Shown here: positions 1-64,000 of the stretch, piece by piece
How positions within the stretch are numbered: position 1 is the stretch's first letter
How the letters are laid out: each line of letters opens with the position of its first letter
Assembly (NCBI GenBank): GCA_008632985.1
Contig: QPGO01000020.1
Span: 124,001 to 188,000 of the forward strand
DNA length: 64,000 nucleotides
Direction of reading: 5' to 3'
Source of the DNA: Psammoneis japonica
Lineage: Eukaryota
The notes under the pieces: generated by a model
The model's database searches: none
What the model was told of the DNA's origin: nothing
Seen by the model: only the letters and a program-made list of their open reading frames with translations
Position numbers and translations under genes: made by a program

Positions 1-1042
1 ACGAACGCAGCGGTGGTGGAACTGGATTACAAATCCGAGCGATCATATCAATTTCGAAGTTGTCTGCGTGGTGTACTCTTTGGGAACTTTTCTGGCGCTA
101 TTCTTGTATGGAGCGCAAGTTTATCGCACAAGGGTTGACCCATTGGCAGGTTATTCTCTTTCATTTCTTGATGGCAGTTATGTGGTTTTTGTCCCCTTTT
201 GCCCGTCACTCGTGTGGAGCCTTGTCATGAGGCGACAGCAACGAGCGAATAACACCACAGGAGAAAAACTAAAAACCAAAGACGGGCTAAAGGATGAGTA
301 ATTTTGTCTATCTGCATGAGGTATGAGATATCTATTGAGGACACCATATGCTGTACGATAAAGCAAGCCGAATCGTCCAGACTCGCCGACCTAGAGATGA
401 GATTGCGGCTCGCAGCCATCATTTTGCTCCACAAGCTATCACTAACTTTCAAGCTGTTTTGCATCTAGAGAGTTGCTCTTCTTGTTCTCGCGTGCTTAAC
501 CGCAATTCATGTCGTTTTACAGTGCTGATGTGGACTGTCTGTGTCTGCAGTGAGCTCGGGTCTTCATTTGGCATCCACCAGTCAATGCCGCTGAGGACGA
601 TGAAGCGCTGTGCTCCTGCATCGTCGCCTCACCACACATGCCACTACATGGACTTTTCGTCTCTTCCAATAGGAGGCTAAGGTCAGACTGCGCCAACTCA
701 CTGACAACGCAACTGTTCTATGAACCGCCATTTGGCCCTTAATTTTCCAGTTACTGTGCAGTCGAGTCCTGTTTAGGCAGAAATTGACCTGTACAATAGA
801 TTTGGCCATCTCCTATCTATCGCGTACAGTGAATTACTTACCTCCACTGACATGAACTAGAGTTTAGCTAGTAGGCCCTACGCTCAGGATGACGGTCTCC
901 TTTGTCTCCCTCTAGATTGCGCGACGTGTTGCATACTAGCGGAAACGATAGGGTAAGAAACATTTGCCACCATATCGAATTGACCTATGTAAGTGAATTT
1001 TATTCAGCGAAACCTACAGACTAGATCATTCAGGGATTGCAA

Positions 1043-1999
1043 CTACATGATGCTGGGAAAGTCCTGGTCCATGTTAGTGAAAGATGAAGCCATGCTGTCC
1101 ATCTCTCGATCAACACTTGTATCAACGGATGCGGCAGGTGGAGTTTGAGTTTCTTCTCGCTTCGTCGCAGCTGATGCTTTGCGCTTCTTGTTCACGTCCT
1201 TTTTGGGAAGCGCTCCCTTGAGCAACAATGTTTCCTTGTCTTTTCCTTCAATTCCTAGCGGTAAATGATACTGACGTCCTAGATAGTTCCATTCATTACC
1301 AGATAAGCCAAAGACTCGATCAATCGCTTTCAGCTTTCGTACAAAGACAGAGTCCTCGAGAGACCAGTCGCCTTTCTTCTGGTAAGTTCTTTTCTCCAAA
1401 TCATCTTGAGGCGGCGCTGCTTCAATCAATGGGAGTTTACAAAACTCGTCGCTCGTCAAATCAGCAGATGATGACAGAAAGAATAGTCCCGCCATGACGT
1501 ATTCTTTGCAATCCATGTGAGGAGGCACGTGTCTCGGACTAACGTTTCCGCAGCAACTTCTCAATAGCTGTCGAGTTGAGACGGGTGCTCCTTGCGAAAT
1601 GACTCGCAACAGGGAGACAAACAGACAATCATTGCTCTCACTGGTATCATTAGTCAATATGCTTTTGTCGAGGAATGGTTTCTTTCCAGTCTCTACATCC
1701 GAGTCCTCATGCTGGCGCAAGAGATTCTCTAAAAGAGATTTGGCAGCGGTACTCATCGTGGGGGACGATAAATGTGAGGCTGCGTATCCACTCCACTTTT
1801 TCCGTTTCTTCACGTTCGACAAGCTCTTGTAGCATTCAAGCTCTTGGGGAGTCCATGGGTATGGTGTCGCTAGTGGGAGATTGCCGCTCATGTCGGCCAT
1901 TTTGCTGCTTTGCTGTATCTCGTCTTCAATGTTGTCCTTTGTCCTCTCGAAATCGATTGGAGAGTGAATGTTGTTTTGACGAATTACAATTTCTGCCAC
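1043..1999 (-). CDS. Hypothetical protein (~285-318 aa), divergent from the VPS9 gene
   Basis: Long ORF with normal composition (Tyr present, TpA not depleted) and a basic NLS-like stretch (NKKRK). The ORF-track start is GTG; the first in-frame ATG is at 1900. No family recognised. Confidence 0.55.
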   Translation of the reverse strand: MAEIVIRQNNIHSPIDFERTKDNIEDEIQQSSKMADMSGNLPLATPYPWTPQELECYKSLSNVKKRKKWSGYAASHLSSPTMSTAAKSLLENLLRQHEDSDVETGKKPFLDKSILTNDTSESNDCLFVSLLRVISQGAPVSTRQLLRSCCGNVSPRHVPPHMDCKEYVMAGLFFLSSSADLTSDEFCKLPLIEAAPPQDDLEKRTYQKKGDWSLEDSVFVRKLKAIDRVFGLSGNEWNYLGRQYHLPLGIEGKDKETLLLKGALPKKDVNKKRKASAATKREETQTPPAASVDTSVDREMDSMASSFTNMDQDFPSIM

Positions 2000-2182
2000 G
2001 ATTTTAAGTCATTTTGATACGATTTTCAATTTTATCCAAAATGTGTAGAAAATCAATCAATGCTGGGGTATCTCGTCTGTCGCGGTACGGCATCGGCAGG
2101 TGTGTGGCATCTTTTTTTCGATATTCTGCACACAAAAACAAAATGAGCGTGTTAGAGCTATTGGAAGTTTGAGTGTAGCAGA

Positions 2183-4311
2183 ATGGCAGATACTAACGAG
2201 CCAGTTGCGTTGTTTGAAGAAAACTTGGAAGAAGAAGAAGTAATAATTATCGAGGATGATGCGAAAGACAAGGAAGCAACGGAAGCAGATTCGGTGGAAG
2301 GTGCTCTGACCCAGATTAGCGAGTCTGAACCCGCAGCGAAACAGCAGGACAACGAAGAAGAAGAAGAAGACGATGACGTAGAATCAGACGATATTGTCGA
2401 AGAATCGCCACAAGAGTTAACAAATAACGAGACTCCGCCGTTGGTTTTGACTAACAATGGTACTTCGAACGAGACAGCGAATATGGCTGAAGCTGGCGCA
2501 GTAGCCGCTGTGACTGCGGATAGAAAAGAACGATTGTTGTTGGAAGCTCGCAGGGATCGAGTCGAATGGATTCAAAAGGTCCCTCTCCCATATACCGTTG
2601 GAGATAGCGTTGATGATAACAACCACGGAGTGATGGCTTGGTCCTCTCATCCCTCGTTGGCACTACTCAAGTCCAGTCGTGTGGGCACCGAGGCACCTAC
2701 GGTTCTGCAAGTCTTGACTTCTTTATATGACAATAACGTTGAGGAAATGAAAAAACAAATTCCCAGTGTGGTGAGTAGTGCATATGCTGGCGATAGTATT
2801 CGTTTGTTCACACCACTCTTACGTTTCTCTACTTTTCTTAGTTGGACTCGTTGAACAGTTCCAAACAAGAAGTGGCTCGCGCCCTTCCGTCTGGACCAGA
2901 GATTTTGGAGAAGGAGATCCTCAAGCAAAAACGTCTACAAAGTCCTCTGGGTCAGGTCACGGTTGAATTTCAAAGCTTCCTCTTGAAAATAGAAAAGCCG
3001 GAATGTGCCATGTTAGTCCAAGGGATGCGCAATTTCTGTCGGCATGTTGTTTCTCAGCAGAGACCAAGTGGCGATGATAAGACCACTAAGCTGGCTACTA
3101 GTCTTAACAGCTATATCAATGCCACCCATGCAACAATACAGTCTCATCCGGCGTGGACTAACAACAAGGACGAAAACGACAGCGTTGACTCTCGACGATC
3201 TTTGGAGTCGTTTTTGTATGGTCATGTCATTTCGGTCATTACAAGTCTGCTTTTAAGCGAAGAAGAAACCAAATTGGCAAATGACGAATTGTCTGAAAGA
3301 CTTCATAGTTTGAAATTCATCACGCCAAAGCATTTGGAAGTGGATTGTTTCTTGTATGAAGACGACGACGACGAGAGCTCATCCGTCAAAGCCCTCCTGG
3401 ACGACCCCGTGCAAACTCTATTGTCGGTGGACCGTTTCCATTCTCCTTATGAAAAGCTACAACGCATTCTTGGTGTCTATCATGGGGTGAATAGCGCATT
3501 GACAAAGGCGCTGAATCAGCACAAAGACGAAGCCAGCAACAATAATAAAGTTCTCCCCAGTGCTGACCATGTGTTGCCGACGCTCATTTTGGTTGTGCTT
3601 TTAGCGCAACCAACGAATATGGTACTCAATCTCAAAATTATAGAAGTGTTCTGTCCCTCGGAGTACTTGAGAGGGGAAGCCGGATACGCGTTCACGAATT
3701 TGTATGGTGCTATTCAGTTTTTACGAGATTTGAACATTCAGGACACCGATCAAGGAGCCGATACCCTCCACATGTCTGCACAAGAGTTCCGAGATGGTTT
3801 GGAAAGAAGTCGAAGCGAAGCGCAAGAAAAGCTAAAGAGGAGAGGGTCGGATGAGCAAAAAAAAGGGGGCGAGAGCGATAAAGAGCATAGAGCTGCGCCG
3901 CCCGGGAATCTTTGTGCTGCTCAAGTGCGAGCCGCACGCTTGCGCGGCGATGAAATTGATATAAATTGGGCCACGGAAGAATGGCAGCGTGGTATAACCG
4001 CAACTGACGCGGGATTGACAAAGAATGAAGTCAATATGAGTGGCATGTCAGAGAGTGAATCAGCCGTGCCGTTTGTGCAGGAAGCGGCTGCCCTCTCGCG
4101 GTCTTATTCCTTTTTGACCACCCGTCCCGAGGAAGTTAAGATTTCAGACTTACCAAAGCTATTGAGGGAATACCGTTCTCTGGTGCACACAACCGAAGTT
4201 CTCCTTGCAGAACGTACGTCGCGGTTGAACTCCGATCGAAAACGACAGCTGATCAAAGAAAGGAAGAACTTGGAAGAACACGCTGCCGCTGTGGACTTTG
4301 ACCTTGCCTAG
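2183..4311 (+). CDS. VPS9-domain Rab5 guanine-nucleotide exchange factor, 2 exons (intron 2771-2841)
   Basis: VPS9 motifs PYEKL..., SADHVLPTLILVV and RGEAGYAFTNLYGAIQFL. The intron GTGAGT...TTAG joins ORFs 2183 and 2842 in frame (exon 1 = 588 nt). Confidence 0.9.
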
Positions 4312-4450
4312 AAAGAGAGTCAAGCATCTGCAACACGACCTAGTCCATTAAGAGAATGTTCATTGATATACAAAAAGCTAGAATTACACTGCTAAACTAA
4401 GTAGAGCTACTGGTAGAACCGCTCGCACTATATTACCGGTGCCAAAGGGA

Positions 4451-4786
4451 TGACGGATGAGATTGTGGAGAGCAGCAACCAGCAGCGGCAGGTATCAGAA
4501 ACAGACAGACTGCCTGAAGATCGAGCGATCAGTCTGTCAAGGAGATCCGTGTGCACAATCAAGACTTTGGCATGCGACCAGGGCGCATCAGTCAGATCGC
4601 AACAAATGCTGGACGCATCGCACCATGTCGATCACTCGTCGATGACACATCGCTCTCACTGCTGTTGAACTCTCTAGAAGCAACTCTGGACGAGGTGCAA
4701 CGCAGCAAGGAGTTTGCTCAATCATTGTGCAGCAGTGTGCTGACTCTGCCTTCCTGTACACCTGCTGCATGGAGAAGAACCTTACA
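4451..4786 (+). repeat. LTR-like sequence (TG...CA), partly TpA-mutated
   Basis: Starts TGACGG and ends CCTTACA. Shares ordered blocks (gatgagattg; gcctgaa..gatcg.gcgatca; ttgaactctctaga; gcaaggagtttgc...gtgtgctgactctgc; atggagaagaacct) with 10038-10545. Confidence 0.6.
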
Positions 4787-7700
4787 GTGTGTGATGGTTT
4801 TTGGTACAAACAGTGTGCAGGTGAATGATGAGCATGCATTTGAGTCACCTTCACCAGCCACCCATGAAACTTTCAAGCAGTCAAGCTTGCATGTTCATTT
4901 CTTCTCCTTGGCCATCCCCAAATGCAGCTTTGAGTGAATTGCTGCCCTGATGTTGCAATGTGCACCCGCCTTTTGCACCTGCAGCAACCACCCCAGACCA
5001 CAAAGAAGAAGCCAATGAATCTTTAGCCCTGCTTGCATGGTCAACAATTTGTGTGTGCATTGAATGGTTGAATCCCCTCAACTTTCTTTCCCCGTTCCTT
5101 TTGCCAGGCCACAAACATGAAAAAATTGTCGGGAAACATGCCAGTGCCTCCCGTGCATCAAAGCACCTGCAAAACCATTCATGGCTGATGCTGTGCCTTC
5201 TGCTTTGCCAACTGCAATTGTTCAATGCATGGAAACTGCACCCTGCATTGGACAAAATGGCAATGACATTGACTGTTTCCATCTGGCCCTTCCACTTGTC
5301 CTTGCAGTGCCCCTGTGTTGGACAAAATGACAACCATTCTGTTGGGTCAGTGGACTGTGGCAAACCACCACAAAACAAACTCTGTTTGCTGTTGCTTGAT
5401 GGCTGGATTACATCCATCATGGAACATGATTCAGTGCAGCCCAGCACAATCACCAACGTCAGTGAATGGTCTGCCACAAACAGTGTGGCTGTTTTTGTGG
5501 ATGGGACGCCACAGAGCAATGCCTTCTCCTGCACAGGAGTGAAAATGCTGTTTGACTGTTTGGCAGAATCATGATCCAAATGCTTGTGGGAGGAGGCCCA
5601 GCCTGAAGAGCTTGACATCAAACTTGCATGGGCCTCTGATGTCCTCTTTCTGTGGCAGCAATTGATTCCTTGTCACTTCCTGGTCAGAGCAATGTTCAAC
5701 CTGTGCCAGCATGTCCAGAAAAATCTGCATGGGAATGGGGTTGCTTCAACTGGCTGATGTGACAAAGAAGCAGAGTGGACAAGACAGCAGACTTGACATC
5801 CTGGAAGTCATGAGTCCTTAGCTCACTCTGTTTGGGTGATGCAGTGGTTGCACTCATGGTTTTGGTGACAAATTTGCCCATGAGTCAGACTCGATTGGCA
5901 CAGTGTGGAATGTGACATTGACAGAAATTGCTGAACACGACAAAACTGGAGATGTTGCACATGATTTCTGGCACTTTCCAGTGTTTTAGAAGTGTGCTTC
6001 TCTAGAGTTGGCTGGGAGATCACCAGCTTTGGTCAGATTGTGGCTGACAAATTGCCAGTTTTAAGTCACTTGAGGCCTGGGTCTCACAATTGCCTCTCAT
6101 CCACTGTCAGCCAGTGCTGCAACAATTGTCATGTCATTGTCACCACCTTTCCCAATCTTCATCCATCTGCTGTTCATCTGCTGTTTGGCAGAGCAATCCA
6201 TTCTGCATTTTCATTGAGAATCTGGATGATCAGATCAGGAGCAAGATGGAGTCCCAGTGGATTTTGCAGGCACAGTCAGACCACATTGCTCAGGTGCTCT
6301 GATCAAATGTGCCTTTTTCAAGAAGCATTTGAGAGCACTTGAGCCCTTGGAACAAGGTGGTGCAGCAAACTGCATCTTCATTCAAGGGGAGCTTGGCAAA
6401 ACACACGGCTTTGCATCCATCATCCAACCCTCATCAGAGCATCAACCCTCATCAGCAGTCACCACTGTGGCTGAGCCCTGCTGAAAATGTGCCAAAGCAA
6501 CATGCCAAACATGATTTCTGGAGTTGTGGAGCCACTGATCATCTCCACTGTGATCCCAAAACACAGACAATCATCTGCCCCCATGCCCATGAACCCATCA
6601 TCAAGGAAAGGGCAGAGCACACTTGCAAGAGGACTTCAACGACCACGTGAGGAAATGCCACAACTCCCTCTCACAAGGGTGACTCCAATCCTCTCCCCAG
6701 ACTCAAAGCAGAAAAAGGGTGACATTTCTTGCCTCCTTGTTGATGCCTTCAAACAGAGCATCACCCAAGCCAACAACAAACCATCAGATGTCATGACACT
6801 TCTCACCCTTGTCCACAAAAAAGGCACTCAGAACCCACCTCAGTTGTCCATCCTGGTCAACAACTCTCTGGTGCCCCACATCATCCTGCAGTTGGGTCAG
6901 CAGGATGCCAAGTTTCAGCCAGGTGTGCACATTGTCTTGAGCAGGTCTGGCGCTCTCATCTGCGGCAATGGCAAATGTTGGATGCCCGCTGCCAAACAGT
7001 GTCCAGAGCTCATCAAGAGCACCCCGCTTGCCAAAGGATTGGCGGCCCCCCATCATGTTGTCAGGTGTTGTTTGCAAAGGCTCTGCATTGGACATTGACA
7101 TTTCAACCAACATGCTGGAGGCAATCAAGCTCCACCTCCCCTGCATGGCCAAGAGTGGTCACCCCACCTCTCTTTAAAATTGTGGTTGGCACAAGTGTGT
7201 TGGTCAACTGCATTGTTGGAGTGAGTTTCATCTCTGCCAATGAACTTGTCATGGATTTCAAGGACAACATTGTGGAGTCAAAAGTGCTTGATTGCCCACC
7301 ATTCCCAATCAAATTCCAAGCCCCACTTTGCTCTTCACAAAAACTTCTTGCTGGCACCACTGAACCAACAGACAAAAAAAATGTCATTGCCACACATGCT
7401 TTCAAGAATTTTGCCAAGGCCTTTGTGGCCATGCAAGCATCCAATGCATCTTGACCTGTCCCAATGCTTGTCCATGGTGGGTTGCATCCCTCTTGCAGTG
7501 TGCACCTTGGTGGGTCTCCCTCAGATGACCAGTGCAAGCAAGAGCCAAAAAAACACTTGCACCTGCTGCCTTGCATTTCAACATTGTCATCCAAAGGCTG
7601 TTGAGCCTTTCAAGCGATCCCTTCATGAAAAACTCACCCCATCAACTGCTTTGAAGTTCAATGGTCAAATCAAGCTGTCCAATGGTCCAAGTGCTGAACT

Positions 7701-10037
7701 GGGTGAGAAAGACTTCATCAAGACCATCTTGGACATCGTTGAGTCACACAGGCAGGAAACCTTTTGTCATTTTTTAAGAAATCTGACAGCAAGGTCATGT
7801 GGCCATTCAACCATCTTCATGCCATCACTGTCAGTGACCTGGAAAAAGAGCACAGGACTTGCAACATGGCTTCTGGTGACGAAGGCTGCAACAACCATGA
7901 GAAGGATGACATTGGTCTCTCTCAAAACTTCCAGTCAAGAAGTTTTGCATCCTCACAGAAAAATGTTCTGGAAGAAGATCAAAGTGAAGTTCAGCCATGT
8001 CAAGAACTTCAAGGACCTGCCAGGGTTGGTGTTGTTCATGATGGCCCTGGACACTTGCAATGCAAGTGCTTTTGTTGATGTCAAGTCTGCCATGGACAAG
8101 CTCAAGGCATTGTCGCTCAAGTCCTGCCCAGGCAAGGATTGCACCAAGCCCATGGCCAAAGCTCTGCATTTGGTCTGATTCATGCAGACAGGCTGTGCAC
8201 CACCGATTGACACAGACTCTGTTGTTTTAACCAAGTCTTGCAAGACATCCTCCAAGTTCTTCAGCCATGAAGTGAAGGAGAAGGATCTGCCATTTCTCAA
8301 CACCAAGATGGACAACAATGTCATCACAAACCAATTTTGTGGCAATGTTCTGCTTTCAAATTTGTCTTGACCTTGTAAAAACTGTGACTCATTTCATGCT
8401 GCAAATGGGTGAAGCAATCCATGAACACAACTTGTTTGCAAGCCACACTTCTTTTCCACCCTCAGATTTGACACTTGTGTGTTTGCAATCAATCCAGTGC
8501 AGATGCAAGCCAGGGAGGAGCTCTGTTCACTGCTGTTTGTCATCCCACAGAATGACAGCATCAGAACAATTTTCTCAACATTGTTTGGCTGTTTTTTCAT
8601 TGAGCCGCATGGCAACTTCATTCTGCACTTTCAATCCCATCTGTCCAACTCTTTCCCATTTAAGAATGGTTGGCTGAATGCATCACAGTTGCTTTGTCAA
8701 AGTCTTAAAAATGTTTGTCTGGTCAATGTCATTGCTCAAACAGGTTTGACCATGTGACAATGATGTTGGATTCATCCTTGATGTGCTCACAAACCACAGG
8801 TGCAACAGCGTGTTTGCGCAAAACTTGACTTGCTGCCATTCTCTGACAGCCTCTTTGCAACTCCAAACAAAAGGTGGCACAACAAGCCTGCTGTTGCATG
8901 GGACTTGAAACAGCAATTGTTTGGACACCTTGTCTGCCACATCAATGTGGTTGTCGGCTCCAGCAGCTTTTTGACCACAAAATCTCTGAGTTTTGAAGGT
9001 GGTGATTTGGGTCTGTGCACACTCATCCAGAGCACACCTTCCATGCCAGTTTGAAGTTGCTCAAGGCCTGGGTCTCATGGCTGCAAAAAACGATGGAGTG
9101 CAAGTGCCATCTCTGCCACCTGGCCAAGGTGCAGAGAGCCACCTTGACTGCTCGGACTTGGGACCGGGAGGCCTCATTGGCTGGATTGCCAAGACCAGTG
9201 GCAAGCTCATCAGCAATGGTCTACCTTGGCAGCCAAACTCCCTGAGTTGAGCCATGCTTCCAAGGGCACCAATGCGATGAAGCATTGTTGCAGATGTGGT
9301 GCGTGCATTTGGATGCATCAAGTGCACTTGTCCTGTGTGCAAGAAACAGCACAAAGAAGCAGCAGATCAGAAAGCAAAGGCCAACAAGTCCAAGAGCACT
9401 GACATGGAATTGGACAAACCACCACCCAAGAAAGAGAAACCTTCTGAGCCTGCCTGGAATTTCATCAACAAAGGTCTTGCCCTCACTGACAACAAAGGCA
9501 TGCTCTGGAAACAGTGTGACAAGTGTGTGAACAAGGACACGGGTGAGATGGGTGTGCACCAAGATCACATGTCTGCTGAGCATGCCAGCAAAAGCTCTCC
9601 CACCTCTGATGCTGCTGCTTTGGCAAATCCATCTGCTGTTGCCAATCCATCTTTGGCCCCCCTGATTGGCCCCTTTGAGCAGATGATGGCTCTGCCAATG
9701 GACAAGCCCTCAGACCCCAGTGAACTTGTCTGTTGTGGCATGTGGTGTGCTCCTGTCAAAGATTCTTTAGATGGCCCCTGTTTGACCACTTCAGCAACCT
9801 TTGTTCCTGCTCCAACAGCCAAGAGAGACACTGTTGCAGCCAAACCTGCTGCTCCACTCTTGGCCAAGATGGCTCTTGACCCCAAAGACGCTGACAATTT
9901 CTGCAAGTTTCCAATGATGACAGTGCAATGAACAATGTGATTTACACACCGCACTTGCAATCCAAATCGATCTGGGATGCGATGGAATCGCAAGAGCTCA
10001 ACGGTGCCAGAGTGCAGTGCAGCATTGCAACAGGAGC
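4787..10037. mobile_element. Degenerate, hypermutated retrotransposon mosaic (copia-type gag relics on + at ~7560-8330 and ~9280-9930; possible integrase/RNase H fragments on -)
   Basis: Gag-like motifs LKALSLKSCPGKD...MQTGCAPP and WKQCDKC...GVHQDH. A minus-strand ATLFVADHS segment resembles an integrase ATVFVDH motif. The region is flanked by related LTR-like repeats, and TpA and CpG are both nearly absent. Confidence 0.55.
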
Positions 10038-10545
10038 TGCCACGATGAGATTGGAGAAATGGTCTCTGCTAGCTGGCTAGAAGCAGCCAGCACTACCAGC
10101 TAGCTAGCTAAACTCTAGCTACTAGAGAGAGAGAGAGAGCCAGCTAATAGATCTCTCTACTAGGGCTAGAGTAGAGTAGACTCTCTACTCTGCTCTACTG
10201 CCAGCTACCGCACTAGAGTAGAAAGGGTACAGCATGCCGCAAGAGCATGCCGCAATTTTTGCCTGAAAAGATCGCGCGATCAACATGGACGTTGTGCGCA
10301 CGCACCACGCACAAAATGCATGTCAAAGCTCAAGCAAAGCGAATGTACGCAAAGACGCGCTGCCCTAAAAGCTGCCCGTTGATTGAACTCTCTAGAGAGC
10401 GAATAGATAGTAGAGAAGTGCTGTAGTAGCTCTAGAGGTATAGTATGGCAAGGAGTTTGCACAATCGTTGTACAGTAGTGTGCTGACTCTGCTTCCAATG
10501 CACCTTGAACCTGCCGTACTGCGTATGGAGAAGAACCTGATCGTG
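10038..10545 (+). repeat. LTR-like sequence, largely unmutated (TAG/CTA-rich, contains (GA)n)
   Basis: Related to 4451-4786 but keeps TpA where that copy has TG/CA (ttgTAcagTAgtgtg vs ttgTGcagCAgtgtg). Confidence 0.55.
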
Positions 10546-10549
10546 TGCC

Positions 10550-12328
10550 ATGAGAAGGTGTACCGCTAGGCACCAATCTGTGACGAGGAGTCGTTTTGGC
10601 AGGCAATCTGCTGTGGCTATTTTAGGAGGACATCGGACCTTGACGGCCAGCCCAGGTAGAGGTTGGACGAGCAGTCCATCAGATCGAACGCGACTGTATT
10701 TTCAACAACCTTCTTCTTCTAAGAATGGGAATGGGAAATCATGGTCTCAGTCGGCATTGAGCGTTGCTCAACGAGCATTTTGCAGCTCCACGCAAACAAA
10801 CGAGAAGGATCCTATGCGGCAGACAACCCTCTTTCTCTCCAACGTGTTGCCCGATGATTCGGCCTCAGCTTCTGGATCTCGCACACAGTCGTTGATTCGG
10901 TATTTTTCCAGAACGTCAGATGTCATTGTCGCCACAGGGATGCCGGAAATGGAGACTTTCAGCAAAGATGAAGGATTAGCAGGCAGTTCTACGAGTTCAC
11001 AATCCTTACGACAGCAACATGCGTCACCGCACCATGTTCTCCGAGCATTAATGGGCCGCTTTAAAGAGGATTCAAGTCAGACTAAGCTGCTCTTTCATCG
11101 CTTACGGACGAATCGATCAGAAGATTACCAATGCCTCCAACGTCGGTTTCCTCGGCTCGACACGGTTGTCTTTGATCGCTTTTACACAGAAGAAGCCCAT
11201 TCCTTTGCCATTCGTAAACACTATCCTATGGCCTGCTTGGTATTGGATATGCAAGACATGCATTGCTTGCGTAGAGCCCGTCAGAGTTTCGTGGAATCGT
11301 GGGATTTTTTTTCCTCCCCAAACGAGGATCCCTTGGCGTGTGTACAAGAGGCATTGGAGCATCGGCCTGATGCTTCAGATACTCACTTGGTACGAGAACT
11401 TTCCAGTATCTACCGATGTGATATTGCCTTGGTCTGTTCTCCTGTCGAGTATGACATTCTGACGTCGCACTTTAACGTTCCGGCCCGTAAATTGTGTGTA
11501 GCTTCCTTTTTTGTCGAAAAGAGAGTGCAACACTTTCCATTGTCAACACCACGTTTTTCCGCACCCCCGCAATTGGTATTCTGTGGTGGATATCGCCATG
11601 CACCCAATCTGGATGCAGCTCGCTGCTTGATTCGACATATTTGGCCACGGCTTGAGTCACAACTCCCGCAAGGATCAACCTTACACTTGCACGGTGCCTA
11701 CACCCCGCAGCAAATGCTTCAAAAGCAAAAACAACAAAGCGGTTTGGTGGTGCATGGGTTCACACCCAACTTGGATGATGTGTTTGGAAAACAAGAAACG
11801 GCTGACTCTAAGTATGTTTCGGACTCTCCTGTTGTTGTGTTGGCGCCTTTGCGATTTGGTGCGGGCATCAAGGGTAAGATTGTGGATGCGTGGAGGTATG
11901 GATGCCCCGTGGTGACAACTGGTATTGGCAGTGAAGGAATGACACTGGCAAATCGTACTTCAGGGGAGGCTTTGTTTGGGGGGAGTATTTCCAATACAAC
12001 CGACGAGTTTTGTCAAGCGGCGGTGGAGCTCGCCAGCAATCCCATGGCCTACCAACAGGCGCAAGAAACAAGTACTTTCTTGTTGGAAAAACTCTATGAT
12101 GCCGAAACGATTTGGAACGGGGTCAAATCTGCATTGAATATCCCAAGTAAACGCACCGACAGAGAGGACTGGTTGAGGCGGGGTCGCGCCACAGACTACA
12201 CTAAAGCTATGCTGTGGCACAATTCTGCGAGAAGCACGGAGTACTTTTCCAAGTGGATCGAACTGAAAGAGGAACGACAACGCCAAGAACAAGAGCATGA
12301 AAGAAGCGAATCAGATGGGATAGAGTAG
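10550..12328 (+). CDS. Glycosyltransferase, GT-B fold (GT4 / Glyco_trans_1_4-like)
   Basis: Motifs FDRFYTEE, LDMQDMHCLRRAR, GGYRHAPNLDA, PLRFGAGIKGKIVDAW..GCPVVTT.IGSEGM. Intronless ORF; the true start may be the downstream Met of MRQTTLF. Confidence 0.85.
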   Translation: MRRCTARHQSVTRSRFGRQSAVAILGGHRTLTASPGRGWTSSPSDRTRLYFQQPSSSKNGNGKSWSQSALSVAQRAFCSSTQTNEKDPMRQTTLFLSNVLPDDSASASGSRTQSLIRYFSRTSDVIVATGMPEMETFSKDEGLAGSSTSSQSLRQQHASPHHVLRALMGRFKEDSSQTKLLFHRLRTNRSEDYQCLQRRFPRLDTVVFDRFYTEEAHSFAIRKHYPMACLVLDMQDMHCLRRARQSFVESWDFFSSPNEDPLACVQEALEHRPDASDTHLVRELSSIYRCDIALVCSPVEYDILTSHFNVPARKLCVASFFVEKRVQHFPLSTPRFSAPPQLVFCGGYRHAPNLDAARCLIRHIWPRLESQLPQGSTLHLHGAYTPQQMLQKQKQQSGLVVHGFTPNLDDVFGKQETADSKYVSDSPVVVLAPLRFGAGIKGKIVDAWRYGCPVVTTGIGSEGMTLANRTSGEALFGGSISNTTDEFCQAAVELASNPMAYQQAQETSTFLLEKLYDAETIWNGVKSALNIPSKRTDREDWLRRGRATDYTKAMLWHNSARSTEYFSKWIELKEERQRQEQEHERSESDGIE

Positions 12329-15300
12329 TAGCTTCTCCAATAAATGTGATTGGACGGAAGTTTTATTCCTTTGCAGCTTTTTTTTTTTTGGAAAGGATGG
12401 AAGCGGAAAGGAACAAGCGAAGTAGCATCGACGACGAGCACCCAAGAGGCCATCTTGTACATGGTTATGACACCATGAGATTCCGGGATCTTGCTCTTTT
12501 TCTGAGTTACATCCTGTCCTGTACGCTTCAACAGGCGATACCCAGCCTGTGCTTGTGACAGTGTGCTAGTTGCAAGAGGATCCTAGCGATCGACACCTGC
12601 TGGGACCATGTCTGAAGTCCGCGCTAATCGTCTCTCCCCACCACCGTGTCCGTCTGAAGCCGCGTCGATGACGAAACCCAAGAGGTCTTAAGAAGGAGGA
12701 TGAAGCAGATCATCTTACCTTGGCTTCATGTTGAATGCGGAATTGTGGGAAAGCGCAGCTGAAAAACAGGAGACTACAGAGTTTTCGAAGCCGCAATGCC
12801 TGACGCACTGCCTCAACGAAATGTAACGAGCAGGTCACAGTAGCCCTACATAAGGCCCTCAACTGACAACACCCACGCAATCCGTAAGGCGGAGACTGTC
12901 GATTCAAACCATTACTGCTCTGCTGTGGGCATTTCACCTCGGTTTCCAGCTTAGTTACAAGATGCAAAAAGAGCAAGTCTCACAGCGAACCCTTTAAGAG
13001 TGTCAGCACTCAGGATAGGCTCTGAATATATGAGATAGCCAAGGCGGTTGGTGTAGAAAGAAAGGCAATGGGTATTTACCGCTCTCACTTTATTGTACTG
13101 TTGCATCAATAATGCTCACGTTGTAGCGGTACACGATTCAGCTAAAACAGCGTGCTAGCTTTTAGTAGGACTATGGTAAACAGTGCGAAAGTTTCAGGAA
13201 CTCGATTTTCTATTTAACGTCCGCCTTGCCTGTGAGGCAAGCTTTGCTCTTTTCCCAAACTGTGGACATGCATGCGAGTTTTTATGTCACTGCTTCGTGA
13301 CTTAGTAATTGACGAGAGGCTGAAGCCTTCACATCTGCCCAAGCCCTAAAAGGTGACCCCGCAATCTAACATTCCGTACCTGTGAATTCGTGAGCGAGTT
13401 CGCGTTGCTGGTTCGAGTCTGGATATTTGACAAGAGGCCGTTTCGGGTTGCGAGACTGAGTGCCACGTCTATCCAAGTCCTAATAATTAATCCCACCTCC
13501 ACGTTCACGCTGCCCCATAGCAGCAAAAGCCACAGCAAGGCCAAGTAAGAGATTTTGCTACTGCTTTGGTTAGAGCAATGTATTGTAGGGCCCTACTGTA
13601 CAACACAAGTACAACATAGAGCCAACAAGAGAACGATGTTGCAACGATCTTTACCTCTACCTAGAGCTCTTGCCGCTTGCTGGACTCGCACTTGCGAAAA
13701 ATAACATCGTACTACTTGAATTTGGCCTGACACAGCTCTTGTCTATCTTTTATATTGTTAAGATTTTTTCGACGGGGTCTATTGATAAGAAAAACTAACA
13801 GAGATTACAGTAGACAAGAGGTATTAGCTACTATGGTATCGGATGCTTGTAGCTAATGTTCTTAAATCGTTTGGTAGTTGCAATCGCCTAGGGCCTACCT
13901 GGTATGAAATACTAGCTACGCTCGTAGTTGTTTTCTGCTGGTAATGTCTTCCCAGAGAGTATGCACATAGTTATCTAAGATGTCTCAGGACGACCTCATG
14001 CGTCAATCTCGCAAGTTGGCTGACAATTACTTATCAAAATTCGTCTTGACGACTCGAAGCATTGGCTACTACTATACTAGAGTACTGCAAAGGCGACTGC
14101 ATGGATGCGTATCAAAAAAGTCAGCAACACCCTGGTTACCACGGTCGGATCATCCATACTTGCTCCTGCCTCGTTTTGCTGCACCCTCGGTTTTCTTGCA
14201 TACAACATGATGAAGGAGGGGATCTGTAAATACAGAAAACGTTCCTGACGATCACAGACGCCTTGCAAGTCGCATACGAGTTGTTTCTGGCATTCTAGAG
14301 AATAGCTGAAGTGAGACAAGGCCCTCGGCATCGACGTCACTTTACCTCTTCCTCACCCAACACTTCTTCATCTGCTTCTTCCTTGATGGGGACCAAGCCA
14401 CCACAAGGGATACCCATCGATTTTACTACGTATAAGGTTTTCCTTTGAAAGATTCTCCGAGCATCTGACGCGCGGAAGTGCATCTACCTACTAGCTAGAA
14501 GTAGCTTCGTCGAGTCTCGGCAATAGACGATACTCAACCGATGCGTCCTTGGGCCATTTAGGTTTCTCCGCTTGACGTGTTCCCCGAACAATATACGAAA
14601 AGGTAGCAAACGCTCCCTTGCACAACTCAAGGCGACTCTCTCAGCTCTGACGGCTGGTCCTTCGAGATTTATATGATAGTGGCTCTATCTGCGTTGCATG
14701 TAGTCGACCCAACGGCGCTCCCCCAGACAAGGCAGTCGCTGTAGTCAATTTCAAGCGCTCGCATTGAAGGCCCCAAGCCCATGGATCATGTGTGCACTTC
14801 AAGTAGTGGAGCAACCAAGATTCCAAATGTGAAGCCGCTTATCCCCGTCAAAGCATCAGCCGATAAGAAGTGCAGCTTACATTGTGTACACCGTTTGACA
14901 TTAAGTGCAATCATTAGCAAGTGCGCCAACAAGAATCTGAGTCTGGGCATGGGATATCTGTGTAGCTCCCGTTGATTGAAATGACTGACTGGATGCTAGT
15001 TGCACCAAGTACCCATCTTTTAAAATCAACCCAAGAGGCCGTCTTTTGCTTTGGACGCAAATATCCGTTCATCGACTCCATGGACATAGTGGTAGGGCCC
15101 TATATTTATGTCTCTGATCATTCCCAAGTATAGACATTGCGTTGACACTCTCAAAAGCAATACCATCAGCTTGAGAGCATCTCAGAAAGCGGATTCGACC
15201 GACCGCAGCCTCAGTCTTGTCACGCCACTAAGAACGAGTGCCGCGCCAAAGCCGTCATTTGAAGCAATACCAAGACCAGAGCCATTCAGAACTAAGGGAC

Positions 15301-16715
15301 AGAAAAGCAGTTGAAGCTCAGCCACTGCATGCTCTTGATACTATTACCTTATATTCATAGATGAACGTTTCAAGAAACTCATTTTAGCTAAAGCACTTCA
15401 AGCCCGTGTGACCGTCCACGAGTCGCAGCGTTACACGAGCTTCACAAGTTTCCTGAATGGCGAATCAAGGTGGACAGGACAGGTAAGACAGCTCATATAC
15501 GGAATGACGGATTCCATTACCATACATGTTGAGTCGTCCTTGCAACAATAAGCTTGATAGATTATGAAATGGCCAAGTTCTGTCGTCGGCAATGTTTAAC
15601 TCTAGCGGCCCACTCAGCTGCCCCCTCTTTTCGCGCAGTCCAGAAACACTGTCTTGCATGTGCATCCCTCAGTCACCACGAACACAGCTTGCAGAGAACA
15701 TTGTTCTTATGAGTGTTTCTTGGAGTCGTTCCACAATTGTCGACCGCAACGTCAACTCCAAAAAACGCGATGCCCATCGAAAGCACATTGCTTGTGCAGT
15801 AGGTGAAGCCGGCGTTGTGTTTTAACATCTCAGTTGCAACAGCCGTGCCGGCTTCGACATTTGTAATTCCAATTGCTGGAAATCGAGAAACGTGCTGGAG
15901 ATCCTTTTGTGACATTGAGAGCACCGAAAGATCTATAGCCAATACAAATGGTTCTCTCTGTCGCGCCCGAGAGAAGTTTTGCTTTTTCTAAAATGGATCA
16001 AATGCCACGAGAAGCCATAAAAGTTAAGACAAACCATTCTTTTGTGTCCAGTGTGAGAGTTGCGTGCTGCTTGTTGTGCTCATATTACGCAGGAATGAAT
16101 TGGCGGTGCTGTCCGTTCCTGTGTGGTGTGTTCCATCACGGTGACGCCCTGACAGAAAAGTCCGTTCAGCATCGTTCGTGTAAAAACCCAACATCCCAAT
16201 TCCTTTTCTCGGCGTTTGCCGCGTAAGTCTCGACAGAGAAATCTAGTTGCGGGCGGCATGACACTGCTTTATTTTGTCCTTGATTCAGCTGCCTTGATTG
16301 TTGCGCTGTTGCTTGTGATTGAATTGCCACCGACATGGAACCTCCCTTTACGACCTTGTCGAGTACGGCACAACGGCAGTCCTTTCAGAGGTAACTCCAA
16401 ATCTACTTTGCAAACATTCTTAGCCTCTAGGAAGTGCTTCCACAAAGATTTGAATAAAAAAACATAGAGGCGACAGATGCGAGTAAAGAGTCGGTATACG
16501 TAAGATAGACAACGTACGCTATTGCCTCCTTGTGATCTTCTTCTTTCTAATACCGAAAAGAAAGCTTTACCTCCACAGCCTAGAATACTCAGCAGTGATG
16601 CGGTTTTATGAGTAGAAGCAAATCGAAAAAGAACTTTGCAAAGTCTGCCCTGAATGCTTACCTCATCGACAAGTCCAAATCGAAGCCCGTACCTCTGAAC
16701 TTTTGATCTCTTTCG

Positions 16716-18613
16716 TTATTTCATGGTCTTGCGTGTGTTCGGGGTCTCCCGTCGTCCAACAGTGCTTTTGTATCGAAGCAAGCCACAAATCGCCTCAGAT
16801 GCCATAAAAGCACTCCAAGCTGTCCATATCTTGACAATGCTGTTGCTCGGGTTCAACTGCAGAGCCCCAAAGCAGACCGCATTTGCAATCCACATCGAGA
16901 GCATAGAAAATCTCCAGTCCAAGCTCCCCATGATTATCCCATTAACCGGAAATGATAAACCTTTGATTACTATGCAAGTGACAAACGAAATGGTTAGTCT
17001 AGAGTGCAGCGTAGTGTAGACAAGCCACGCGATTTCTCGTCCCGCTTACACTGAGTTAGCAGAAACATTGGAATGGCTTCAAGCGCGGCCTTCTGAATGA
17101 GTGGACTGGTCGCCAGGCCATTTATAATATTCTCCTTGAAAAGGAATACAAACAAGGAGAGGATCGTGGTCACAAATACCCCCGACAATAGCGCCCTATG
17201 GACCAAGTGGGACACCGCCATTTGCCGTGTAGAGTCAGATCGCGACGAGTCTGAGAGTTCTCTCGACAAGAGACTTTGAACAGCCACAGATAAGGATTCA
17301 CAAGCTAACGTTATAGCAAACCCAATTTGAAATGTGATGCTGTAAGCACTCGCAGCAACAGACCCCAACAGAGCCTAAAAACGAGGAAATGGGGTGAGGC
17401 GTTACCGACAAACAAACTTGAAGTCCTACCCTTATGTTGTTCACGACAAACATACCGACTGCCTCGAACAATACGTGAATGCTGCTACTCGCGCAATGGT
17501 TCTTCCCAGTACAAAGCAAGCAGACTCGAGGTATTGTACAATTGAAGATTTGAGCTTTGAAAGTTGCTTGAAAAGATTGAGCTCGATGCGTCGATTCAGA
17601 ATCATCAAAAGCGGTATCAGCGCCACGCATTGTGACACAGCCGTCCCAATTGCCACGCCCGCAGCTCCCCATCGAATCAAGATGGGGTTCAATGCTACGT
17701 TCACTGCGTTTAATAGTATACTGCAAAGTAGCGGTGTCTTTGTATCACCAAGTCCTAAAAAGGAGGCAGACAATTTCAGAAGTTAGCTGGTATGGATAGC
17801 AGCGCAATAGCAAGTTGATCTTTCGTCCTTGCTTAGATGTGTCAGCTCTTTGGATTACGTACCACGAAATACGCTGTTGGAAACAAGCCACAAGGTTGAT
17901 ACAGGAGCATTAAGAGCCCGAGCTCTCATGTAGGAAGTGGCAGTCGCTGCCATATCATTATCTCTCGATACGCCCATGGCGCTTAGGATTTGTCCGGCAA
18001 AAGCAGTGAATGCAAACAGCTGAAGCAATCCCACTGCGAGAGCCAACAGCAAGCCTGTTGAAACTGCTGTTGAAAGTTCTTCTGTATACATCATAAGACG
18101 GATATGGGCAAATGCTTGTTGTAAGGTCAAGTTCAAAGGTAACAACTCACGAGACAGCATTGCACGCTAGGGCCTACACGAACCTGTTTCTGCTTTGCTC
18201 GCCTTGCTGCCTCGATAGGCCCCATACTTGGATGCAATGAGTGAAATAGTTGTTTTGGATAAGGGAGAATTATATAGCTTGGATACAGCAGCTTGTGATG
18301 CTCTTGCCACTCCCACACCGCCCAACGCGGACGGCCCCAGTTGTCTGAGAAAGGCTGCATCCACCATGTCGGCTACCGGAACAGCTGCTTGTTGGAGAAA
18401 GGCCGGGATTGCAATCGACACAAAGTCTCTGTCAAGCTTCTTTTTCAATCCGTCATTATCATCTTTAGACTTTTCGGCTGGTAACGATGCGCTGGAAAAC
18501 CTCTTTTGCAGAGAAGCGTGGTCGGCAAGGCCCTTGTTGTGGCTGTGGGAAGACAACAACGCATCGGCTTGATGAATCCGAAGACAGAGTATAAGCAGGA
18601 TGATCGACACCAT
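16716..18613 (-). CDS. MATE (DinF/DTX-like) efflux transporter, multi-exon, probable plastid presequence
   Basis: Exon pieces IAIPAFLQQAAVPVADMVDAAFLRQLG, YMRARALNAP, RGLGDTKTPL, AAYSITFQI...ESLSVAVQSL and GSLDWRF are typical MATE motifs. The N-terminus has a signal peptide (MVSIILLILCL...ADA-LL). Exon limits are approximate. Confidence 0.85.
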
Positions 18614-19153
18614 TCTTTGGAACGATAAGGATAGGTGAAAGCGGTGTCCAGTGCTATTTTTTGCAAATAGTATCGGAGCGAGTTTCATGGTTACAGTACA
18701 ATACAGAACAAATGCGAAATGCGAACAAGATACAAGATCCAAAAAATCAAGATCCAAGATCCGACGAAGCAAACGCGAACTCCAACTCGCATGGATGGAT
18801 GGATGCGACGATGCTGGCACGGCGCCCGCGCGCTCGCTCCGAATGCCGTTGGCTAGCTGACGTCGTGTCGTGTCCAATGTACAATGTAGTCGAGTGATTC
18901 GTTCGAAGGTCTAACCGTCATTCTACGTAGAAACCAGTATAACACGTCATGTCCGAATTCCGTGTCAGCTCAACGGCAAGCGTCATTGACATCCACGACC
19001 CGAATGATAAAGTGGTCGTGGATACACGTAGCGCCTACAGTGTTATGACTACCGACTTGGGTCGTGACCATGAGCGCAAAAAAGAACGAAGACATCAACC
19101 ATCTGAACTGCATCACAATTTTTTCCCTCCGGTCCTCTGCCCTCTGCATCATC

Positions 19154-20234
19154 ATGGCGCAAGAAGGCAACAAGAAGGAGGAGAAAAAGCCTCTGGTGGC
19201 AGCAACGAGTGCTCACCATGGTATCTCTGGTACAGCAGAAGCCCGTCTGATTGGATCAGCGTTTGCTGGAGTCGCAGAGCTTGCCATTTTTCACCCGGTC
19301 GACACGGTTGCCAAGCGTCTCATGACGAACGAGACAAAAGTCATTGTGGGCGGTGTGTCCAACACGGTGCACAATTTGAATCACGCTGTGTTTCGCGATG
19401 CAGCCATGAGTGGTCCCGTGTCCAAGGCGACCAGCCTCTTTCCTGGAATCGGATTTGGTGCAGCTTACAAGATTTTGCAGCGTGTGTACAAGTTTGGAGG
19501 ACAACCCGTGGTTCGTGACTGGATGCAGAAGCGATACGGTGCCGACTTTGAGGCGGAATTCGGACCCAAAATGGGAAAGACACTAGTGTCGGTGAGTGAA
19601 GAGTAGGGCCAACAGTGCTGCAAGAGGCGTAGTTGTGTGTGTCGCTTACTCTGACTCAATCATATGTGCTTTACGTGTAATTGTTCTTTAAAAGGCGACT
19701 GCCGGATCACTGATTGGAATTGGCGAGGTAGTGCTTCTTCCGCTTGATATGTTGAAAGTCAAGGCTCAAACTGCTCCAGATCAGCTTCATGGACGAGGTG
19801 TGATTGATATCTTTAGACGAGAGGGATGGGGCCTTTATCGCGGATGGGGATGGACGGCGGCTAGGAATGCACCGGGATCATTCGCTCTATTTGGTGGCAA
19901 TGCCTTTGCTAAGACACTCATGGGAGTAGATGAACGTCAACAAGCCACTTGGACTCAAGATGCCATTGCATCCTGTGCCGGAGCTATTGCGTCTATCACG
20001 GTGGCCGCTCCCCTTGACGTGATCAAAACACGCATCCAGCATCGGCCTTTTGATTCGCCAGAATCCGGACTGTCAGTTGTTGCCAATCTTGTCAAAAAAG
20101 AAGGACCTGGAGCCTTTTTCAAGGGACTCACTCCAAAGCTTTTGGTCGTTGGACCCAAGTTGGTCTTTTCCTTTACGATTGCGCAGCATACAATTGCGTA
20201 CTTTACGCGAGTGCTCGATCCCAACAAGATGTAA
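19154..20234 (+). CDS. GGC1: Mitochondrial carrier, GTP/GDP carrier (Ggc1/Yhm1-like), 2 exons (intron 19592-19694)
   Basis: ARLIGSAFAGVAELAIFHPVDTVAKRLM and SLFPGIGFGAAYKILQRVYKFGGQP closely resemble yeast Ggc1. Three Px[DE]xx[KR] carrier repeats; the GT..AG intron keeps frame. Confidence 0.85.
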
Positions 20235-20814
20235 TTCCTTTTTGATTGGATAATGATTTTGTTACTTGAGCCCTCTTTTAAATGGCTAAACCTACTTAGC
20301 TTGTTATTTGGAAGAAATGACACTGCAACCCTCAAATTGTTAATGTTCTCACCCACTTTCCGGTATCTTTCATACCTGAGTTTTTCATGGCGACTGCCAA
20401 ATGCAAGCTGAACGGGAGGGGAGCATCTGGACCGTTAGTTTGTGTAGTACTAAAGATGCAACCAGCTAAAATGATGCAAACCTCTCTTGTCGTTCGGTAC
20501 AAGTCTGATACTACTCAAACAATGATCAACGCAACCCAGCTAACCGACCTGACAGATTGGGGGGGGAAATTACGGATTGCAAGAGATAGGAAGGTATTAA
20601 GCGTAGACTCCTACTTGATTTTGAAAAGGGCCGTGTGCCTTTTCCTGTTACATGTCGCCATTATACTTGTTCCAATATATTTGTCCCTTCTCAACTATAA
20701 TGGAGTCCAATAGTAAAAGTTACTACTTATGCTTCGATGGACGAAACCGGGAAGTCATTCGACTCGGGTACGAGTTAGTACGCGTGCAAAGTCGAGTATC
20801 TATCCAAGTAAAGT

Positions 20815-22345
20815 CTATCTCGCACCTTTTTGCTTCGTCCGTTCCTGAGTAAAATCTACATTCTTGCTGATATAATTAGGGACCGAAAACTCGACCGCAT
20901 TCTTCTCCACGGCTCGAGCAATTGCCATCAGCACAGCATTCCGATTGTCCATGTATTCATCGCCATAGGGCTTGAGGTCAAAGTTGACATTCACCAACAC
21001 TTCTACACGATCTTCTTTGAAATCGTTCATGTGAACACGAAATGGACGGCGACCATCGGTGATCAATTTGGGGCACGAGATCCGGATCTCTTCCTTGATT
21101 GATTCGACGAGATCAGGAATTTTGTCAAGATCGTCATAATGGAACCCCAACACTTGCTTTACTTGGCAATTGTCAGTTCGAGCTAGATTCTGCGATCGTT
21201 GAGCGCTAAGTTGCGTATTGGGGATTCTAATGACAATCCCGTCAGAACCTGCGAAAGATTCACGAAGGAGAAGTGTTCAGAACCTGTATATAGGACATAG
21301 CTCTAAACGAAAAATGCGTGCTTGATACAGACTACGTAGTCCGCAAAATTGACGTACCTTTGATATGTGTCTCCAGTAAGCCTATCAGTTGCACACTTCC
21401 AGTGGTTCCGTCGCCAAGCCGGATCAGATCCCCTTCCTTGAATTTGCCTGAGATACGAAGCGCGAAAGCATTCACAATCGCACTCGCCAAATCCTTAGAG
21501 GCCAATGAAAACACCAATCCTGCTATGCCTCCCGCGGCCAGGACGGAGGCAACGCCCTTTCCAAGTCCCCACTGGCAGATGTCTTCAAAGAACAAAAATG
21601 TACAAACGGCAATGAGGCCATCCAGCACGCGAGAAAGAATTTCGGTCTTTTCATCCAATTTTCGCTTTCTCAACATGAACTGTTTGAAGTTGCGAATCCT
21701 CCAGGCAACCCAAGCGGTATATGCCGATTTGGCAAACATTCCGGGAAGGTCGGGGTGTATCGCAAATCCCAACGTTGTCAACGCCAACGAAACCATATCA
21801 AAGGCATAGATGATCCCCGTTACCTTGGCTAGCTGAGAAATCGTGGTCGCACCTCGAAAGAGAAGCGTCTTTTGGTAATCGTCGTCGTCTTCTTCGCCCT
21901 TTTGACGCCGGAGTAGGTAGCGCTTGGCGAGTGGTTGTGGAAGCCAGGCAATCACCCCCAACAGTGCAACATCCCTAAGATCAAAGGCGTTGGCCAGAGC
22001 TTGCCAGGTGGGACGTAGCTTGGAGGGAAGGAGCGTGAACTTCTGGATAATGGATCCGAATCGTCCCACTACGGCGGGTGCAAGTACTTCTACAGTACCA
22101 CGGCTACTGCTACTAGTTCCAGCATCTTTCGCGTGGAGGTTAATCTGGGCGGCAGGTCGACGAGGAGTCAACGTATCTGCCACCACCACTCCTCTCTCGC
22201 CTTGACGAAGTGAGCGACGACCAAAATGAGGGAGCACAAGAAAGGAAGAATCGACCGGCGTCACCCACGCTGTAGCCAAGCTAGCAACAGTGAACAAAAG
22301 CAACAGTAACAATGGTGAGTTTGGAGGACAACGACTCGTCCTCAT
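20815..22345 (-). CDS. Small-conductance mechanosensitive channel (MscS family), intron ~21249-21357, probable plastid targeting
   Basis: SVLAAGGIAGLVFSLASKDLASAIV, FKEGDLIRLGDG..G.V..IGLLET and IPNTQL motifs. Signal peptide ending ATA-W resembles the diatom ASAF plastid motif. Confidence 0.88.
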
Positions 22346-22899
22346 CCTGATTGGTAATTATGTTTGCCTTTCTGCTGCCTGCTTTTTGCGGATCAAGAAA
22401 TAAATAATATCTCTGCAGTGTAGTGGTGTGTAACGGCGCTTAATGGTTGCAGTGCGGTCGCTGTGGTGCTTCTTCTGGGCTACCTTGCACTCTCTTAATA
22501 TGTAGTAGCTAATTAAAAATATGAGGAAAGAACCGCAAACATCAATCCCCAAAAAGGGAAGACAATACATAGACTAAAGAAGTGCAGGTCAAAGAACTGA
22601 AACAGGATCCATGGCCGTCAAATCAAGCAAGGAAGCCGCCATCGCTATCTTCCGGTAAAAATTTCGGATCGAGATCTCCGGCTCCGCCCGCTCCATCGCA
22701 GATCGACTGTCTTTCGCCCGCCCCACACGCTCCTGGATCTATGATCATCTGACTGGTGTGACATGACTTCTCTGACGACACGGATTTGAACTCTTGGACT
22801 TTGCAGCATTTTTCGAACCTAAAAATTGCTGCCAGGACATGCAATTATTTGCCACATTGAGCAGCAACATTGTAACAGAGTGCATTTTCTGTGCAAACT

Positions 22900-25800
22900 T
22901 CCACTTTGTTTGGGTCGTTGAAAAAGTCATTTTGCAGAGCTGACTTCTTTCTGTTGACTGGGAGCTGCGTCACTGAAATTGAAATGTGCAACCTGATGAT
23001 TTCGGCACTGCTCAGCATTGCACTGGTGTGACTGCATGATGTCCCAGCATGCATGAAGAGTGTGAGTGAAATGCACCAAATGCAAGCAGAAGCACACAAA
23101 ACAACATCAAATGCCAACAGCACTGCGCGCACTGCACAGGCCAGAACATGACCTGCACACGTCGCCATGCAACCATGAGCTTGAGTGCTGGCTTCTTCTC
23201 TCTCCCCCCCCCCCCCCTCCAAGGACCAGAGGAAACACTTTTGCTGGAGCTTGACAACTTCCTCTGAGGGCAAAATGCCAGCCCAAGTGTGCAACACACA
23301 GCGTGTTGATGAAGCGTGTGCCAACATCCAGTTGTTGTGCCCAAGCACAAGTTGTGCATGACACCACCTCCTGTGCTTGCTTCCATGCAGCTGACTCATT
23401 TTGACATCTTGCTTCCATCCAGCTGGCTCATTTTGACATCTTGATGTTTGCTGTCATCTGCCCACTGGAAGGTGAGTGAAAGGAGAAAAAAGCAGCTCAA
23501 TTGGACAGAGCACAGCTTCATTGCCTCCCGGTGCAAAACAAGCTCCTTTGGGCTTGGTGCATTCTCCTGCTCCAGGTGGGTGGACCTTGCACTGCTGAAC
23601 TGTGGCATCAGAGTTTTTGCTTTGGTCATGTGCTGTGTGTCACACACACGCATTTCTGTGTGCAATCTTCTGCAAAATCATTCTGCACTCCCTGCTTTGC
23701 AAAGCCAAAGGGTTTTTGTTTTGTGTGCATTTGCAATGACAAAATTGGCCTGGGGGTGCATTCTTTAATGTCTGAAGAGTGTGCCAGGCAAAGTTGAATT
23801 GATGCACTTGAAGTGTGGAGGAGTTCGCACATTGACAAAATTGCCTCTTTTTTTCTGTTGCCAATCATTTGCACACACATCACCTGACAAGTTTGCTGTG
23901 GAGCTTGCTCACAAAATTCTGCCCAACATCACACACAGCCACTGCATCAATGCCTTGCAGCACATTTTTTAGTGCAAGCTCCCTTTGATGTGCCTGATGC
24001 TCCTGAAAGGTTTGACACACTGGATTGCCAGAGCTTCCAGAGACACTTCTTTTGAAGACCCTGCTAAGAAGTGAGCTTGGCTGGATCTTGTTGATGAGGG
24101 TGGTGCAGGCCTGTCAGAGAATGAGCCTCCTGCACTGAGCCAAACTGGCCCAAAACTTTGTCAATGCACTTGACTCTGCTCCAGAAACTCCCAGCAAGCA
24201 ATCTTGTGCTGAGGCTCTGGAGCCTCAAATGTTTCTGGAGGGTCTCCACCACCACCTTTCTTGAGAGGTTTGTGAGATGCTCAAATCCCAATGTGAGGCA
24301 TGCTTGCCTCCAAAGGACACCACATGATGAAATCCGCACCCAGCAGGCAGCAGGATCATTGAGGATTGAGTCCTTGCTGTTGCTGGTGTGATTGGCTCTG
24401 CTTTGCTCAATGTTGGGGGGCACATCTCAAGTGCTGGCATTTTGCAGAGGATGCGGTCTTTGGAACAACTGCTGCGCGCACACAGTTGCCAGATCAGGAG
24501 ATCAAAATGAAGCCCTTGAAAAGCAGTCATGTGTGAAATGTTTGTGTTGCAAAGAGTGCATTGAACATTTCCATTTTCAGCAAAAGGGAGAAACAAAGAG
24601 ATGCCTCCACTGTTGTTCATTCTTGACATGACAGCAGCAAAATTTGGCTCTTGCCAAAAGGAATTTTGTTGCAAAAATTTTCCACTTGAGATCACATGCA
24701 GAGCATCAATGACATGCAATGCAGCTGCATTGGTTGGTTGGTTGCAAACCTGGAGGCCATGGATGCAACTCAATTGATCACAGCACTTCTTGTCCCTTGC
24801 TTGACGCCAACTCTGCAAGATTCTGAGCTGCTTTCCACACATTTGAGCAGACAAAAGAAAAACTTGGCATTGTTCCATGCCAGCATTGCATTTGACAGGA
24901 AGAGTGACACTGGCATGTCTTGATCTTGCATTGCTCCCACAAGTGTTAGAGCCGGTTGTGGCTCAAAAAGTGCTGGCAATTTGTTCTGCCCTTGCCAACA
25001 TCATGTTGCTGTTGCTCACTTCATTCTGAAAGCCCCATCAGGTGGCAGCTTGAGCAACAGTGGTGTTGGAGGTCTGCCCAGCTCTGCATTGATTGTGCTG
25101 GGCATTTTCTCCCTCAGCACCTTTCCATCAACTGACAGCATTGACAAGCAACTGCCAAGATTCTGTGCAACACTTGTCATTTGTTCCAGCTGTTTGTCAT
25201 CACCTTCAACAGAGCATGGAGCAATCTCAGCAGATGTCTGGTGCCCTGCAAATGCTGGAGTCACTGCTGGTCTTCTTCTCAGAACAAATTTCCACCTTGG
25301 ACTCCAGCCATGATTGGAGAACCAATTGTTTGTGCAAAGCTGGCCACAAGAATGTCCAAGACTTGCAAATTGTTGTCATTCTCTTGAACACAAACACTTC
25401 CCACTGTGGCTGAGAGCTCTGCAACAGAATTGGCAAAGCCAGCAAGTTTTCCATCAAATGATGCGTGTGGTTTCAGCTGTTGATTTCCACCAATAGTCCA
25501 TCAATGAAATCCAGGAGAGCATCTGTGAGTTTGCCTTGGTTGAACAACATCTTGGAGTCATCACTTTTATCACAGTTTTGAGTTGGACCACCCTCCAGTC
25601 CAAGTTTTCTCATGAAAGTGTGCACTCATGTGAGCAGGTCCCCAGAGCACATGAGCTGGCAATGCTGTCCAGTTTGCACCCAACAAGGCAACAGACATGG
25701 GTGCATTGTTGCTTGGAGAGGCAGCACATCCCAAAACTGATGATGATGCATGGACAAAAATGTCTTTGCTTGGTTGAAAGCTTGTTTGGCTTCTGTGTCT

Positions 25801-27500
25801 TGATTCTCACAGGGGGGTGGTCAGCTGTCAGCAATGCCAAGGGCACACCATCCATTCCAGCCTTCATTGTGTTGGGGTGCAAGTTGCCAGCCATGGCTCC
25901 ACCCAGAGCAATGACTGCGACCAGCTTGTTGCTGCCACAGGCATGTCCAAGAGCATGAAACCTGGCAGCACACTTGTCATGAACCAACATGGCATGAACA
26001 GCCCCAAAACCACATTCAACAACCTCTTTTCCAAATTTTGGGGCCTTGTCTGTTGTTCTTGTCTTTCCAGATGTTGGCTGGTCTACAAAATGACACCTTG
26101 GCTCAACCTCCAAAGCCCTTTTTCATTTCTTGGAGCAGCTTGACCTGGCCAGGTTGTTTGAAGCCATGCTTGGTCTCTTTGAGAATGCCAGACACAAGGC
26201 ACCTGCTTCTGGGGTGTTCAAACAAACATTGGAGCTGGTTGCTGCCCAACTTGTTTGAAGATGCTCCTGGGTTTGTTTGAAAAGTTGTCACTGTGGTGCA
26301 TGGCTTCAACTTTGTCTTGCTTGCAGACAAGCTGCTTGACCAGGTGTGGCATGCAGTGCAGCACCTTTGTCAAAGCTTGGTGCAATCAACAAATGATGCT
26401 GGAAAACTGCTCCAAAGAAGAGATGAAATCATGCACAATTCAAGTGAGCAAATGCCTTGGCAGTCTGGGGACAACACCATGCAAGGTTGAGATGGAGGCT
26501 TGTGCAAGAAAATGAGCTGCAAGTGCCAGTCAAGATTTGTCAAAATGAGCATGCCAGCAGCAGATGAATTGGGGTGCAGGAAAACAACGAACACAGCTGA
26601 AAATGTCAATCCAGCAGGATTGACATGATTGCAAGCATTTTTTGCCATTGTTGGATGGTGAACAGTGGCTTGTTCATGCCATTTTGCTGTTTTTCTTGCC
26701 ACCTGATGCCAATGTGTGAACAAGAGAGTCATCCAATGGGGTCTTCTCTTTGGCATTGCATGCCATGCTCAGATGCATTCAGCTGTCAACAGCTCTTTGA
26801 CTGGCCCAGCATGGTGGGAACCCATCTTCATTTTGCAACAACTGTGGCATGCCCTCTGGGTGGCAAGAGCATTGAGCAAATTAGATTGGTGGGCACTGTC
26901 TTTCCAAAGTGGCCCAACGCACATTGTGCCACACAAGGTGCAGCTCAAATCCATCAAAAGCTGCACCCAACCCCAATCTGCCACCAAAGCTGCCACATCC
27001 CAAGTTTGGGACATGAGCCAGTTGTCACAATTGAGTGGAGGAAGCACAGCTTGCTGGCAAACCCTGCCAAGGCCATCACACATTGGCCCCCACACTGTCA
27101 AAGGATCCAAGGTCACACCATCATTGTCGCCACTTGTTGTTGATCTTGAGTGGCATGGGGCCAAACTTGCATCCAGGCAACTTGTGCTGGCTTGCAGAGA
27201 TCCACAACAACGTCCAGCAATGCAGCTGGGGCCAGTCTTGTTGTCATTGCCATCACCCCCACCGCAATTGAAACCAATGGTTTGAGTGCACAAAGTGCCT
27301 GCACGAGCCACCAACAAGTGGCCCACACCAGTCACAAGGGAAAGATGAGGTGTCTCCAACAATTTGTGAAAAAAATCTTGCACTGGCCAAGTCAAGGCAC
27401 TGCCACTGGATGACAAACCAGCTGCATCAATGAAAAACTGTTCTTGCTGTTGTTCAATTGTTTGTCTGTCATTGCTGCAGATTGGCAGCAGAGCAGATGT
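22900..27500 (-). pseudogene. menD: Hypermutated relic of a PHYLLO-like phylloquinone biosynthesis gene (menD core ~24500-26100; weaker menC-like downstream and menF-like upstream)
   Basis: HDKCAARFHALGHACGSNKLVAVI...NLHPNTMKAGMDGVPLALLTADHP matches the MenD pattern HDERSA.FYALG.AR...NLYPA..EA..D.VPL.LLTADRP. Also LFLSNAM and NNSGGISLFLP (ThDP-binding end), and EAHSLTGLH (MenC-like). Many stops and frameshifts. Confidence 0.75.
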
Positions 27501-27527
27501 CAACCCATGTTCAAGCCATCCTCACAG

Positions 27528-27711
27528 CCAGCACTCCAAATGCAAACTGATCCCAACTGGCAAACAGGAACACTGGGGTAAAACTTGACCAGGTTTGTTG
27601 CATTCAATGCAGCTGAAACCCAGCACTCCAAATGCAAACTGATCCCAACTGGCAAACAGGAACACTGGGATAAAACTTGACCAGGTTTGTTGCATTCAAT
27701 GCAGCTGAAAC
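27528..27711 (+). repeat. Tandem duplication, 2 x 92 bp
   Basis: ccagcactccaaatgcaaactgatccc...gcagctgaaacc repeated, with one substitution seen. Confidence 0.9.
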
Positions 27712-29150
27712 CACAGCCACATCACAACAGAAAAAGACAGTCACATGCAGAAAATGATGGTCCTCACACAGAAACTTGCTTCTGCCACCAGGACTTGCCA
27801 TCAACAGAGGCACACTCTTGCCTGCACTTTTGAGTGCCAAAGCAGCAGCAGCAAGATCAATCCTCAAAGAATCAAGCTCAATGGGCTGACAGGCAGAAAG
27901 AGGGTCATTTGGGACTTGAAAGTGTGCGCCCAGAACACCTTGATGTTGAGATGCATTGGAGCTTGACCACAATTGCTGACACATGCAGAAGCAGCACTGG
28001 ATCTTGTGCAGAAAGATGAAGTTGTGCAGCCAATGAAAATGACATGGAAAGTTGGTTTAATTTTGTGCTCAAGAGTGCAGCAATGGAGGCAGCACTTTTG
28101 CTGTGCAAAGTGAAGAACTTGATTGGCTGGCAATGAGAAGATGGGTTGTTGAGAGCCAGCAGGTGTGGACAAAAACGGTTCTGAGATTTGATGGTGTGAC
28201 CACTGGCAGAGATGTCTGCAGTGCACAGAATCTGTGCCAGATCCTGCATGGAAAGTTGCATCAGCAGAAAATCAAAAGAAGAAACAACAAGCACGCAAGC
28301 TTGGCAAAGGTGTCACCGCCAGCTGTTTTCCACTGAGAACATCATTTGTTTGTCATGCTGAAGAAATGCAGTGCCATTGCAGAAGTGGCTAAAATGGGCT
28401 TGCAAGACCAAGCAACACTCCATCTAAAATGGTGCTGACATCCGTGCCAGAGGTTGCACAGAAAATGCACGCAGGGTGGAGGACAAGAAGCTGACATCAA
28501 AAAAGTCTGGTCAACTGAGTCCAATCCTCTTTCTGTTGCTGTTCATGTTGTGGCAGTTGCAAAATGCATTCACACCCACCATCAACCCATGCTGCAGTGC
28601 AGCACCCTCACTCTGCTTGCCTGGCAAGCTGCAAACTTGCTTGGCTTCATTGGGGCCATCTGCTCCAAAGCCATTTGTGGGTTTTGCAGTGCATTTCAAG
28701 AATCCATTTGGCTTTCTCATGGCACCCATGTTGCCAACTTCCAACCCATCTGCAGTGCAACAACGCCTTCTTGTTGTGGTTGGTTTGTGGATGTGACAGC
28801 ATGACGACAGACCAGATCTGTTCCACACACATGAAGTTGCATTTTTCTCTGCACCCAGCTTGTGAGATGGTTGGATCCTCATTCAAAAAAATTTCTTGAC
28901 TCTGCTGCCACAATGACAATCTCCTCCTCTGCATTGCATGTGGTGTTTGAGGTGCCAATGTTCCTTGCTGGCAACCCACCTGCTTCTCAAAGTGGTGCAC
29001 CCTTTGCCTTGGAAGCCATTTTTGTGCACTGTCTCTCTGGCTTTCTTGCAAGGCAAACAACCACTGCCAAAAATTGGCTTGTCTTCAACATTCATGCCAG
29101 AGCACAAACACAGCCAATGGCCTGCATGGAGCAGTTGATGCTTGTGCACT

Positions 29151-30576
29151 GGCAAGAGCAACACACCACTGGGCTCATGCTCACATTTGTCATGCTCACA
29201 CACATGGCAAGAAATCTGGCTGCACCCATCTTTCTGCCTTCATGCATGGCTGCTTGTCTTGTTGACATCCTTGTTTCATCTTTTTAGGGCACCAATCTGT
29301 GCAGTTCACAGGGGGCTCTGAGTGGCAAAAGAAGAGAAATGAAACACTCATGATCTCTCCTTTTTGAAGAATCATCCATCTCCAAGCCAGTCATCATGGA
29401 TTTCTTGACCCCTGGATTTCTTGACCCCAACTTTCATTCATTCATCAAGGCAACAATGTGACTTTGTTGATCTTCACTTTGATGAAACACATTTTAAAAT
29501 TTGTGGCAGAGGGGTTGCTCAAACTTGCAAAGCAGGCATTGGCAAAGACTTCATGAGTGACAATGTGCCCGTCACCCAAACACTTCATTTGACTTCAAGC
29601 CAAAGTGAGCTGAATGAACAGTGTTGGCAAGAGCAACACACCACTGGGCTCATGCTCACATTTGCCGCGCTCCCACAAATGGCAAGAAATCTGACTGCAC
29701 CCATCTTTCTTCATGCACGGCTGCTTGTCTTGTTGACAATCTTCTTTCATCCTTTTGGGACACACCAATCTGTGCAGTTCACAGGGGGCTCTGAGTGGCA
29801 AAAGAAGAGAAATGAAACACTCCTGATCTCTCCTTTTTGAAGAATCATCCATCTCCAAGCCAGTCATCATGGATTTCTTGACCCCTGGATTTCTTGACCC
29901 CAACTTTCATTCATTCATCAAGGCAACAATGTGACTTTGTTGATCTTCACTTTGATGAAACACATTTTAAAATTTGTGGCAGAGGGATTGCTCAAACTTG
30001 CAAAGCAGGCATTGGCAAAGACTTCATGAATGACAATGTGCCCGTCACCCAAACACTTCATTTGACTTCAAGCCAAAGTGAGCTGAATGAACAGTGTTGG
30101 CAAGAGCAACACACCACTGGGCTCATGCTCACATTTGCCACGCTCCCACAAATGGCAAGAAATCTGACTGCACCCATCTTTCTTCATGCATGGCTGCTTG
30201 TCTTGTTGACAATCTTCTCTCATCCTTTTGGGACACACCAATCTGTGCAGTTCACAGGGGGCTCTGAGTGGCAAAAGAAGAGAAATGAAACACTCCTGAT
30301 CTCTCCTTTTTGAAGAATCATCCATCTCCAAGCCACTCATCATGGATTTCTTGACCCCTGGATTTCTTGACCCCAACTTTCATTCATTCATCAAGGCAAC
30401 AATGTGACCTTGTTGATCTTCACTTTGATGAAACACACTTTAAAATTTGTGGCAGAGGGGTTGCTCAAACTTGCAAAGCAGGCATTGGCAAAGACTTCAT
30501 GATCATGGCTGTGAAGGACAATGTGCCCATCACCCAAACACTTCATTTGACTTCAAGCCAAAGTGAGCCAAATGAA
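29151..30576 (+). repeat. Tandem repeat, 3 x ~473 bp
   Basis: ggcaagagcaacacaccactggg recurs at 29151, 29626 and 30099; near-identical ORF translations start at 29421, 29894 and 30367. Confidence 0.92.
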
Positions 30577-33345
30577 AAGTGTGCTCAGATTTCAAATTCT
30601 GAGCAATGCAGAAAAGTCAATTGTGAGTGTGGATTCACTGTCACTTTTTGCTGTCACATTGTTGATGCAATCCAGGCAATGAATGCACAAATTAATTTTG
30701 CACTCTGTCCTTGTTCTGAACTTTGATGTGTTGCTGGCTTTTCTTGACATGTGACAACAAGAAAAGCGTGCTTTTGTGCATCATGGCCACAAGCTTTGAA
30801 GTGCATGTTCACACCTTGATTGAGCTTGGGGAGCTTGATTTTGAAAGCAGCAATTTGTTTGACTTTTGTGATTTTGCATCGATCAAAAAATGGTCCTCAG
30901 CTGAGTTGAGTTAATGTTCAACGTGTTTCAAAGCACAAAAATTGATGAAACAATTTGGGGTTGTGGTTTCACAGGGAGTGCTTTGTGCCACATGGACATT
31001 GGCAAAACAATTTGAGGACTGTGGTCTTGCAGTGCTTTGTGCCGCCCACAGAGATGCAAAATCACAAACAGACAAACAAGCAGTGACTGGGTTTGCCAAT
31101 TTCCAAACTGTAAAAATGAAGATCGCAGCACTGCCTGACAACCAAAACCAGAAGAAAGAAACAAGAAGTGACTCCTCTCTTTGCCCTTGAACATGCAGAG
31201 ATGAGCATGGGCCAAAGATTTGTGGAAAACAAGGGGTTCTTGAATGCACAAAATGAGAAGAGAGTTGATGAACCACTCTTGTTTAGAACCTTGAACACTC
31301 AAATGGCATTTGTGGTTTGACCACAACACAGCTGTTTGAGAAGCTGATGGCATTTTTCATGACTTGCAGCTCAAGGCATGTTGGTGCATGATCACACATG
31401 CAGCAGCACCTTTGGAGCATGCCACTTGCCAGAACAAACAGTTCTCTGTGCTCAGGCTTTGTCCATCAGCCACTCCCGTGTCACAAAGATATCTTTTTTG
31501 CTGGACCTGCTGCTTCCATCAAGATGAAGTTTAGAGTCCAGGCCATTCCCCCAACCATTGACAAAACAGCTCCTGCAAAACCTTTCTGTCTGTTGCCCCT
31601 CCCCCCTCCCCTGCAAAAAGCAGCTCTTGAGAATGACAGTGCCACCCAAATGCTGGGTGTGGCAGTTGAGGCTGTTTTCCAAGCTGCCAGCTGAGACATC
31701 AAACCTGGGGGCTGTGAGCACTCCTGGAGTCACAAGACATGTGGCAACCGGCCCATGTTTCTGATGATGGTGGCAGCACTGAGCTCTTCCTGCACAGCTT
31801 CTCAGCAGTGCACCTGGACCTCCAGAGTGCCAGCCTGGCTCACAACTCATTGGAGTTGCCCCCTCCTTGCTGCCATGATGGCACTTTGTGTTGTCAAGAG
31901 AGCACAAGCAAGCTGGCTGGACTGCTCAGCCCCACACACCACAACCTCTTACAGAACAGTGCCAGCTTGAGGGTTGCCACTGCTGCAAAGATCACTGGCC
32001 AAAGCCAGAGATGGCAGGTGCTCCTGTTGGTGCCCCATGCTGCAGCAGCTGCAAAGTGGTTTGCAAGCCTGCTCAAGCTTGTTTGCCAGACTGTGTGGGG
32101 CTGTTCACTTTGAATGAAAAGCACAAAAATGTTGTTGTCAAACAGGCCCTTCTGTCATGTCCAACATTGCCTCTGCCTGTCCAGTGTGCAAATGCATGAG
32201 TTGCCTGCCCTCAGCTTGCCTCAGCAGCACACTTGTGCAAAGCAACAGAGCTGATTTCGCTCTGTCAACCCCTTGATGGAGATGCAACCAGAGAAATTGT
32301 TTTGTTGCATGGTGGTGACAGCAAGAGTTCCCCCCTTGTCATTGACACACAACCCTGCTCATTGCTGCAAACAGGAGAGCACCTGTTTTTGCTGGCCAAT
32401 GCATGATGTGAGACAACAACAAATGCTCCCAAGCAACAGCCCCTTGGAATTGCTTCTCACATTGAGCTGGGTTTGACTTGTGACATGTCAAAAAAGCAAG
32501 TGGGAAGCTCAGCGGCATTTTGCCAGTCACAGACAAGCACAAAAGCTCAGCGGCATTTTGCCAGGCCACAGACAAGCATGAAAGTTTGTCATGTGCCCAG
32601 CCAAGGCACTGGCACATTGGGTGCACCACACAGTTGGAGGCAAGAAGCATGACACCATTTGCAAATCAAGCAACATGCTCCCAAAGTGCACCTGACCCAT
32701 GAGCAGCTGAAAGCCTCCCTCGGCAAAGAGAGCAGTGGCATCTTGGAGGCACAGCCACCCTGGGCAACAAAGAGCCAACATGCCTCTGTCCCTGCTTGTG
32801 TGGTTCAAAGCAAAAAAACTCTTGGCAAGGTCAGGTCCAGGAGTCATTGAGCATGCCAAGCACTTGACCTGAAATGCACCAGCGGTGACAACTCTCTTCT
32901 GCTCACGGTGCTGTGACAACTCTCCTCTGCTCACAGTGCTGTGCAGCACCCGCTGGTCTTTTCTCAAAAGCTTTTGCTTGCCAGCAAAAGGTCTGAAGCA
33001 AGCAGCCAAGCTTGCAAGTTTTTATTTTCCCCAGCCATTCACAAGTGCAGAGCCTTTGAGTCAATGTGTGGTGCAGCTTGAGCAGCCAAACCACACTGCA
33101 AGAGGAGAGCACCTGCTGGGGGGCAGGGCAAAGGGAGCTGGTGCAGCTGGTGCCCTGGGCTTGGCTCAAAGCCAGTCTGGGGTGCTGGACTCAGCCTGGC
33201 AGCACACACCACTCTCTGTGTCACATGGTCACCCTGCAGCTGCAGTGTGCACCGATGTGTCTGCAGCAATCACCCCAGATGACAAAGAAGAAGCCAATGA
33301 CCATTGAATCTCTGGCCCCATGCTTGCACACTGAACACGGTCAAT
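30520..33345. repeat. Copy A of a ~2.6-2.8 kb diverged duplicated segment (fully TpA-mutated)
   Basis: Colinear with 33750-36270 (shared anchors tgacttc.agccaaagt, cagatttcaaattctgagcaat, acgtgtttcaaagcac, gagcctttgagtcaatg, ctgcagcaa..accc). Confidence 0.75.
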
Positions 33346-33390
33346 TTTTGGCCAGTTCGCTCCTTTCCCCCCTTTTCGGTAAAGATTTCA

Positions 33391-33748
33391 CAGTGCCACC
33401 GAAAAACTCAAAAACTGACATCATGTCGGGTAAGTAAAGTAGATTTTGGCCATTTTACGAGAAAAATGAAGTAGATTTTTTACTTGTTTCTACTGGCTTT
33501 CTACAGGTAATCTCAGCATAGTCTGAACGTCGCTCCGAAGAATGCAGAAAAGCACAAACAACCTACCTGTTCTGCACAGGGTCTTACTCGCGCGATAACG
33601 CGCATGCCCACCAAGATTTTCTTGCACTGGGAGCTCGTTTTCTTACAAATAAGTAGCTTTCAGGTAAGGGGAAGTAGATTTAGTAGATTTCGAGCTATTT
33701 ACCAAGAAAACGTCATGATGTCAGTCTTTGATTTTTTCGGTGGCACTT
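33391..33748. mobile_element. MITE / non-autonomous DNA transposon with ~34-bp terminal inverted repeats (Tc1/mariner-like ends)
   Basis: agtgccaccgaaaaactcaaaaactgacatcatg (33392-33425) is the reverse complement of 33714-33747 with 2 mismatches. Begins CAGTG; no convincing coding content. Confidence 0.75.
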
Positions 33749-33749
33749 T

Positions 33750-36270
33750 GTGGCTGGTTAACGACAAGCCCATAACCAGATCTCTTTATCTGACTTCGAG
33801 CCAAAGTAAGCTAAATGGTTAGTGTAAATCGTTAAGTGCCATTTCCACTTCGACACAAAGAAAGCTAAATGGTTAGTGTAAATCGTTAAGTGTCATTTCC
33901 ACTTCGACACAAAGAGAGCTAAATGCTTGACGGTAGTGGTCAGATTTCAAATTCTGAGCAATACAGAAATGTCAATGATGAATTAGGATTTTCGATCGCT
34001 TCTGCCGTAAATATCATTACGCCAATGCCACTAATGAATCCACAAATGAATTTGTATTCCATCCTTTTCCTGAACTTTGATCTGTCGGCATTTTCGATAC
34101 GAGTACGCGATGACAACAATAAAGCATGCTTGTATGTGTCATGGCCATAAGCTGTGAGGCGTACCGTCACATTTGGATTGAACTCGGGGATCTTGATGTC
34201 GAAAATAGCCATTTGTTTGACATTCGTGATTTTTCATCGCCCACAAATTGGGATTTCAACTGAGTCGAGTTGATGTTGGACGTGTTTCAAAGCACTGCAT
34301 TTGATGAAACAATTGAGGGCTCTGGAATTATGGCATTAATGCCATGGAGACTTAAAACAGTAAATGGGTTGACAATCAAGCAGTGATCGTGCTTGCCAAC
34401 ATTTCCAAACATGTGACAACAAAAATTGCATCACTCAACAACAACAACCAACAACCCCTCAAGAGAGAAACAAGAAAAGTGATTCCTCTTTGCACTTGAA
34501 TTAAAAGAGACAAGAATGCACAACAAACATTTGAGAAGGACAAGAAGCTCTTGAGTGCATGAAACAAGAAGAGAGTCAATGAATCGCTCTTGTTTCGAAC
34601 CTCTTGCCCTGTTCTGTTCATCATGGTGGCAGTTGGTTGAAAGGTTGGTTGTGGTTTTTTATGCGACTTGCAGCTTGAGGCATGTTGGTGCATGGACACA
34701 TGGCCCATGTGTGGTGTGTCACCTTTGGAATGTGCCACTTGTGGGGGTTGAGTGGACAGCTCTCTGTGCTCAAGCTTTGTCGGCCAAATGCTCCGTCAAA
34801 ATCCAGATGCTGCCCCATCTCACCCGACCATCAACAAAAAAGTTCTTGCAAAATGCTGTTGCCTGTTTCCCTCTTCCTCTGCAGAGCAGCTCTCTCAGTG
34901 ACAGCACTGCCCACATGCCAGACTGTGCTCAAGAATGCTTTCCAACCTGCCAGCCAAGACACCCAACTCGGGGCTGTGTGGGCTCGAATCTCTCTCAAGA
35001 CAAGCTGACATTTCTGCCTGGCACTGGTGGCAATGCTGAGCCCTCCTTCCTGTTTGACTTCCCAGGTGGTGTGTCCAGACCTTCTGTGTGCTAGCTCAAC
35101 CACAAGAGTCACTGTTTTTGCTGGCTTTGTTGGCAGGATGTGCCAAGGCTGCTCTGGCCATGTGTGCCTGGCTGGCACCACAATGCAAGGACAGTTGCAA
35201 CAGCACTTTCTGCTGTCAGCAAAGAGTGTGAGCTGGCTGGACTGCCCAACCCCACACTTCACAGCTCATCAGCAGTTGCTTCAAATCAAGTGCCAACTTG
35301 GGGTCAACTGCACCTGACTGGCTGCAATGCAAAGACAGCCATGGCAGCACTTTGTGACAACAAAGAGAGTGTGAGCTGGCTCCAAACCCCACACTTCACA
35401 GCCCCTCAGCACTGGCTCCCAATCAAATGCAAACTTGGGGCCAATGGCCATGAAGCCATCATTGCATCCGCTGCTGTGCCTGGCCCCTCACACACAGCTT
35501 TGCACAGGGTCAACATGTGTGGCCTTTGCAAGATGGGCCCCTGGCTGACTGCTGACTTCTCAGCCACGGCTTGCAACAAGCTGCTCCAATGCAGACCATT
35601 GTGAAGTGAACGAAGATCACTCAGAGTTGGCTGCTGTCCTGGGGCTTCATTCAAAGCTGAGCTGGGCTGCTTGGCTCCTTGGTGTGCGGCACATGCTTGG
35701 CATCACATTGTTGCCAAGCAGCCACATGGCATGTGCCCACCATTTGTGCCTGCAACAGCACCCCCCAGCCACAAAGAAGCCAACAAAAACTTGAACCTGC
35801 TTTTTTAGTTGAAGAAAGAAGAAACTGCCAGCGAAATTGGGTTCAAGATTTGCTGGCAATGCCATGTGGGCAACCAAAGAGAGGTGCCAAAAGTGGCTGT
35901 TCTTGCTCATTTCTCAAGAGGAGCTGCACTCATGATGCAGGGTCTGAAGCAAGCACCAGTCAAGATGACAGTTTTTTCTCTCTGCCCCACTTGAAACAGA
36001 GCCTTTGAGTCAATGCGATGCTCCTTCAACAACTGACGCACACTGGGAGGAGCAGGAGCTGGAGCCAGGGCAGCTGGCCTGGCAGGGCTTGGCTGACAAC
36101 CAAGCTGGGCTGCTCAGCTTGGTGGCACACACTCAGTGTCACATTGTCATCCTCCTGCAGCTGCGGTGTGCCCCACTCTTGCTTTTTGCACCTGCAGCAA
36201 CCACCCTGGACCAAAAGAAGCCAGCGCAACTCTGGCCCTGGCTGCATGGTCAATTTGTGTGTGTGTTCAA
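33750..36270. repeat. Copy B of the duplicated segment (unmutated to ~34370, mutated beyond)
   Basis: See copy A. The unmutated part carries a short minus-strand ORF 33940-34212 with normal Tyr content. Confidence 0.75.
33808..33925 (+). repeat. Tandem repeat, 2.2 x 54 bp
   Basis: aagctaaatggttagtgtaaatcgttaagtg.catttccacttcgacacaaaga occurs at 33808 and 33862. Confidence 0.9.
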
Positions 36271-36985
36271 CTGCAATGTGCAGCTGCTGATGAGAGTCAA
36301 TGTGTCACGGCGATGTGTTGCAGCCTTTAAATGTCACAAAGGGCGTGACAACAATGACCTTTTGTCTGCATGCATGCTGCATTGTGAATTCACAGCGGAG
36401 TGGTTCATCGCAACCATCAGGCAGGAGGCCAGGGGTTCGAAACCCTGAGTGGGAGTTGTCTGCAGCAACGTTGATCACTGTCGAACGCGCAAAAACTCTG
36501 TGCAGTTCTGTGTGTTCCTTCGCACGCACCCACACTGTTCCGCCAAAACCATGCAGTGTCAGCGCACGTTGGCAAAGAGCCACATGGACGCGTGACACAT
36601 GGGGAGGAGTGCAACACACAGCTGCCAACAAGAGTTGATGCATCACGGCGACGTGTTGCAGCCTTTAAATGTCACAAAGGGCGTGACAATGACAACCTTT
36701 TGTCTGCATGCATGCTGCACAATGGTCAACTCCCCTCCTTTTTTCCCTTTTCCTTCAATCGGCCACGAACATGAAAAAATTGCCCCCTTTTCCTTCGTGC
36801 GGCGGCCGGCACACCCGACCTCACACGCACCGGGAACATGAAAAATTTGCTTGCATCGCACGCAGGCCGCAGAAGCCGCGCAGGAGATTGAAGATGATAA
36901 AAATGGCGATTGACAGCGCTTTCTCCTCCGCATTTCGCACATTTGCTGTTTGCACAATCGTTCTCTAGAGCGCACAGCCCATTCC

Positions 36986-38298
36986 ATGGCAACAATGACA
37001 AAGCATCGAGGCGGTGCGTTTGGCTTTCAAGTTCTGTTGAGGCTGCATGGGTCAGCACTGTTCAAGGCTGCAGGTCCTGCCTTGATCGTGATGGTGTTTT
37101 TCATCATCTTTTTCCATTTCTTCAACCTGCATGACAACGGAAACAGAGTGTTTGATCACCCGCATCCGATGGGAGCACTGATTGCCTCCTTTGCCTTTCT
37201 GCTGACATTCAAAACTTCCTTTTCTTGTCACCGCATGAGCAGGCATTGGGTGTGGTGCTTTTGTTGCGCAGACTTGAGAATGAACTCGGAATGCATTGAA
37301 AGTTGAAGGCACTTGCATCCATTTTCATCTTGCCGCTGTCCTCTGCATCTCTGATGTTGGGTGCATCATTGCTGCAGCATTGGGAAGCAGGTGAGCATGA
37401 GGCCGTCAATCGGAAACCCACGGCACAATCGCTCACAGTGCTGTGTCTCCTGCAGCGACTGTCGTTCATCAAATGCACTCCAAATGGTTGGATGTTGGTG
37501 TGGAACTTGCAGCATTTCATTTGCAGTCAGACAGACACATGCAGCCTCCATCCTTTGGGCAATTTCCACAGGCAACCTCTGTCAAACAGGAGCAGGAACG
37601 ATTGAATGAAATGACGCGACAAGATTTAGAAGACCACCTTGACGAAATTGAAAGCATGCAGGGGCATGATGTTCAATTGTCGCTGCGGCATCGTGTGAAG
37701 AAATCTTTCAGAGGAGTGCGATTCTCCTCACGACAAAGACAGCTGCAACAACAGAGACCTCCACAAGTCATCGTCGCAAAAGCATCTGACCGAAACGAAT
37801 CTCTCGAGTCCCTGTCAATGCGAGGGCCCAAAAACAAATGCTCCAATGCAGAGACCAACACAGAGTGTCAATGCACCGACAAGGAAACCGCGAAGGACTG
37901 TCGGCAATCCCATTCAAAGACAGCCACAACACATCAAGCGACGAATCCAGAATGTTGACGACGACACGAGTCACTCAACGGCTTTGCAACTTTCCACATG
38001 CAGATCAGTCATCCGGAGCATGGCTCCAACGGAGCGATTCGACCCTTCCTTGTTGCTCCAAGAAGCAGCTCATTTGATGTCGTTGCTGTCTGCTGTTGCT
38101 TTGACAACCCTTCGAAATGATTTGGAACAAGCAGAAAGCCCACTGTCCAAGTTTGAACCAGGCACGCCGTGGCCTCATGTTGATCCTGACGATCACGACG
38201 CTGACATTCGTGGGGGGTGGGAATCGACTCACCGCAGCCTGGTGGTCTTGCAGCATCCATTTGGTCACACACGCACAGCACGGGCGCGGACTTTGTAC
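36986..38298 (+). pseudogene. Bestrophin-like (RFP-TM chloride channel family) gene, 5' part, interrupted by copia and hypermutated
   Basis: GFQVLLRLHGSALFKA, HPHPMGALIASFAFLLTFKTSFSCHR, HWEA, HQMHSKWLDV, SLLLQEAAHLMSLLSAVALTTLRND. The frame continues across the element once one TSD copy is removed. Confidence 0.8.
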
Positions 38299-38521
38299 CG
38301 AGTGAAATCCGATGCATCAGAGTCTGTCTGGTGCACTCTACAAGTTGAAGTGGCGGGACTGTGACGTGGTGTCGGTGGAAAAGTGACCATGACCATCGAT
38401 TGGTCTCACTTGTTGCATCCGTTGTAGTTGCAACAGGCCTAGAAGCATCTCATCGGTTGTGTTTGCGTTGTCGCACTAAGACTGTGAGTGGCTGAGCCCA
38501 CTCGGCAGCTAGATTTACTCG
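38299..38521 (+). repeat. 5' LTR (CGAGT...ACTCG)
   Basis: Same length as, and alignable without gaps to, 44600-44822. Confidence 0.95.
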
Positions 38522-38811
38522 CTTCATCAGAGCCAAGTCGTTGGCTCAAGTTTAGTTTGACGAAAAGCGTTGAACAACTGCAGAGAGACGGTCGTGCCAT
38601 TGTGGCAGGGTTGTGGCGACGAATGCCGGTCGATCGAAGGGTGCATGATGATCATCATCACCTGGCATCAGTGAATGCACGAGCAGTGAGGAGACATGGC
38701 CAGTCTCCATGCTTCTAATGGCTGTGTGTTATCGTCAACACAAACTGAGACATCCTTTTGAATTTATGATTTCTCACATGACTCTGTTTTCCCACTGGTG
38801 TGGGTGCCACC

Positions 38812-40239
38812 ATGGCGGCTGCTCCTCCGGATCCTGTCGAGACAGCGCTCGAATGGATCGGATTTGTTGATCCAGCTCAACGAGTCCCGCTCATGGCGGA
38901 CTTTGCGTCTTTTGACGATTTAGAAGACCTCAAGGAAGAGGACATCGATTCTCTTGCGTCTTCGTGCGCCAGGAGGACGGTTGCTGAAGGGCGCATTCAT
39001 TTTGGTTTGGCCCGCAGTCGTCGACTCAAAGCTCTCATACATTGGGTTCAGGACTTTGGTCGCGTGAGCGAGAATCCTACTCTGGATGGGCTTGATCAAG
39101 CCACTTTCCGTGCTGCTCTCCAGACGGCACTTAGTCGCGCCGAGATCCGCTCCCAGACCAAGGCTGCTGCTGACTCTCTTAGTAAAGAGGCGTCGCCCGG
39201 AATGTTAGAGAGCGAAAAGGATTGGGTCAAGTGGAGCACCGGTTTGACGAACATGCTTGGCATTGTGCTGGGAGTTTCTGGCGCACCGTTGGTGCATTGC
39301 ATTCGTCAAAACGATGCACCCGAACCTCAAGGCCACAACACTTTCGTCCAGAAGTGCATTGCATGTGCACCCCTCCAAGGCCCAGTTTTCGAGGCTGACG
39401 CTCGTACGGTTCATCTGCTCATCGAGTCCCCAACCACGGGCACACCTAGTGAGCAATGGTTGAAGGACCACAAGAATGAACAGAACGGACGAGTTGACTT
39501 TAGGGCGTTGTGCGACCATTGCCAGGGAGAAGGCAATGCCTCCCGCCGCATCTCTGAAGCCGAGCACATGGAGAATGCCCTTCATTGCAAGAGTGAACGC
39601 GCTGTGCCGTTTGAGTCATTTGCAAATGAGCTCCAAGAAATGTTCAACATTTTTGACGAGAACGACGAACCAAAAACGGAGGCCCAGAAGTTGCGGATCC
39701 TTTTTGAGAAGACGCAGCACCAATCACTACAAGCAGCAGTTGAAACCTTGAAGGCGCAGAATGAGTTTGGAGGAGGCATCACGTTCACCACGGCGGCCAA
39801 TCATCTTGCCGCCAAAGTCGCCACCCTTCCAGAGACGATTGCGCATCGTCGTGCGATTGCCGCAGTTGCCTCTGGAGGAGGAAGAGAGGGTGGTGCCATT
39901 TACAATGAGGATGGATCCATCAACACTGGATGCCACAAAAACTGGCACCAGTTGAGCAAGGAGGACAAACAGAAGGTCATCGACGAGCGCATGCGTCCAG
40001 GTGTCGCCAAACAACCTAAACCAACCAAACGCCGTGCTGCATCCGTCAAGTCGCTCAAGAAGAAGAATCGGAAGCTGTCGTCGCAGCTTAAAGAAGCGAA
40101 CCGCAAAATCTCCGCCCTGAACACTGATGTCAGTGCCGACTCTGGCGATGATGAATCAGGGGCTGGCGGCAGAGACGGAGACAATGCCGGAGACGCATTC
40201 GGTGGTCGCAGCGAAAAGCGCCGAGGAAAGCAGAAATGA
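38812..40239 (+). CDS. gag: Copia Gag (hypermutated but open)
   Basis: Diatom copia Gag motifs (RRLKALIHWVQDF, G.SGAPLVHCIR, GPVFEADARTVH, NGRVDFRALCDHCQGEG) and a basic C-terminus. Confidence 0.85.
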   Translation: MAAAPPDPVETALEWIGFVDPAQRVPLMADFASFDDLEDLKEEDIDSLASSCARRTVAEGRIHFGLARSRRLKALIHWVQDFGRVSENPTLDGLDQATFRAALQTALSRAEIRSQTKAAADSLSKEASPGMLESEKDWVKWSTGLTNMLGIVLGVSGAPLVHCIRQNDAPEPQGHNTFVQKCIACAPLQGPVFEADARTVHLLIESPTTGTPSEQWLKDHKNEQNGRVDFRALCDHCQGEGNASRRISEAEHMENALHCKSERAVPFESFANELQEMFNIFDENDEPKTEAQKLRILFEKTQHQSLQAAVETLKAQNEFGGGITFTTAANHLAAKVATLPETIAHRRAIAAVASGGGREGGAIYNEDGSINTGCHKNWHQLSKEDKQKVIDERMRPGVAKQPKPTKRRAASVKSLKKKNRKLSSQLKEANRKISALNTDVSADSGDDESGAGGRDGDNAGDAFGGRSEKRRGKQK

Positions 40240-43200
40240 CTGCCAAGCTGGACCCTGCTTGGTTGCATCATAAACTTCTTGTTGTGGTTGCTGCAATGGG
40301 GCGGGGGACAGCCGCATCGATCAAAGGAGCAGTGTCCACGTGCCTGTGTCAAATGCATCTGTGAGGTTGTCACCTCGACGAGACGTGTGTCGGCAACGCG
40401 GTCTGACACCACACGAATCACCCACATCCGTGATGTGAGCAAGGCACAGCATGGGCGTCTTGAAATGGATTCGCATGCTGACACCACTGTTTTTGGTCAA
40501 AACTTTACCCTCTCAGGTTGTTCTGGACGAGAATGTGACGTGTCGCCTTTTAATGAGGGACACGAGTCCATCAAGAGTGTCCCAATTGTCTCGGCAGCCA
40601 CGGCGTGGACTTCACCGACATCGGGAGCAACTTTTGTTCTGGTCTTCCACGAGGGCTCATGGATGCCGGAGTCCATGGAGCACTCACTGGTTAACCCAAA
40701 CCAGCTGCGGCACTTTGGTGTTAAGGTTCAGGACAACCCCTGCTCCGATTCGCCACTGCACATCCTCACTGAGGACAGATCTTTCATGATGCCGCTTGAA
40801 GCTGTGGGGACCAATGTCGTTGTGGCAACTCGTGCTCCTGCAGAGCAGGAATTGCACGAATGCCCCAAGATCCAGATGACCTCCCAACAACCTTGGGATC
40901 CACAGACCGTCAAGTTCAAATCTGTTGGAACTCGACGATCTGCGGAGGAGGAAATGGAGCTAGTTCGGTCAATTGCGACGATCCACACCAATCTAACACA
41001 CGAGTTCAAAGCTGATCCTGCCTGCAGCAACCCCCAATCCGGGGACTGTTGCGATGAGCGATTCATTTGTGGAGTCGATCAAGTCCAATCAAGGCTCATG
41101 GCTGCCGTCAATGTGGAAATGGAGCCAACAGTCCAGATCTCCGCCACGGAAACAATCGGCGAAGGACCTGAAGACTTGGCACTCCCGAAGACGTTCATGT
41201 CTGAGGAGAGGCACAGTGACGCATCGGCTGCTGACTCAAGTGAACAATGGTGCATGGGACTCAAGCAAGCAGCAAGTGCGCTCAAGAAGACTGCACAAAA
41301 GCTCATCAGGTCAGCGTTGATGCCTGTGGGCCGGCGCTGTCGGGCCGATCGGATGTTCACAAAGCCCAGGTTACGGGGTGAATGGGCAACCGACACGGCA
41401 GACGGCAAGGTGGTTTCGCTGGAGGGCAATCGACATGCCCAGATCTTTACAAACAAGCAACACTTTGCTGCGATCTGTCCCATGGACAAGAAGAGCAAGG
41501 CTGGCGAGGCTCTCAAGACGTTTTGCCAGGAATTTGGCGTGCCAGAGAAACTCCTGATGGACGGATCTAAGGAGCAAACAAAACCTGGCATGGAGTTCAT
41601 GAAGACCGTGCGCAAGGAGGGCACAGATTGTCACATCATCGAACCTGATCGACACAACCAGAATCCTGCAGAAGGAGTTGCACGCGAGGTTGGACGTAAG
41701 TGGTTCCGTGTCATGGTCAAGAAGCAAGTGCCGCGGCGACTGTGGGGCTGCGGATTTACATGGACATGTGAGACCATGTCTCGCACGTTCCTTCGAGCAC
41801 ATCATTTGGATGCAGGAGCACCACTGGAGAACGTTCTCGGAGAGACCGTGGACATCTCGGAGCACCTCGACTTTGGATTTTACGATTGGGTCTGGTGCAG
41901 GGAGAATGCCGGTCTGGGGGACGAGAAGCTTGGTAGGTGGCTTGCTGTGTCTCACAGAACAGGGAGTCTCATGTCGCATTACGTTCTGACACAGACAGGC
42001 AGTGTTATTTCGAGAACTTCCGTCCAACGAGTCACCAATTTGGAAGCCGCCACTCAAGAGAAAAAGGCAGAGTTCGACAGTTTTGACGAGGAGATCAAGC
42101 GACGGTTGAAGGAGCAAGATTTCCCCGATGACGAGGATCGTAAGATCAGTCCCGAAGACTGGAAAGACTGCCTTGGATACGACGATGAATTCCTCGATGA
42201 GCATGATCGTGTCATGTCCTCAGAGGAGGTGGCAAATGACGACGACGACAAGAAAGACGAGGAAGCCTCACCGGAGGCGGCGGACTGGGGATGCATTAAC
42301 ATGGAGGTTGCGCTTCCACGAGATGACAATGGTCCTGAGTTTGCTCGTGTCACGAAGAGGTTGAGAGATGCTCAGATCGACGAGGACGGAAACCAGCACG
42401 TCTCATTCGATGAGATCGTTGATTGCCGCACCAACGGGGACGTTCCTGAATCCGAATTCTTTGAGACCGAACGAGGCGTTCGGAAGAGGCGCAAGACTGC
42501 CAAAGGATGGGAACTTTTGTTCCAATGGAAGGATGGAAGTGCGACTTGGATCGACTTGAAGATTGCGAAGGAGAGCTTCCCAGTCCAAGTTGCCGAGTTC
42601 GCCATTCAGCGCAAGATCTCGGGTGAGGCAGCGTTTGCTTGGTGGGTTCCTCATGTCATGAAAACCCACAAGCGTTCCATTGCGAAGGTCAAGTCGAAGT
42701 GCTGGCTACGAACACACAAATTTGGCATGCGGATCCCGAAGAGTGTCAAGGAGGTGATCCAGATCGATTGCGCAAATGGCAACACACTGTGGTGGGACGC
42801 CATTTGCACGGAGATGAAGAACGCACGGGTTGCTTTTGACAAGCATGAAGGGGAGCTTAAAGACATGGCGCCTGGTTTCCAGGAAGTGAAGTGCCACATG
42901 ATTTTTGACATCAAGTTGGGAGAAAACTTCTGCCGCAAAGCTCGCATGGTGGCTGGAGGCCACACCACTGAAACCCCCGCACACATCACTTGCTCCTCTG
43001 TCGTCTCTCGGGATTTGGCAAGAATTGCACTGACGCTTGCTGCGCTCAATGACTTGCAAGTCTTTGCATGTGACACCCAGAACGCCTGCCTCACTGCCCC
43101 TTGCAGGGAGAAGATTTGGACCAGAGCAGGGTCTGAGTTTGGCAAAGATGAAGGTTGCATCATGATTGTGGTCAGGGCCCCACACGGATTGAAGAGCTCC

Positions 43201-44439
43201 GGAGCAGCGTTCAGGGCTTTTCCAGCGGAGACGCTTTATGATCTAGGGTGCAAACCGAGCAAGGCTGATCCGGATGTGTGGATGAGACCTGCGGTGAAAC
43301 CCGACGGATTCGAGTGCTGCGAGTGCGTTCTAGTTTACGTGGACGACGTGCTGTCGATTGGCCACAAACCCATGAAGACGATGGATGGCATCAGGTCCAA
43401 GTTCAAGCTCAAGGGTGATGAGGCAGCCGAACCGGATTCCTGCCTCGGTGCTGCGCTCTCCAAGATGACTTTAGCCGATGGGACCACCTGTTGGGCAATG
43501 TCTGCGGAGAAGTGCTGCAAGTCCGCTGTCCAAAATGTAGAGGACAGGCTTGGCAAGGAGGGGAAACGTCTGCCTGGCAAGGCGACAACCCCATTGAGCA
43601 GTGGATGCAAACCCGAGTTAGATGCTGCTGGCGAGTTGGACGCTGAAGGACTTCACTGTTGTCAAGAGCTGATTGGTGTGCTGGTTTGGGCGGCAGAACT
43701 CGGCAGAGTGGACATCCATTTGGAGGTTTCGTCAATGTCTGCTCACCTCGCTCTCCCTCGCATTGGCCATCTGGAACAGGCACTGCATGTCTTTGCATGC
43801 CTTAAACAGGTTCCAAAGCGTCAAGTGGCATTCGATCCGGCTCATCCCAAGATCGATGAATCACGATTCGTGAAGTGCGACTGGCACGACTTCTGCCGAG
43901 ATGCAAGAGAAGCCATTCCAACAAATGCACCGCCAGCTCGAGGTAATGCAGTGTCGACACATTGTTTTGTGGATGCCAACCATGCCGGAAATGTTGCCGA
44001 TCGCCGCAGCCATACAGGCATCTTGATGTTCATTGACCGGGCACCCATTGTGTGGCACTCGAAGCGTCAGAATGCCGTGGAGGCTGGCACATTTGGAGCA
44101 GAGATCGTTGCACTCAAGAATGCCATCGAGCTCGCAGAGAGTCTACGACACAAGCTTCGAATGTTTGGAGTGCCGATCGAAGGGCCAACAAATGTCTTCT
44201 GTGATGATGAGGCCGTCCACAAGAATTGCTCTGTTCCTGAGTCTACACTCAAGAAGAAGCATCACTCCATTGCGCGTCACCGTAACCGCGAAGCTGTTGC
44301 TGCGGGGACTGTTAGGATTGCAAAGGAGGGAACAGAGACAAACCTTGGCAATCTATTCACGAAGGTCATGTCGTCTGTCAGGCGAAATTTTCTGTTAGAC
44401 AAGTTCGCGCATCAGGATGGATGCGTGAAGCGGTGGTGA
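40240..44439 (+). CDS. pol: Copia Pol (protease, integrase, RT, RNase H), open but Tyr-depleted
   Basis: EMDSHADT (PR), HNQNPAE (IN), KARMVAGGH, GLKSSG, YVDD (RT), FVDANHAG...DRRS (RH). Only 5 Tyr counted in the 1386-aa ORF. Confidence 0.95.
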   Translation: MPSWTLLGCIINFLLWLLQWGGGQPHRSKEQCPRACVKCICEVVTSTRRVSATRSDTTRITHIRDVSKAQHGRLEMDSHADTTVFGQNFTLSGCSGRECDVSPFNEGHESIKSVPIVSAATAWTSPTSGATFVLVFHEGSWMPESMEHSLVNPNQLRHFGVKVQDNPCSDSPLHILTEDRSFMMPLEAVGTNVVVATRAPAEQELHECPKIQMTSQQPWDPQTVKFKSVGTRRSAEEEMELVRSIATIHTNLTHEFKADPACSNPQSGDCCDERFICGVDQVQSRLMAAVNVEMEPTVQISATETIGEGPEDLALPKTFMSEERHSDASAADSSEQWCMGLKQAASALKKTAQKLIRSALMPVGRRCRADRMFTKPRLRGEWATDTADGKVVSLEGNRHAQIFTNKQHFAAICPMDKKSKAGEALKTFCQEFGVPEKLLMDGSKEQTKPGMEFMKTVRKEGTDCHIIEPDRHNQNPAEGVAREVGRKWFRVMVKKQVPRRLWGCGFTWTCETMSRTFLRAHHLDAGAPLENVLGETVDISEHLDFGFYDWVWCRENAGLGDEKLGRWLAVSHRTGSLMSHYVLTQTGSVISRTSVQRVTNLEAATQEKKAEFDSFDEEIKRRLKEQDFPDDEDRKISPEDWKDCLGYDDEFLDEHDRVMSSEEVANDDDDKKDEEASPEAADWGCINMEVALPRDDNGPEFARVTKRLRDAQIDEDGNQHVSFDEIVDCRTNGDVPESEFFETERGVRKRRKTAKGWELLFQWKDGSATWIDLKIAKESFPVQVAEFAIQRKISGEAAFAWWVPHVMKTHKRSIAKVKSKCWLRTHKFGMRIPKSVKEVIQIDCANGNTLWWDAICTEMKNARVAFDKHEGELKDMAPGFQEVKCHMIFDIKLGENFCRKARMVAGGHTTETPAHITCSSVVSRDLARIALTLAALNDLQVFACDTQNACLTAPCREKIWTRAGSEFGKDEGCIMIVVRAPHGLKSSGAAFRAFPAETLYDLGCKPSKADPDVWMRPAVKPDGFECCECVLVYVDDVLSIGHKPMKTMDGIRSKFKLKGDEAAEPDSCLGAALSKMTLADGTTCWAMSAEKCCKSAVQNVEDRLGKEGKRLPGKATTPLSSGCKPELDAAGELDAEGLHCCQELIGVLVWAAELGRVDIHLEVSSMSAHLALPRIGHLEQALHVFACLKQVPKRQVAFDPAHPKIDESRFVKCDWHDFCRDAREAIPTNAPPARGNAVSTHCFVDANHAGNVADRRSHTGILMFIDRAPIVWHSKRQNAVEAGTFGAEIVALKNAIELAESLRHKLRMFGVPIEGPTNVFCDDEAVHKNCSVPESTLKKKHHSIARHRNREAVAAGTVRIAKEGTETNLGNLFTKVMSSVRRNFLLDKFAHQDGCVKRW

Positions 44440-44599
44440 GTTTCTTCCCTGGTGAGGGTTTACACCATGCACAAAGGATTGGCGGCTTTTCCCTGGCAAG
44501 GGTTTTACGTCGATTAATGAGTCAAGATGTTTGAGCTAGATCACTGATGCAGCATTGGGTCGAATTGTGCCTTACGAGTCAGGTACATTTCGAGGGGAC

Positions 44600-44822
44600 C
44601 GAGTGAAATCCGATGTATCAGAGTCTGTCTAGTGCGCTCTATAAGTTGAAGTGGCGGGACTGTGACGTGGTGTCGGTGGAAAAGTGACCATGACCATCGA
44701 TTGGTCTCACTTGTTGCATCCGTTGTAGTTGTAACAGGCCTAGAAGCATCTTATCGGTTGTATTCGCGTTATCGTACTAAGACTGTGAGTGGCTGAGCCT
44801 ATTCGGCAGCTAGATTTACTCG
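44600..44822 (+). repeat. 3' LTR, retains most TpA
   Basis: Matches the 5' LTR and is preceded by a polypurine tract. Confidence 0.95.
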
Positions 44823-45858
44823 GTACAATGCCGCTCGGCCTTTTCGAGTAGTGGGGGGAGGTATGTTGTTGTTTCGAGCGCGGAAACAATGAGTCCGAGC
44901 TTTCACGTGTTGTTTTGTGTATCCTCCACTTATTTTCTATTTTAGTCTCCGATGTTGAAATTGAGCAGCTTCAAATGGCTCGGGGGCCTTTGGCGAAGGT
45001 GGCACTTTGTACCATGTAGTTACAAGAATTCATTGCTCGAGAGCATTTGCATAAAGGGTTGGGCAGCGTCGGTGCTCCGATTGTCAGTCGAATGTTTCAA
45101 TGCACAAGTGATGGAATGATTGGGTGAGTATGATAAGGTGTACAATTTTGCTAGGTTGGACATCAACATGTTGTCAGGTCTGACTCTTCATTGATTCTAC
45201 GCTTTCTCCAACTCTTTCACAAACGCTTCCCCAAACGCTTTCCGAAACTCCAACAGGTGCAATCAAGCCCGCAAGATTGCCTGCATTCCTTTTCCGTTCC
45301 CACACGCACAAATTACGTCTCTTTACATCATTATGATGGTGGTCTTTGTGCCAATGCTGATGCTCTCATACATCAACAACATTGTCTTTGGCGCGTTCCT
45401 CAACTTTCTTTACAGTCCTTGCTTTCACTGGTCTTTACGAAGTTTCCCGTGAACTGGAGAATCCGTTTAAGAACGTGCCAAATGACATTCCTCTAAATAA
45501 CTTTCAGGCCCAATTCAATGAAGCCCTGATGACCATGTACAACGGATACCATCCAGACTCTTTTTGGGTTGTTCAAGAAGTGAGTGGCCCACTTCCATCT
45601 ATGATCTTCGAGGATCCTGAGCAAGAAGAAAGGTTAGAGGCGGAGGAAAAGGAAGAATCGATACACAGAGAGGAGGGAAAGCTTCCGGTTTTGCGTGCCG
45701 ACGATCGTCACGAACCCCCCCTATCGTCAGTGGACGACAGCTTGTTGACTCATGATTCTTCCGGGGAAACGTATCGTGGCGCTCCATTGGTTGCTGGAAC
45801 TTTAGAGGCCGAAGTTTCAGCGAGCGAAGGCAACAACGATGAAATCAAAATGAGCTGA
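44823..45858 (+). pseudogene. Bestrophin-like gene, 3' part
   Basis: YNAARPFRVVGG, ARGPLAKVALCTM*LQEF (premature TAG), NQARKIACIPFPFPHAQ, GLYEVSRELENPF.NVPNDIPL. Introns at ~44861-44945 and ~45124-45257. Confidence 0.85.
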
Positions 45859-46295
45859 TCGTATTAATTGACTTTCCCTAAGGATGTTCGACAACATTAC
45901 GTAGAAGTAGATACAAGTTTTTCACGCAAGAGCTGTGCGGCAATAGTGTGTGACATTAATTATCAACATTTTGGGCACTTTAACTTTCAAAAATTGCTAT
46001 GGAGATGGCAGTTTCCCTCAGGGTATTATTACTAACGTACCAGGAAATAACCACCTAGAGGTAATTGGCAGACAAGTATATGCGGGTGGGCGAAACGTAG
46101 CAGGCTTGAGTTTCGCAATGGAATAGCGGCAATGTTGACTTGTAACTAGACGAGACGAAAATTAATGGCTCACGAATCTGACAGTACAAACGATGAAACA
46201 GCCCTACAGGACCTTCCTCTCTCTAGAGTACGGCGTTACCGGTAGTGGTCTACAAATTTAAGATTTGAGCGGGCCCTGCAGGTGCAAGAGGCATT

Positions 46296-46763
46296 CTAGA
46301 ACTCTGCTTGTCCGTCTTGCGTCACTTTGAGAAGCTCTAAGGTGAAGACGAGAACAGCACCACCTGGGATCTGCCCCCCAGCGCCACGGTCGCCGTAACC
46401 TAACTCAGAAGGGATGTAAAGCTCCCATTTTCCACCCTCTTTCATGAGCTGCAATGCCTCCTTCCAACCGTTAATAACTTGGTTCGGAGCAAAAGTGAGC
46501 GGCTCCCCGCGTTTGTATGAGCTGTCAAATTCAGTACCATCGATCAAAGTTCCTGCATAATGGCACAAGCACGGCGTGTTAATCTTCGGCGACGGACCGG
46601 TTCCAGCACGAAGTTCCTTGTAGAGAAGGCCCGACGGAAGCTCCACAACCCCGTCCTCCTGCTTCTTAGCTGCTAGAAACTTCAGTCCCTCAGGATTCGT
46701 CCCAGCATGGACCAAGCCAAAAAGGGCAACAGTAACGAACATAAGCAAAGAGCGAATCATCAT
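46296..46763 (-). CDS. FKBP-type peptidyl-prolyl isomerase (Mip/FkpA-like) with signal peptide
   Basis: LPSGLLYK, HYAGTLIDGTEFDSSYKRG, VINGWKEALQLM, YIPSELGYG, VLVFTLELL. Ends QAEF, a possible ER-retention variant. Confidence 0.95.
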   Translation of the reverse strand: MMIRSLLMFVTVALFGLVHAGTNPEGLKFLAAKKQEDGVVELPSGLLYKELRAGTGPSPKINTPCLCHYAGTLIDGTEFDSSYKRGEPLTFAPNQVINGWKEALQLMKEGGKWELYIPSELGYGDRGAGGQIPGGAVLVFTLELLKVTQDGQAEF

Positions 46764-47022
46764 ACAGACAGAAGAGAGGATTAAGCGAGACGTATGAATG
46801 AGAGATGGAGAGATACGTACAGTATCTATTAGCTCTAGCTAGAGAGTAGTCTCTTCGAAGCAGACAGCAGACAGCCGAAGATTGAAGACTGAAGACCGAT
46901 CGATCTCGTCTCTCGTCGTCGAGCAAAGAATTCATCATCGATCGCGTCGCGTGAGGCAGGAAGATATCCGAGCTCGAAGCTCGATCTCTGGAGATCTGAC
47001 GTGCGTGCGTTTCATTCGGGAT

Positions 47023-47360
47023 TGTTTTGGCCTGAAGGCTATGAGATAACGGTTGTTCCCAAAGTGAATGTTATGGGGCAATTGGTGCTCCATAAGTGAA
47101 GGGGTCCTTTATCATCAAAAACGATTCTGATTGGCTGGTTGTCTGCCGGTCATAATGAAAAAGTCACACTAAACTCACGATGTGTCCCACGTGTGCGTGG
47201 TTGGTTCGGTTCTCGGAAAGCATCCATAAGACTGTTTGGTGATGTCTTTGACATTCTGAGGGCACTGGTGTAATGCCGGGAAATCCACTCGAGGATCTTC
47301 TCACAATCTTGATTGGGTTGCTGTTTACCACTGATTTATCTTATCGAGACACTTTTAGCA
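47023..47360 (+). repeat. 5' LTR of second copia, retains many TpA
   Basis: Alignable to 55093-55413. Confidence 0.9.
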
Positions 47361-50300
47361 CGTTGTCAGAGCCACACTCTAACTGTCTGAGACCATGGCA
47401 TTTGCTGCAGCACAAACCACCTCTTTCTTCGAGGACGATGACCAGGTGGGTTTGCCCAACGCAGCTCGTGTGCAGCTGGTGGCGGAAGGACTGGACCAAG
47501 TGAGCGACCTCACTGACTTTGATGAGGATGGTCTGAACCAGATCTTTGAGAACCTCAAGCGTCCTGGAGGCACCGTTCCACACCCCAATCCTGGTGCAGC
47601 TGCTGGAGCGGTCATTCGGACACCAGCCTTTGTCGCAGGTGCGAAGAGCATGGCGCGCCTCAAGGTTGCAAAACAGGCAGCGCAGTGCCACAAAACTGTT
47701 GGTCGTGAATTGTTGGCAGCTAACATGCACTGAAATTTTGTCATCAAGAACTTCCAGGAAGCGTGGAAGGCTTTGAAAGAAAGGAAGAGCGAAGATGATC
47801 CTGAAGCACCAAGGACCACCAAGTCGCTTCCGACTGTGAAGTGGACCGAGGCCTTTCGTGATCACCTGCAGCATGTGATCGGGACTCGGGCTGTCCCACT
47901 GTCATGCGTCACCCAAGAAACGGTTGCAGCTCCTGCGGCGGCTCCTGCACTGGCCATGAACCAACCTCACTTGGACGAACACAGTTCTCTTGAAGATGAG
48001 CCAGTGGCATGAGCCAGTCACACTCACCCTTTGTTTTGAGAGGACAACTCTGCAGTGTGTTGTTCTCTAGAAGAAGCCACCCGCAGAACCTTCTGTGTGG
48101 CTTCAATCAAGCCCTTTCAATGCAGGAAGGATGGAAGGGGTGCATGGACTGCACCAATGACACAACATGCTGGCGAGGATAAATGGGCAGCTGAGCTCAA
48201 GAAGCAGGAGGACTTCATCCACAATTGGAAGTGGAAAGCCCAATCAAATTTCTCCCTTGACCACTTTGTCTCTCAGCACCACAATGTCTTTGTCTCCATG
48301 CAGCAATGTGCTGAGTGTGTCACCTTCCAGCTCCCGAACGAGCACACAAGAGTCGCGCACCTGTTGGATGCCATCAAGACCGCTGATGCTCCACTGCAGG
48401 CCGCAATGGCTCTGGTCCACAACGACACAGGACCAAATGGAAAATGCAGTGACTTCAAGGCAGCGGCAGCACACATCTTGTGCCCCATGACCCTGTGGCC
48501 AAGAAACGAGCTGCCAAATGGCCTCACGCTGAAGTTTCTGGAATTGACTCCAGTGCCATTAAGTCTGGCATTGGCAAATCCGGGGTGGAGCTGCGCCATC
48601 ACACTCATTGTGAGTGTCAGCAATTGAACTCTGACCAGAAGGCCAAACTGAAAGAATGGCGCTCCTTGGAGGGCTCTTCTGCCATGAAGAAAAAGGAGGG
48701 CAAGCACAAGACACAACCAGCTGGTTCGCAGAAGAAGATCAAGAAGATGATCTTGGAAGCTGTGGCATCTGAGCTAGCTTCTCGCGAGAAGAAAGATGAA
48801 AAAGCCAACACCAGGTCTAACAATGCCAAGGTGCGCACTTGCCTCCTTTCCCTTGTTCAGGCGGCATGAAACTCGGCTCCGGCTGCCGTGTCGCTGCCTC
48901 CTCTGCCACCACCGATGGTGACACCGGCCCCGGCACAAGCCTCGGCGGTTCAGTTCAAGCCACCCTGGGTGATGTTGCAGTCGATCCTGCGGCGTGCCAG
49001 CAACAAGAAATGAAACGTCGGGACGGTGCTGCACTCCAATGTCTCCTTGCTTGAGGGGAGAAAATGTGCCATCTGTGCCATGGAATCACAGTCGCTGATT
49101 CCCAATCATTCTGTTCTAAAATTTGTTGCTCGCTGTGCAATCTCTGACATCACTGCAGAGACAAGTGAAGAGACTTGCAATGAGAGTGAAACGCGCACTG
49201 AACTGGATTCTCATGCGAACATGGTTGTGGTTGGCAAGGGGTCCCATGTGTTGAACGACACTGGTTGCACAGCTCAAGTGTCAGTCCTTTCAGTCCAGAG
49301 TGCGAGTCGATGAAAGATGTGAGAATGGTCAATGCTCTCTTGGCATGTGACTGCCCGCACTCCCTGAAAACTTGCTTGCTTGTTGGTCCTGCACAATGCC
49401 CTGTACATTCCGACAATGGACCACAATCTGTTGCCACCCTTTGTGCTGCATGAAGCAGGGGTGATTGTCAATGATGTTCCCAAGATGCAAGTCCAAGGAC
49501 GGGAACAAATGGAGGACAATCATGCCCTTCTGTTCCCGGATTTGAAGGTTACAATCCCACTGTCCCTGTGGGGTGCATTCTTGCACTTTCCATCTGGACG
49601 ACCCACAATGGAAGAGATGCAAGACACTGATGACGTGCTGGTCCTAACTCCATCTGGGCACTTGTGGAATCCTCACTTGGATTCCTGTGCTCGGAATGAG
49701 GAAAGCATGTTGGACTGGGAAGGGAACATGTCGGACAAATGTGGTCAGATCAGGATTCTGGTTGAAGACCTGCCTGACAAAGACGAGGAATTACAATTGT
49801 CCTCAATGATGTCGAGTGTTGAGTCTGGGATTGTTGACTCCAAGTTGTCAGTTGTTGATTGCTTTGAGGCTCATGATGACCTGAGTGGATGCACAGGAGT
49901 CATGCGGGAGGCTGACAACTCCCATGCCGTCATGTGTGACATCTTGGCCACTCTTGATTGCATCTCACTTGCCGAAGGTCCACAGGACCGCCGCGACATC
50001 GGCGTTTTTGCATCCTCTGTAGGATCCACGATGGCGGGACTTCAAGATGACTCAGATCGGGGTGACAATGTTGATTTTGATGTTTTTGAGGATGTCCAAC
50101 TTGAAGACATTGCAGACAATCTTGTGGAGCATTTTGAATCTGATCCCAAGGTCCAAGTTGGAGGAACTGCTGCCTCCAAGTCTAAGGGTGTGTCTCCAGA
50201 ACACTTGTCCAAGGTCTGGAGAACAAGCACCAAGGATGCAGAGCAGACTGTGGACAACACCTTTCAACTTCTTCAACGCACCCAAGACCCAGCTTTCTTG

Positions 50301-51513
50301 AGGAACTGTTCAACAAACAACAGGATGCTGTGGTGTTGATGAACTGCCCAGCATTTCTTCATGGACACTTTCTTTGCAAGTGAGAAGGCTGGGAAGTCCA
50401 TGCGAGGACACTCATGCATGCAGTTGTTTGTCACTGACAAGGGCTTTGTTTGTGTGGTGCCCATGCATGCTCAATCAGAGACACCTCAGGCACTCAAGAT
50501 GTTTGCCAAGGAAGTGGGTGCACTGGAGGCGATCACATGTGACAGTGACCCAGCACAGAAGTCTGATGAGATTCAACAATTTCTTCACTCCATTGAGACC
50601 AGCCTTGGGCTGCTGGAGGAAGGAACACCATGGTCAAACCATGCTGAACTGCACATTGGCTTGTTCAAGGAGGTGGCACGCAAGGACATGAAAGAGTCCT
50701 TGTGCCCTTTGCCTTTTTGGGACTGCTGCTTTGAGCGACAGGCAAGAATTGACAACTTGATGGCCCAGAACCTGTTCCAACTTGAGGGGAGGAACCTGCA
50801 CTTCTCTGTGACAGGGGACAAAGGTGACATCTCCAACCTTGCTCAATTTGGATGGCATGACTGGTGCTTCTTCCGTGAGCACACCAACCCCTTCCCATTT
50901 GATCGCGAAGTTCTCGGGCATGTGCTGGGCCCCACCAAAGGAGAAGGAAACAACATGGCTCAGTGGGTGCTGAAGGGCAATGGCAATGTTGCACCACGAC
51001 GTTCCCCCTCTCAGTTGCTGAGATGAACAGTGACACTGAGAAATGCAAGCTTGAGATTTTTGACCAGTGCATTGAATCAAGCTGGGGCTCTGCAGCTTGT
51101 CCTGTGTCCTCTGCAGGCAAGCAGTTCATTCCGCATGGGGATGCACACGAAAAGCCCAGAGATCTCCTGAATTTGATGACCCAGTTGACGCTGCTGGGAA
51201 TGCCATTGACCCAACCCCCTTGCATGACCAGCTCATCCATGCTGAGATTGCTCTGCCTCAGGGTGACAAGTTGAGGCAGGCCCGTGCAATTGGCCGATCT
51301 GTGGATCCAGATGGTTGATCGGTCGGCACGTGCAATGACAACCCAATCATGAACACTTTGGTTTACAACGTCGGGTTTCCTGATGGGAGGTGAAGGAACA
51401 TGCCGCCAACGTCATTGCTGAGAACTTGCTTTCTCAAGTTGACTCAGAGGGCTGCACTCTCAACCTTTTTGACAGCATGCTTGATTTTGCCAAAGATGAT
51501 GCAGCAGTGACCA

Positions 51514-54308
51514 AGGACAACATGTGCACCAAGGTTGGCAAGCAGAAACGGTTGTGCAAGACGATGTGCAGCTGGAAATTGCCAGTTCTGTGGAAGGATG
51601 GGACCAAGTCCTGGGTCTCCCTGAAGGACATGAAGGAATTGCACCCAGTGGAGACTGCGGAAATTGCCAAAGCCAGAGGTGTTGATGATAAAACAACTTT
51701 TCGACAGCAGATGCCGCACACCCTTCACAAGCGAGATGTCATTGTATCTGCAGTCAAGGCACGTGTGCAACGTGTGACGCACAAATGTGGGGTCAAGCTT
51801 CCCAAGACAGTGGAAGAGGCACTTGAACTTGACCATCAGAATGGCAACAAACTTTGGGCACAAGCAATCAAGAAGGAGATGCGCGATGCGGGTGTCACAT
51901 TTGAGATCTTGGATGATGACACTCCGACTCCTGTTGGTTGGTCCAAACAGTCAGGTCACCTGACATTTGATGTTAAGATGACCATGGCCAGGAAGGCCAG
52001 ATGGGTCCTCGATGGACACAAGACTTCAAGTCCCGAGGGTCAACGTGCGCTGGCGTTGTCTCCAGGGAGAAAGTGTGTGCATTGCCCTGATGTGTGCTGC
52101 CTTGAACGACATTGACGTGATGGCAGCAGACATTCAGAATGTGCACCTTCAGGCTCCTTCATCCCAAAAGCACTGCATTGCATGTGGCCCAGAGTTTGGT
52201 CTCAAGAATGTTGGCAAGCAAGCCCTCATTCATCAGGCTCTGCATGGTGGCAAGTCGGCGGGACGAGATTTCCAGAATCATCTGCGTGCGTGCATGTCCC
52301 ATCTTGGTTTCAAGCCTTGCAAGGCTGACCCTGATGTGTGGATGCATGAAGCACTCAAGTCGAATGGCACGGAGCACTGGGAACATGTTCTCCTCTACAC
52401 CGACGATGTTCTGTGCATCTCCAACAATGCTGAGGAGATTCTACGAGGGGAGATTGGCAAGCACTTTCCATTGAAGGAGTCATCAATCGGACCTCCAAGT
52501 CTGTACCTTGGAGGACACCTGTGAAAAGTGGAACTTGAGAATGGGGCCAAAGCGTGGGCATTCAGTTCCTCCCAGTGCATTCAAGCATCGGTTAAGAATG
52601 TCGAGACTTTCCCGGAGTCAAAGGGTTTGAAGTTGCCTGCCAAGGCTCCAACCCCACTTGGCAGCTCGCATCATCCTGAACTTGACACAAGCAAGGAATT
52701 GACTCCGACCCATGCTGCGCACTGTCAATTGCTCATTGGCATCCTGCGTTGGATGGTCAAGCTGGGGCATGTTGACATTTGTCTTGAGGTGTCTGTGATG
52801 TTGTTGCACTTGGCTGTGCCACAAGAAGGACACCTTGATCAGGTGTGCCACATCTTTGCGTGTCTCAAGAGGCACCATGACACCGAGATGGCATTTGACC
52901 CCACCTGTCCAGGACAACATGTGTGCCAAAATTGGCAAGCAGAAATGTTTGTGCAAGATGATGTGTGGCTGGAAATTCCTTGTTCTGCGGAAGGATGGGA
53001 CCAAGTCCTGGGTTTCCCTGAAGGACATGAAGAAATCACACCCAGTGGAGACTGTGGAATTTGCCAAAGCCAGAGGCATTGACGATGAACTGGCTTCTTG
53101 ATGGTGGGTGCCATGCACCCTTGGCAAGCAAGATGTCATCGTGTTTGCGGTCAAGGCACGTGTGCAACGTGTGATGCACAAGCATGGGGTCAAGCTTCCT
53201 GAGACAGTGTCAGAGGCACTTGAACTTGACCGCCAGAATGGCAACAAACTTTGGGCACCAGCAATCAAGAAGGAGATGCGTGATGCAGGTGTTGCATTCA
53301 AGATCTTGAATGATGACACTCCGACTCCCAATGGTTGGTCCAAACAGTCAGATCACCTGACATTTGATGTTAAGATGACCATGGCTAGGAAGGCTGGATG
53401 AGTCCTAGATGAACACAAGACTTCAAGTCCCAAGGGGTCAATGCATGCTGGCATCATCTCCAGGGAAAGTGTGCGCATTGCCCTGACGCACACTGCATTG
53501 AATGACATTGATGCAATGGCAGCGGACATTCAGAATGTGCACCTTCAAGCTCCATTGTCTCAGAAGCACTTCATCACATGCGGCCCAGAGTTTGGCCTCA
53601 AGAATGTTGGCAAGCAAGCCCTCATTTGTTGGGCTCTGCATGGTGGCAAGTCGGCGGGACTGGATTTCCAGAATCATCTGTGTGTGTGCATGTCCCACCT
53701 GGGATTCAAGCCTTGCAAGGCAGACCCTGATGTGTGGATGCGTGAAGCACTCAAGTCGGAAAGCACGGAGCACTGGGAGCATGTCCTCCTCCACACGGAC
53801 AATGTTCTGTGCATCTCCAACAATGCCAAGGAGATTCTGCAAGGGGAGATTGACACAAGTGCTTCCTGTTGAAGGAGTCATCGATTGGACCTCCAAGTCT
53901 GCACCTTGGAGGACACCTGCAAAAGGTGGAACTCAAGAATGGGGCTAAGGCATGGGCACTAAGTTCCTCCCAGCATGCTCAAGCATCAGTTGAGAATGTT
54001 GAGACATTCTTGAAGCACAAGGGTTTGAAGTTGCCTGCCAAGGCTCCAACCCCACTTGGCAGCTCGCATCATCCTGAACTTGACACAAGCAAGGAATTGA
54101 CTCCAACCAATGCTGCACACTGTCAATCACTCATTGGCATCCTGCGTTGGATGGTCGAGCTGGGGCATGTTGACATTTGTCTTGAGGTGTCTGTGATGTT
54201 GTTGCACTTGGCTGTGCCACAAGAAGGACACCTCGATCAGGTGTGCCACATCTTTGCGTGTCTCAAGAGGCATCATGACACTGAGATGGCGTTTGACCCC
54301 ACCTGTCC
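51514..54308 (+). repeat. Direct duplication of ~1397 bp of pol (51514-52910 and 52911-54308)
   Basis: aggacaacatgtg recurs at 51514 and 52911; both copies end gaccccacctgtcc. Confidence 0.92.
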
Positions 54309-55092
54309 TGCCATTGACAAAGCTCTCTTCACGCAACAAGACTGGACAACTTCCAAGTTTGGTCTGGCAACAGCGGAAGAAATGCCTGATGACATGCCTC
54401 AAGTGAGAGGCTTTGGCATGATCATGCATGCTTCCGTGGATGCTGATCATGCAGGCAACTCAATCACTTGCCAATCTCGGACTGGTTTTCTCATCCATTT
54501 GAACTTGGCACCTGTCCATTGGATGTCCAAGAAGCAGACAAGCATTGGAACCAGTTCATTTGGCTCAGAGTTTGCCAGCATGAAACAATGTGTGGAGCAC
54601 GTTTGTGGGCTTCATCACAAGCTCTGGATGATGGGGATCCTGGTTGTAAGACCAGCTTGTGTCCATGGTGATGACCAGTCTGTCCTGGCAAACACGTCTG
54701 TCCCCAACTCAATGTTCAAGAAGAAATGCCACAGTCTGGCTTGCCACTTTGTGCGAGAAGGTGCGGCCTGAGACAAATGGCAAATGGTGCATGTCAGCAT
54801 GCATCTCAATCCAAGTGATCTTCTGACCAAGGCACTCCCATCAGGGGAGAAGCGCAATCGGTTTGTCGGAATGATCTTGCATCATCTTGAAGGGAAGGTG
54901 GAGCAGGCTGTCCTGCTGAACCACCTGCCTGTGCAGAGGGTTTCACTGGGAATTCCCTGCCAATGAAGTGGTTTTTTTGGAATTCCTCACTTGATGAATG
55001 TTTGCATGTGAATTTTGCCATCATGCAATGATGTTTTGTCCCTTTGCATGCAATCCAGCTTTATGATGCAACCAAGTCTAGATTGAGGGGAG

Positions 55093-55413
55093 TGTTTTGA
55101 CATGAAGGTTGTGAGATGACCATTGTTCCCCAAGTGAACATCATGGGACAATTGGTGTTCCACAAGTGAAGGGGTGCTTTGTCAGCTAAAACGATTCTGA
55201 TTGGCTGGTTGGTCTGCCGGTCACAATGAAAATGTCACACTCAGCTCACGATGTGTCCCGCGTGTGGTTGGTTTGGTTCTTGGAAAGCAAGACTGTTTGG
55301 TGATGTCTTTGACATTCTGAGGGCATTGGCATGATGCTGAGAAATCCACCCAAGGATCTTCTCACAATCTTGATTGGGTCACTGTTTGTCACTGATTTGT
55401 CTCATCAAGACAC
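55093..55413 (+). repeat. 3' LTR of second copia, TpA-depleted
   Basis: Follows the PPT; similarity to the 5' LTR ends a few bases before that LTR's terminal CA. Confidence 0.88.
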
Positions 55414-56317
55414 GTCCCCATGTGTCCAACTCAGACAGTTTGCGCAAACTGTCTGAGTTGGGCACACCAGGACATTCAATTAGGGAGTTGATTGTTTTGC
55501 GTGATGTTGTCCGTGCCAGTTGTTGTTGCTGGGCCTCAACAAGCAAGAGGCTTTGGACATGCCATTGCAGCTTCCCTTTTGTCAAAAATGCTTCTGAAAA
55601 GCATCCACCAATTGAGTGTTTCTCTCATGGCATGGTCGCAATGCAGTTTGTTTGTGAAACTGAGCGTGACTGCTTCTCCTCTCTCTGAATGAAAAAAAGA
55701 AAAAATGGCTGACCAGACACTTGAAAGTGGGGTGGGTGCAATTGTTTTTCCAAGCTGAACAAATTGGATGATGAAGCAGAAGAATTTGGTTGAATTGGCC
55801 TTGTCACTTCAACAAACAATGCAGGGACATTCTCTTCTTGGGCACCGGAGCTCTCCTGACTGGAAACCAAGCTTTTGCAAAAGATTTCCAGAGAGGCTGT
55901 TAACCTCAATGTGACACCAAGCTTGTGGCTTGGTGGTCACTTCATTCAGGAGATTGCAAAGTTAAAAAAGTCATCCAGCACCCTGCCTTTGTCACCTCCA
56001 CACTGTGTTGTTGTTGCCACATCTTCTCTGTGCACAACAGAGTGCAGCCATTTCCAAGAGCCAACATGTCAACAAGAAAGTGTTGTCAGAGCTGGCACTG
56101 GCATGATGAATCTTCTAAGTGCAATCAGCAGTGCTGGCACACAGGTGCAGGGACAGGCGAGCACTGTGGGTGGAGGGTCCAGAGGTTGGAGAGAGTTGCA
56201 CTTTGGGCACAAGTGCAAATTTTGCATGCATTTCTGTGGGAGCAGTGCTGTGTGTCATCACGCAGGGAGATTGGGAAGATCCATTGTTCCAGCATGAAGA
56301 GACACAAGGTGTGACAA

Positions 56318-57020
56318 TTGCGCAACAGTTTGCAGCTGCTTTCCTGTTTTGTGTTTGCTGCAGCATCATTTCCATCAGGTGAAAGAACAATGTCCTGCAA
56401 GCACGTGTTTGCCATCAGCATGTCTGCAGAAGGGAAATGTGCGCATGACAGCAACCTGCAATTTGCAGCCAAATTGCTGCTCAAAAGCTCCACCCAGCAG
56501 CAGAAAGGCTCCAACCACTGGCAGCTGCACATCCAGCAGCAGCACAAAGGTTCCAGCCACTGCCAGTGCTTGCATCACAAAGGCTCCAACCACCACCAGT
56601 GTCAGCAGCACACAAAGCTCAACCAGCCACAGCAAGTGCCAGCAATCCAGAGGCTGCAACCACTGCCAGCATCAGCATCAGTGCAAAAAATCTAGCCACT
56701 GCTGGCACCAGCAGTGAAAAGGCTCTGGCTGCCACCAGCTCTGCACCCAATGGCACAAACAAGGCTCCAACTGCCACAGAGCCAGCTCTGTGCTCCATGC
56801 CCAGTGGTGCAAAGGCTCCAAAGCCACCAGCTCTGTGTCCAGCAGTGTGAAGGCTCAAACCACCGCAAGCACCAACAAAAAGGCCCTGCACACCACCAGC
56901 TCCACATCAAAAGGCTCCAACTGCCACCAGCTCCACACCCAGTGGTGCAAAGGCTGCCAGCTCCATGTCCAGCAGCATTGCAGAGGCTCAAACAGGCCAC
57001 CTCCAGTTGCTGCAGGTGTG
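56318..57020 (+). pseudogene. Relic of a gene with Pro/Thr/Ser-rich repeats (KAPT.TSS type)
   Basis: About 10 degenerate aaggctcca...caccagc units reading TKAPTATSSAPSG-like in shifting frames, preceded by a hydrophobic leader-like stretch. TpA-depleted. Confidence 0.45.
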
Positions 57021-57027
57021 TCGGGTA

Positions 57028-57589
57028 GCGCATGCATTGTGAGAGCCCTGTTGGAGCACGGCGCTAATTTGAATGTACCGTGCGAGGGTGGTCACACACC
57101 ATTGGACATGTCCATCTCACTTGGTAACCACGGTGTCACCTCTGCCTTAATGGAAGCGCATGGGCGACAACTTTTGTCGCGCGACAACATTCAGCCAGCC
57201 CTCTGGGCCCATGTGTTGGCCACAGTGGGGAACAGGAGTACTGACATGTCCAGAGTTGGCCTTGTTTACTCTTTGATTCGTGAGAAGCCGGATCTGGTTC
57301 AGCCAGGGGATGCGAGAAGGAATAAAAATCGATCTGATTGATTTCTTCCTGGAGTGTAAAGTCCCTTTATTATCTTTTCTATTCTAAGAAAGCACGGGAG
57401 CTAACTTTCTTTATCTAGTTCACTAGAAACTGTACATCCGCTTTTACCTCAGGCTGGGTCGTCATACCGTATAGCGTCTGTATTGATAGAAATTCGTGCT
57501 CAGCAACGTACTAAGGCAGAGGCCGATCGCGGTAATCCTGCCATGCTACGGAAGGCGGAACATGCCATGTAAGTGCTACATTGAGAGAA
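57028..57589 (+). pseudogene. 5'-truncated duplicate of the ankyrin gene (last repeat, C-terminus, 3' flank)
   Basis: Colinear with 62561-63119; identical C-terminal peptide ...VLATVGNRSTDMSRVGLVYSLIREKPDLVQPGDARRNKNRSD. Confidence 0.88.
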
Positions 57590-57899
57590 AAGTATTCCTT
57601 TTATAAGAACACTATTTGCAAAGTTCAATCTTGATAGATGTGCGCTAATTGCTCAATCCACTCGACGTCTTGAAGCACAGCAATCCTACAAATCCCGTTC
57701 TTGACAAAGACAACAATAGAAAGTAAATCTCAGTTTTTAGGTAGATGTCCTTGGTGGGTAGCTGCTACCCGTATCTGCGAGACAGTAGATTGTAAGCTTG
57801 CTCCAACAATCATCAGAATGCACGGCCCGGAACAGTTCTTCTTGACGCAGGATGCTGCCGTTGTCGAGAACAACGACATCTTGGTTGTAGGGCACTACA

Positions 57900-58950
57900 C
57901 TCCTTAACGGGAGAAACATGGGCTTGCAAAATAGTTCTTTGCATTCCATACTTCTTAGTGACGCATCTCCTCCTCGTCCTCGTTTCTTTCTTTTCCACCA
58001 GTGCTCGGCCCAGCTCCCTGCGTATATATGCGCTCAACATCTGGTAGAAAGTGAGCTTCTTGTATAATTTCTCCATCGCTGCACGCGTCGCACGTGATTT
58101 CTGCGGAAGAGCTGCATTGGACACTATTAAAAGTGGGCAATCTGTAACTCTGTAGCGGTACGTAAAGACTTATCCTCAATAAAAGCACGATAATAGCCTT
58201 GATCGCTTCTGGACCTTGCTAGTTCCTGTTGTAACAGGTACACAAACGCACAATATACATTGAGAGCTAACAAAAGCCGGCAACACAAGATCTCACCGAT
58301 CGCGATCTCCTTCCAAGTACGAGATCGATCCAATCAGGCAGCATTTCCCAGCAATGTTGCTCTCAAGCACGTCCCTCATTACCTCAAAAACTTATCCTGC
58401 CTACCAGGTCCAGGGAGGTAACTGGACATCGCCAATTACATTGCGCTCTCGTTAAGTGCTTATTCATATTCTTCAAGAAGGCAGGGTTGCAACACCACTG
58501 TGGGGCAAGCTCCTTTACCTCCGTGGCCGAAGATCCAGTACACATATCCCACGTCCGGGGCACGGAAATACACAGCCTGTAGTCGCCCTCGATTGGAGCC
58601 AGGGGAGGCAGTAGGCAGCACCTTATGCGGGACATTGCCAAATGTCAAAGTTTCTTTTGGTAACTGCTCGCTTTTCCGGCGGCCACTTGCTTGGAATCAA
58701 ATCGCCTCCAAGAATAAGCCGTTTGACCGCGTAAGAAGATTCTGACTCTTCAGCAATGGCCGACCGTGCTGCAGCATCAAAGAGACCTTGGCTTCTCCCG
58801 AACCCGCGGTGTCTTTAGATGATCCCTTGTGGTGGACGTAGGCGTCAAACAGAGCCTTATCACGCAACCGACGCTCTTCAAAGTCCACCGAAAAGCCGTT
58901 CATGCCCATCTCCGATGCTGGAACATCCGAGCATTGCTCGCGAGTCGGGT
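57900..58950 (-). pseudogene. Decayed coding sequence of unknown family
   Basis: Consecutive protein-like minus-strand ORF pieces (58909-58697, 58648-58460, 58124-57813) separated by stops or frameshifts. Confidence 0.3.
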
Positions 58951-60082
58951 GGCAGCCTTTGTCATATCGTGATAAAGCTGGTGTTGCAATGGCCCGGCAG
59001 ATTCATCCTTGGGTACGAAAGATCGATGGATATAGATGCTTTGAGAGGATGTGGACACGTAATGCTATTTCTGGTGTTCGTGCAAGTGCCGACAACGAGG
59101 CTATTGAAAATGACACGACCGTCATCACTAGGATTGAGAATGTCTAATGTAGTGGCCAAGCAAAAGTATACTCTTGGTGAGAAAGTAAGCGTCAACAATG
59201 ATCATAGATCGACAGCGATGAATTACGGGGTGTGGCAATCTTACCAAATTCCTTTAGACTGGCAAAGCTTTCAAACGCAAGGTCGCGAATCTTGATTGCA
59301 AACCCGTCCGTTCCTCCATACCGGTACTGAGCTGATTCACCGGGGAACAAGCGATGGATTACGCTTGAAGAGTTGAGTTCTTTTGAAGAAAACAATTCAA
59401 GGTACCGTAGGGAGTAGATTCCCTTGCCGAAAACAATATACCGGCCTAACGAATTCCTTTCAACTCACACTTTACAAGTACAGTTGTTGTATGGTAAAGT
59501 ACCGTATCTCTAGTCAGAAACAGCAATAGACACCCAAGCCAAGCAACAGCAAGAGCAGTCTCCAGCCAGCTGAAGGCTTGAAGAATCTTGTGTACGGTAC
59601 TGAGGATCTTTGTGAGCTCAGACCTGGAGTGCTCCATTCAAGTCGTTTAAATGTAGTACAATCGCCTCACCCGAGCGTGTAAGATTGCGACCGACCGAAC
59701 CTTCTTAAGTGAAGAGCGCCGCTGTGGCCTCTCGGCATACCAAAGTAACGTTGTGGCCGGCAAGAAGAATCTCTGTTGCCAAGAATGATGCCTTGAATGA
59801 GACTGTAGACCCATCGATGATTCGTTTCGTCACTAGTTTGTGCATACAATTCTTTCGCTTTCAAGAAACATTGCTAGGCCCTGGAAGTATTCTGAGTGGG
59901 ATGCATTTGAAAGGGCGGACTTCCAAGTGGGCTCTTTCAGTCCGGCGACAAGGCGTTCTACCCCAACGAAAAAGAAAAAAACGGTGAAGGGCGACAGGAT
60001 GAGGAGAGGAACAAGTAGAAGAAAATGTCAAGAAATGATGAATAAATACACGAGGAAATAACATAAGCAGCCCTCGAACAAC

Positions 60083-60520
60083 TCAAAGCCACAGCAGTGG
60101 ACGATCAAAAGCCCAAAAGAGTGCAAAAATAACCAGAGCGTCCTCATTGGCCTCACCTTCTGGTGTAATTCCTTCGAGAAAGTCATTGGAGAAACCCATG
60201 ACACAGGTGCCTGTCAAAAGACCGATTTCGGCCGGGATGACGCCATGGAGTTTTTTATCTGGCAGGATGAGCTCGGTTAACACCGAAAGCACACACGAAA
60301 CACTGAACCAATTACATTCTGGCTCTGATGAAAGCCACAAACTGCTTTCTTTCCATTCATAGCCGTCTCACAGGGCGTAAATCATCGAGAGAAACGTAGC
60401 AATTCCGCGTTACGGTCCGGTCAGCTTGTTTCGTTTCTATCACGAGCCAAATCAAGCTTACATTTTCTGGTCGACATGAGCTGTTGCCAACTCTTGGCTG
60501 ATACACGTTCATATTAGTTG
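60083..60520 (-). pseudogene. Fragment of an LRR receptor-like gene (LRR N-cap)
   Basis: WLSSEPECNWFSVSC...LTELILPDKKLHGVIPAEIGLLT is an LRRNT_2-like cap plus first LRR; the surrounding frame is broken. Confidence 0.65.
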
Positions 60521-61869
60521 ATGGGACTGTTCTCGATCACATAAGTCGCCACTGATTGAGCTCTGGGGGTAGAGGAAACGCGCTGCTTTCCATCTCCGAA
60601 ACTTCGGGACTATCCTGAATTTTCGATTACCTCGTGATTTTCTGTACGCTGCAATTTGGCGGGTATGGCTGCTGCGAAGGTGACTTCCGTTAGTTCGGTG
60701 TGTTAAGCCATTTTTCACGGTTCTCCGCATGGTGCAAATAGGAAGGAAAATGAGCTGGGGCTGTCGTTTGTTTCTGCTTTGGAGGAGACGGAGTATCATT
60801 CTTTAGTACGGCGTACTTGGTCACTTTTCGAATCAAGGAGCCGGGGAAGGGTGATACGGTAAGTCCAACGCCGGTGGACAAGGTTGCGGCTCGTCAATGT
60901 GCGGTGTCAAACTGAATTCCTTTTGTAGTATTGCAAAGTGATTGCTAACGAAACCGAGCTTCTCGAAGCGTTCGCAGCGGCCAATGATTCGAGCTCCTGG
61001 TACTCGGGCAGGAAGGCATTCCTCGAACAACGATACTGGACAACTCTGGCACGGGAACAGTTTTCACTCTATTGCACCCATCGTTGTCGTCCTTGCCCCT
61101 AATGCACTTCCCAAGGTTCTAAGGTTCACAAAAGTAAACGGGTTCGAGACGTATTTCGAAGGCTGCAGGGATTGCTTTTGATACCCCCGTAATATGAATA
61201 CCCTACCTATTTCGACGAGTCGCAAGTTTCGCTGTGCTGCCATCTTATGAATGATGGAAGAGCACAGTATGTTGCACGTCAGAAAAAGATTACAGCAGTT
61301 GATAGCAGCATCATTCTAGGCAGAATTGAGAATAGCATGGTGGATAAAGCTATTACACACGTCAAGCAAGAAAATCATGGCCACTGGTCCAACGGTGACT
61401 GGAAAATAGAGCCGCTCCAATCCCCAGATCCTTGTAGATCGTGGTCGCCTTCTGATATCTGATACGTACAATAAGCAGCTCTTTTCGTGTACTGCACTGC
61501 ACTGTTGTCAGAATTGTTGTTTCAAACAAGCGCAAAACCAACGAGATTTTTTTCGATGCCACTTCGACGGTTATTCGAGGCGGAGCTCCTAGTTTCGGGT
61601 ATCAGATCGTTATAGTTACGGAGTGGTAGAGCACTACGTCTCACACCTCACATACACGCCATGGTGGTGCGTGCGGGTGCGTCGTTTTGACTACCGTATA
61701 AGCTAGGGCCCTATGTGCCGCCGGACAAATCACCGGACGACGGTCAGTACACAGTAGAGAATTTCGAGCATTTTCAAATTTTTTGACCGTTTGTGTTGAC
61801 GACGCACGCGCGGTTCCTTTCAATGATTTCATTTTCACCGCTAAGAACGAATCATCATCTCTGTTAGAC

Positions 61870-62874
61870 ATGGACATGGATCCGACTTATTTGTTTTGGC
61901 GGTCTCTGTTGTTTGAGGGAGACACTACGGAAGACCTTCGTCGTGCACTTCAAACCGGCGCCGATCCGAACAGCATTGTGACTTTTCCTTGTGTTGATGG
62001 TGTTCAGCGGCCCTTCGGCATCCTTCACGCGGTTGTTTGTTGTAATTCGATAAGCAATCGCGACGCAAAAGTGCAACTCTTGCTGGATGCTGGGGCGCGC
62101 TTGACAGATCGAGACGGACGAAGTGGTTGGACCCCCTTGTACGCAGCATGCGTGTGTGGGCGTGCATCCACGGCTCGAATCCTCGTGTCACACGGTGCGG
62201 CAGTCGAGGAAAGATGCAGGGATTCCACAGCTCTTCACGCTGCCGCGAGAGAAGGACATGGTGATGTCTGTCTGGTGCTTCTACGGAATGGCGCTGACGT
62301 GAATTCAAAGATTGGAGAAGGTAGCACAGCTCTTCACGCTGCCGCGTTTCAAGGACATGGTGATGTCTGCCTGGTGCTTCTACGGAATGGCGCTGACGTG
62401 AATTCAAAGGCTAGCAACGGTTCCACAGCTCTTCATATTGCCGCGTCTCAAGGACATGGTGATGTCTGCCTGGTGCTTCTACGGAATGGCGCTGACGTGC
62501 ATTCAAAAGAAACTGAATTTGGTTACACAGCTCTTCACCTTGCTGCATACGAGCCGGACCGCGCATGCATTGTGAAAATGCTGTTGGAGTTTGGCGCTAA
62601 TTTGAATGCCCAGTGCGAGTATGGTGACACACCATTGGACATATCCATCTCACGTGGACGCCACGATGTCACCTCTGTCTTGATGGAAGCGCATGGGCGA
62701 CAACTTTTGTCGCACGACAACGTTCAGCCAGCCCTCTGGGCCCATGTGTTGGCCACAGTGGGGAACAGGAGTACTGACATGTCCAGAGTGGGCCTTGTTT
62801 ACTCTTTGATTCGTGAGAAGCCGGATCTGGTTCAGCCAGGGGATGCGAGAAGGAATAAAAATCGATCTGATTGA
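61870..62874 (+). CDS. Ankyrin-repeat protein
   Basis: About 7 ankyrin repeats (GWTPLYAA, STALHAAA..GH.DVC.VLL.NGADVN); three near-identical 99-bp units at ~62226-62522. Confidence 0.93.
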   Translation: MDMDPTYLFWRSLLFEGDTTEDLRRALQTGADPNSIVTFPCVDGVQRPFGILHAVVCCNSISNRDAKVQLLLDAGARLTDRDGRSGWTPLYAACVCGRASTARILVSHGAAVEERCRDSTALHAAAREGHGDVCLVLLRNGADVNSKIGEGSTALHAAAFQGHGDVCLVLLRNGADVNSKASNGSTALHIAASQGHGDVCLVLLRNGADVHSKETEFGYTALHLAAYEPDRACIVKMLLEFGANLNAQCEYGDTPLDISISRGRHDVTSVLMEAHGRQLLSHDNVQPALWAHVLATVGNRSTDMSRVGLVYSLIREKPDLVQPGDARRNKNRSD

Positions 62875-64000
62875 TTTCTTCCTGGAGTGTAAAGTCGCTT
62901 TACTATATTTTCTATTCTAAAGAAAGCATGGGAGCTAACTTTCTTTATCTAGTTCACTAGAAACTGTACATCCGCTTTTACCTCAGGCTGGGTCGTCATG
63001 CCGTATCAGCATTGATGGAAATTCGTGCTCAGCAACGTACTAAGGCAGAGGCCGAATACGGCAATCCTGCCATGCAACGGAAGGCGGAACATGCCAATCA
63101 AGTGCTACATTGAGAGAAAGGGGAATACAATCAGAGGCTGAGACTGATGGTTGGATTTATCAACAATGAAATATTACAATATCTACTTTAGAGCTATTCC
63201 GATTCGAATGAACTTTGTAAAGGTTGAATGTCAAAAAGTAGCCTGCAGATTTTCGTGCTTGCTCCGCGGCTCGTCACGCCTCAAAGTTGTTGAAGGATCC
63301 CAATAACTGTGGATAGTTTGCTGATAATGAACGAATTCTTGATCGAATATTTCGAATAGTTAAGTTGCGCCGCGTGGTACAATGCAGAGATTGTTGCTAG
63401 TTTTTTATGGTAAATCGCCCTTGTATTGTCGGAAGGTGTAACCAATAAATGTAGAGCCCGTCGTTTCGTTCGGCAAGCAGTGCTCGTCTTCATGTAATGT
63501 CAATCGATGTACGAAACCTGCAAACCAAAACCTCCCATTTTCGCATCCGACATGCTCGCGGGGTATGGGTCATATAAAGGACGGACTCCCAGTGTTCAAC
63601 CCGCCATCTGTATACCGCCTCTTCTTTCTTTCTTTTTTTTGTGTCATCTTTTGGGCAAATAGGTCGCCTGCGCAATTTGAATAAACTGCAACAGGTCAGT
63701 CGCTTCTGATATTTCCACTTCAAAATCAGTTCGATTTGACACGCCTGCGGACTGAGCGAAGCAGCGACGAAGTACCGCCGTTGCATGTGTCGAAGAAAAC
63801 CTTAGCTTCTGCTTGATGACATGATTCAATCCGACGTCGTGATTCTTGGAAGAAAGACCCCAAAAAGAGAACGCGGCCTCTTCTTCTTTACCTTGTTGGG
63901 AGAGTGCCTGGATCTGAACCAAGAGTGGAACCAAGTGAATCGTCATGTTAAACGCTCTTCCAAACTCCAGCGCCAAATAGTAGTTGTTTGAAACAGAATC

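Follow-up and report, generated by a model that had tools for sequence, protein, structure and literature searches.

TpA-restricted A:T to G:C mutation of repeat-rich blocks in the genome of the diatom Psammoneis japonica

Within the 64-kb stretch of DNA analyzed here (henceforth the window), the dinucleotide TA was nearly erased from four sharp-edged blocks at 4.7–10.0, 22.9–33.4, 34.5–44.4, and 47.4–57.0 kb, which were delimited by composition and in which its observed/expected ratio (o/e) was 0.03–0.23 compared with 0.64 outside. The underlying changes were specific to TpA, symmetric between the strands, directed from TA to TG or CA, acquired after insertion, and regionally confined; TpA-specific mutation in place is very probably real. 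The blocks and associated features were as follows.

4676..10000, unstranded: block D1, TA o/e 0.05, CG o/e 0.12, decayed element in which a coding region once lay
22874..33380, unstranded: block D2, TA o/e 0.04, CG o/e 0.10, unclassified repeats
29150–30582: tandem array inside D2, three units of 473 bp
33381..34501, unstranded: island of normal TA between D2 and D3, TA o/e about 0.55, within a high-copy repeat
34502..36300, unstranded: block D3a, TA o/e 0.04, CG o/e 0.14, high-copy repeat of depth 4900–5400
36300..38296, unstranded: block D3b, TA o/e 0.04, CG o/e 0.78, TA lost without CpG loss
38782..44439, + strand: gag (38782–40239) and pol (40240–44439) of the first Copia element, TA o/e 0.11–0.21, with an RVT_2 match
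46299–46838, − strand: FKBP gene (FKBP_C Pfam match)
47380..57026, unstranded: block D4, TA o/e 0.06, CG o/e 0.34, spanning the second Copia element from its interior through its 3′ LTR

In 1-kb bins, TA o/e was 0.00–0.08 at 5001–10000, 23001–33000, 35001–38000, and 48001–57000, 0.11–0.21 at 38001–44000, and 0.43–1.0 in the flanking bins, and five stretches had values of 0.04–0.06. The window contained 1414 TA in total, with 88 in the saturated blocks (3.0 per kb) versus 1184 outside (44.1 per kb), and the longest TA-free runs were found at 50183–51364 (1181 bp), 6062–7175 (1113 bp), and 31950–33023 (1073 bp). These counts confirmed the near-absence of TA from kb-scale domains noted in an initial annotation of this DNA, whose TA-free run at 22875–23765 was recovered as 22873–23766 (893 bp); its statement that the flanking DNA is normal and the changes are limited to repeat blocks was borne out by the sharp TA edges, and the end of its third domain, placed at 45.3 kb, had to be moved to about 44.2–44.6 kb based on TA positions. 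The VPS9, glycosyltransferase, FKBP, and ankyrin genes outside the blocks had normal TA. Inside the blocks, TG and CA were nearly doubled (o/e 1.57–2.00) and their counts were balanced (TG/CA 595/623 in D1, 1207/1240 in D2, and 1069/1003 in D4). The remaining dinucleotides were close to their outside values, with AA, AT, and TT little changed in most blocks and no depletion of AA (o/e 1.05–1.33 inside vs 1.13 outside); the GC dinucleotide had an o/e of 1.38–1.40 in D2 and D3a vs 1.11 outside, and AT one of 0.65 in D3a vs 0.90 outside.

The direction of change was determined from three pairs of terminal repeats.

4690..4805, + strand: D1 terminal repeat, inside the block, mutated, aligning to 10430–10560
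10430..10560, + strand: partner D1 terminal repeat, outside the block, unmutated by alignment to the inner copy
38297..38521, + strand: 5′ LTR of the first Copia element, mutated by comparison with its 3′ LTR
44598..44822, + strand: 3′ LTR of the first Copia element, outside the block, unmutated, adjoining the gene-bearing 44.8–47.0 kb
47018..47352, + strand: 5′ LTR of the second, older Copia element, unmutated, keeping 11 TA and 10 CG, upstream of the FKBP gene
55088..55413, + strand: 3′ LTR of the second Copia element, mutated by comparison with 47018–47352

In all three pairs, the outer copy keeps TA where the inner copy has TG or CA, and the reverse was never seen. The 15 TA of the 3′ LTR of the first Copia element appear as 6 TA, 6 CA, and 3 TG in its 5′ LTR (none in reverse); this pair differs at 12 places in 225 bp, 11 of them at TA or CG (9 at TA) and 1 elsewhere, and 10 of the 12 are T>C or A>G. 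None of the 11 TA was kept in the second pair (6 TG, 4 CA, 1 TC), in which 4 of 10 CG remain, and TA or CG in the outer D1 repeat corresponds to TG or CA in the inner one. The changes arose in place after insertion, as shown by the divergence between the LTRs of a single element. Polarized events (n = 78) comprised 41 TA>TG and 37 TA>CA, i.e., the two products of the initial annotation in about equal numbers. Clustering of events by strand was not significant (23 runs vs 20.5 expected). Hints of an extended sequence context around the TpA changes conflicted with each other.

Both 38297–44822 and 47018–55413 were assigned to Ty1/Copia based on an LTR pair and a gag-pol with Copia-type reverse transcriptase; the RVT_2 match in the first pol (E = 3.2e-07, 30.6 bits) lies just under the Pfam cut-off of 31.6 bits, and the second element has 25–47% tblastn identity to Copia pol. 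The first gag-pol is 50–59% identical over 92–99% of its length to 119 of the 120 relatives listed, which are 1273–1838 aa long and carry PF07727, the exception being P0194 (1205 aa, 80% covered). A same-family copy from this organism was not found in a search of 5.8 billion proteins, and the family consensus therefore rests on the 50–59% relatives together with the LTR logic. For the coding test, 650 columns with a residue shared by 80% or more of 80 relatives were used, and the window departs from them at 115. A single base change can explain 93 of these departures, apportioned to TA>TG (26.8), TA>CA (16.0), CG>TG or CA (9.0), other A:T>G:C (3.0), other G:C>A:T (7.3), and transversions (30.8); the transversions represent ordinary lineage divergence, so that the consensus is not the true ancestor. 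A:T>G:C changes thus amount to 42.8 at TpA vs 3.0 elsewhere, and TpA accounts for 42.8 of 62.1 inferred transitions. This rarity outside TpA, together with the undepleted AA, led us to reject the error-prone polymerase eta suggested in the initial annotation, whose WA signature would comprise A>G at both TA and AA.

Only 2 of 29 conserved Tyr columns in the Copia pol still encode Tyr, and 22 encode Cys (15) or His (7), whereas Trp (25/25), Phe (30/31), and Glu (40/43) were kept; in each of the 80 relatives, at most 1 of 30 shows Tyr>Cys/His. The five motif changes named in the initial annotation are all present, and the relatives have the ancestral residues.

42991: CSSVVS, YSSVVS in relatives (Y in 80/80)
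43081: NACL, NAYL in relatives (Y in 76/80)
43177: APHGLK, ALYGLK in relatives (L in 80/80, Y in 80/80)
43219: FPAE, ancestral residues in relatives (n = 80)
43687: WAAELG, ancestral residues in relatives (n = 80)

The frames of the first Copia element are still open, and its protein is predicted from the translation to be inactivated by missense changes. The ORF at 7225–8175 in D1 has 104 relatives at E ≤ 1e-3 (best 5.9e-21), none of nine tested relatives yielded a Pfam domain, and D1 ORFs of at least 70 aa gave no Pfam matches; its coding test was weak, with 24 single-base departures including 6.0 of TA type, 5.0 of CG type, and 4.0 other A:T>G:C. D2 ORFs of at least 70 aa gave no credible Pfam matches, two weak ones being under the curated cut-offs.

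Animals are known to edit the RNA of retroelements. The pattern might be intrinsic or predate integration, i.e., the families could be TA-poor through composition or selection or could have undergone ADAR-like A>I editing of their RNA before reverse transcription. The Copia interior cannot be polarized base by base with no same-family copy obtained, which leaves some room for this account. The LTRs stem from one template, though, yet they show 9 TA>TG/CA differences in a single direction, the products are strand-symmetric, Tyr loss is absent from 80 of 80 relatives, other copies in the genome show TA at places that read TG or CA in the window, and the blocks cross element borders; the account is thus largely refuted and has very little probability left. 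ADAR and APOBEC editing before integration resembles the pattern in that selfish elements are hypermutated by deaminase-type transitions, and ADAR prefers U on the 5′ side (10.64898/2026.01.13.699255), but such editing leaves a one-strand bias and identical LTRs, whereas here both strands are equally affected, a single element has LTRs that disagree at TA, and repeats other than retroelements are struck as well.

Comparisons between repeat copies gave the same direction. The D2 segment 30543–30966 is a mutated copy of 33893–34325 in which 10 of 14 TA are now CA or TG, and the copies of a 1.4-kb tandem duplication internal to the second Copia element in D4 (51514–54308) differ by 31 TG<->CA double changes, compared with none in a control duplication outside the blocks, where 18 of 23 TA were kept. 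CA<->TG double changes also separate D3a from other genomic copies, and at 36571 and 36573 other copies have TA in place of the TG or CA of the window. The 40 listed variant places represent 34 events, including 6 CA<->TG doubles, 3 with TA only in the other copies, and none in reverse. Compared with the other copies in one public sequencing run (X1), transitions were found at 329 of 404 variant places. Word depth was about 5000 in the island versus about 60 for single-copy DNA.

Contigs from X1 with depths of 58–73 match 47551–48147, 48196–48517, 49064–49443, and 50126–50449 with 0–1 differences; summary tables of this one run were used, and since the assembly may derive from its single sample, the support is not independent. 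A sequencing or assembly artefact, such as modified bases miscalled as G or C, could draw on that shared sample and on a library type that is not on record. Its probability is nevertheless very low: contigs at single-copy depth reproduce the TA-free sequence over pieces of 322–597 bp, the LTR pairs, the CA<->TG doubles, and the graded saturation across elements of different age form a coherent history, and inosine would become a fixed G after one replication anyway.

CpG depletion in the same blocks was overlooked in the initial annotation. CG>TG/CA changes were found in D1, D2, D3a, and D4 and between duplicated copies, and diatom transposons are CpG-methylated (PMC9998398). Since CpG is also depleted in most blocks, the TG/CA excess has two sources. 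TA loss and CpG loss are separable processes because D3b is without TA yet keeps its CG, and the first Copia element combines a TA o/e of 0.23 with a CG o/e of 0.85; TA loss is ahead of CG loss in every block. Decay of 5-methylcytosine shares the CG>TG/CA changes of D1, D2, D3a, and D4 but cannot remove TA, and as a sole cause it was rejected based on D3b and on the 9 of 12 LTR differences at TA. Repeat-induced point mutation (RIP) of ascomycete fungi is likewise transition-only, depends on dinucleotide context, degrades repeats in place, and can exceed element borders. It proceeds from C:G to T:A, mainly CpA>TpA, and thereby makes TA, lowers GC, and creates stops, whereas here TA is destroyed, GC is not lowered (0.51–0.54 where only TA was lost), and no stops arise at TpA. 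With TpA nearly absent, CpA and TpG in excess, and changes running from TA to CA/TG, RIP was rejected, and the conclusion of the initial annotation that neither RIP nor CpG decay explains the pattern is supported by the D3b values.

The blocks contain Copia elements and repeats, including repeats that are not retroelements, and their boundaries cross element borders and halt near genes: the boundary at 34502 cuts through the high-copy repeat copy that holds the island, D4 reaches about 1.6 kb beyond the 3′ LTR of the second Copia element, and the spared repeat 10430–10560 adjoins and enters the start of the glycosyltransferase ORF 10541–12328 (Pfam Glyco_trans_1_4). Boundaries that ignore element edges and stop near genes, with the spared LTRs 44598–44822 and 47018–47352 flanking a gene-bearing stretch and 10430–10560 abutting a gene start, would suit an account with no dedicated mutator, by which a ubiquitous TpA lesion or replication error goes unrepaired or misrepaired only in compact, late-replicating repeat chromatin and the signature is a by-product of chromatin state. 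We regard this as unlikely, given that the conversion is near complete and highly specific (42.8 vs 3.0 in the coding test), that 9 of 15 LTR TA were lost with a single difference outside TA/CG in 225 bp, implying a very large local rate excess, and that the pattern of polymerase eta was not seen. The corresponding process in Bigelowiella natans is, moreover, on in only some lines and is read by its authors as regulated (10.64898/2026.01.13.699255).

We favour instead a regionally aimed process at the DNA level that would convert TpA to TpG or CpA on either strand in repeat-rich blocks after insertion, outpacing background substitution many times over and keeping ahead of ordinary CpG decay (at presumably methylated sites) in the same blocks, and that would halt at stable boundaries beside genes. 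A change at TpA cannot give rise to a new stop codon (only TAA>TGA, stop to stop), so that a struck retrotransposon keeps long frames while losing conserved Tyr, Ile, and Leu codons. We infer that the process is enzymatic, acts in silent chromatin, and serves genome defence. The agent would be an enzyme recruited to that chromatin, the likeliest candidate being a TadA/ADAT2-type adenine deaminase that works on DNA (A>I, which is read as G); the natural substrate of such deaminases, A34 of tRNA, is always preceded by U33. Adenine deamination has also been put forward as the cause of the same signature in B. natans (10.64898/2026.01.13.699255). We give the whole explanation, including chromatin recruitment and this type of deaminase, a little better than an even chance, and adenine deamination as the chemistry is a leading guess held somewhat below that mark. 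A Pfam search of the ORFs of the window found no deaminase domain.

TpA is palindromic, and sequence alone therefore cannot separate A>G from T>C chemistry. The same regional process could run on thymine, with a TET/JBP-type enzyme oxidizing T to 5-hydroxymethyl- or 5-formyluracil, which would pair with G and yield T>C; TET enzymes can oxidize thymine, and 5-formyluracil mispairs with G. Such an enzyme could, in addition, use 5-methylcytosine in CpG as a substrate and yield both TA>CA/TG and CG>TG/CA, in line with the joint loss of TA and CG to TG/CA in D1, D2, D3a, and D4, and the strand symmetry (41 TG vs 37 CA) suits either chemistry. The uncoupling of the two losses in D3b and the first Copia element means that a single activity is not required, and the only published analogue proposes adenine deamination (10.64898/2026.01.13.699255); the thymine variants taken together appear improbable.

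That analogue is the A:T>G:C hypermutation, limited to TpA, that strikes integrated giant-virus and virophage DNA in B. natans (Mettrop et al., 10.64898/2026.01.13.699255), where integrated viral DNA acquires A>G/T>C changes confined to TpA at a rate of about 6e-7 per site per generation and where clusters that are depleted in TpA, enriched in CpA+TpG, and equipped with reverse-transcriptase and DDE domains are described. Its hallmarks were found in the window, i.e., A>G/T>C almost exclusively, restriction to TpA with TpG or CpA as products depending on strand, action on both strands, and confinement to foreign or selfish blocks with normal flanks, the CpG transitions being additional. The two systems also share long-term TpA depletion with CpA+TpG enrichment, depleted coding sequences rich in reverse-transcriptase and DDE domains, and the proposal of an ADAT2-like deaminase. 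They differ in host (a diatom, i.e., a stramenopile, vs a chlorarachniophyte of the Rhizaria), in targets (LTR retrotransposons and multi-copy repeats vs mainly a single-copy viral insert), in the extent of erasure (rho 0.03–0.06, near complete, vs 0.45 in the B. natans viral region), and in evidence (historical, from LTR pairs and consensus, vs a measured rate); CpG is also lost in most blocks here and is not mentioned in the available text of the B. natans preprint. The initial annotation had called the pattern undescribed, which holds for diatoms, in which a literature search found no prior report of TpA-erasing hypermutation, but not beyond them given the 2026 preprint on the chlorarachniophyte. 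In the literature searched, repeat-directed TpA-erasing mutation has a single earlier report, from an unrelated alga.

It is possible, and is suggested here tentatively, that diatoms possess a DNA base editor that is guided by chromatin, rewrites the TpA of silent repeat blocks, is homologous to or convergent with the chlorarachniophyte process, and forms part of an old defence arm of the SAR supergroup. If true, TpA-directed DNA editing would stand beside cytosine methylation as an old genome-defence arm of that supergroup, elements would be disabled by mass missense and never by a stop codon, and the enzyme would naturally edit adenine (or thymine) in double-stranded DNA, strictly at TpA.

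The TA depletion reported in the initial annotation was confirmed, with its four TA-poor blocks recovered by per-kb observed/expected (o/e) ratios and by TA density. TA o/e was 0.00–0.08 over 5–10, 23–33, 35–38, and 48–57 kb and 0.11–0.21 over 38–44 kb, compared to 0.43–1.0 in the flanks, and the saturated blocks had a TA density of 3.0 per kb versus 44.1 per kb outside. The longest TA-free run within the window was 1181 bp, and the TA-free stretch named previously was exact (22873–23766). TG and CA were raised equally in the blocks (to 1.6–2.0 o/e), and AA and most other dinucleotides were little altered, except for GC (up somewhat in D2, 22874–33380, and D3a, 34502–36300) and AT (down in D3a). 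A polymerase-eta-type WA signature (A>G at TA and AA), one of the mechanisms put forward earlier, was ruled out, as AA was not affected. CG depletion had been overlooked: CG o/e was 0.10–0.14 in D1 (4676–10000), D2, and D3a and 0.34 in D4 (47380–57026), and was nearly retained in D3b (36300–38296; 0.78) and in the Copia element at 38297–44822 (0.85). TA can therefore be lost without CG loss, as at 36300–38296, in line with the earlier statement that CG decay does not explain the pattern, and CG loss lagged TA loss in every block.

The following elements were identified inside the blocks:
38297–44822: Copia-type LTR retrotransposon (younger Copia) with 225-bp LTRs, a gag ORF, a 1399-aa pol ORF, and an RVT_2 match just under the Pfam threshold
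47018–55413: second, older Copia with LTRs at 47018–47352 and 55088–55413 and an internal 1.4-kb duplication
51514–54308: 1.4-kb tandem duplication, its copies 87.7% identical, within the older Copia reverse-transcriptase region
7225–8175: former coding region, the longest ORF of D1, with 104 relatives in a library of 1.84 billion proteins (best E-value 5.9e-21)
29150–30582: tandem array within D2 (473 bp × 3.0 copies, 95% matches), inter-copy differences mostly transitions

The younger Copia shared 50–59% identity with full-length metagenome relatives among the 120 matches listed, and no same-family copies from the source organism were found by a full-length protein search (at most 59% identity) or with a 201-aa piece (at most 66%). 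Its gag and pol are split by one in-frame TGA (40237–40239), which is spanned by the tblastn match of a relative carrying gag and pol in one protein (P0129, 1838 aa). The older Copia ORFs were 25–47% identical to Copia relatives and had zero Pfam matches at E ≤ 0.01; the duplication within this element is older than most TA and CG changes. D1 also holds terminal-repeat remnants, and its longest ORF probably encoded an undescribed diatom transposon protein, with no Pfam domain in the nine relatives tested and a family matching no known one. D2, D3a, and D3b gave no credible domain match. Pfam searches with 150 ORFs of at least 70 aa from 4.5–38.0 kb returned only two weak, sub-threshold, chance-like matches, which says little because the recognisable older Copia likewise matched nothing, and an ESM Atlas search with one D2 ORF gave no usable match. 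Very high-copy repeat families occupy 33601–37200, with word depths of 4900–5400 (33.6–36.0 kb) and 27,000–45,000 (36.0–37.2 kb) relative to about 60 for unique DNA. Many alternative joints were seen around 36255–36740.

Both LTRs of one element are identical when inserted, and the terminal-repeat pairs were used to orient the changes.

Fate in the inner copy of TA dinucleotides present in the outer copy of each terminal-repeat pair
Younger Copia: outer 3′ LTR, 15 TA; inner 5′ LTR, 6 TA kept, 6 CA, 3 TG; reverse changes, 0
Older Copia: outer 5′ LTR, 11 TA; inner 3′ LTR, 6 TG, 4 CA, 1 TC, 0 kept
D1 terminal repeats: outer copy, TA retained; inner copy, TG or CA at these places

Only one of the 12 differences between the younger LTRs lay outside TA or CG. 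On sequence comparison, the LTR pairs show that the changes came after insertion, and their direction rules out fungal repeat-induced point mutation (RIP), an explanation that had already been dismissed. The polarised events were strand-symmetric (41 TG vs 37 CA); RNA editing before integration was ruled out by this symmetry together with the LTR differences. The duplication inside D4 carried 31 sites with TG in one copy and CA in the other, the expected outcome of independent resolution of one ancestral dinucleotide, compared to none in a control duplication outside the blocks, where TA was kept at 18 of 23 sites.

For the younger Copia pol, 650 conserved columns were defined from 80 relatives. 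The pol departed from 115 of these columns, and 93 departures were explicable by one base change. When polarised against the relatives' consensus, TA>TG or TA>CA accounted for 42.8 of the 93 and CG>TG or CG>CA for 9.0, the remainder being other A:T>G:C (3.0), other G:C>A:T (7.3), and transversions (30.8). Only two of 29 conserved tyrosines survived, 15 having become Cys and seven His, compared to a maximum of 1/30 Tyr>Cys/His in any of the relatives; Trp (25/25), Phe (30/31), and Glu (40/43) were retained. All five codon examples cited previously checked out in this pol. No stop codon can arise from A>G or T>C changes at TpA, the sole stop effect being TAA to TGA, which explains how the 1399-aa frame stayed open despite the near-total loss of conserved Tyr and how copies of this sort escape domain searches. 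The initial annotation's core inference, a mutator acting on repeat domains, was supported for pattern, direction, and timing, as judged from composition, LTR pairs, and pol comparison; the candidate enzyme, a "silenced" state, and a defence role are proposed.

Read support came from one public sequencing run, examined as contigs and word depths. Run X1, one sample and possibly the source of the assembly, contained 98% of the sampled words of 2001–12000. Its contigs (depth 58–73) agreed with the window over TA-free parts of D3b and D4, showing 0–1 differences. Transitions made up 329 of 404 variant places among family copies in X1, and the 40 places listed corresponded to 34 events: six adjacent CA↔TG double changes, three with TA in other copies and TG/CA in the window (reverse, 0), four with CG in other copies and TG/CA in the window (reverse, 2), and 19 other changes. 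These data argue against a consensus or base-calling artefact, X1 not being independent of the assembly, and against the families being intrinsically TA-free. One X1 contig (depth 67.6) joined 38293 to 44829, omitting 6535 bases, i.e., the entire younger Copia; it represents either an allele without the insertion or a paralogous flank copy without it, and depth near the joint (150–250 over the flank at 37.2–38.4 kb, about 60 in unique DNA) fits both. A second run, X2, contained 0.35 of the sampled words of 2001–12000 and covered chiefly the FKBP gene (a 656-base contig, 46194–46849, depth 471), while its depth was zero in D3b, in D4, and in the Copia interior; transcript-derived reads would give such a pattern, though the run is not recorded as RNA. 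Parts of the window lacked contig cover in X2 and in a third run, X3.

Block edges departed from element edges. In the younger Copia, which still contains 82 TA, mutation began at the 5′ LTR and extended as far as about 44.2–44.4 kb, with the last few hundred bases and the 3′ LTR spared. Mutation of the older Copia started 28 bp inside the 5′ LTR boundary, leaving that LTR spared, spanned the 3′ LTR, and ended 1.6 kb beyond it, and the boundary at 34502 sits within a repeat copy. The spared terminal repeats adjoin genes in three of three cases:
44598–44822 and 47018–47352: spared LTRs on either side of the stretch with the FKBP gene
10430–10560: spared D1 terminal repeat, abutting the glycosyltransferase start

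The best named matches of this glycosyltransferase were from Nitzschia, Pseudo-nitzschia, Cylindrotheca, and Thalassiosira (31–47% identity), and the genome is diatom-like. The older LTR pair had also diverged elsewhere, including nine transversions, and its boundary has therefore been stable for long. From these edges, we infer that the process may target chromatin of a certain state and not homologous sequence. A segmental duplication (57007–57590 and 62540–63119, 91.7% identity) has a left copy beginning exactly at the D4 end and a right copy overlapping an ankyrin-repeat gene (61702–62874) at its 3′ end; the gene contains a tandem repeat of 99 bp × 2.9 copies (62225–62507).

Among surviving TA sites, TTAA made up 22/88 (25%) versus 4.4% of TA outside, and CTAA/TTAG was enriched (26/88); ATAC, ATAG, and ATAT were most depleted, and TA with a 5′ A or 3′ T was nearly absent. 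This non-random survival could mean that the mutator prefers certain flanking bases. The oriented context of all 78 events gave p = 0.33 at −2 and p = 0.026 at +1, with a bias from Tyr codons, and no clear pattern was seen among the 37 non-coding events. Estimates from 4-mer gain and loss conflict with these oriented results, and the specificity claimed is TpA alone, with no longer motif. A strand-run test detected no processive one-strand tracts (23 runs vs 20.5 expected). The observations leave a regional DNA-level process acting on repeat blocks, for which an enzyme is the favoured agent; the most likely candidate would be a TadA/ADAT2-like adenine deaminase working on DNA. Chemistry on the thymine side instead of adenine fits the sequence equally well because TpA is palindromic, and we consider it improbable. 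A repair defect limited to certain chromatin that yields the same signature is likewise given little weight. GC-biased gene conversion was rejected, as it is not TpA-specific and CG>TG/CA runs the other way.

The closest known case is that of Bigelowiella natans (preprint, 2026, 10.64898/2026.01.13.699255). Its accessible text reports 231 mutations in two viral regions integrated in the genome, 230 of them A>G or T>C and all of these at TpA, with a rate near 6e-7 per site per generation, 124 TpA-depleted, CpA- and TpG-enriched clusters and an ADAT2-like candidate enzyme; neither diatoms nor CpG are mentioned in that text. The Psammoneis case differs in its greater saturation, its retrotransposon targets, and the CpG decay alongside. 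The accessible part of a further source (PMC9998398) states that diatoms methylate transposons and have DNMT4 genes, related to RID, whose function is unknown. In the literature searched, with subscription journals and bioRxiv supplements out of reach, this preprint was the only report of TpA hypermutation and none concerned diatoms, in agreement with the earlier remark that no diatom case was known. The process is a second instance of a phenomenon for which one very recent description exists, from another supergroup lineage. If confirmed genome-wide, TpA-specific hypermutation of selfish DNA would be known from two lineages, with this the first diatom among them, adding to the B. natans report post-insertion action (LTR pairs), near-complete saturation, stable edges beside genes, and separability from CpG decay. 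For annotation, mutated copies with long open frames below domain-search thresholds will be miscalled as genes or stay unclassified, as exemplified by the Pfam-blank older Copia ORFs (E ≤ 0.01). The finding also bears on transposon control in ecologically dominant algae and on the existence of natural DNA adenine editors in eukaryotes.

What the first reader, a model, noticed from the sequence alone, without database searches (positions are those of the whole stretch)
36986..45400. Hypermutation spreads out of the transposon into the host bestrophin gene and fades as a gradient
The interrupted gene has Tyr->His/Cys at expected positions 5' of the element (HPHP, FSCHR, HWEA) and a probable lost splice donor (cgc|atgagc). 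Hits continue ~450 bp past the 3' LTR (CNQARKIACIPFP for the expected YNQARK.AY.PFP), but the last part is normal (GLYEV, TMYNGYHP). Host sequence is therefore mutated by proximity, which is a collateral cost of the system.
Basis: partly seen in the sequence, partly recalled or inferred. Interest (0 to 1): 0.75.

Follow-up and report, generated by a model that had tools for sequence, protein, structure and literature searches.

The report
TA-erasing mutation wrecks diatom host genes
In this probable diatom, a process that rewrites TA steps to TG or CA has destroyed the front half of a chloride-channel gene split by a retrotransposon, but it acts in sharply bounded chromosome zones rather than fading outward from that transposon, and it also ruined host genes on the matching chromosome copy, which lacks the transposon.

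Summary
The lesions are real; the gradient is not. Against an intact paralogue (C137), 51 of 52 scorable TpA sites in the gene's 5' half read TG/CA. All 8 tyrosines there became His/Cys, and homologues keep Tyr at 7 of those 8 columns.

The conversion is flat and more complete than inside the Copia (154 of 204). The matching haplotype C260 has no Copia and is hit as hard, mostly independently, as is its FKBP allele (35 of 42). On the 3' side the 3' LTR has 0 hits against 9 in the 5' LTR. The first 350 host bases have no window-specific hit. The lost splice donor is a CpG change.

Across ten family copies, the LTR that escapes is always the one beside TpA-normal host DNA (7 of 7). Best reading: position-defined TpA hypermutation domains that fill host DNA trapped between repeats and stop near intact genes, here a 2.9-kb spared island around FKBP.

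The signature is published for Bigelowiella (preprint). The scan noted it before on other DNA of this genome.

The parts
33750..36784 (.). High-copy 2.6-kb repeat, copied in a TpA- and CpG-erased state except its left 0.6 kb. Its right end (36720-36784) is pushed off by a 448-nt insert with 110-nt direct repeats. It ends about 210 nt upstream of the bestrophin ATG.
   Evidence: (29 long matches besides itself among 30 candidates scored of 475)
36995..38298 (+). Bestrophin_2 gene, 5' half: exon 1 36995-37234, exon 2 37378-37390, exon 3 from 37456. TpA conversion is saturated (51 of 52), all 8 Tyr are lost, the intron-1 donor is lost by CpG>CpA at 37235, and a 5-nt deletion lies near 37833.
38295..38298 (+). 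4-nt target-site duplication GTAC, repeated at 44825-44828; single in both element-free copies' alignment positions
38299..38521 (+). 5' LTR (223 nt, ends CGAG...CTCG). Since insertion 9 of 15 TpA were converted, with 2 CpG changes and 1 other change.
38522..44601 (+). Copia-type interior: gag-like ORF 38809-40236 and pol ORF 40243-44433 (RVT_2, E 3e-7, 30.6 bits, just under the 31.6 cut-off). 154 of 204 informative TpA are converted in 38522-44300. The last window-specific conversion is at 44450.
44602..44824 (+). 3' LTR: no conversion since insertion, 15 TpA kept
44829..45858 (+). Bestrophin_2 gene, 3' half: end of exon 3 at 44860, exon 4 44946-45123, exon 5 45257-45858. No window-specific TpA hit in 44829-45170. 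Nonsense change at 45017 and one extra base near 45405.
45258..45486 (+). Isolated patch of 7 TpA conversions (7 of 16 sites): Y438C, Y446C, I470M and 4 synonymous. It cannot be dated because C260 lacks this stretch.
46299..46763 (-). Intact FKBP-type isomerase gene (PF00254, 96 bits). The only other copy found in the genome (C260) has 35 of 42 TpA converted over 45990-46817 and a 52-nt deletion.
44461..47380 (.). Spared island around FKBP that includes the facing ends of both neighbouring retroelements
47018..55413 (.). Second long element with terminal direct repeats, absent from C260. The end facing FKBP keeps TA at 10 sites where the far end is converted; there are 0 reverse cases.

Best explanation
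The genome carries a mutator that turns TpA into TpG or CpA (A>G on either strand) inside bounded chromosome domains. Shown: domains are set by place, not by sequence. They cover repeats and also host DNA caught between repeats. They have sharp edges that can fall inside an element, and changes accumulate site by site on both strands. In the window the bestrophin 5' half was trapped between an upstream 2.6-kb repeat and the Copia and was saturated. The 3' half, the 3' LTR and the near end of the next retroelement lie in a 2.9-kb spared island around the intact FKBP gene. On the sister haplotype C260 no island survived, and bestrophin and FKBP were both converted without any Copia. Inferred, not shown: the domains are silenced (CG-methylated) chromatin nucleated at repeats. 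Transcribed genes hold the edges. The chemistry is adenine deamination (A>I) by a TadA/ADAT-type enzyme, or mis-repair of a modified adenine. The Copia's part is to cut the 5' half off from the protected island and trap it, not to radiate a gradient.
For: Flat saturation of the host 5' half, above the element's own level: 1 of 52 kept versus 7.8 expected at context-matched element rates. C260, with the empty site, has 46 of 62 converted in the 5' half, 13 of 14 in the stub 3' of the site and 35 of 42 at FKBP, against 4-9% in normal syntenic flanks. 17 of 46 doubly hit sites took opposite outcomes, with 29 the same versus 24.0 expected if independent, so most hits arose separately on each haplotype. 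In 20 LTRs from ten copies, the 13 beside TpA-erased flanks are 62-88% converted and the 7 beside normal flanks 6-50%. There is no overlap (rho -0.70), and 5' and 3' LTRs occur in both groups. Both element ends facing FKBP are spared. TpA-containing open frames of 110 codons or more lie within about 1 kb of all 7 spared ends; C31's look low-complexity. TpA content is bimodal: 63 of 128 bins under 0.15, 9 intermediate, 56 normal. CpG loss is raised in the hit gene half (17 of 60 and 25 of 67, versus 4-9%). No strand coordination was found.
Against: The window's conversion edge coincides with the insertion site (last host conversion 38266), which fits a direct one-sided effect of the Copia equally well. 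The upstream 2.6-kb repeat does not by itself erase its right flank in 4 of 6 other copies checked. C228 shows conversion running about 1 kb out of a Copia 5' end into a host gene: 25 of 31 sites, reverse 1; beyond that 10 of 19, reverse 8. The patch at 45258-45486 lies inside the spared island and is unexplained. Open frames of 110 codons also lie 0.9-1.3 kb from three hit LTR ends, and no flank ORF was tested as a gene. No expression, methylation or chromatin data were seen. The deaminase search found only a few ordinary-looking members (9 matches of 11 candidates), none tied to the process. LTRs of one element are not independent points.
Confidence: 0.55

Rival explanations
1. One-sided spreading caused by the Copia. 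A transcript from the host side reads into the element, the chimeric unit is silenced and mutated from its start to the element's 3' UTR, and the DNA downstream is spared. C260 would be a separate event with its own triggers.
For: The edge sits at the insertion site. The 5' LTR was hit after insertion (9 versus 0). Hits are mostly later than the haplotype split. 8 of 10 copies have an erased 5' flank, against 5 of 10 for the 3' flank. C228 shows outward conversion.
Against: The host half is more converted than the element (P=6e-5). TpA loss runs on without a break upstream to 34.3 kb. C61 and C62 show the mirror pattern (5' LTR spared, 3' hit). The same gene is saturated without the Copia in C260. 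A repeat sits about 210 nt upstream of the ATG, so the promoter may not be intact.
Confidence: 0.27
2. One reading: the mutator is recruited to the Copia and leaks out on both sides, fading with distance.
For: Conversions exist on both sides of the element, two of them at near-invariant Tyr 430-460 nt past the 3' LTR; the far end is clean.
Against: No decline across 1.35 kb on the 5' side. About 800 nt from 44461 to 45250 shows no conversion assignable to the window after insertion: 19 element sites are kept, 7 conversions are shared with C28 and C208, and 6 host differences are shared with C260. The 3' LTR is untouched, and the Copia-free haplotype is hit.
Confidence: 0.08
3. Homology-triggered, RIP-like targeting of the duplicated bestrophin gene itself.
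For: Three copies of the gene exist and two are wrecked.
Against: C137 is intact (633 aa, no stop). The window's 3' half is equally duplicated yet mostly spared. FKBP is hit on one haplotype only. Near-identical LTRs are hit on one side only.
Confidence: 0.05
4. Ordinary pseudogene decay or a sequencing artefact.
For: The copy also carries a nonsense change, frameshifts and CpG changes. About 20% of TpA differ between the paralogues for ordinary reasons (7 of 33 in the reverse direction), which can explain part of the 3' differences.
Against: In the 5' half, 51 of 117 A/T positions in TpA changed, versus 47 of 565 outside TpA. Short-read contigs carry the same letters.
Confidence: 0.02

Closest known systems
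TpA-restricted hypermutation of integrated NCLDV and virophage DNA in Bigelowiella natans (Mettrop et al., bioRxiv 10.64898/2026.01.13.699255; parts 1-3 of 5 read: abstract, introduction, results, discussion)
   Same: T/A>C/G changes at TpA on both strands, confined to regions, leaving TpA-poor and CpA+TpG-rich clusters. A deaminase is proposed there but not shown.
   Different: Here the host is a probable diatom. The targets are retrotransposons, old repeats and trapped host genes, conversion reaches saturation, it differs between haplotypes, and edges fall inside elements next to intact genes. In the parts read, the paper reports no such edges or allele comparisons.
RIP and RIP leakage in ascomycetes (leakage into single-copy DNA: PMC9453070, passages seen; mechanism recalled)
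   Same: Repeat-associated hypermutation that reaches neighbouring single-copy genes.
   Different: Opposite chemistry: RIP makes C>T and creates TpA, whereas this process removes TpA. Here sequence duplication does not predict the target; position does.
DNMT5-dependent CG methylation of transposons in Phaeodactylum tricornutum (PMC9998398, abstract and outline seen)
   Same: Would explain the CpG loss that accompanies and follows TpA loss in older domains.
   Different: Methylation alone gives CpG>TpG/CpA, not A>G at TpA. Methylation was not measured here.
CoDi Ty1/copia elements of diatoms (PMC2806351, passages seen)
   Same: Size, LTR length, hemizygous insertion with an empty allele. A 4-nt duplication and families without TG/CA ends are described there.
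   Different: The CoDi group was not determined. Mutational inactivation at TpA is not in the passages seen.

Membership tests
Bigelowiella-type TpA hypermutation | A>G / T>C changes restricted to TpA | tested here: met
   51 of 117 versus 47 of 565 positions; 9 of 12 LTR differences
Bigelowiella-type TpA hypermutation | Both strands hit | tested here: met
   96 TG and 79 CA in the window's element; mixed in the host half
Bigelowiella-type TpA hypermutation | Regional confinement with a far higher rate than background | tested here: met
   Bimodal TpA bins. 9 of 15 TpA versus 1 non-TpA, non-CpG change between the LTRs: roughly 100-fold or more, a relative estimate only.
Bigelowiella-type TpA hypermutation | Targets integrated viral DNA | tested here: not met
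   Targets here are retroelements, repeats and host genes. The preprint itself extends the signature to transposon-like CDS.
Bigelowiella-type TpA hypermutation | Measured de novo rate and line-to-line variation; same enzyme | not testable with these tools
   Needs mutation-accumulation lines and knock-outs
RIP | C>T at CpA, creating TpA | tested here: not met
   TpA is erased
RIP | Triggered by sequence duplication, both copies hit | tested here: not met
   One LTR of a pair is spared in 7 of 10 copies; the paralogue is intact
RIP | Leakage into flanking single-copy DNA | tested here: met
   FKBP in C260, 35 of 42; works like RIP leakage only in this respect
RIP | RID/DIM-2 dependence, premeiotic timing | not tested
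   Recalled features; not searched
Ty1/copia (CoDi) | LTR pair, target-site duplication, RVT_2 reverse transcriptase | tested here: met
   223-nt LTRs; exact 4-nt duplication in 8 of 10 copies; RVT_2 at E 3e-7 but 1 bit under the cut-off
Ty1/copia (CoDi) | Integrase before RT; placement in a CoDi clade | not tested
   Order judged from recalled motifs; no tree built
Bestrophin_2 (PF25539) | Profile score above the curated cut-off; orthologues | tested here: met
   all 120 listed homologues carry PF25539. Scored on the intact paralogue.

The most novel reading that the evidence does not exclude
Diatoms have a chromatin-guided adenine mutator, an 'inverse RIP'. It works allele by allele, and its domain edges are held by transcribed genes. 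When transposons trap a gene or break its protection, the whole allele is erased at TpA (every Tyr codon). This would be a transposon-triggered route to hemizygosity and paralogue loss in an asexual diploid.
Probability: 0.4. Interest if true: 0.87.

Novelty: new variant of a known kind. Interest (0 to 1): 0.63.

Why it matters
A>G hypermutation of genomic DNA at TpA has, in the searches made here, one published description, in an unrelated alga and on viral inserts. This locus shows it destroying ordinary host genes independently on two haplotypes. It also gives a built-in ruler: LTR pairs show that the target is defined by chromosome position and that intact genes shield the DNA beside them. 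That makes the boundary rule and the enzyme testable in a diatom, and it means TpA-erased alleles can mislead annotation and divergence estimates.

Tried and rejected
Gradient by distance: tested by thirds on the 5' side and in three bins on the 3' side; rejected.

Strand-coordinated bursts were suggested by the 3' patch (three TG, then four CA). No excess of same-strand neighbours was found at any distance in four or ten element copies, nor in the host half (P=0.20 and 0.33).

An early shared episode before the haplotype split: 6 of 6 shared states in 44829-45170 (P about 0.02) fit it, but five are synonymous or intronic, the reverse count is 4, and 29 of 46 concordance in the 5' half fits ordinary paralogue divergence plus independent hits. 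Left open.

Empty alleles for the C28 and C24 insertions: none found. For C224 there was no allele, only repeats and a 77% partial match. Copy C66 was dropped because its 5' LTR is rearranged. Ten loci of the 63 matches were fetched besides the window; C63, C99, C120 and the distant subfamily were not analysed.

Deaminase search: no expansion, no candidate singled out. Sequencing runs: no RNA holder listed.

Literature: searches found no report of this process in diatoms; most subscription journals are not in the library. Supplements of the Bigelowiella preprint could not be seen and may bear on edges or host genes.
Full report
SETTING. The window is G000:C21:124001-188000 of a 91-Mb, 597-contig assembly. 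Named homologues of the gene come from diatoms, so the host is probably a diatom. TpA content is bimodal: 63 of 128 bins of 500 nt are under 0.15 of expectation, 9 are intermediate and 56 normal. Older domains have also lost CpG.

ANATOMY. A five-exon Bestrophin_2 gene starts at 36995 and ends at 45858. It is split in exon 3 by a Copia-type element, 38299-44824, with 223-nt LTRs and a GTAC duplication. The genome holds two element-free copies (3 matches of 3 candidates). C137 is an intact paralogue (633 aa, no stop). C260 is the matching haplotype: it is syntenic over 45990-46817 and 55473-64000, about 2% diverged in transversions, and has the empty site and an 820-nt deletion of the gene's end. 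Contigs of a short-read run show the three copies at similar depth (55-67) and confirm the window's letters. Upstream, a high-copy 2.6-kb repeat ends about 210 nt before the ATG. Downstream lie an intact FKBP gene (46299-46763, minus) and a second long element (47018-55413) that C260 lacks.

THE OBSERVATION. Of 63 TpA in C137 aligned to 36930-38298, the window has TG or CA at 51, keeps 2 (one is the target duplication) and has gaps or other letters at 10. All 8 Tyr are His or Cys. Two details differ. The donor loss at 37235 is CpG>CpA, and the ATG at 36986 was created by a TA>TG change.

NO GRADIENT. On the 5' side, conversion by thirds is 25 of 25, 16 of 17 and 10 of 10, and TpA loss continues upstream to 34.3 kb. 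The host half is more converted than the element: 1 of 52 kept versus 50 of 204 (P=6e-5), or versus 49 of 170 when possibly inherited states are removed. On the 3' side, the 5' LTR has 9 conversions of 15 TpA and the 3' LTR none. The last window-specific conversion in the element is at 44450. After it 19 sites are kept, and the 7 converted ones are identical in copies C28 and C208. In 44829-45170 the 6 differences from C137 are all identical in C260 (3.1 expected if independent), so none is specific to the Copia-bearing haplotype. The only two changes at conserved columns of exon 5 are TA>TG, so the process did touch this patch. Four of the seven are synonymous, the whole-3'-half asymmetry is 13 versus 7 (P=0.26), and the patch cannot be dated.

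THE COPIA IS NOT NEEDED. C260 has 46 of 62 sites converted in the 5' half (1 kept, 15 other or gap). It has 13 of 14 converted just 3' of the empty site, and 35 of 42 across the FKBP stretch, plus a 52-nt deletion. Normal syntenic flanks show 5 of 134, 11 of 136, 8 of 91 and 5 of 87. Only these two FKBP copies were found. At 46 doubly hit sites, 17 took opposite outcomes, so most hits arose separately on each haplotype. The C260 domain is about 7.7 kb. It runs from an old CpG-poor repeat block through FKBP, the bestrophin remnant and a low-copy sequence that is TpA-normal elsewhere, past a 390-nt high-copy insert.

EDGES DEPEND ON THE NEIGHBOUR. I compared ten family copies: the window plus nine of ten fetched, with C66 dropped. 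The 13 LTRs beside TpA-erased flanks are 62-88% converted and the 7 beside normal flanks 6-50%, without overlap (rho -0.70). Five spared ends are 3' LTRs and two are 5' LTRs, so protection is positional. In the window the near end of the second element is spared too (10 versus 0), which leaves an island, 44461-47380, around FKBP. TpA-containing open frames lie within about 1 kb of all 7 spared ends, but also about 1 kb from three hit ends, and none was tested as a gene. Results against my reading: C228 shows 25 of 31 conversions over 1 kb of a host gene next to its 5' LTR, then background. The window's host edge coincides with the insertion site. The upstream repeat has normal right flanks in 4 of 6 other copies.

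MECHANISM. Shown: A>G at TpA on both strands, site by site without strand coordination, after insertion, by position, with raised CpG loss alongside. Inferred: repeats nucleate silent, CG-methylated chromatin. DNMT5-dependent transposon methylation is shown in Phaeodactylum (PMC9998398, abstract seen). Neighbouring domains merge across short host stretches, transcribed genes hold the edges, and an adenine deaminase or mis-repair of a modified adenine does the chemistry. The genome has few, ordinary-looking members of the deaminase family (9 matches), none tied to the process.

WHAT IS KNOWN. The same signature was measured in Bigelowiella natans on integrated viruses (bioRxiv 10.64898/2026.01.13.699255; parts 1-3 of 5 read, supplements not seen). 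RIP leakage into single-copy DNA is the functional parallel (PMC9453070, passages), with opposite chemistry and a homology trigger that is not met here. CoDi elements with 4-nt duplications or without TG/CA ends are described (PMC2806351, passages). Searches found no report for diatoms. Earlier notes of this scan describe the process, leaks into host genes and sharp edges on other DNA of this genome; I did not check them.

VERDICT. A real and costly hit on host genes, misread as a gradient from one transposon. It is a new variant of a recently described kind. Interest 0.63.

Noticed in passing
window 33750-36784; L048-L053: A high-copy 2.6-kb repeat was amplified in an already TpA- and CpG-erased state; every copy checked keeps TpA only in its first ~0.6 kb, whatever the flank. 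C251 and C60 sit in wholly normal DNA.
   Followed up: partly
G000:C260:68534-69309 (L043): FKBP allele with 35 of 42 TpA converted and a 52-nt deletion; the window holds the only intact copy found.
   Followed up: yes
L007 about 6000-9600 (C137): The intact bestrophin paralogue sits in a small TpA-normal island with erased DNA on both sides.
   Followed up: partly
window 38522-44300, ten copies: Context bias: purine-TA-pyrimidine steps survive at 0-6%; TTAA, CTAA, TTAG and TTAC survive at 34-57%.
   Followed up: partly
window 38299-44824 and relatives: The family has CGAG...CTCG ends instead of TG...CA and 4-nt duplications, six of the eight exact ones starting with G. The window copy lacks about 120 nt near 42370. 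Both ORFs stay open despite ~75% conversion, as the change cannot create stops.
   Followed up: partly
L041 3297-4300 (C228 5' flank): About 1 kb of TpA conversion in a low-copy host gene (538-codon frame in a relative) beside a Copia 5' LTR.
   Followed up: partly
window 4500-9700, 22700-33000, 47400-57000: Further TpA-erased domains with sharp edges. CpG loss is near total in the first two and partial in the third, which suggests different ages.
   Followed up: no
window 57007-57590 / 62540-63119; 62226-62522: Duplicated segment 5.5 kb apart, and three 99-nt repeats in TpA-normal DNA.
   Followed up: no
window 29150-30600; 51514-54155: Tandem arrays with 473-nt and 1397-nt periods inside erased domains.
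   Followed up: no

Follow-up and report, generated by a model that had tools for sequence, protein, structure and literature searches.

TpA loss in one LTR of a Copia element of Psammoneis japonica marks the edge of a TA-erased domain within a split host gene

The window analysed here, a stretch of 64,000 nt from Psammoneis japonica (contig QPGO01000020.1, positions 124,001-188,000, forward strand), contains a Copia retrotransposon of 6524 bp (38299-44822, plus strand), which sits in an exon of a host bestrophin-family gene and splits this gene in two. All coordinates are window-based. The following features were assigned:

34300-44415, no strand: TA-erased domain, comprising an older block, the 5' half of the gene and the element up to the end of pol
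36995-38298, plus strand: 5' half of the bestrophin gene (exon matches at about 36995-37234, 37452-37712 and 38032-38298)
38295-38298, no strand: left target-site duplication GTAC, its TA kept
38299-38521, plus strand: 5' LTR with CG...CG termini that carry a short inverted repeat; of 15 ancestral TpA, 9 were converted (6 to CA, 3 to TG), as were 2 of 14 CpG
38522-38534, plus strand: stretch adjoining the 5' LTR, which we take to resemble a primer-binding site
38812-40239, plus strand: gag-like ORF (stop-to-stop frame 38782-40239, 485 amino acids; Tyr 0.2%)
40240-44439, plus strand: pol, in frame after the gag stop (Tyr 0.36%; RVT_2, E=3e-7)
44416-44615, no strand: domain edge, between the last sure conversion (44413) and the first sure unconverted diagnostic site (44616)
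44600-44822, plus strand: 3' LTR (TpA o/e 1.0; conversion not detectable)
44823-44826, no strand: right target-site duplication GTAC
44823-45858, plus strand: 3' half of the bestrophin gene (exon matches at about 44824-44859, 44945-45124 and 45261-45603)

The limits of the LTRs are fixed by the 4-bp target-site duplication and by an empty-site contig, which skips 6528 bp (the 6524-bp element plus 4) and across which the bestrophin reading frame is continuous. Pol contains motifs that we presume to be those of protease, integrase, RT and RNase H, in the Copia order. Its RVT_2 score of 30.6 bits lies just below the cut-off of 31.6, which 5 of 5 intact homologues pass, and an in-frame internal deletion of about 42 codons was found at 42370. 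The gag-like ORF gave no gag match in a Pfam search and is called a putative gag by its position. Most ORFs of the TA-poor domains were without Pfam match, and a sequence search returned no pol relative with a solved structure. CoDi elements, as described by Maumus et al. 2009 (PMC2806351), are 5.2-8 kb long with LTRs of 153-844 bp, have gag and pol split by at most one stop, follow the order PR-IN-RT-RH and, in Blackbeard, possess a 4-bp target duplication. Size, LTR length, gag-pol layout, domain order and duplication are shared by the element studied here, which differs by its CG...CG ends, its Tyr depletion and its internal deletion. Since TG/CA ends are missing in 3 of the 26 CoDi families of that paper, the absence of TG...CA termini does not speak against membership. 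By its LTRs and duplication, RT type and motif order, the element is a CoDi-like diatom Ty1/copia LTR retrotransposon, and Atlas taxa and named homologues also disclosed a diatom affinity. The family is multi-copy, with a summed contig depth of about 1000-3500 versus 176-242 in the outer flank bins.

Reverse transcription yields two identical LTRs, and the LTRs of one element are identical at insertion. In an ungapped alignment (offset 6301, 223 bp) the two LTRs were 94.6% identical. They differed at 12 sites, every one a transition: nine exhibited TA in the 3' LTR versus CA or TG in the 5' LTR, two (38335 and 38464) CG versus CA or TG, and one was of another kind. The ninth TA difference (38499/44800) adjoins this last one, a T/C change at 38501/44802. 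The earlier note had put the proportion of TA differences at 8 of 11; all eight pairs it listed were found, but counted plainly the proportion is 9 of 12, which it had offered as an alternative. Its two CG differences were recovered, as was the one-sidedness of the TA changes (9:0, p=0.004). The 15 TpA of the 3' LTR read 6 CA, 3 TG and 6 unchanged TpA in the 5' LTR, and all six TpA of the latter are also TpA in the former. Changes affected 9 of 30 bases in TpA and 2 of 26 in CpG; elsewhere, one of 86 A/T and none of 81 C/G were changed. TpA was thus strongly enriched (9/30 vs 3/193, Fisher p=7.5e-7), and TpA>TpG/CpA made up 9 of the 10 non-CpG differences. The conversion of the element took place after its insertion.

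It had further been claimed that the LTR pair gives the direction of the change. The pair alone is insufficient, because a gain of TA from CA/TG in the 3' LTR would look alike. Such gains are typical of RIP, a premeiotic process of RID/DIM-2 methyltransferases. The pair would allow a RIP-like gain by the 3' LTR and its flank (the 5' LTR has 42 CA/TG sites, 9 of which would be concerned), and a TG-to-TA change does lie 200 bp downstream, at 45017. The direction was instead given by outgroups. One low-depth contig from another insertion site matches the 3' LTR without a difference for 53 nt (44770-44822), a stretch covering three of the nine TA sites and the non-TA site. Three further outgroups were the Tyr codons of pol, mostly turned into Cys or His, the erased pol stop and an element-free gene copy with TA. 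They support TA as the ancestral state, lost in the 5' LTR, so that the direction proposed before stands on other grounds. A gain would require the 3' LTR to have acquired two CpG as well, leaves the Tyr-to-Cys/His changes, the erased stop and the TpA o/e of 0.17 in the element unaccounted for, and is at odds with the 3' LTR, which shows no TpA excess and whose TA alleles occur in another insertion. It is largely refuted and hardly credible. Two more polarised pairs within the window had TA converted at 10 of 12 and 8 of 16 sites. In metagenome contigs, a 27-nt LTR pattern gave no match and a pol query gave 49 pattern matches, none of them confirmed; no look-alike stretch was detected among the other genomes scanned.

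The same loss pervades pol, whose Tyr content of 0.36% compares with 3.51 +/- 0.30% (minimum 2.70) in 120 homologues. At 29 conserved Tyr columns the window encodes 15 Cys, 6 His, 1 Arg (CGT), 2 Tyr, 4 Phe and 1 Trp; the Tyr of YVDD was kept. The Trp was discarded as an alignment effect, its column lying beyond the erased stop. In 97 of the 120 homologues pol ends with K/RFTY and a stop, whereas the window reads KFAHQ: the former stop (44413-44415) is now CAG and the frame therefore runs on for 8 codons.

Both strands were affected, and the preceding base mattered. Among 31 conserved pol Tyr codons, those preceded by a pyrimidine yielded 10 TG, no CA and 2 kept, those preceded by a purine 10 TG, 8 CA and 1 CG (p=0.025 for the preceding base); the strand ratio was 10:8 (p=0.81). 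The excess of Cys over His (15 vs 6) at first pointed to a strand bias, which vanished once the preceding base was counted. In normal DNA (n=1022), residual TA fell into YTAR, mixed and RTAY contexts at 0.19/0.52/0.29; the element (n=55) gave 0.45/0.47/0.07 and the older domains (n=83) 0.67/0.28/0.05. Context counts from pairs were weak (TAY 18/41 vs TAR 9/39). Damage to A in TAY would be indistinguishable in sequence from damage to T in RTA. A-to-I editing of the element's transcript prior to reverse transcription would agree with the UA preference of ADAR as stated in the B. natans preprint (bioRxiv 10.64898/2026.01.13.699255). Reverse transcription would have made the LTRs identical, though, while here they are asymmetric; moreover, both strands were changed and half of a host gene is included. 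RNA editing is therefore virtually out of the question.

The LTR asymmetry marks the edge of a TA-erased domain; the earlier reading missed both this edge and the split gene. On the 5' side of the insertion we counted 2 TA in 1335 bp (36960-38294), versus 32 in the 1034 bp of the gene's 3' half (p=4e-10). Conserved Tyr of the 5' half read His or Cys. The Tyr tally of the gene comprised 14 columns, 37235 and 37244 (where the alignment enters an intron) and 44915 (off-frame) being set aside. The 3' half is not untouched (TpA o/e 0.43) and carries a Tyr-to-Cys change at 45282, a Trp-to-TAG stop at 45017 due to the single TG-to-TA change mentioned above, and a frameshift near 45405. These lesions make the spared half a dead fragment, and the edge is thus not explained by selection. 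For the 3' LTR, the six shared TA sites set only an upper bound on conversion, below about 40%. Compared with the element-free gene copy, the window has 0 TA versus 8 over 281 bp; six of the eight read CA or TG in the window and none the reverse. The two diverge by 8-12%, with 17 of 27 differing codons synonymous, and the copy is at least as likely a paralogue as an allele, judging from these sequences. With further copies at 8-12% divergence, the host gene does not count as unique DNA in the strict sense. Depletion went further in its 5' half, where 2 of about 38 expected TA remain, than in the 5' LTR with 6 of 15 (p=0.004), which suggests uneven exposure or a start before insertion. In the gene's 5' half, o/e was 0.02 for TpA and 0.72 for CpG; in the element the values were 0.17 and 0.84. 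The older block at 34.4-36.4 kb is depleted of TA and CG alike.

It might be argued that an unmutated copy has lately overwritten the 3' LTR, through gene conversion or cDNA recombination, repeat-homology targeting then being possible. The identity with another insertion over 53 nt and the multi-copy nature of the family are in keeping with this. DNA on both sides of this LTR is TA-normal, however, with 33 TA per kb in 44421-44599 (6 TA) and 31 per kb in the gene's 3' half. In addition, similarity to the other gene copy is about the same for the two halves of the gene, yet the 5' half is erased. We consider overwriting very unlikely. Conversion comes to a halt some 200 bp short of the 3' LTR, which suggests that position, not homology, is the aiming cue; at this one locus, conversion depends on position.

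We also considered whether the CA/TG are no fixed mutations, but the product of a modified base at TpA that was miscalled or read through during sequencing or consensus building. Sequencing run X1, in which 0.66 of the sampled words were present, may derive from the same sample as the assembly; as an artefact test this share is not discriminating. Run X3 yielded no matching contig. Among the contig variants listed (40 of about 1213, none of them at LTR sites), 38653, 39431, 40834 and 44035 showed TA in all contigs and the window's letter in none, as an artefact would have it. At the converted flank sites 38079, 38088, 38124 and 38194, on the other hand, the TA allele made up 66 of 160 depth units, so that the other contigs most likely share the window's letter, and contigs exhibit conversions of their own: among the variants listed, 18 of 18 had CA at 41934 where the window has TA, and TG occurred at 44031-2. 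Among public Copia RT proteins, the Tyr-loss signature occurred in 2 of a set of 240, in 4 of a set of 150 and in one cluster mate; these seven proteins are unrelated and stem from three other sources of assemblies (ENA, Logan and JGI/IMG). Two copies 92.6% identical differ in outcome at the same Tyr, and in older duplicates CpG and TpA were resolved independently. The chance of an artefact is thus very small.

The warning that LTR-divergence dating would be biased was borne out: the JC distance of 0.056 over all 12 sites fell to 0.014 without the TA sites and to 0.0045 without TA and CG sites. The age of the insertion is inflated about 4- to 12-fold, as estimated from very small counts. In diatoms, LTR- or consensus-based dating has been described with a constant Phaeodactylum rate (10.1101/2025.10.24.684338), and in genomes with TpA loss it would overstate ages several-fold. 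As the process erases TAA and TAG stops, dead elements retain long ORFs and appear intact.

Taken together, a host process acting on chromosomal DNA has very probably converted TpA to TpG or CpA throughout a continuous domain after insertion of the Copia element. According to this model, a duplicated bestrophin gene received a CoDi-like retrotransposon in one of its exons. Later, both strands of the chromosomal DNA were converted, the process favouring the A of 5'-TAY and leaving YTAR. The affected domain runs without a break from the older silent block at the left through the 5' half of the gene and the 5' LTR into the interior of the element, and ends about 200 bp short of the 3' LTR, which with the gene's 3' half lies outside. 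The sequences themselves establish the spectrum and direction of the changes, their timing after insertion for the element, their presence on both strands, their context and, for this locus, their dependence on position. We infer that the domain is silent chromatin; CpG loss lagging behind TpA loss fits if the domain is also CG-methylated. Either the 3' LTR or the neighbouring FKBP gene may, by being active, keep the edge in place.

Regarding the chemistry within the domain model, our guess, falling somewhat short of an even chance, is deamination of adenine to hypoxanthine by a TadA/ADAT-family enzyme. Thymine modification would be a clearly less likely candidate, and error-prone repair synthesis and other chemistries are each improbable. 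Alternatively, TpA loss might be a by-product of silent chromatin with no dedicated defence, caused by a mispairing thymine mark at TpA (5hmU of the TET/JBP type) or by error-prone repair synthesis near methylated or deaminated CpG. In its favour, a TAY reads as RTA from the opposite strand, and the domains are common to CpG and TpA loss. Against it, ApA was unchanged at 10 of 10 sites in the LTR, unlike the WA pattern of polymerase eta. Moreover, TpA was gone long before CpG (see the o/e values above), so TpA loss does not wait on CpG decay. Also in its favour, TET/JBP-made 5hmU marks repeats in dinoflagellates, as described in PMC11572971, and DNMT5 methylates diatom transposons (PMC9998398). 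This by-product reading, which we regard as doubtful, shares the domain model and differs in chemistry and purpose; the probability assigned to it overlaps with that divided among the chemistries. No firmer is the idea that the domain process is a natural diatom adenine base editor, that is, a TAY-preferring TadA/ADAT-family enzyme recruited to silent domains and halted by insulating boundaries, for instance an active LTR, as a position-aimed defence across SAR, shared with Rhizaria. If true, the editor would erase TpA for good in transposon and host gene alike, an A:T counterpart of RIP; a DNA adenine deaminase would be the naturally occurring counterpart of the engineered adenine base editors.

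The closest known case is Bigelowiella natans: Mettrop et al. (bioRxiv 10.64898/2026.01.13.699255) measured de novo TpA>TpG/CpA hypermutation in this alga, in DNA of giant viruses and virophages integrated into its genome. This preprint describes a single-copy hypermutable viral region, TpA-poor coding sequences enriched in RT and DDE domains, a de novo rate raised about 1000-fold in some lines and an ADAT2-like deaminase as candidate. Both cases have in common TpA->TpG/CpA changes on both strands, restricted to regions of nuclear DNA of foreign or mobile origin. Here, too, the spectrum was almost confined to TpA, arose at the DNA level after integration and was regional, the sharp TA-poor domains holding Copia remnants and also host gene sequence. 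P. japonica is a stramenopile, whereas B. natans is a rhizarian, and LTR retrotransposons and half of a host gene are concerned here. TpA loss is near saturation (o/e 0.02-0.17) compared with 0.45 in B. natans, and there is a sharp edge within one element, a TAY preference and a lagging CpG loss; the main text of the preprint does not mention diatom, LTR, CpG or trinucleotide. In the openly accessible literature searched, with bioRxiv covered by main text, we found no diatom report of the TpA signature. A signature reported once, for rhizarian viral inserts, is hereby extended to diatom retrotransposons. The locus provides an internal control, a once-identical LTR pair and two gene halves flanking the domain edge, which separates position from homology as aiming cue and pins the edge to a 200-bp interval.

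DNMT5-dependent CG methylation, the known silent state of diatom transposons (PMC9998398), is the likely cause of the slower CpG loss; the A:T to G:C change at TpA is left unexplained by it. RIP resembles the process in that post-insertion dinucleotide transitions kill repeats, reach neighbouring genes and distort dating (PMC2621366, PMC3105345). According to the same sources, however, RIP runs in the opposite direction, from CpA/TpG to TpA, and mutates both copies of repeats longer than about 400 bp. Here one of two once-identical LTRs was spared and all 11 context changes lie on the other, although the 223 bp of an LTR fall short of the 400-bp threshold of RIP. TpA was lost, and 1.3 kb of a host gene were altered more than the element itself.

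The two LTRs of the element aligned without gaps and differed at 12 of 223 sites, all by transitions.

38299-44822: complete element
38299-38521: 5′ LTR
44600-44822: 3′ LTR

At nine of these sites the 3′ LTR has TA and the 5′ LTR CA (six) or TG (three). Two further sites read CG in the 3′ LTR and CA/TG in the 5′ LTR, with the same polarity, and the last is a T/C difference at 38501/44802, two bases off a TA site. The sites listed in the earlier note were correct, while its count of 8 of 11 had to be changed to 9 of 12. Altered were 9 of 30 TpA bases, 2 of 26 CpG bases, 1 of 86 other A/T and none of 81 other C/G (p=7.5e-7); all ten ApA were unchanged. The asymmetry of the LTRs is real and beyond chance. 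Since all 11 context changes reside on one LTR, the two-branch assumption of the usual dating formula is broken. The JC distance dropped from 0.056 (all sites) to 0.014 without TA sites and to 0.0045 without TA and CG sites, which affirmed the suspicion that LTR-divergence dating is biased here, the age being inflated approximately 4- to 12-fold (counts 12, 3 and 1).

The element is flanked on both sides by the target-site duplication GTAC, and a gag-like ORF is followed in the same frame by pol, which matches RVT_2 and has its motifs in Copia order. The best 120 pol homologues exhibited 53-62% identity. One RT homologue carries a name from Fragilaria, and of the best three Atlas clusters, which have few labelled members, two were mostly Bacillariophyta and one Haptophyta; homologues of the split host gene also point to diatoms. 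About 42 codons are absent from pol at 42370, where other contigs of the family contain sequence. Summed contig depth reached ~1000-3500 across the element versus 176-242 in the outer flank bins, indicating a multi-copy family. The LTRs end in CG...CG instead of TG...CA, and these ends (38299-38309, 44813-44822) sit in a short inverted repeat; as a speculation, CpG deamination would turn them into canonical ends. According to the accessible part of a CoDi survey, TG/CA ends are absent in 3 of 26 families and Blackbeard has a 4-bp duplication (PMC2806351); our element resembles these in both features and lies in the same size range.

The LTR pair by itself gives no polarity. The proposal that TA is ancestral and the 5′ LTR changed was nevertheless upheld by four outgroups, though not, as the earlier note had it, by the LTR pair alone. 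Firstly, a contig from another insertion site (one contig, depth 6) was identical to the 3′ LTR at 53 of 53 aligned bases (44770-44822), including three TA sites and the non-TA site. Secondly, pol contains 0.36% Tyr versus 3.51 ± 0.30% in the 120 homologues; its 29 conserved Tyr columns (80% or more Tyr among the 60 best homologues) read 15 Cys, 6 His, 1 Arg (CGT), 2 Tyr, 4 Phe and 1 Trp. Thirdly, 97 of 120 pol homologues end with K/RFTY-stop where the window reads KFAHQ, Tyr and stop both being altered from TA to CA. Fourthly, TA was retained in an element-free copy of the host gene. A RIP-like gain of TA in the 3′ LTR is unlikely, as it would additionally require two CpG gains and predicts a TpA excess, whereas the observed/expected ratio (o/e) of this LTR is 1.0. 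Both surviving conserved Tyr codons of pol (43336 and 41881, one being the Tyr of YVDD) lie in TTAC, and TTAC/GTAA is also the most frequent context (13 of 52) among the TA left in the element.

The flanks of the element encode a bestrophin-family protein whose frame is unbroken across the empty site; exons were mapped on both sides by help of 45 homologues. The 5′ half of the gene contains 2 TA in 1335 bp (TpA o/e 0.02, CpG 0.72), the 3′ half 32 TA in 1034 bp (0.43 and 0.89; p=4e-10 for the TA counts). Out of 14 Tyr-majority columns, seven lie upstream (five exonic His/Cys; the other two, a His and a Met, are where the alignment runs into an intron), six downstream (two Tyr, one Cys, two Phe, one off-frame Leu) and one, still Tyr, in the duplicated target. 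As the 3′ half harbors a Trp-to-TAG stop and a frameshift, selection does not keep it TA-rich. An empty-site contig from the sequencing runs X1 and X2 skips 6528 bases. Left of the joint it departs from the window at 39 of 335 bases and right of it at 21 of 263; of 27 codons that differ, 17 are synonymous. With 32 of the 39 left differences applied, it has eight TA across 37985-38265 and the window none; six of these are CA/TG in the window and two are transversion differences, with none in the reverse direction. This copy may be an allele or a paralogue. Another contig spans the 38293-44829 joint with unknown letters in between and may represent a third copy of the gene.

TA-poor segments with sharp borders make up ~57% of the window. 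The domain at the element extends from ~34.3 kb to the end of pol; the last sure conversion lies at 44413, followed by six TA in the 179 bp of 44421-44599, and no conversion was seen in the 3′ LTR, where the data bound it only below ~40%. Position thus separates the two LTRs, which were identical when the element inserted, and likewise the two gene halves. Loss of TpA precedes that of CpG: their o/e ratios are 0.17 and 0.84 in the element, and 0.04 and 0.16 in the older block (34.4-36.4 kb). The 5′ half of the gene is depleted beyond the 5′ LTR (p=0.004): either the LTR was partly protected, or the gene was dead and under conversion before the insertion.

For sequence context, 31 conserved Tyr codons (60% threshold) were examined. 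After a pyrimidine ten became TG, none CA and two were kept, while after a purine ten became TG, eight CA and one CG (p=0.025). With TAY available on both strands there was no strand bias (p=0.81). Among the remaining TpA, YTAR is enriched and RTAY depleted (p=1e-6 and 1e-23), the skew being more marked where the domain is older. The same data would also fit T to C changes in RTA, damage to A or T being compatible.

A sequencing or assembly artefact is unlikely. The TA allele made up only 66 of 160 depth units at four converted sites in the flank, so that other contigs most likely carry the letters of the window, and contigs also carry conversions of their own; in favor of an artefact, TA alone was seen at four sites in the element (among the variants listed, none of them at LTR sites). 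Run X1 is possibly the assembly's own sample. The Tyr-loss signature occurred in 2 of 240 homologues (15/20 and 7/20 conserved Tyr changed; at most one in the other 238) and in 4 of 150 hits of a profile built from converted sequences, which is not a frequency. Signature-bearing proteins outside this assembly came from ENA, Logan and JGI/IMG, and two copies 92.6% identical had unlike outcomes at 8 of 24 Tyr positions. In one protein, P0241, the first 90 residues are unlike Copia pol and joined to converted pol, possibly a chimeric assembly.

Several other sequences in the window were recorded. A repeat pair (47018-47352 and 55088-55413), possibly the LTRs of a 47-55 kb element, straddles a domain edge: the outer copy has 12 TA, 10 of which read TG/CA in the inner copy, and the spared left copy adjoins the start of an FKBP gene. 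Another CoDi-like pol, older than the first, lies at 49140-54852; it shows Tyr replaced by His/Cys, frameshifts and a 1.4-kb tandem duplication (51514-52910/52911-54308, 87% identity), the two copies of which lost CpG and TpA independently of each other. An ankyrin-repeat sequence is duplicated at 56718-57590 and 61702-63119 (57007-57590 vs 62540-63119, 91%); the first copy begins at the right edge of the 47-57 kb domain, and of its 30 TA 18 are shared with the second copy and six are TG/CA there. A TA-normal island of ~0.9 kb (33389-34325) lies between two erased domains; it contains a 40-bp inverted repeat (33389-33428/33711-33750) and 54-bp tandem copies, and an erased paralogue of part of the island lies at 30543-30966. 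Within an erased domain, three tandem copies of ~473 bp (29150-30582) are 91-99% alike, implying duplication after erasure. On the minus strand, 26772-27521 in the 23-33 kb erased domain gave a weak match, under the cut-off, to a pyridoxal-dependent decarboxylase domain (E=3.5e-4), possibly a further trapped host pseudogene.

We consider it quite probable that a strand-symmetric TpA mutator of the host acts on the DNA after insertion, in silent chromatin domains; neither gene conversion of the 3′ LTR nor RNA editing is likely. Adenine deamination by a TadA/ADAT-type enzyme would be the first-choice chemistry, since the context has A at its centre, followed by a 3′ pyrimidine, much like the preference of TadA. 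This chemistry is also favored because a preprint on Bigelowiella natans, in its accessible part, names an ADAT2-like candidate (10.64898/2026.01.13.699255). Thymine hydroxylation (PMC11572971) or error-prone repair may apply instead. RIP, as described in the accessible parts of PMC2621366 and PMC3105345, failed the direction test. Searches of the accessible literature found no report of TpA loss of this kind in diatoms. For targeting by position, the locus offers an internal control of unusual clarity. According to the same part of the preprint, viral DNA integrated in B. natans undergoes TpA>TpG/CpA hypermutation, measured by Mettrop et al. at ~6e-7 per site per generation, and TpA-poor RT and DDE sequences were seen as well (10.64898/2026.01.13.699255). 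Our locus behaves like this hypermutation, the likeness being in the mutation pattern, with the enzyme only a candidate there; it represents a new variant of a process so far reported once, in another alga.

Follow-up and report, generated by a model that had tools for sequence, protein, structure and literature searches.

We consider it likely that a domain-wide process acting on chromosomal DNA turns TpA into TpG or CpA in silenced, transposon-rich stretches of the genome, apparently that of a diatom, from which the 64-kb stretch analyzed here (the window) derives. The case is built on a young Ty1/copia retrotransposon whose reading frames are open but nearly devoid of tyrosine codons, on the two LTRs of this element, and on the host gene that its insertion split in two.

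Depleted domains in the window

We computed dinucleotide observed/expected (o/e) ratios per block and mapped them in 128 intervals of 500 bp across the 64 kb. The window contained four TA-depleted domains whose edges, among them those at 34.36, 44.24, and 47.38 kb, were sharp to 100 to 400 bp, and the rest was normal (host stretches: TA o/e, 0.60 to 0.80; CG o/e, 0.90 to 0.98). One continuous TA-depleted domain (34400 to 44240) comprised an older relic, half of a host gene, and the 5′ LTR and interior of the young element; TA density climbed from approximately 44240, before the 3′ LTR. The element interior had a TA o/e of 0.19 (bootstrap, 0.14 to 0.23; 61 TA) and a CG o/e of 0.84 (0.76 to 0.90; 362 CG). 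The G+C content was 0.53 in the element versus 0.47 to 0.48 in host DNA. The summed o/e values of TA, CG, TG, and CA were 3.76 to 3.90 in every block, mutated or unmutated.

The initial annotation of this DNA, made from the sequence alone, had described the older relics as short of both TA and CG, and the block values agree (4600 to 10000: TA o/e 0.05, CG 0.14; 22900 to 33100: TA o/e 0.04, CG 0.09). A further old block (55414 to 57000; TA o/e 0.05, CG 0.12) followed a second copia element, older and from a different family (47018 to 55413, plus strand), which had a TA o/e of 0.07, a CG o/e of 0.38, and broken frames. The 14 stops seen in this element were all TGA, and comparison of its LTRs indicated that the 5′ LTR (47018 to 47352) was spared and the 3′ LTR (55088 to 55413) was mutated. 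The 4600-to-10000 block included a decayed coding relic on the plus strand (7225 to 8175) whose 317 aa contained no Tyr. Its family has no Pfam domain: the ORF had 104 homologues, none of the 12 that were scanned matched a Pfam family, and it bore no likeness to the gag of the young element. No meaningful match came from Pfam scans of 49 ORFs (depleted blocks plus second copia), and the window had no tRNA or Rfam hits.

A young copia element with open reading frames

On the basis of its LTRs, its order of gag followed by pol, and its RVT_2-type reverse transcriptase, we assign the young element (plus strand; CoDi-like) to the Ty1/copia LTR retrotransposons. Its LTRs form a direct repeat with 94% identity, of which the 5′ copy (38297 to 38526) was partly mutated (6 TA remaining; TA o/e, 0.45) and the 3′ copy (44598 to 44827) was almost unmutated (16 TA; TA o/e, 1.04). 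The gag ORF (38812 to 40239; 475 aa from the ATG, 485 codons from stop to stop) and the pol frame (40240 to 44439; 1,399 codons from stop to stop, 1,324 aa from the first ATG) lie in one frame, divided by a lone TGA at 40237 to 40239; in one relative (P0012) the two are fused, and gag aligned to the N-terminal part of that protein. Both frames ran without internal stops and retained 25 intact CGA codons in frame, in keeping with the first description of this element as rich in CG and free of premature stops. The five Tyr then counted in pol and the one in gag were also found, while the pol length given (1,386 aa) was not.

No Pfam family was detected in gag by a profile scan. The pol product was 53 to 62% identical over 98 to 99% of the query to the 120 relatives listed, all of which carried PF07727. 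Its RVT_2 score (30.6 bits) was just below the cutoff (31.6), versus 55.6 to 68.6 bits in four relatives, which fits the earlier proposal of missense damage behind an intact-looking frame. A feature search with the closest relative (P0001) gave a cluster automatically named "Blackbeard family protein." The family has tens of copies (summed word depth, 805 to 3,693 versus approximately 63 per single flank contig), and a search of metagenomes for closely related DNA yielded one locus (n = 1; 46% identity; TA o/e, 0.81; CG o/e, 0.71).

Tyr codons numbered 5 among the 1,399 of pol and 1 among the 485 of gag. Among the 120 relatives listed, Tyr content was 3.51% ± 0.30% (range, 2.7 to 4.1%; minimum, 2.70%), placing pol approximately 10 standard deviations under them, and none was equally Tyr poor (0 of 120 under 2.7%). 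Cys and His were raised in pol (3.72 versus 1.61% and 3.57 versus 2.51% in relatives, respectively). At 29 columns where Tyr was at least 80% conserved among 60 relatives, the element had Cys (15 columns), His (7), Phe (4), Tyr (2), or Arg (1); 27 of the 29 conserved residues were lost. The replacement of conserved Tyr by Cys or His indicates that the direction of change was from TA to TG or CA.

At conserved pol columns the element had 118 substitutions, of which a single TA>TG step explained 28, a single TA>CA step 17, and a CpG step just 9. The TA-type steps included V>A (GCA; four cases), L>S (TCA; three), L>P (CCA; two), I>M (three), and I>T. In all, 45 of the 118 substitutions were single TA-type steps, and the missense classes predicted in the initial annotation (Y to C or H, V to A, L to P or S, and I to T or M) were recovered.

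Evidence for mutation after integration

At nine sites, the 5′ LTR of the young element had TG or CA where the 3′ LTR had TA, with no case of the reverse, the direction of change in the LTRs being taken from the coding regions rather than from an outgroup for the LTRs themselves. Two CG sites differed in the same direction (CG kept in the 3′ LTR), and the other differences were one further transition and two transversions; 11 of the 14 differences were therefore of TA or CG type. The second copia pair differed at 10 TA-versus-TG/CA sites, with TA always in the 5′ LTR. An internal tandem duplicate of the second copia had 31 TG-versus-CA pairs, 41 CG-versus-TG/CA differences, and 8 TA-versus-TG/CA differences, alongside 36 other transitions and 25 transversions. 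Judged by these differences, both copies of the duplicate are independently mutated.

The young element interrupts a putative bestrophin-family host gene, recognized by tblastn with relatives, including some attributed by name to the diatoms Epithemia clementina and Cylindrotheca fusiformis. The 5′ half, upstream of the insertion (36995 to 38296, plus strand), was hypermutated (TA o/e, 0.02; CG o/e, 0.75), and the 3′ half, downstream (44828 to 45606, plus strand), was spared (TA o/e, 0.47; CG o/e, 0.91). The ORF of the 3′ half scored 22.7 bits against the bestrophin profile PF25539 (cutoff, 27), and the 59 relatives matching it all had PF25539; seven bestrophin relatives listed, of the 59 run, matched both halves in order. 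At six conserved Tyr columns of this gene, the window had His (three), Cys (one), Met (one), and Tyr (one). The mutation of half a host gene implies that the process is not limited to transposons.

Contigs of runs X1 and X2 connected 38289 directly to 44818, from which we conclude that a less mutated version of the locus exists, a copy or an allele, that lacks the element. At 37.5 to 37.8 kb, the window had TG or CA for TA of the element-free copy at 8 of the 33 differences listed, with no case of the reverse; it had TG or CA for CG at 6, against 2 in the reverse direction. A contig of run X1 (word depth, approximately 63) was identical to positions 37626 to 37996 within the mutated gene half (371 nt, 0 differences), and the mutated half is therefore no assembly quirk. 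Run X1 may be the source sample of the window assembly and thus does not provide independent support.

The LTR asymmetry, the mutated gene half, and the tandem duplicate together support, at the level of sequence comparison, a TA change that arose on the chromosome after integration. Part of the TA loss of the young element could come from an already mutated source copy. Site 39729 was TA in the window and TG in all matching contigs (among the 40 of 529 variant places listed).

Order of TA and CG loss and sequence context

TA-low/CG-high composition was found in 18 of the 128 intervals of 500 bp, and TA-high/CG-low composition was found in none. The TA/CG o/e values formed the series 0.19/0.84, 0.02/0.75, 0.07/0.38, and 0.04/0.09. 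In the LTRs of the young element, 9 of 15 TA sites differed versus 2 of 14 CG sites; per site, TA change in this pair ran at approximately 6 times the rate of CpG loss and at approximately 50 to 100 times that of other substitutions, with LTR ages that depend on the very few differences outside TA and CG sites (3 in 230 nt for the young element and 19 in 325 nt for the second copia). Within the window, the order of TA loss first and CG loss later, on a comparison of four or five blocks of one 64-kb stretch, holds; the initial annotation had proposed this order and that the two losses do not scale together, as the interval and LTR counts bear out. The G+C content rises first and then returns.

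Surviving TAs were concentrated in YTAR contexts. Host DNA had 196 of its 978 TAs in this context, whereas the saturated domains had 59 of 90 (Fisher P = 1e-18) and the element had 30 of 67 (Fisher P = 1e-5). YTAR contexts were spared longest. A strand-context rule (TAY or RTA) would fit 28 events versus 16 (P = 0.096). At the palindromic TpA, A>G and T>C look the same in sequence. TG and CA products were approximately equal in the element (o/e, 1.37 versus 1.36).

Proposed process and alternative explanations

We propose that A:T-to-G:C transitions occur at TpA on either strand. In this one 64-kb stretch, the process covered whatever sat in a domain (half of a host gene as well as the young copia and its inner LTR), and its action halted within a few hundred bases of the domain edges. 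Dozens of missense changes kill the element, and its frames stay open because A>G and T>C changes never create a stop from a sense codon; later stops can come from CpG decay (CGA>TGA) and ordinary mutation. The chemistry may be enzymatic adenine deamination in DNA at 5′-TA, as proposed for Bigelowiella natans. The loss of CpG would be ordinary 5-methylcytosine deamination in the same methylated domains.

The same in situ domain process could instead use thymine chemistry, in which a TET/JBP-like enzyme modifies the T of TpA (oxidizing it, for example, to 5-hydroxymethyl- or 5-formyluracil) and produces T>C. Oxidized thymines mispair with G, and the 5hmU of dinoflagellates prefers TpA. The symmetry of the dinucleotide makes the two base changes inseparable by sequence, and the near equality of TG and CA products, together with their 28-versus-17 split at conserved pol sites, suits this chemistry as well. 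We nevertheless regard it as unlikely, given that the sole paper found on this signature, the B. natans preprint, proposes adenine deamination in its main text, albeit without a biochemical test.

Loss of TA before integration, either through ADAR-like A-to-I RNA editing followed by reverse transcription or through a mutated master copy, would account for A>G with a 5′ T, which resembles the neighbor preference of RNA editing (a point discussed in the main text of the B. natans preprint), and a multicopy family may carry some inherited changes. APOBEC3 (on cDNA) and ADAR (on double-stranded RNA) likewise leave clustered transitions in retrotransposons, and ADAR-type editing shares with the window both A>G and a U favored 5′ of the edited base. 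These enzymes, however, act on replication intermediates, leaving LTRs alike and host flanks untouched. Reverse transcription would have equalized the LTRs of the young element, yet its nine TA sites differ one way, and the flanking gene half, which was never reverse transcribed, is more depleted (TA o/e, 0.02). The tandem copies of the second copia were mutated independently, both strands are approximately equally affected, and APOBEC changes are G>A/C>T whereas those in the window are of A>G type. Loss before integration is accordingly quite improbable; as the sole cause, it is refuted by the LTR and host gene data.

Most targets are repeats, which would suit a homology-triggered mutation of duplicated DNA, similar to RIP of ascomycete fungi with a different base change. 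RIP is known to leak into adjacent DNA, and mutation also reaches adjacent DNA in the window; in both, heritable, dinucleotide-specific transitions at the DNA level disable transposons. RIP, however, converts CpA to TpA, yields AT-rich isochores and stop codons, and is triggered by duplication, whereas in the window TpA is destroyed (o/e, 0.02 to 0.19), CpA and TpG are raised, and no stop can be created. Duplication did not predict mutation: spared and mutated LTRs are repeated to the same extent, a repeat at 33893 to 34325 was unmutated while its partner at 30543 to 30966 was mutated (10 TA plus 8 CG sites versus 1 plus 1) and a domain edge (approximately 34.36 kb) lay within this repeat, and an ankyrin duplicate (57007 to 57590 and 62540 to 63119; 91.7% identity) was unmutated. 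A homology trigger thus appears very improbable. An artefact, with modified bases misread in sequencing or polishing, or a composition shaped by selection or codon use, is hardly credible. Base modifications are known to introduce errors systematically into the consensus of some long-read data and might have produced such differences, but the high-depth contig of run X1 matches the mutated gene half exactly, the pattern extends over noncoding relics (which excludes codon use), and the balance of YR dinucleotides and the one-way LTR differences are those expected of real transitions.

Comparison with known systems and implications

A localized hypermutation consisting exclusively of TpA>TpG/CpA changes has been described for viral DNA integrated into the genome of B. 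natans (Mettrop et al., bioRxiv 10.64898/2026.01.13.699255). The B. natans type also includes activity that is intermittent and specific to particular lines. According to the main text of that preprint, mutation-accumulation lines acquired such changes de novo in integrated viral DNA only, and reverse transcriptase and DDE domains were overrepresented among TpA-depleted coding sequences. As there described, B. natans and the window have in common TpA>TpG/CpA change at the DNA level on both strands of regions of foreign origin, with clustered TpA depletion and CpA and TpG enrichment. The host is apparently a diatom (a stramenopile) rather than a chlorarachniophyte (a rhizarian), and the targets seen are LTR retrotransposons, with one half of a host gene trapped beside them, rather than integrated viral DNA. 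Depletion in the window is near complete (o/e, 0.02 to 0.07), versus a Rho of 0.45 in the NCLDV region of B. natans. Unlike the account in that main text, which has no mention of "CpG," "flanking," or "diatom," the window presents a slower loss of CpG in the same domains and a refractory YTAR. Events were seen de novo in B. natans, whereas those in the window are reconstructed from comparison of sequences alone. The window is probably a further case of the B. natans-type signature, in a diatom. A full-text search of the literature outside subscription journals found the TpA signature only in the B. natans preprint and none for diatoms.

The CoDi/Blackbeard Ty1/copia elements, known from diatoms (Maumus et al. 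2009, PMC2806351), are of the same type, with RVT_2 in relatives, and the window element is a mutated, dead member; the text of that article does not contain "RIP," "hypermut," "dinucleotide," or "deaminat." Diatom transposons are described as major targets of CG methylation (PMC9998398). The CpG decay of methylated transposons resembles the CG>TG/CA changes in the same domains of the window, where it is the slower of the two processes and cannot explain the TA loss.

It is possible, as a tentative reading, that diatoms and chlorarachniophytes, and perhaps the SAR lineages, share a chromatin-guided, stop-free TpA-editing defense, of which the YTAR blind spot would be the enzyme footprint. If so, every accessible TpA in a silenced domain would be rewritten, and dead transposons with full-length ORFs would be counted as intact by annotation. 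After CpG decay had caught up, the G+C content would be normal, and composition-based detection would miss such domains. Host genes within a domain would be rewritten equally fast, with rapid gene death or change beside transposons.

Compared with the main text on B. natans, the window adds action on LTR retrotransposons and on host DNA caught with them, domain edges that do not follow the limits of repeats, a ranking of rates against CpG decay, and a reason for the open frames; the refractory YTAR tetranucleotide, also not found in that main text, would constrain any candidate enzyme. In genomes of this kind, neither an intact ORF nor LTR identity is a safe gauge of how active or how old a transposon is; most differences between the LTRs of the young element are of TA or CG type. 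If the host is a diatom, a process known from one 2026 preprint on one rhizarian alga would extend to ecologically dominant algae, a group for which genetic tools exist.

Young copia element inside a probable bestrophin-family gene

An LTR retrotransposon of the copia type lies at positions 38297 to 44827 (+ strand) of the window. Its LTRs (38297 to 38526 and 44598 to 44827; + strand, direct repeat, 94% identical) enclose an open gag frame (38812 to 40239, + strand) and a pol frame of 1,399 codons (40240 to 44439, + strand), which continues in the gag frame beyond a single TGA (40237 to 40239), the sole stop between the two. A database search with pol detected 675 relatives, and the best 120 of them (53 to 62% identity over 98 to 99% of the query) all contained PF07727. 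The match of the element's pol to RVT_2, the Pfam copia-type reverse transcriptase, scored 30.6 bits, just below the cutoff of 31.6, while four pol relatives scored 55.6 to 68.6 bits. Because 119 of the best 120 relatives (of 675) had a pol-only length (about 1,100 to 1,400 aa), the gag-stop-pol layout is the family norm and not a premature stop; the other was a gag-pol fusion (P0012; 1,838 aa), without about 41 residues around the gag/pol junction. The in-frame TGA and the layout of the relatives suggest that this copia lineage relies on stop read-through or some comparable way of expression.

The sequence right behind the 5' LTR (38527 to 38545) reads ...TTCATCAGAGCC, where the primer-binding site typical of copia elements, which pairs with initiator tRNA-Met, presumably has TATCAGAGC; the putative primer-binding site may thus carry a TA>CA hit. 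A tRNA scan of the 64 kb found no tRNA genes. A feature search with the closest listed relative (P0001) led to a cluster automatically named "Blackbeard family protein"; in the diatom Phaeodactylum, Blackbeard is described as a copia element of the CoDi type (PMC2806351).

The element splits a host gene, probably of the bestrophin family; tblastn located its 5' half at 36995 to 38296 (+ strand; N-terminal parts of relatives) and the 3' half at 44828 to 45606 (+ strand; C-terminal parts, aligned to 44818 to 45606). The relatives of the ORF at 45361 to 45855 were bestrophin-family proteins (PF25539 in 59 of 59), the named ones including the diatoms Epithemia clementina and Cylindrotheca fusiformis, and in tblastn of these 59 against the window, both halves were matched in order among the matches listed (7 relatives). 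The observed/expected ratios (o/e) of the TpA (TA) and CpG (CG) dinucleotides were 0.02 (2 TA in 1,397 nt) and 0.75 in the upstream half (GC, 0.504) and 0.47 and 0.91 in the downstream half (GC, 0.462). At six conserved Tyr columns, the upstream half had His (three), Cys (one), Met (one), and Tyr (one). Within the split gene, hypermutation was restricted to the half that faces the heterochromatin. A stop replaces Trp at a conserved column of the downstream half; hence, this copy is a pseudogene.

Loss of tyrosine in open frames

The scarcity of Tyr reported in the initial annotation was evident in both frames (pol, 5 of 1,399 codons [0.36%]; gag, 1 of 485), and it was not shared by the relatives (3.51% ± 0.30; minimum, 2.70%; best 120 of 675). 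In the same 120, Cys and His averaged 1.61% and 2.51%, compared with 3.72% and 3.57% in the element's pol. We aligned this pol with 60 of the 120 listed relatives (P0001 to P0060) and defined 29 conserved Tyr columns (Tyr in 80% or more of the 60). At these columns the element had Cys (TGY; 15), His (CAY; 7), Phe (4), Tyr (2), and Arg (CGT; 1), while the consensus residue was retained at 544 of 635 other conserved columns. Among 118 substitutions at conserved pol columns, 28 required one TA>TG step and 17 one TA>CA step (counts that take in changes across codon borders), 9 a CpG step, 41 another single-base change, and 23 more than one base. All of the missense classes predicted beforehand were found (V>A as GCA, L>S as TCA, L>P as CCA, I>M, and I>T). 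Judged from these conserved-column substitutions, the pol protein is certainly inactive despite its open frame.

Changes of A>G and T>C convert no sense codon to TAA, TAG, or TGA; they turn TAA into TGA or remove a stop. The sole stop-making CpG change is CGA>TGA, which none of the 25 in-frame CGA codons in gag and pol had undergone. TGA predominated among the stop triplets of depleted blocks, with TAA and TAG rare: both strands of an old relic block (22900 to 33100) contained 29 TAA, 11 TAG, and 530 TGA, and 14 of 14 stops in the aligned frames of a second copia element of another family (47018 to 55413; the older copia) were TGA.

Loss of TA before loss of CG

The interior of the element was rich in CG (o/e, 0.84; 362 CG) and poor in TA (o/e, 0.19; 61 TA), compared with 0.90 to 0.98 and 0.60 to 0.80 in host stretches, and the relic blocks were poor in both (4600 to 10000, TA 0.05 and CG 0.14; 22900 to 33100, TA 0.04 and CG 0.09), as first described. 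The TA/CG ratios thus ran from 0.19/0.84 (element) through 0.02/0.75 (host gene half) and 0.07/0.38 (older copia) to 0.04 to 0.05/0.09 to 0.14 (relics). The two losses were not in step: of 128 windows of 500 bp, 18 were TA-low/CG-high and none was TA-high/CG-low (58 high/high; 52 low/low). Between the LTRs of the element, 9 of 15 TA sites, 2 of 14 CG sites, and 3 of the remaining positions (about 172) differed. By our own arithmetic on these small counts, TA loss per site is about 6 times CpG loss and roughly 50 to 100 times background. Transversions place LTR divergence of the older copia (9 of 325) at about three times that of the element (2 of 230). For the four YR dinucleotides together, o/e added up to 3.76 to 3.90 in every block, as expected if TA and CG simply become TG and CA. 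GC first rose (0.534 in the element) and returned to 0.48 in the relics, which makes old domains inconspicuous by GC.

Evidence for change in place

An X1 contig (X1 and X2 are coded sequencing runs; word depth, about 63) had no differences to 37626 to 37996 in the mutated bestrophin half, which excludes consensus error, although X1 may be the source sample and hence not independent biology. The summed depth across the element (805 to 3,693) indicates tens of copies at at least 85% likeness; 438 of 525 variant places were transitions.

An LTR pair is identical at the moment of integration. In the element, 14 of 230 positions differed: at nine sites, TA of the 3' LTR corresponded to TG/CA in the 5' LTR (none the reverse); at two, CG of the 3' LTR did so; and the others were one transition and two transversions. 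The older copia was the mirror image, with TA in the 5' LTR and TG/CA in the 3' LTR at 10 sites (none the reverse) and CG kept at five sites in the 5' LTR and one in the 3' LTR. The older copia also contains a 1.4-kb tandem duplication of its RT region (51514 to 54308; 87% identical), in which 31 TG-versus-CA dinucleotide pairs each indicate loss of the same ancestral site from both copies, on opposite strands; the two copies were mutated independently. Other differences were CG versus TG/CA (41), TA versus TG/CA (8), other transitions (36), and transversions (25). Contigs of X1 and X2 joined 38289 to 44818, omitting 6,528 bases; they represent an element-free allele or copy with about 10% divergence. 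At 37.5 to 37.8 kb (33 listed differences), the window had TG/CA where this copy had TA at 8 sites (none the reverse) and where it had CG at 6 sites (2 the reverse).

RNA editing before integration cannot yield the LTR asymmetries or the differences in the duplicate, the host gene half, and the element-less copy. Part of the TA loss in the element interior may have been inherited from its source copy.

Depleted domains and their edges

A 500-bp map revealed four depleted domains (about 4.5 to 10.0, 22.8 to 33.2, 34.3 to 44.2, and 47.4 to 57.0 kb) with edges sharp to roughly 100 to 400 bp. The spared LTRs of the two copia elements face one another across a 2.2-kb host island, which contains an FKBP gene (46296 to 46763, − strand) beside the bestrophin 3' half. 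Edges disregarded repeat boundaries: in the repeat at 30543 to 31463 and 33893 to 34781, the first copy was mutated, and the second turned from unmutated to mutated at about 34.36 kb. An ankyrin duplicate (57007 to 57590 and 62540 to 63119; 580 nt, 91.7% identical) was unmutated. These edges and the unmutated duplicate argue that the trigger is position and not homology as in RIP, and we infer a chromatin state behind it.

Several further features were observed. The island at 33300 to 34360 between depleted blocks (TA, 0.65; CG, 0.95, both normal; GC low, 0.416) is an old repeat copy of 30543 to 30966, with the domain edge (about 34.36 kb) inside the repeat. The ankyrin copy at 57007 to 57590 is a partial duplicate of an ankyrin-repeat gene (61702 to 62874) and begins right at a depleted-domain edge. 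Few TA- or CG-type sites separate three tandem copies (unit, about 475 bp; 95 to 98% identical) at 29150 to 30582, in an old depleted block; this duplication therefore postdates depletion. On the + strand of most depleted blocks (4600 to 10000, 22900 to 36300, and 47353 to 55087), TG o/e mildly exceeded CA o/e (e.g., 1.95 versus 1.73 and 2.02 versus 1.69). Public data contained 104 homologues (best E value, 5.9e-21) of a decayed ORF in the first relic block (7225 to 8175, + strand; 317 aa; 0 Tyr, 14 Cys, 17 His), and no Pfam domain was found in the 12 homologues that were scanned; the ORF belongs to an unnamed protein family that is possibly mobile. A stretch of normal composition contained MatE transporter fragments, located in separate ORFs, along with an ORF for a mitochondrial carrier (16997 to 18166, − strand; 19692 to 20231, + strand), which are ordinary host genes with introns.

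Sequence context, mechanism, and precedent

YTAR contexts (TTAA, TTAG, CTAA, and CTAG) accounted for 196 of 978 TAs in host DNA, compared with 59 of 90 that survived in saturated domains (Fisher P = 1e-18) and 30 of 67 that survived within the element (P = 1e-5); a purine 5' or a pyrimidine 3' of TA therefore speeds the reaction. Of 91 polarized events, 44 in RTAR/YTAY contexts discriminate between strand rules, and 28 of these fit "changed A followed by pyrimidine" and 16 the alternative (P = 0.096).

The TA>TG/CA transitions thus occur in place, within domains, and on both strands, faster than CpG loss, modulated by context, and without creating stops. An enzyme that deaminates adenine in DNA and is guided by a silent-chromatin state would account for them, and CpG would be lost via 5mC deamination. 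Modification of thymine instead of adenine deamination would leave an identical sequence signature, and we consider that route unlikely. Transposable elements are described as major CG-methylation targets in diatoms (PMC9998398). In its chemistry the process runs opposite to fungal RIP, and it does not follow the duplication rule of RIP.

A full-text literature search for the TA signature found only Mettrop et al. (bioRxiv 10.64898/2026.01.13.699255). In their mutation-accumulation lines of B. natans, two integrated viral regions received 231 of the 302 new single nucleotide mutations, and 230 of these changed A>G or T>C, always at TpA; reverse transcriptase and DDE domains were enriched in TpA-depleted coding sequences, and the authors proposed an ADAT2-like DNA adenine deaminase. 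CpG, flanking context, and diatoms go without mention in the main text of that preprint. The process here is of the same kind, in an apparently diatom host; set beside B. natans, it shows near-complete depletion, LTR retrotransposons and trapped host DNA as targets, and CpG decay alongside. The analysis bears out what the initial annotation observed and supports its interpretation, and the case adds several mechanistic handles to a very recently described kind of process.
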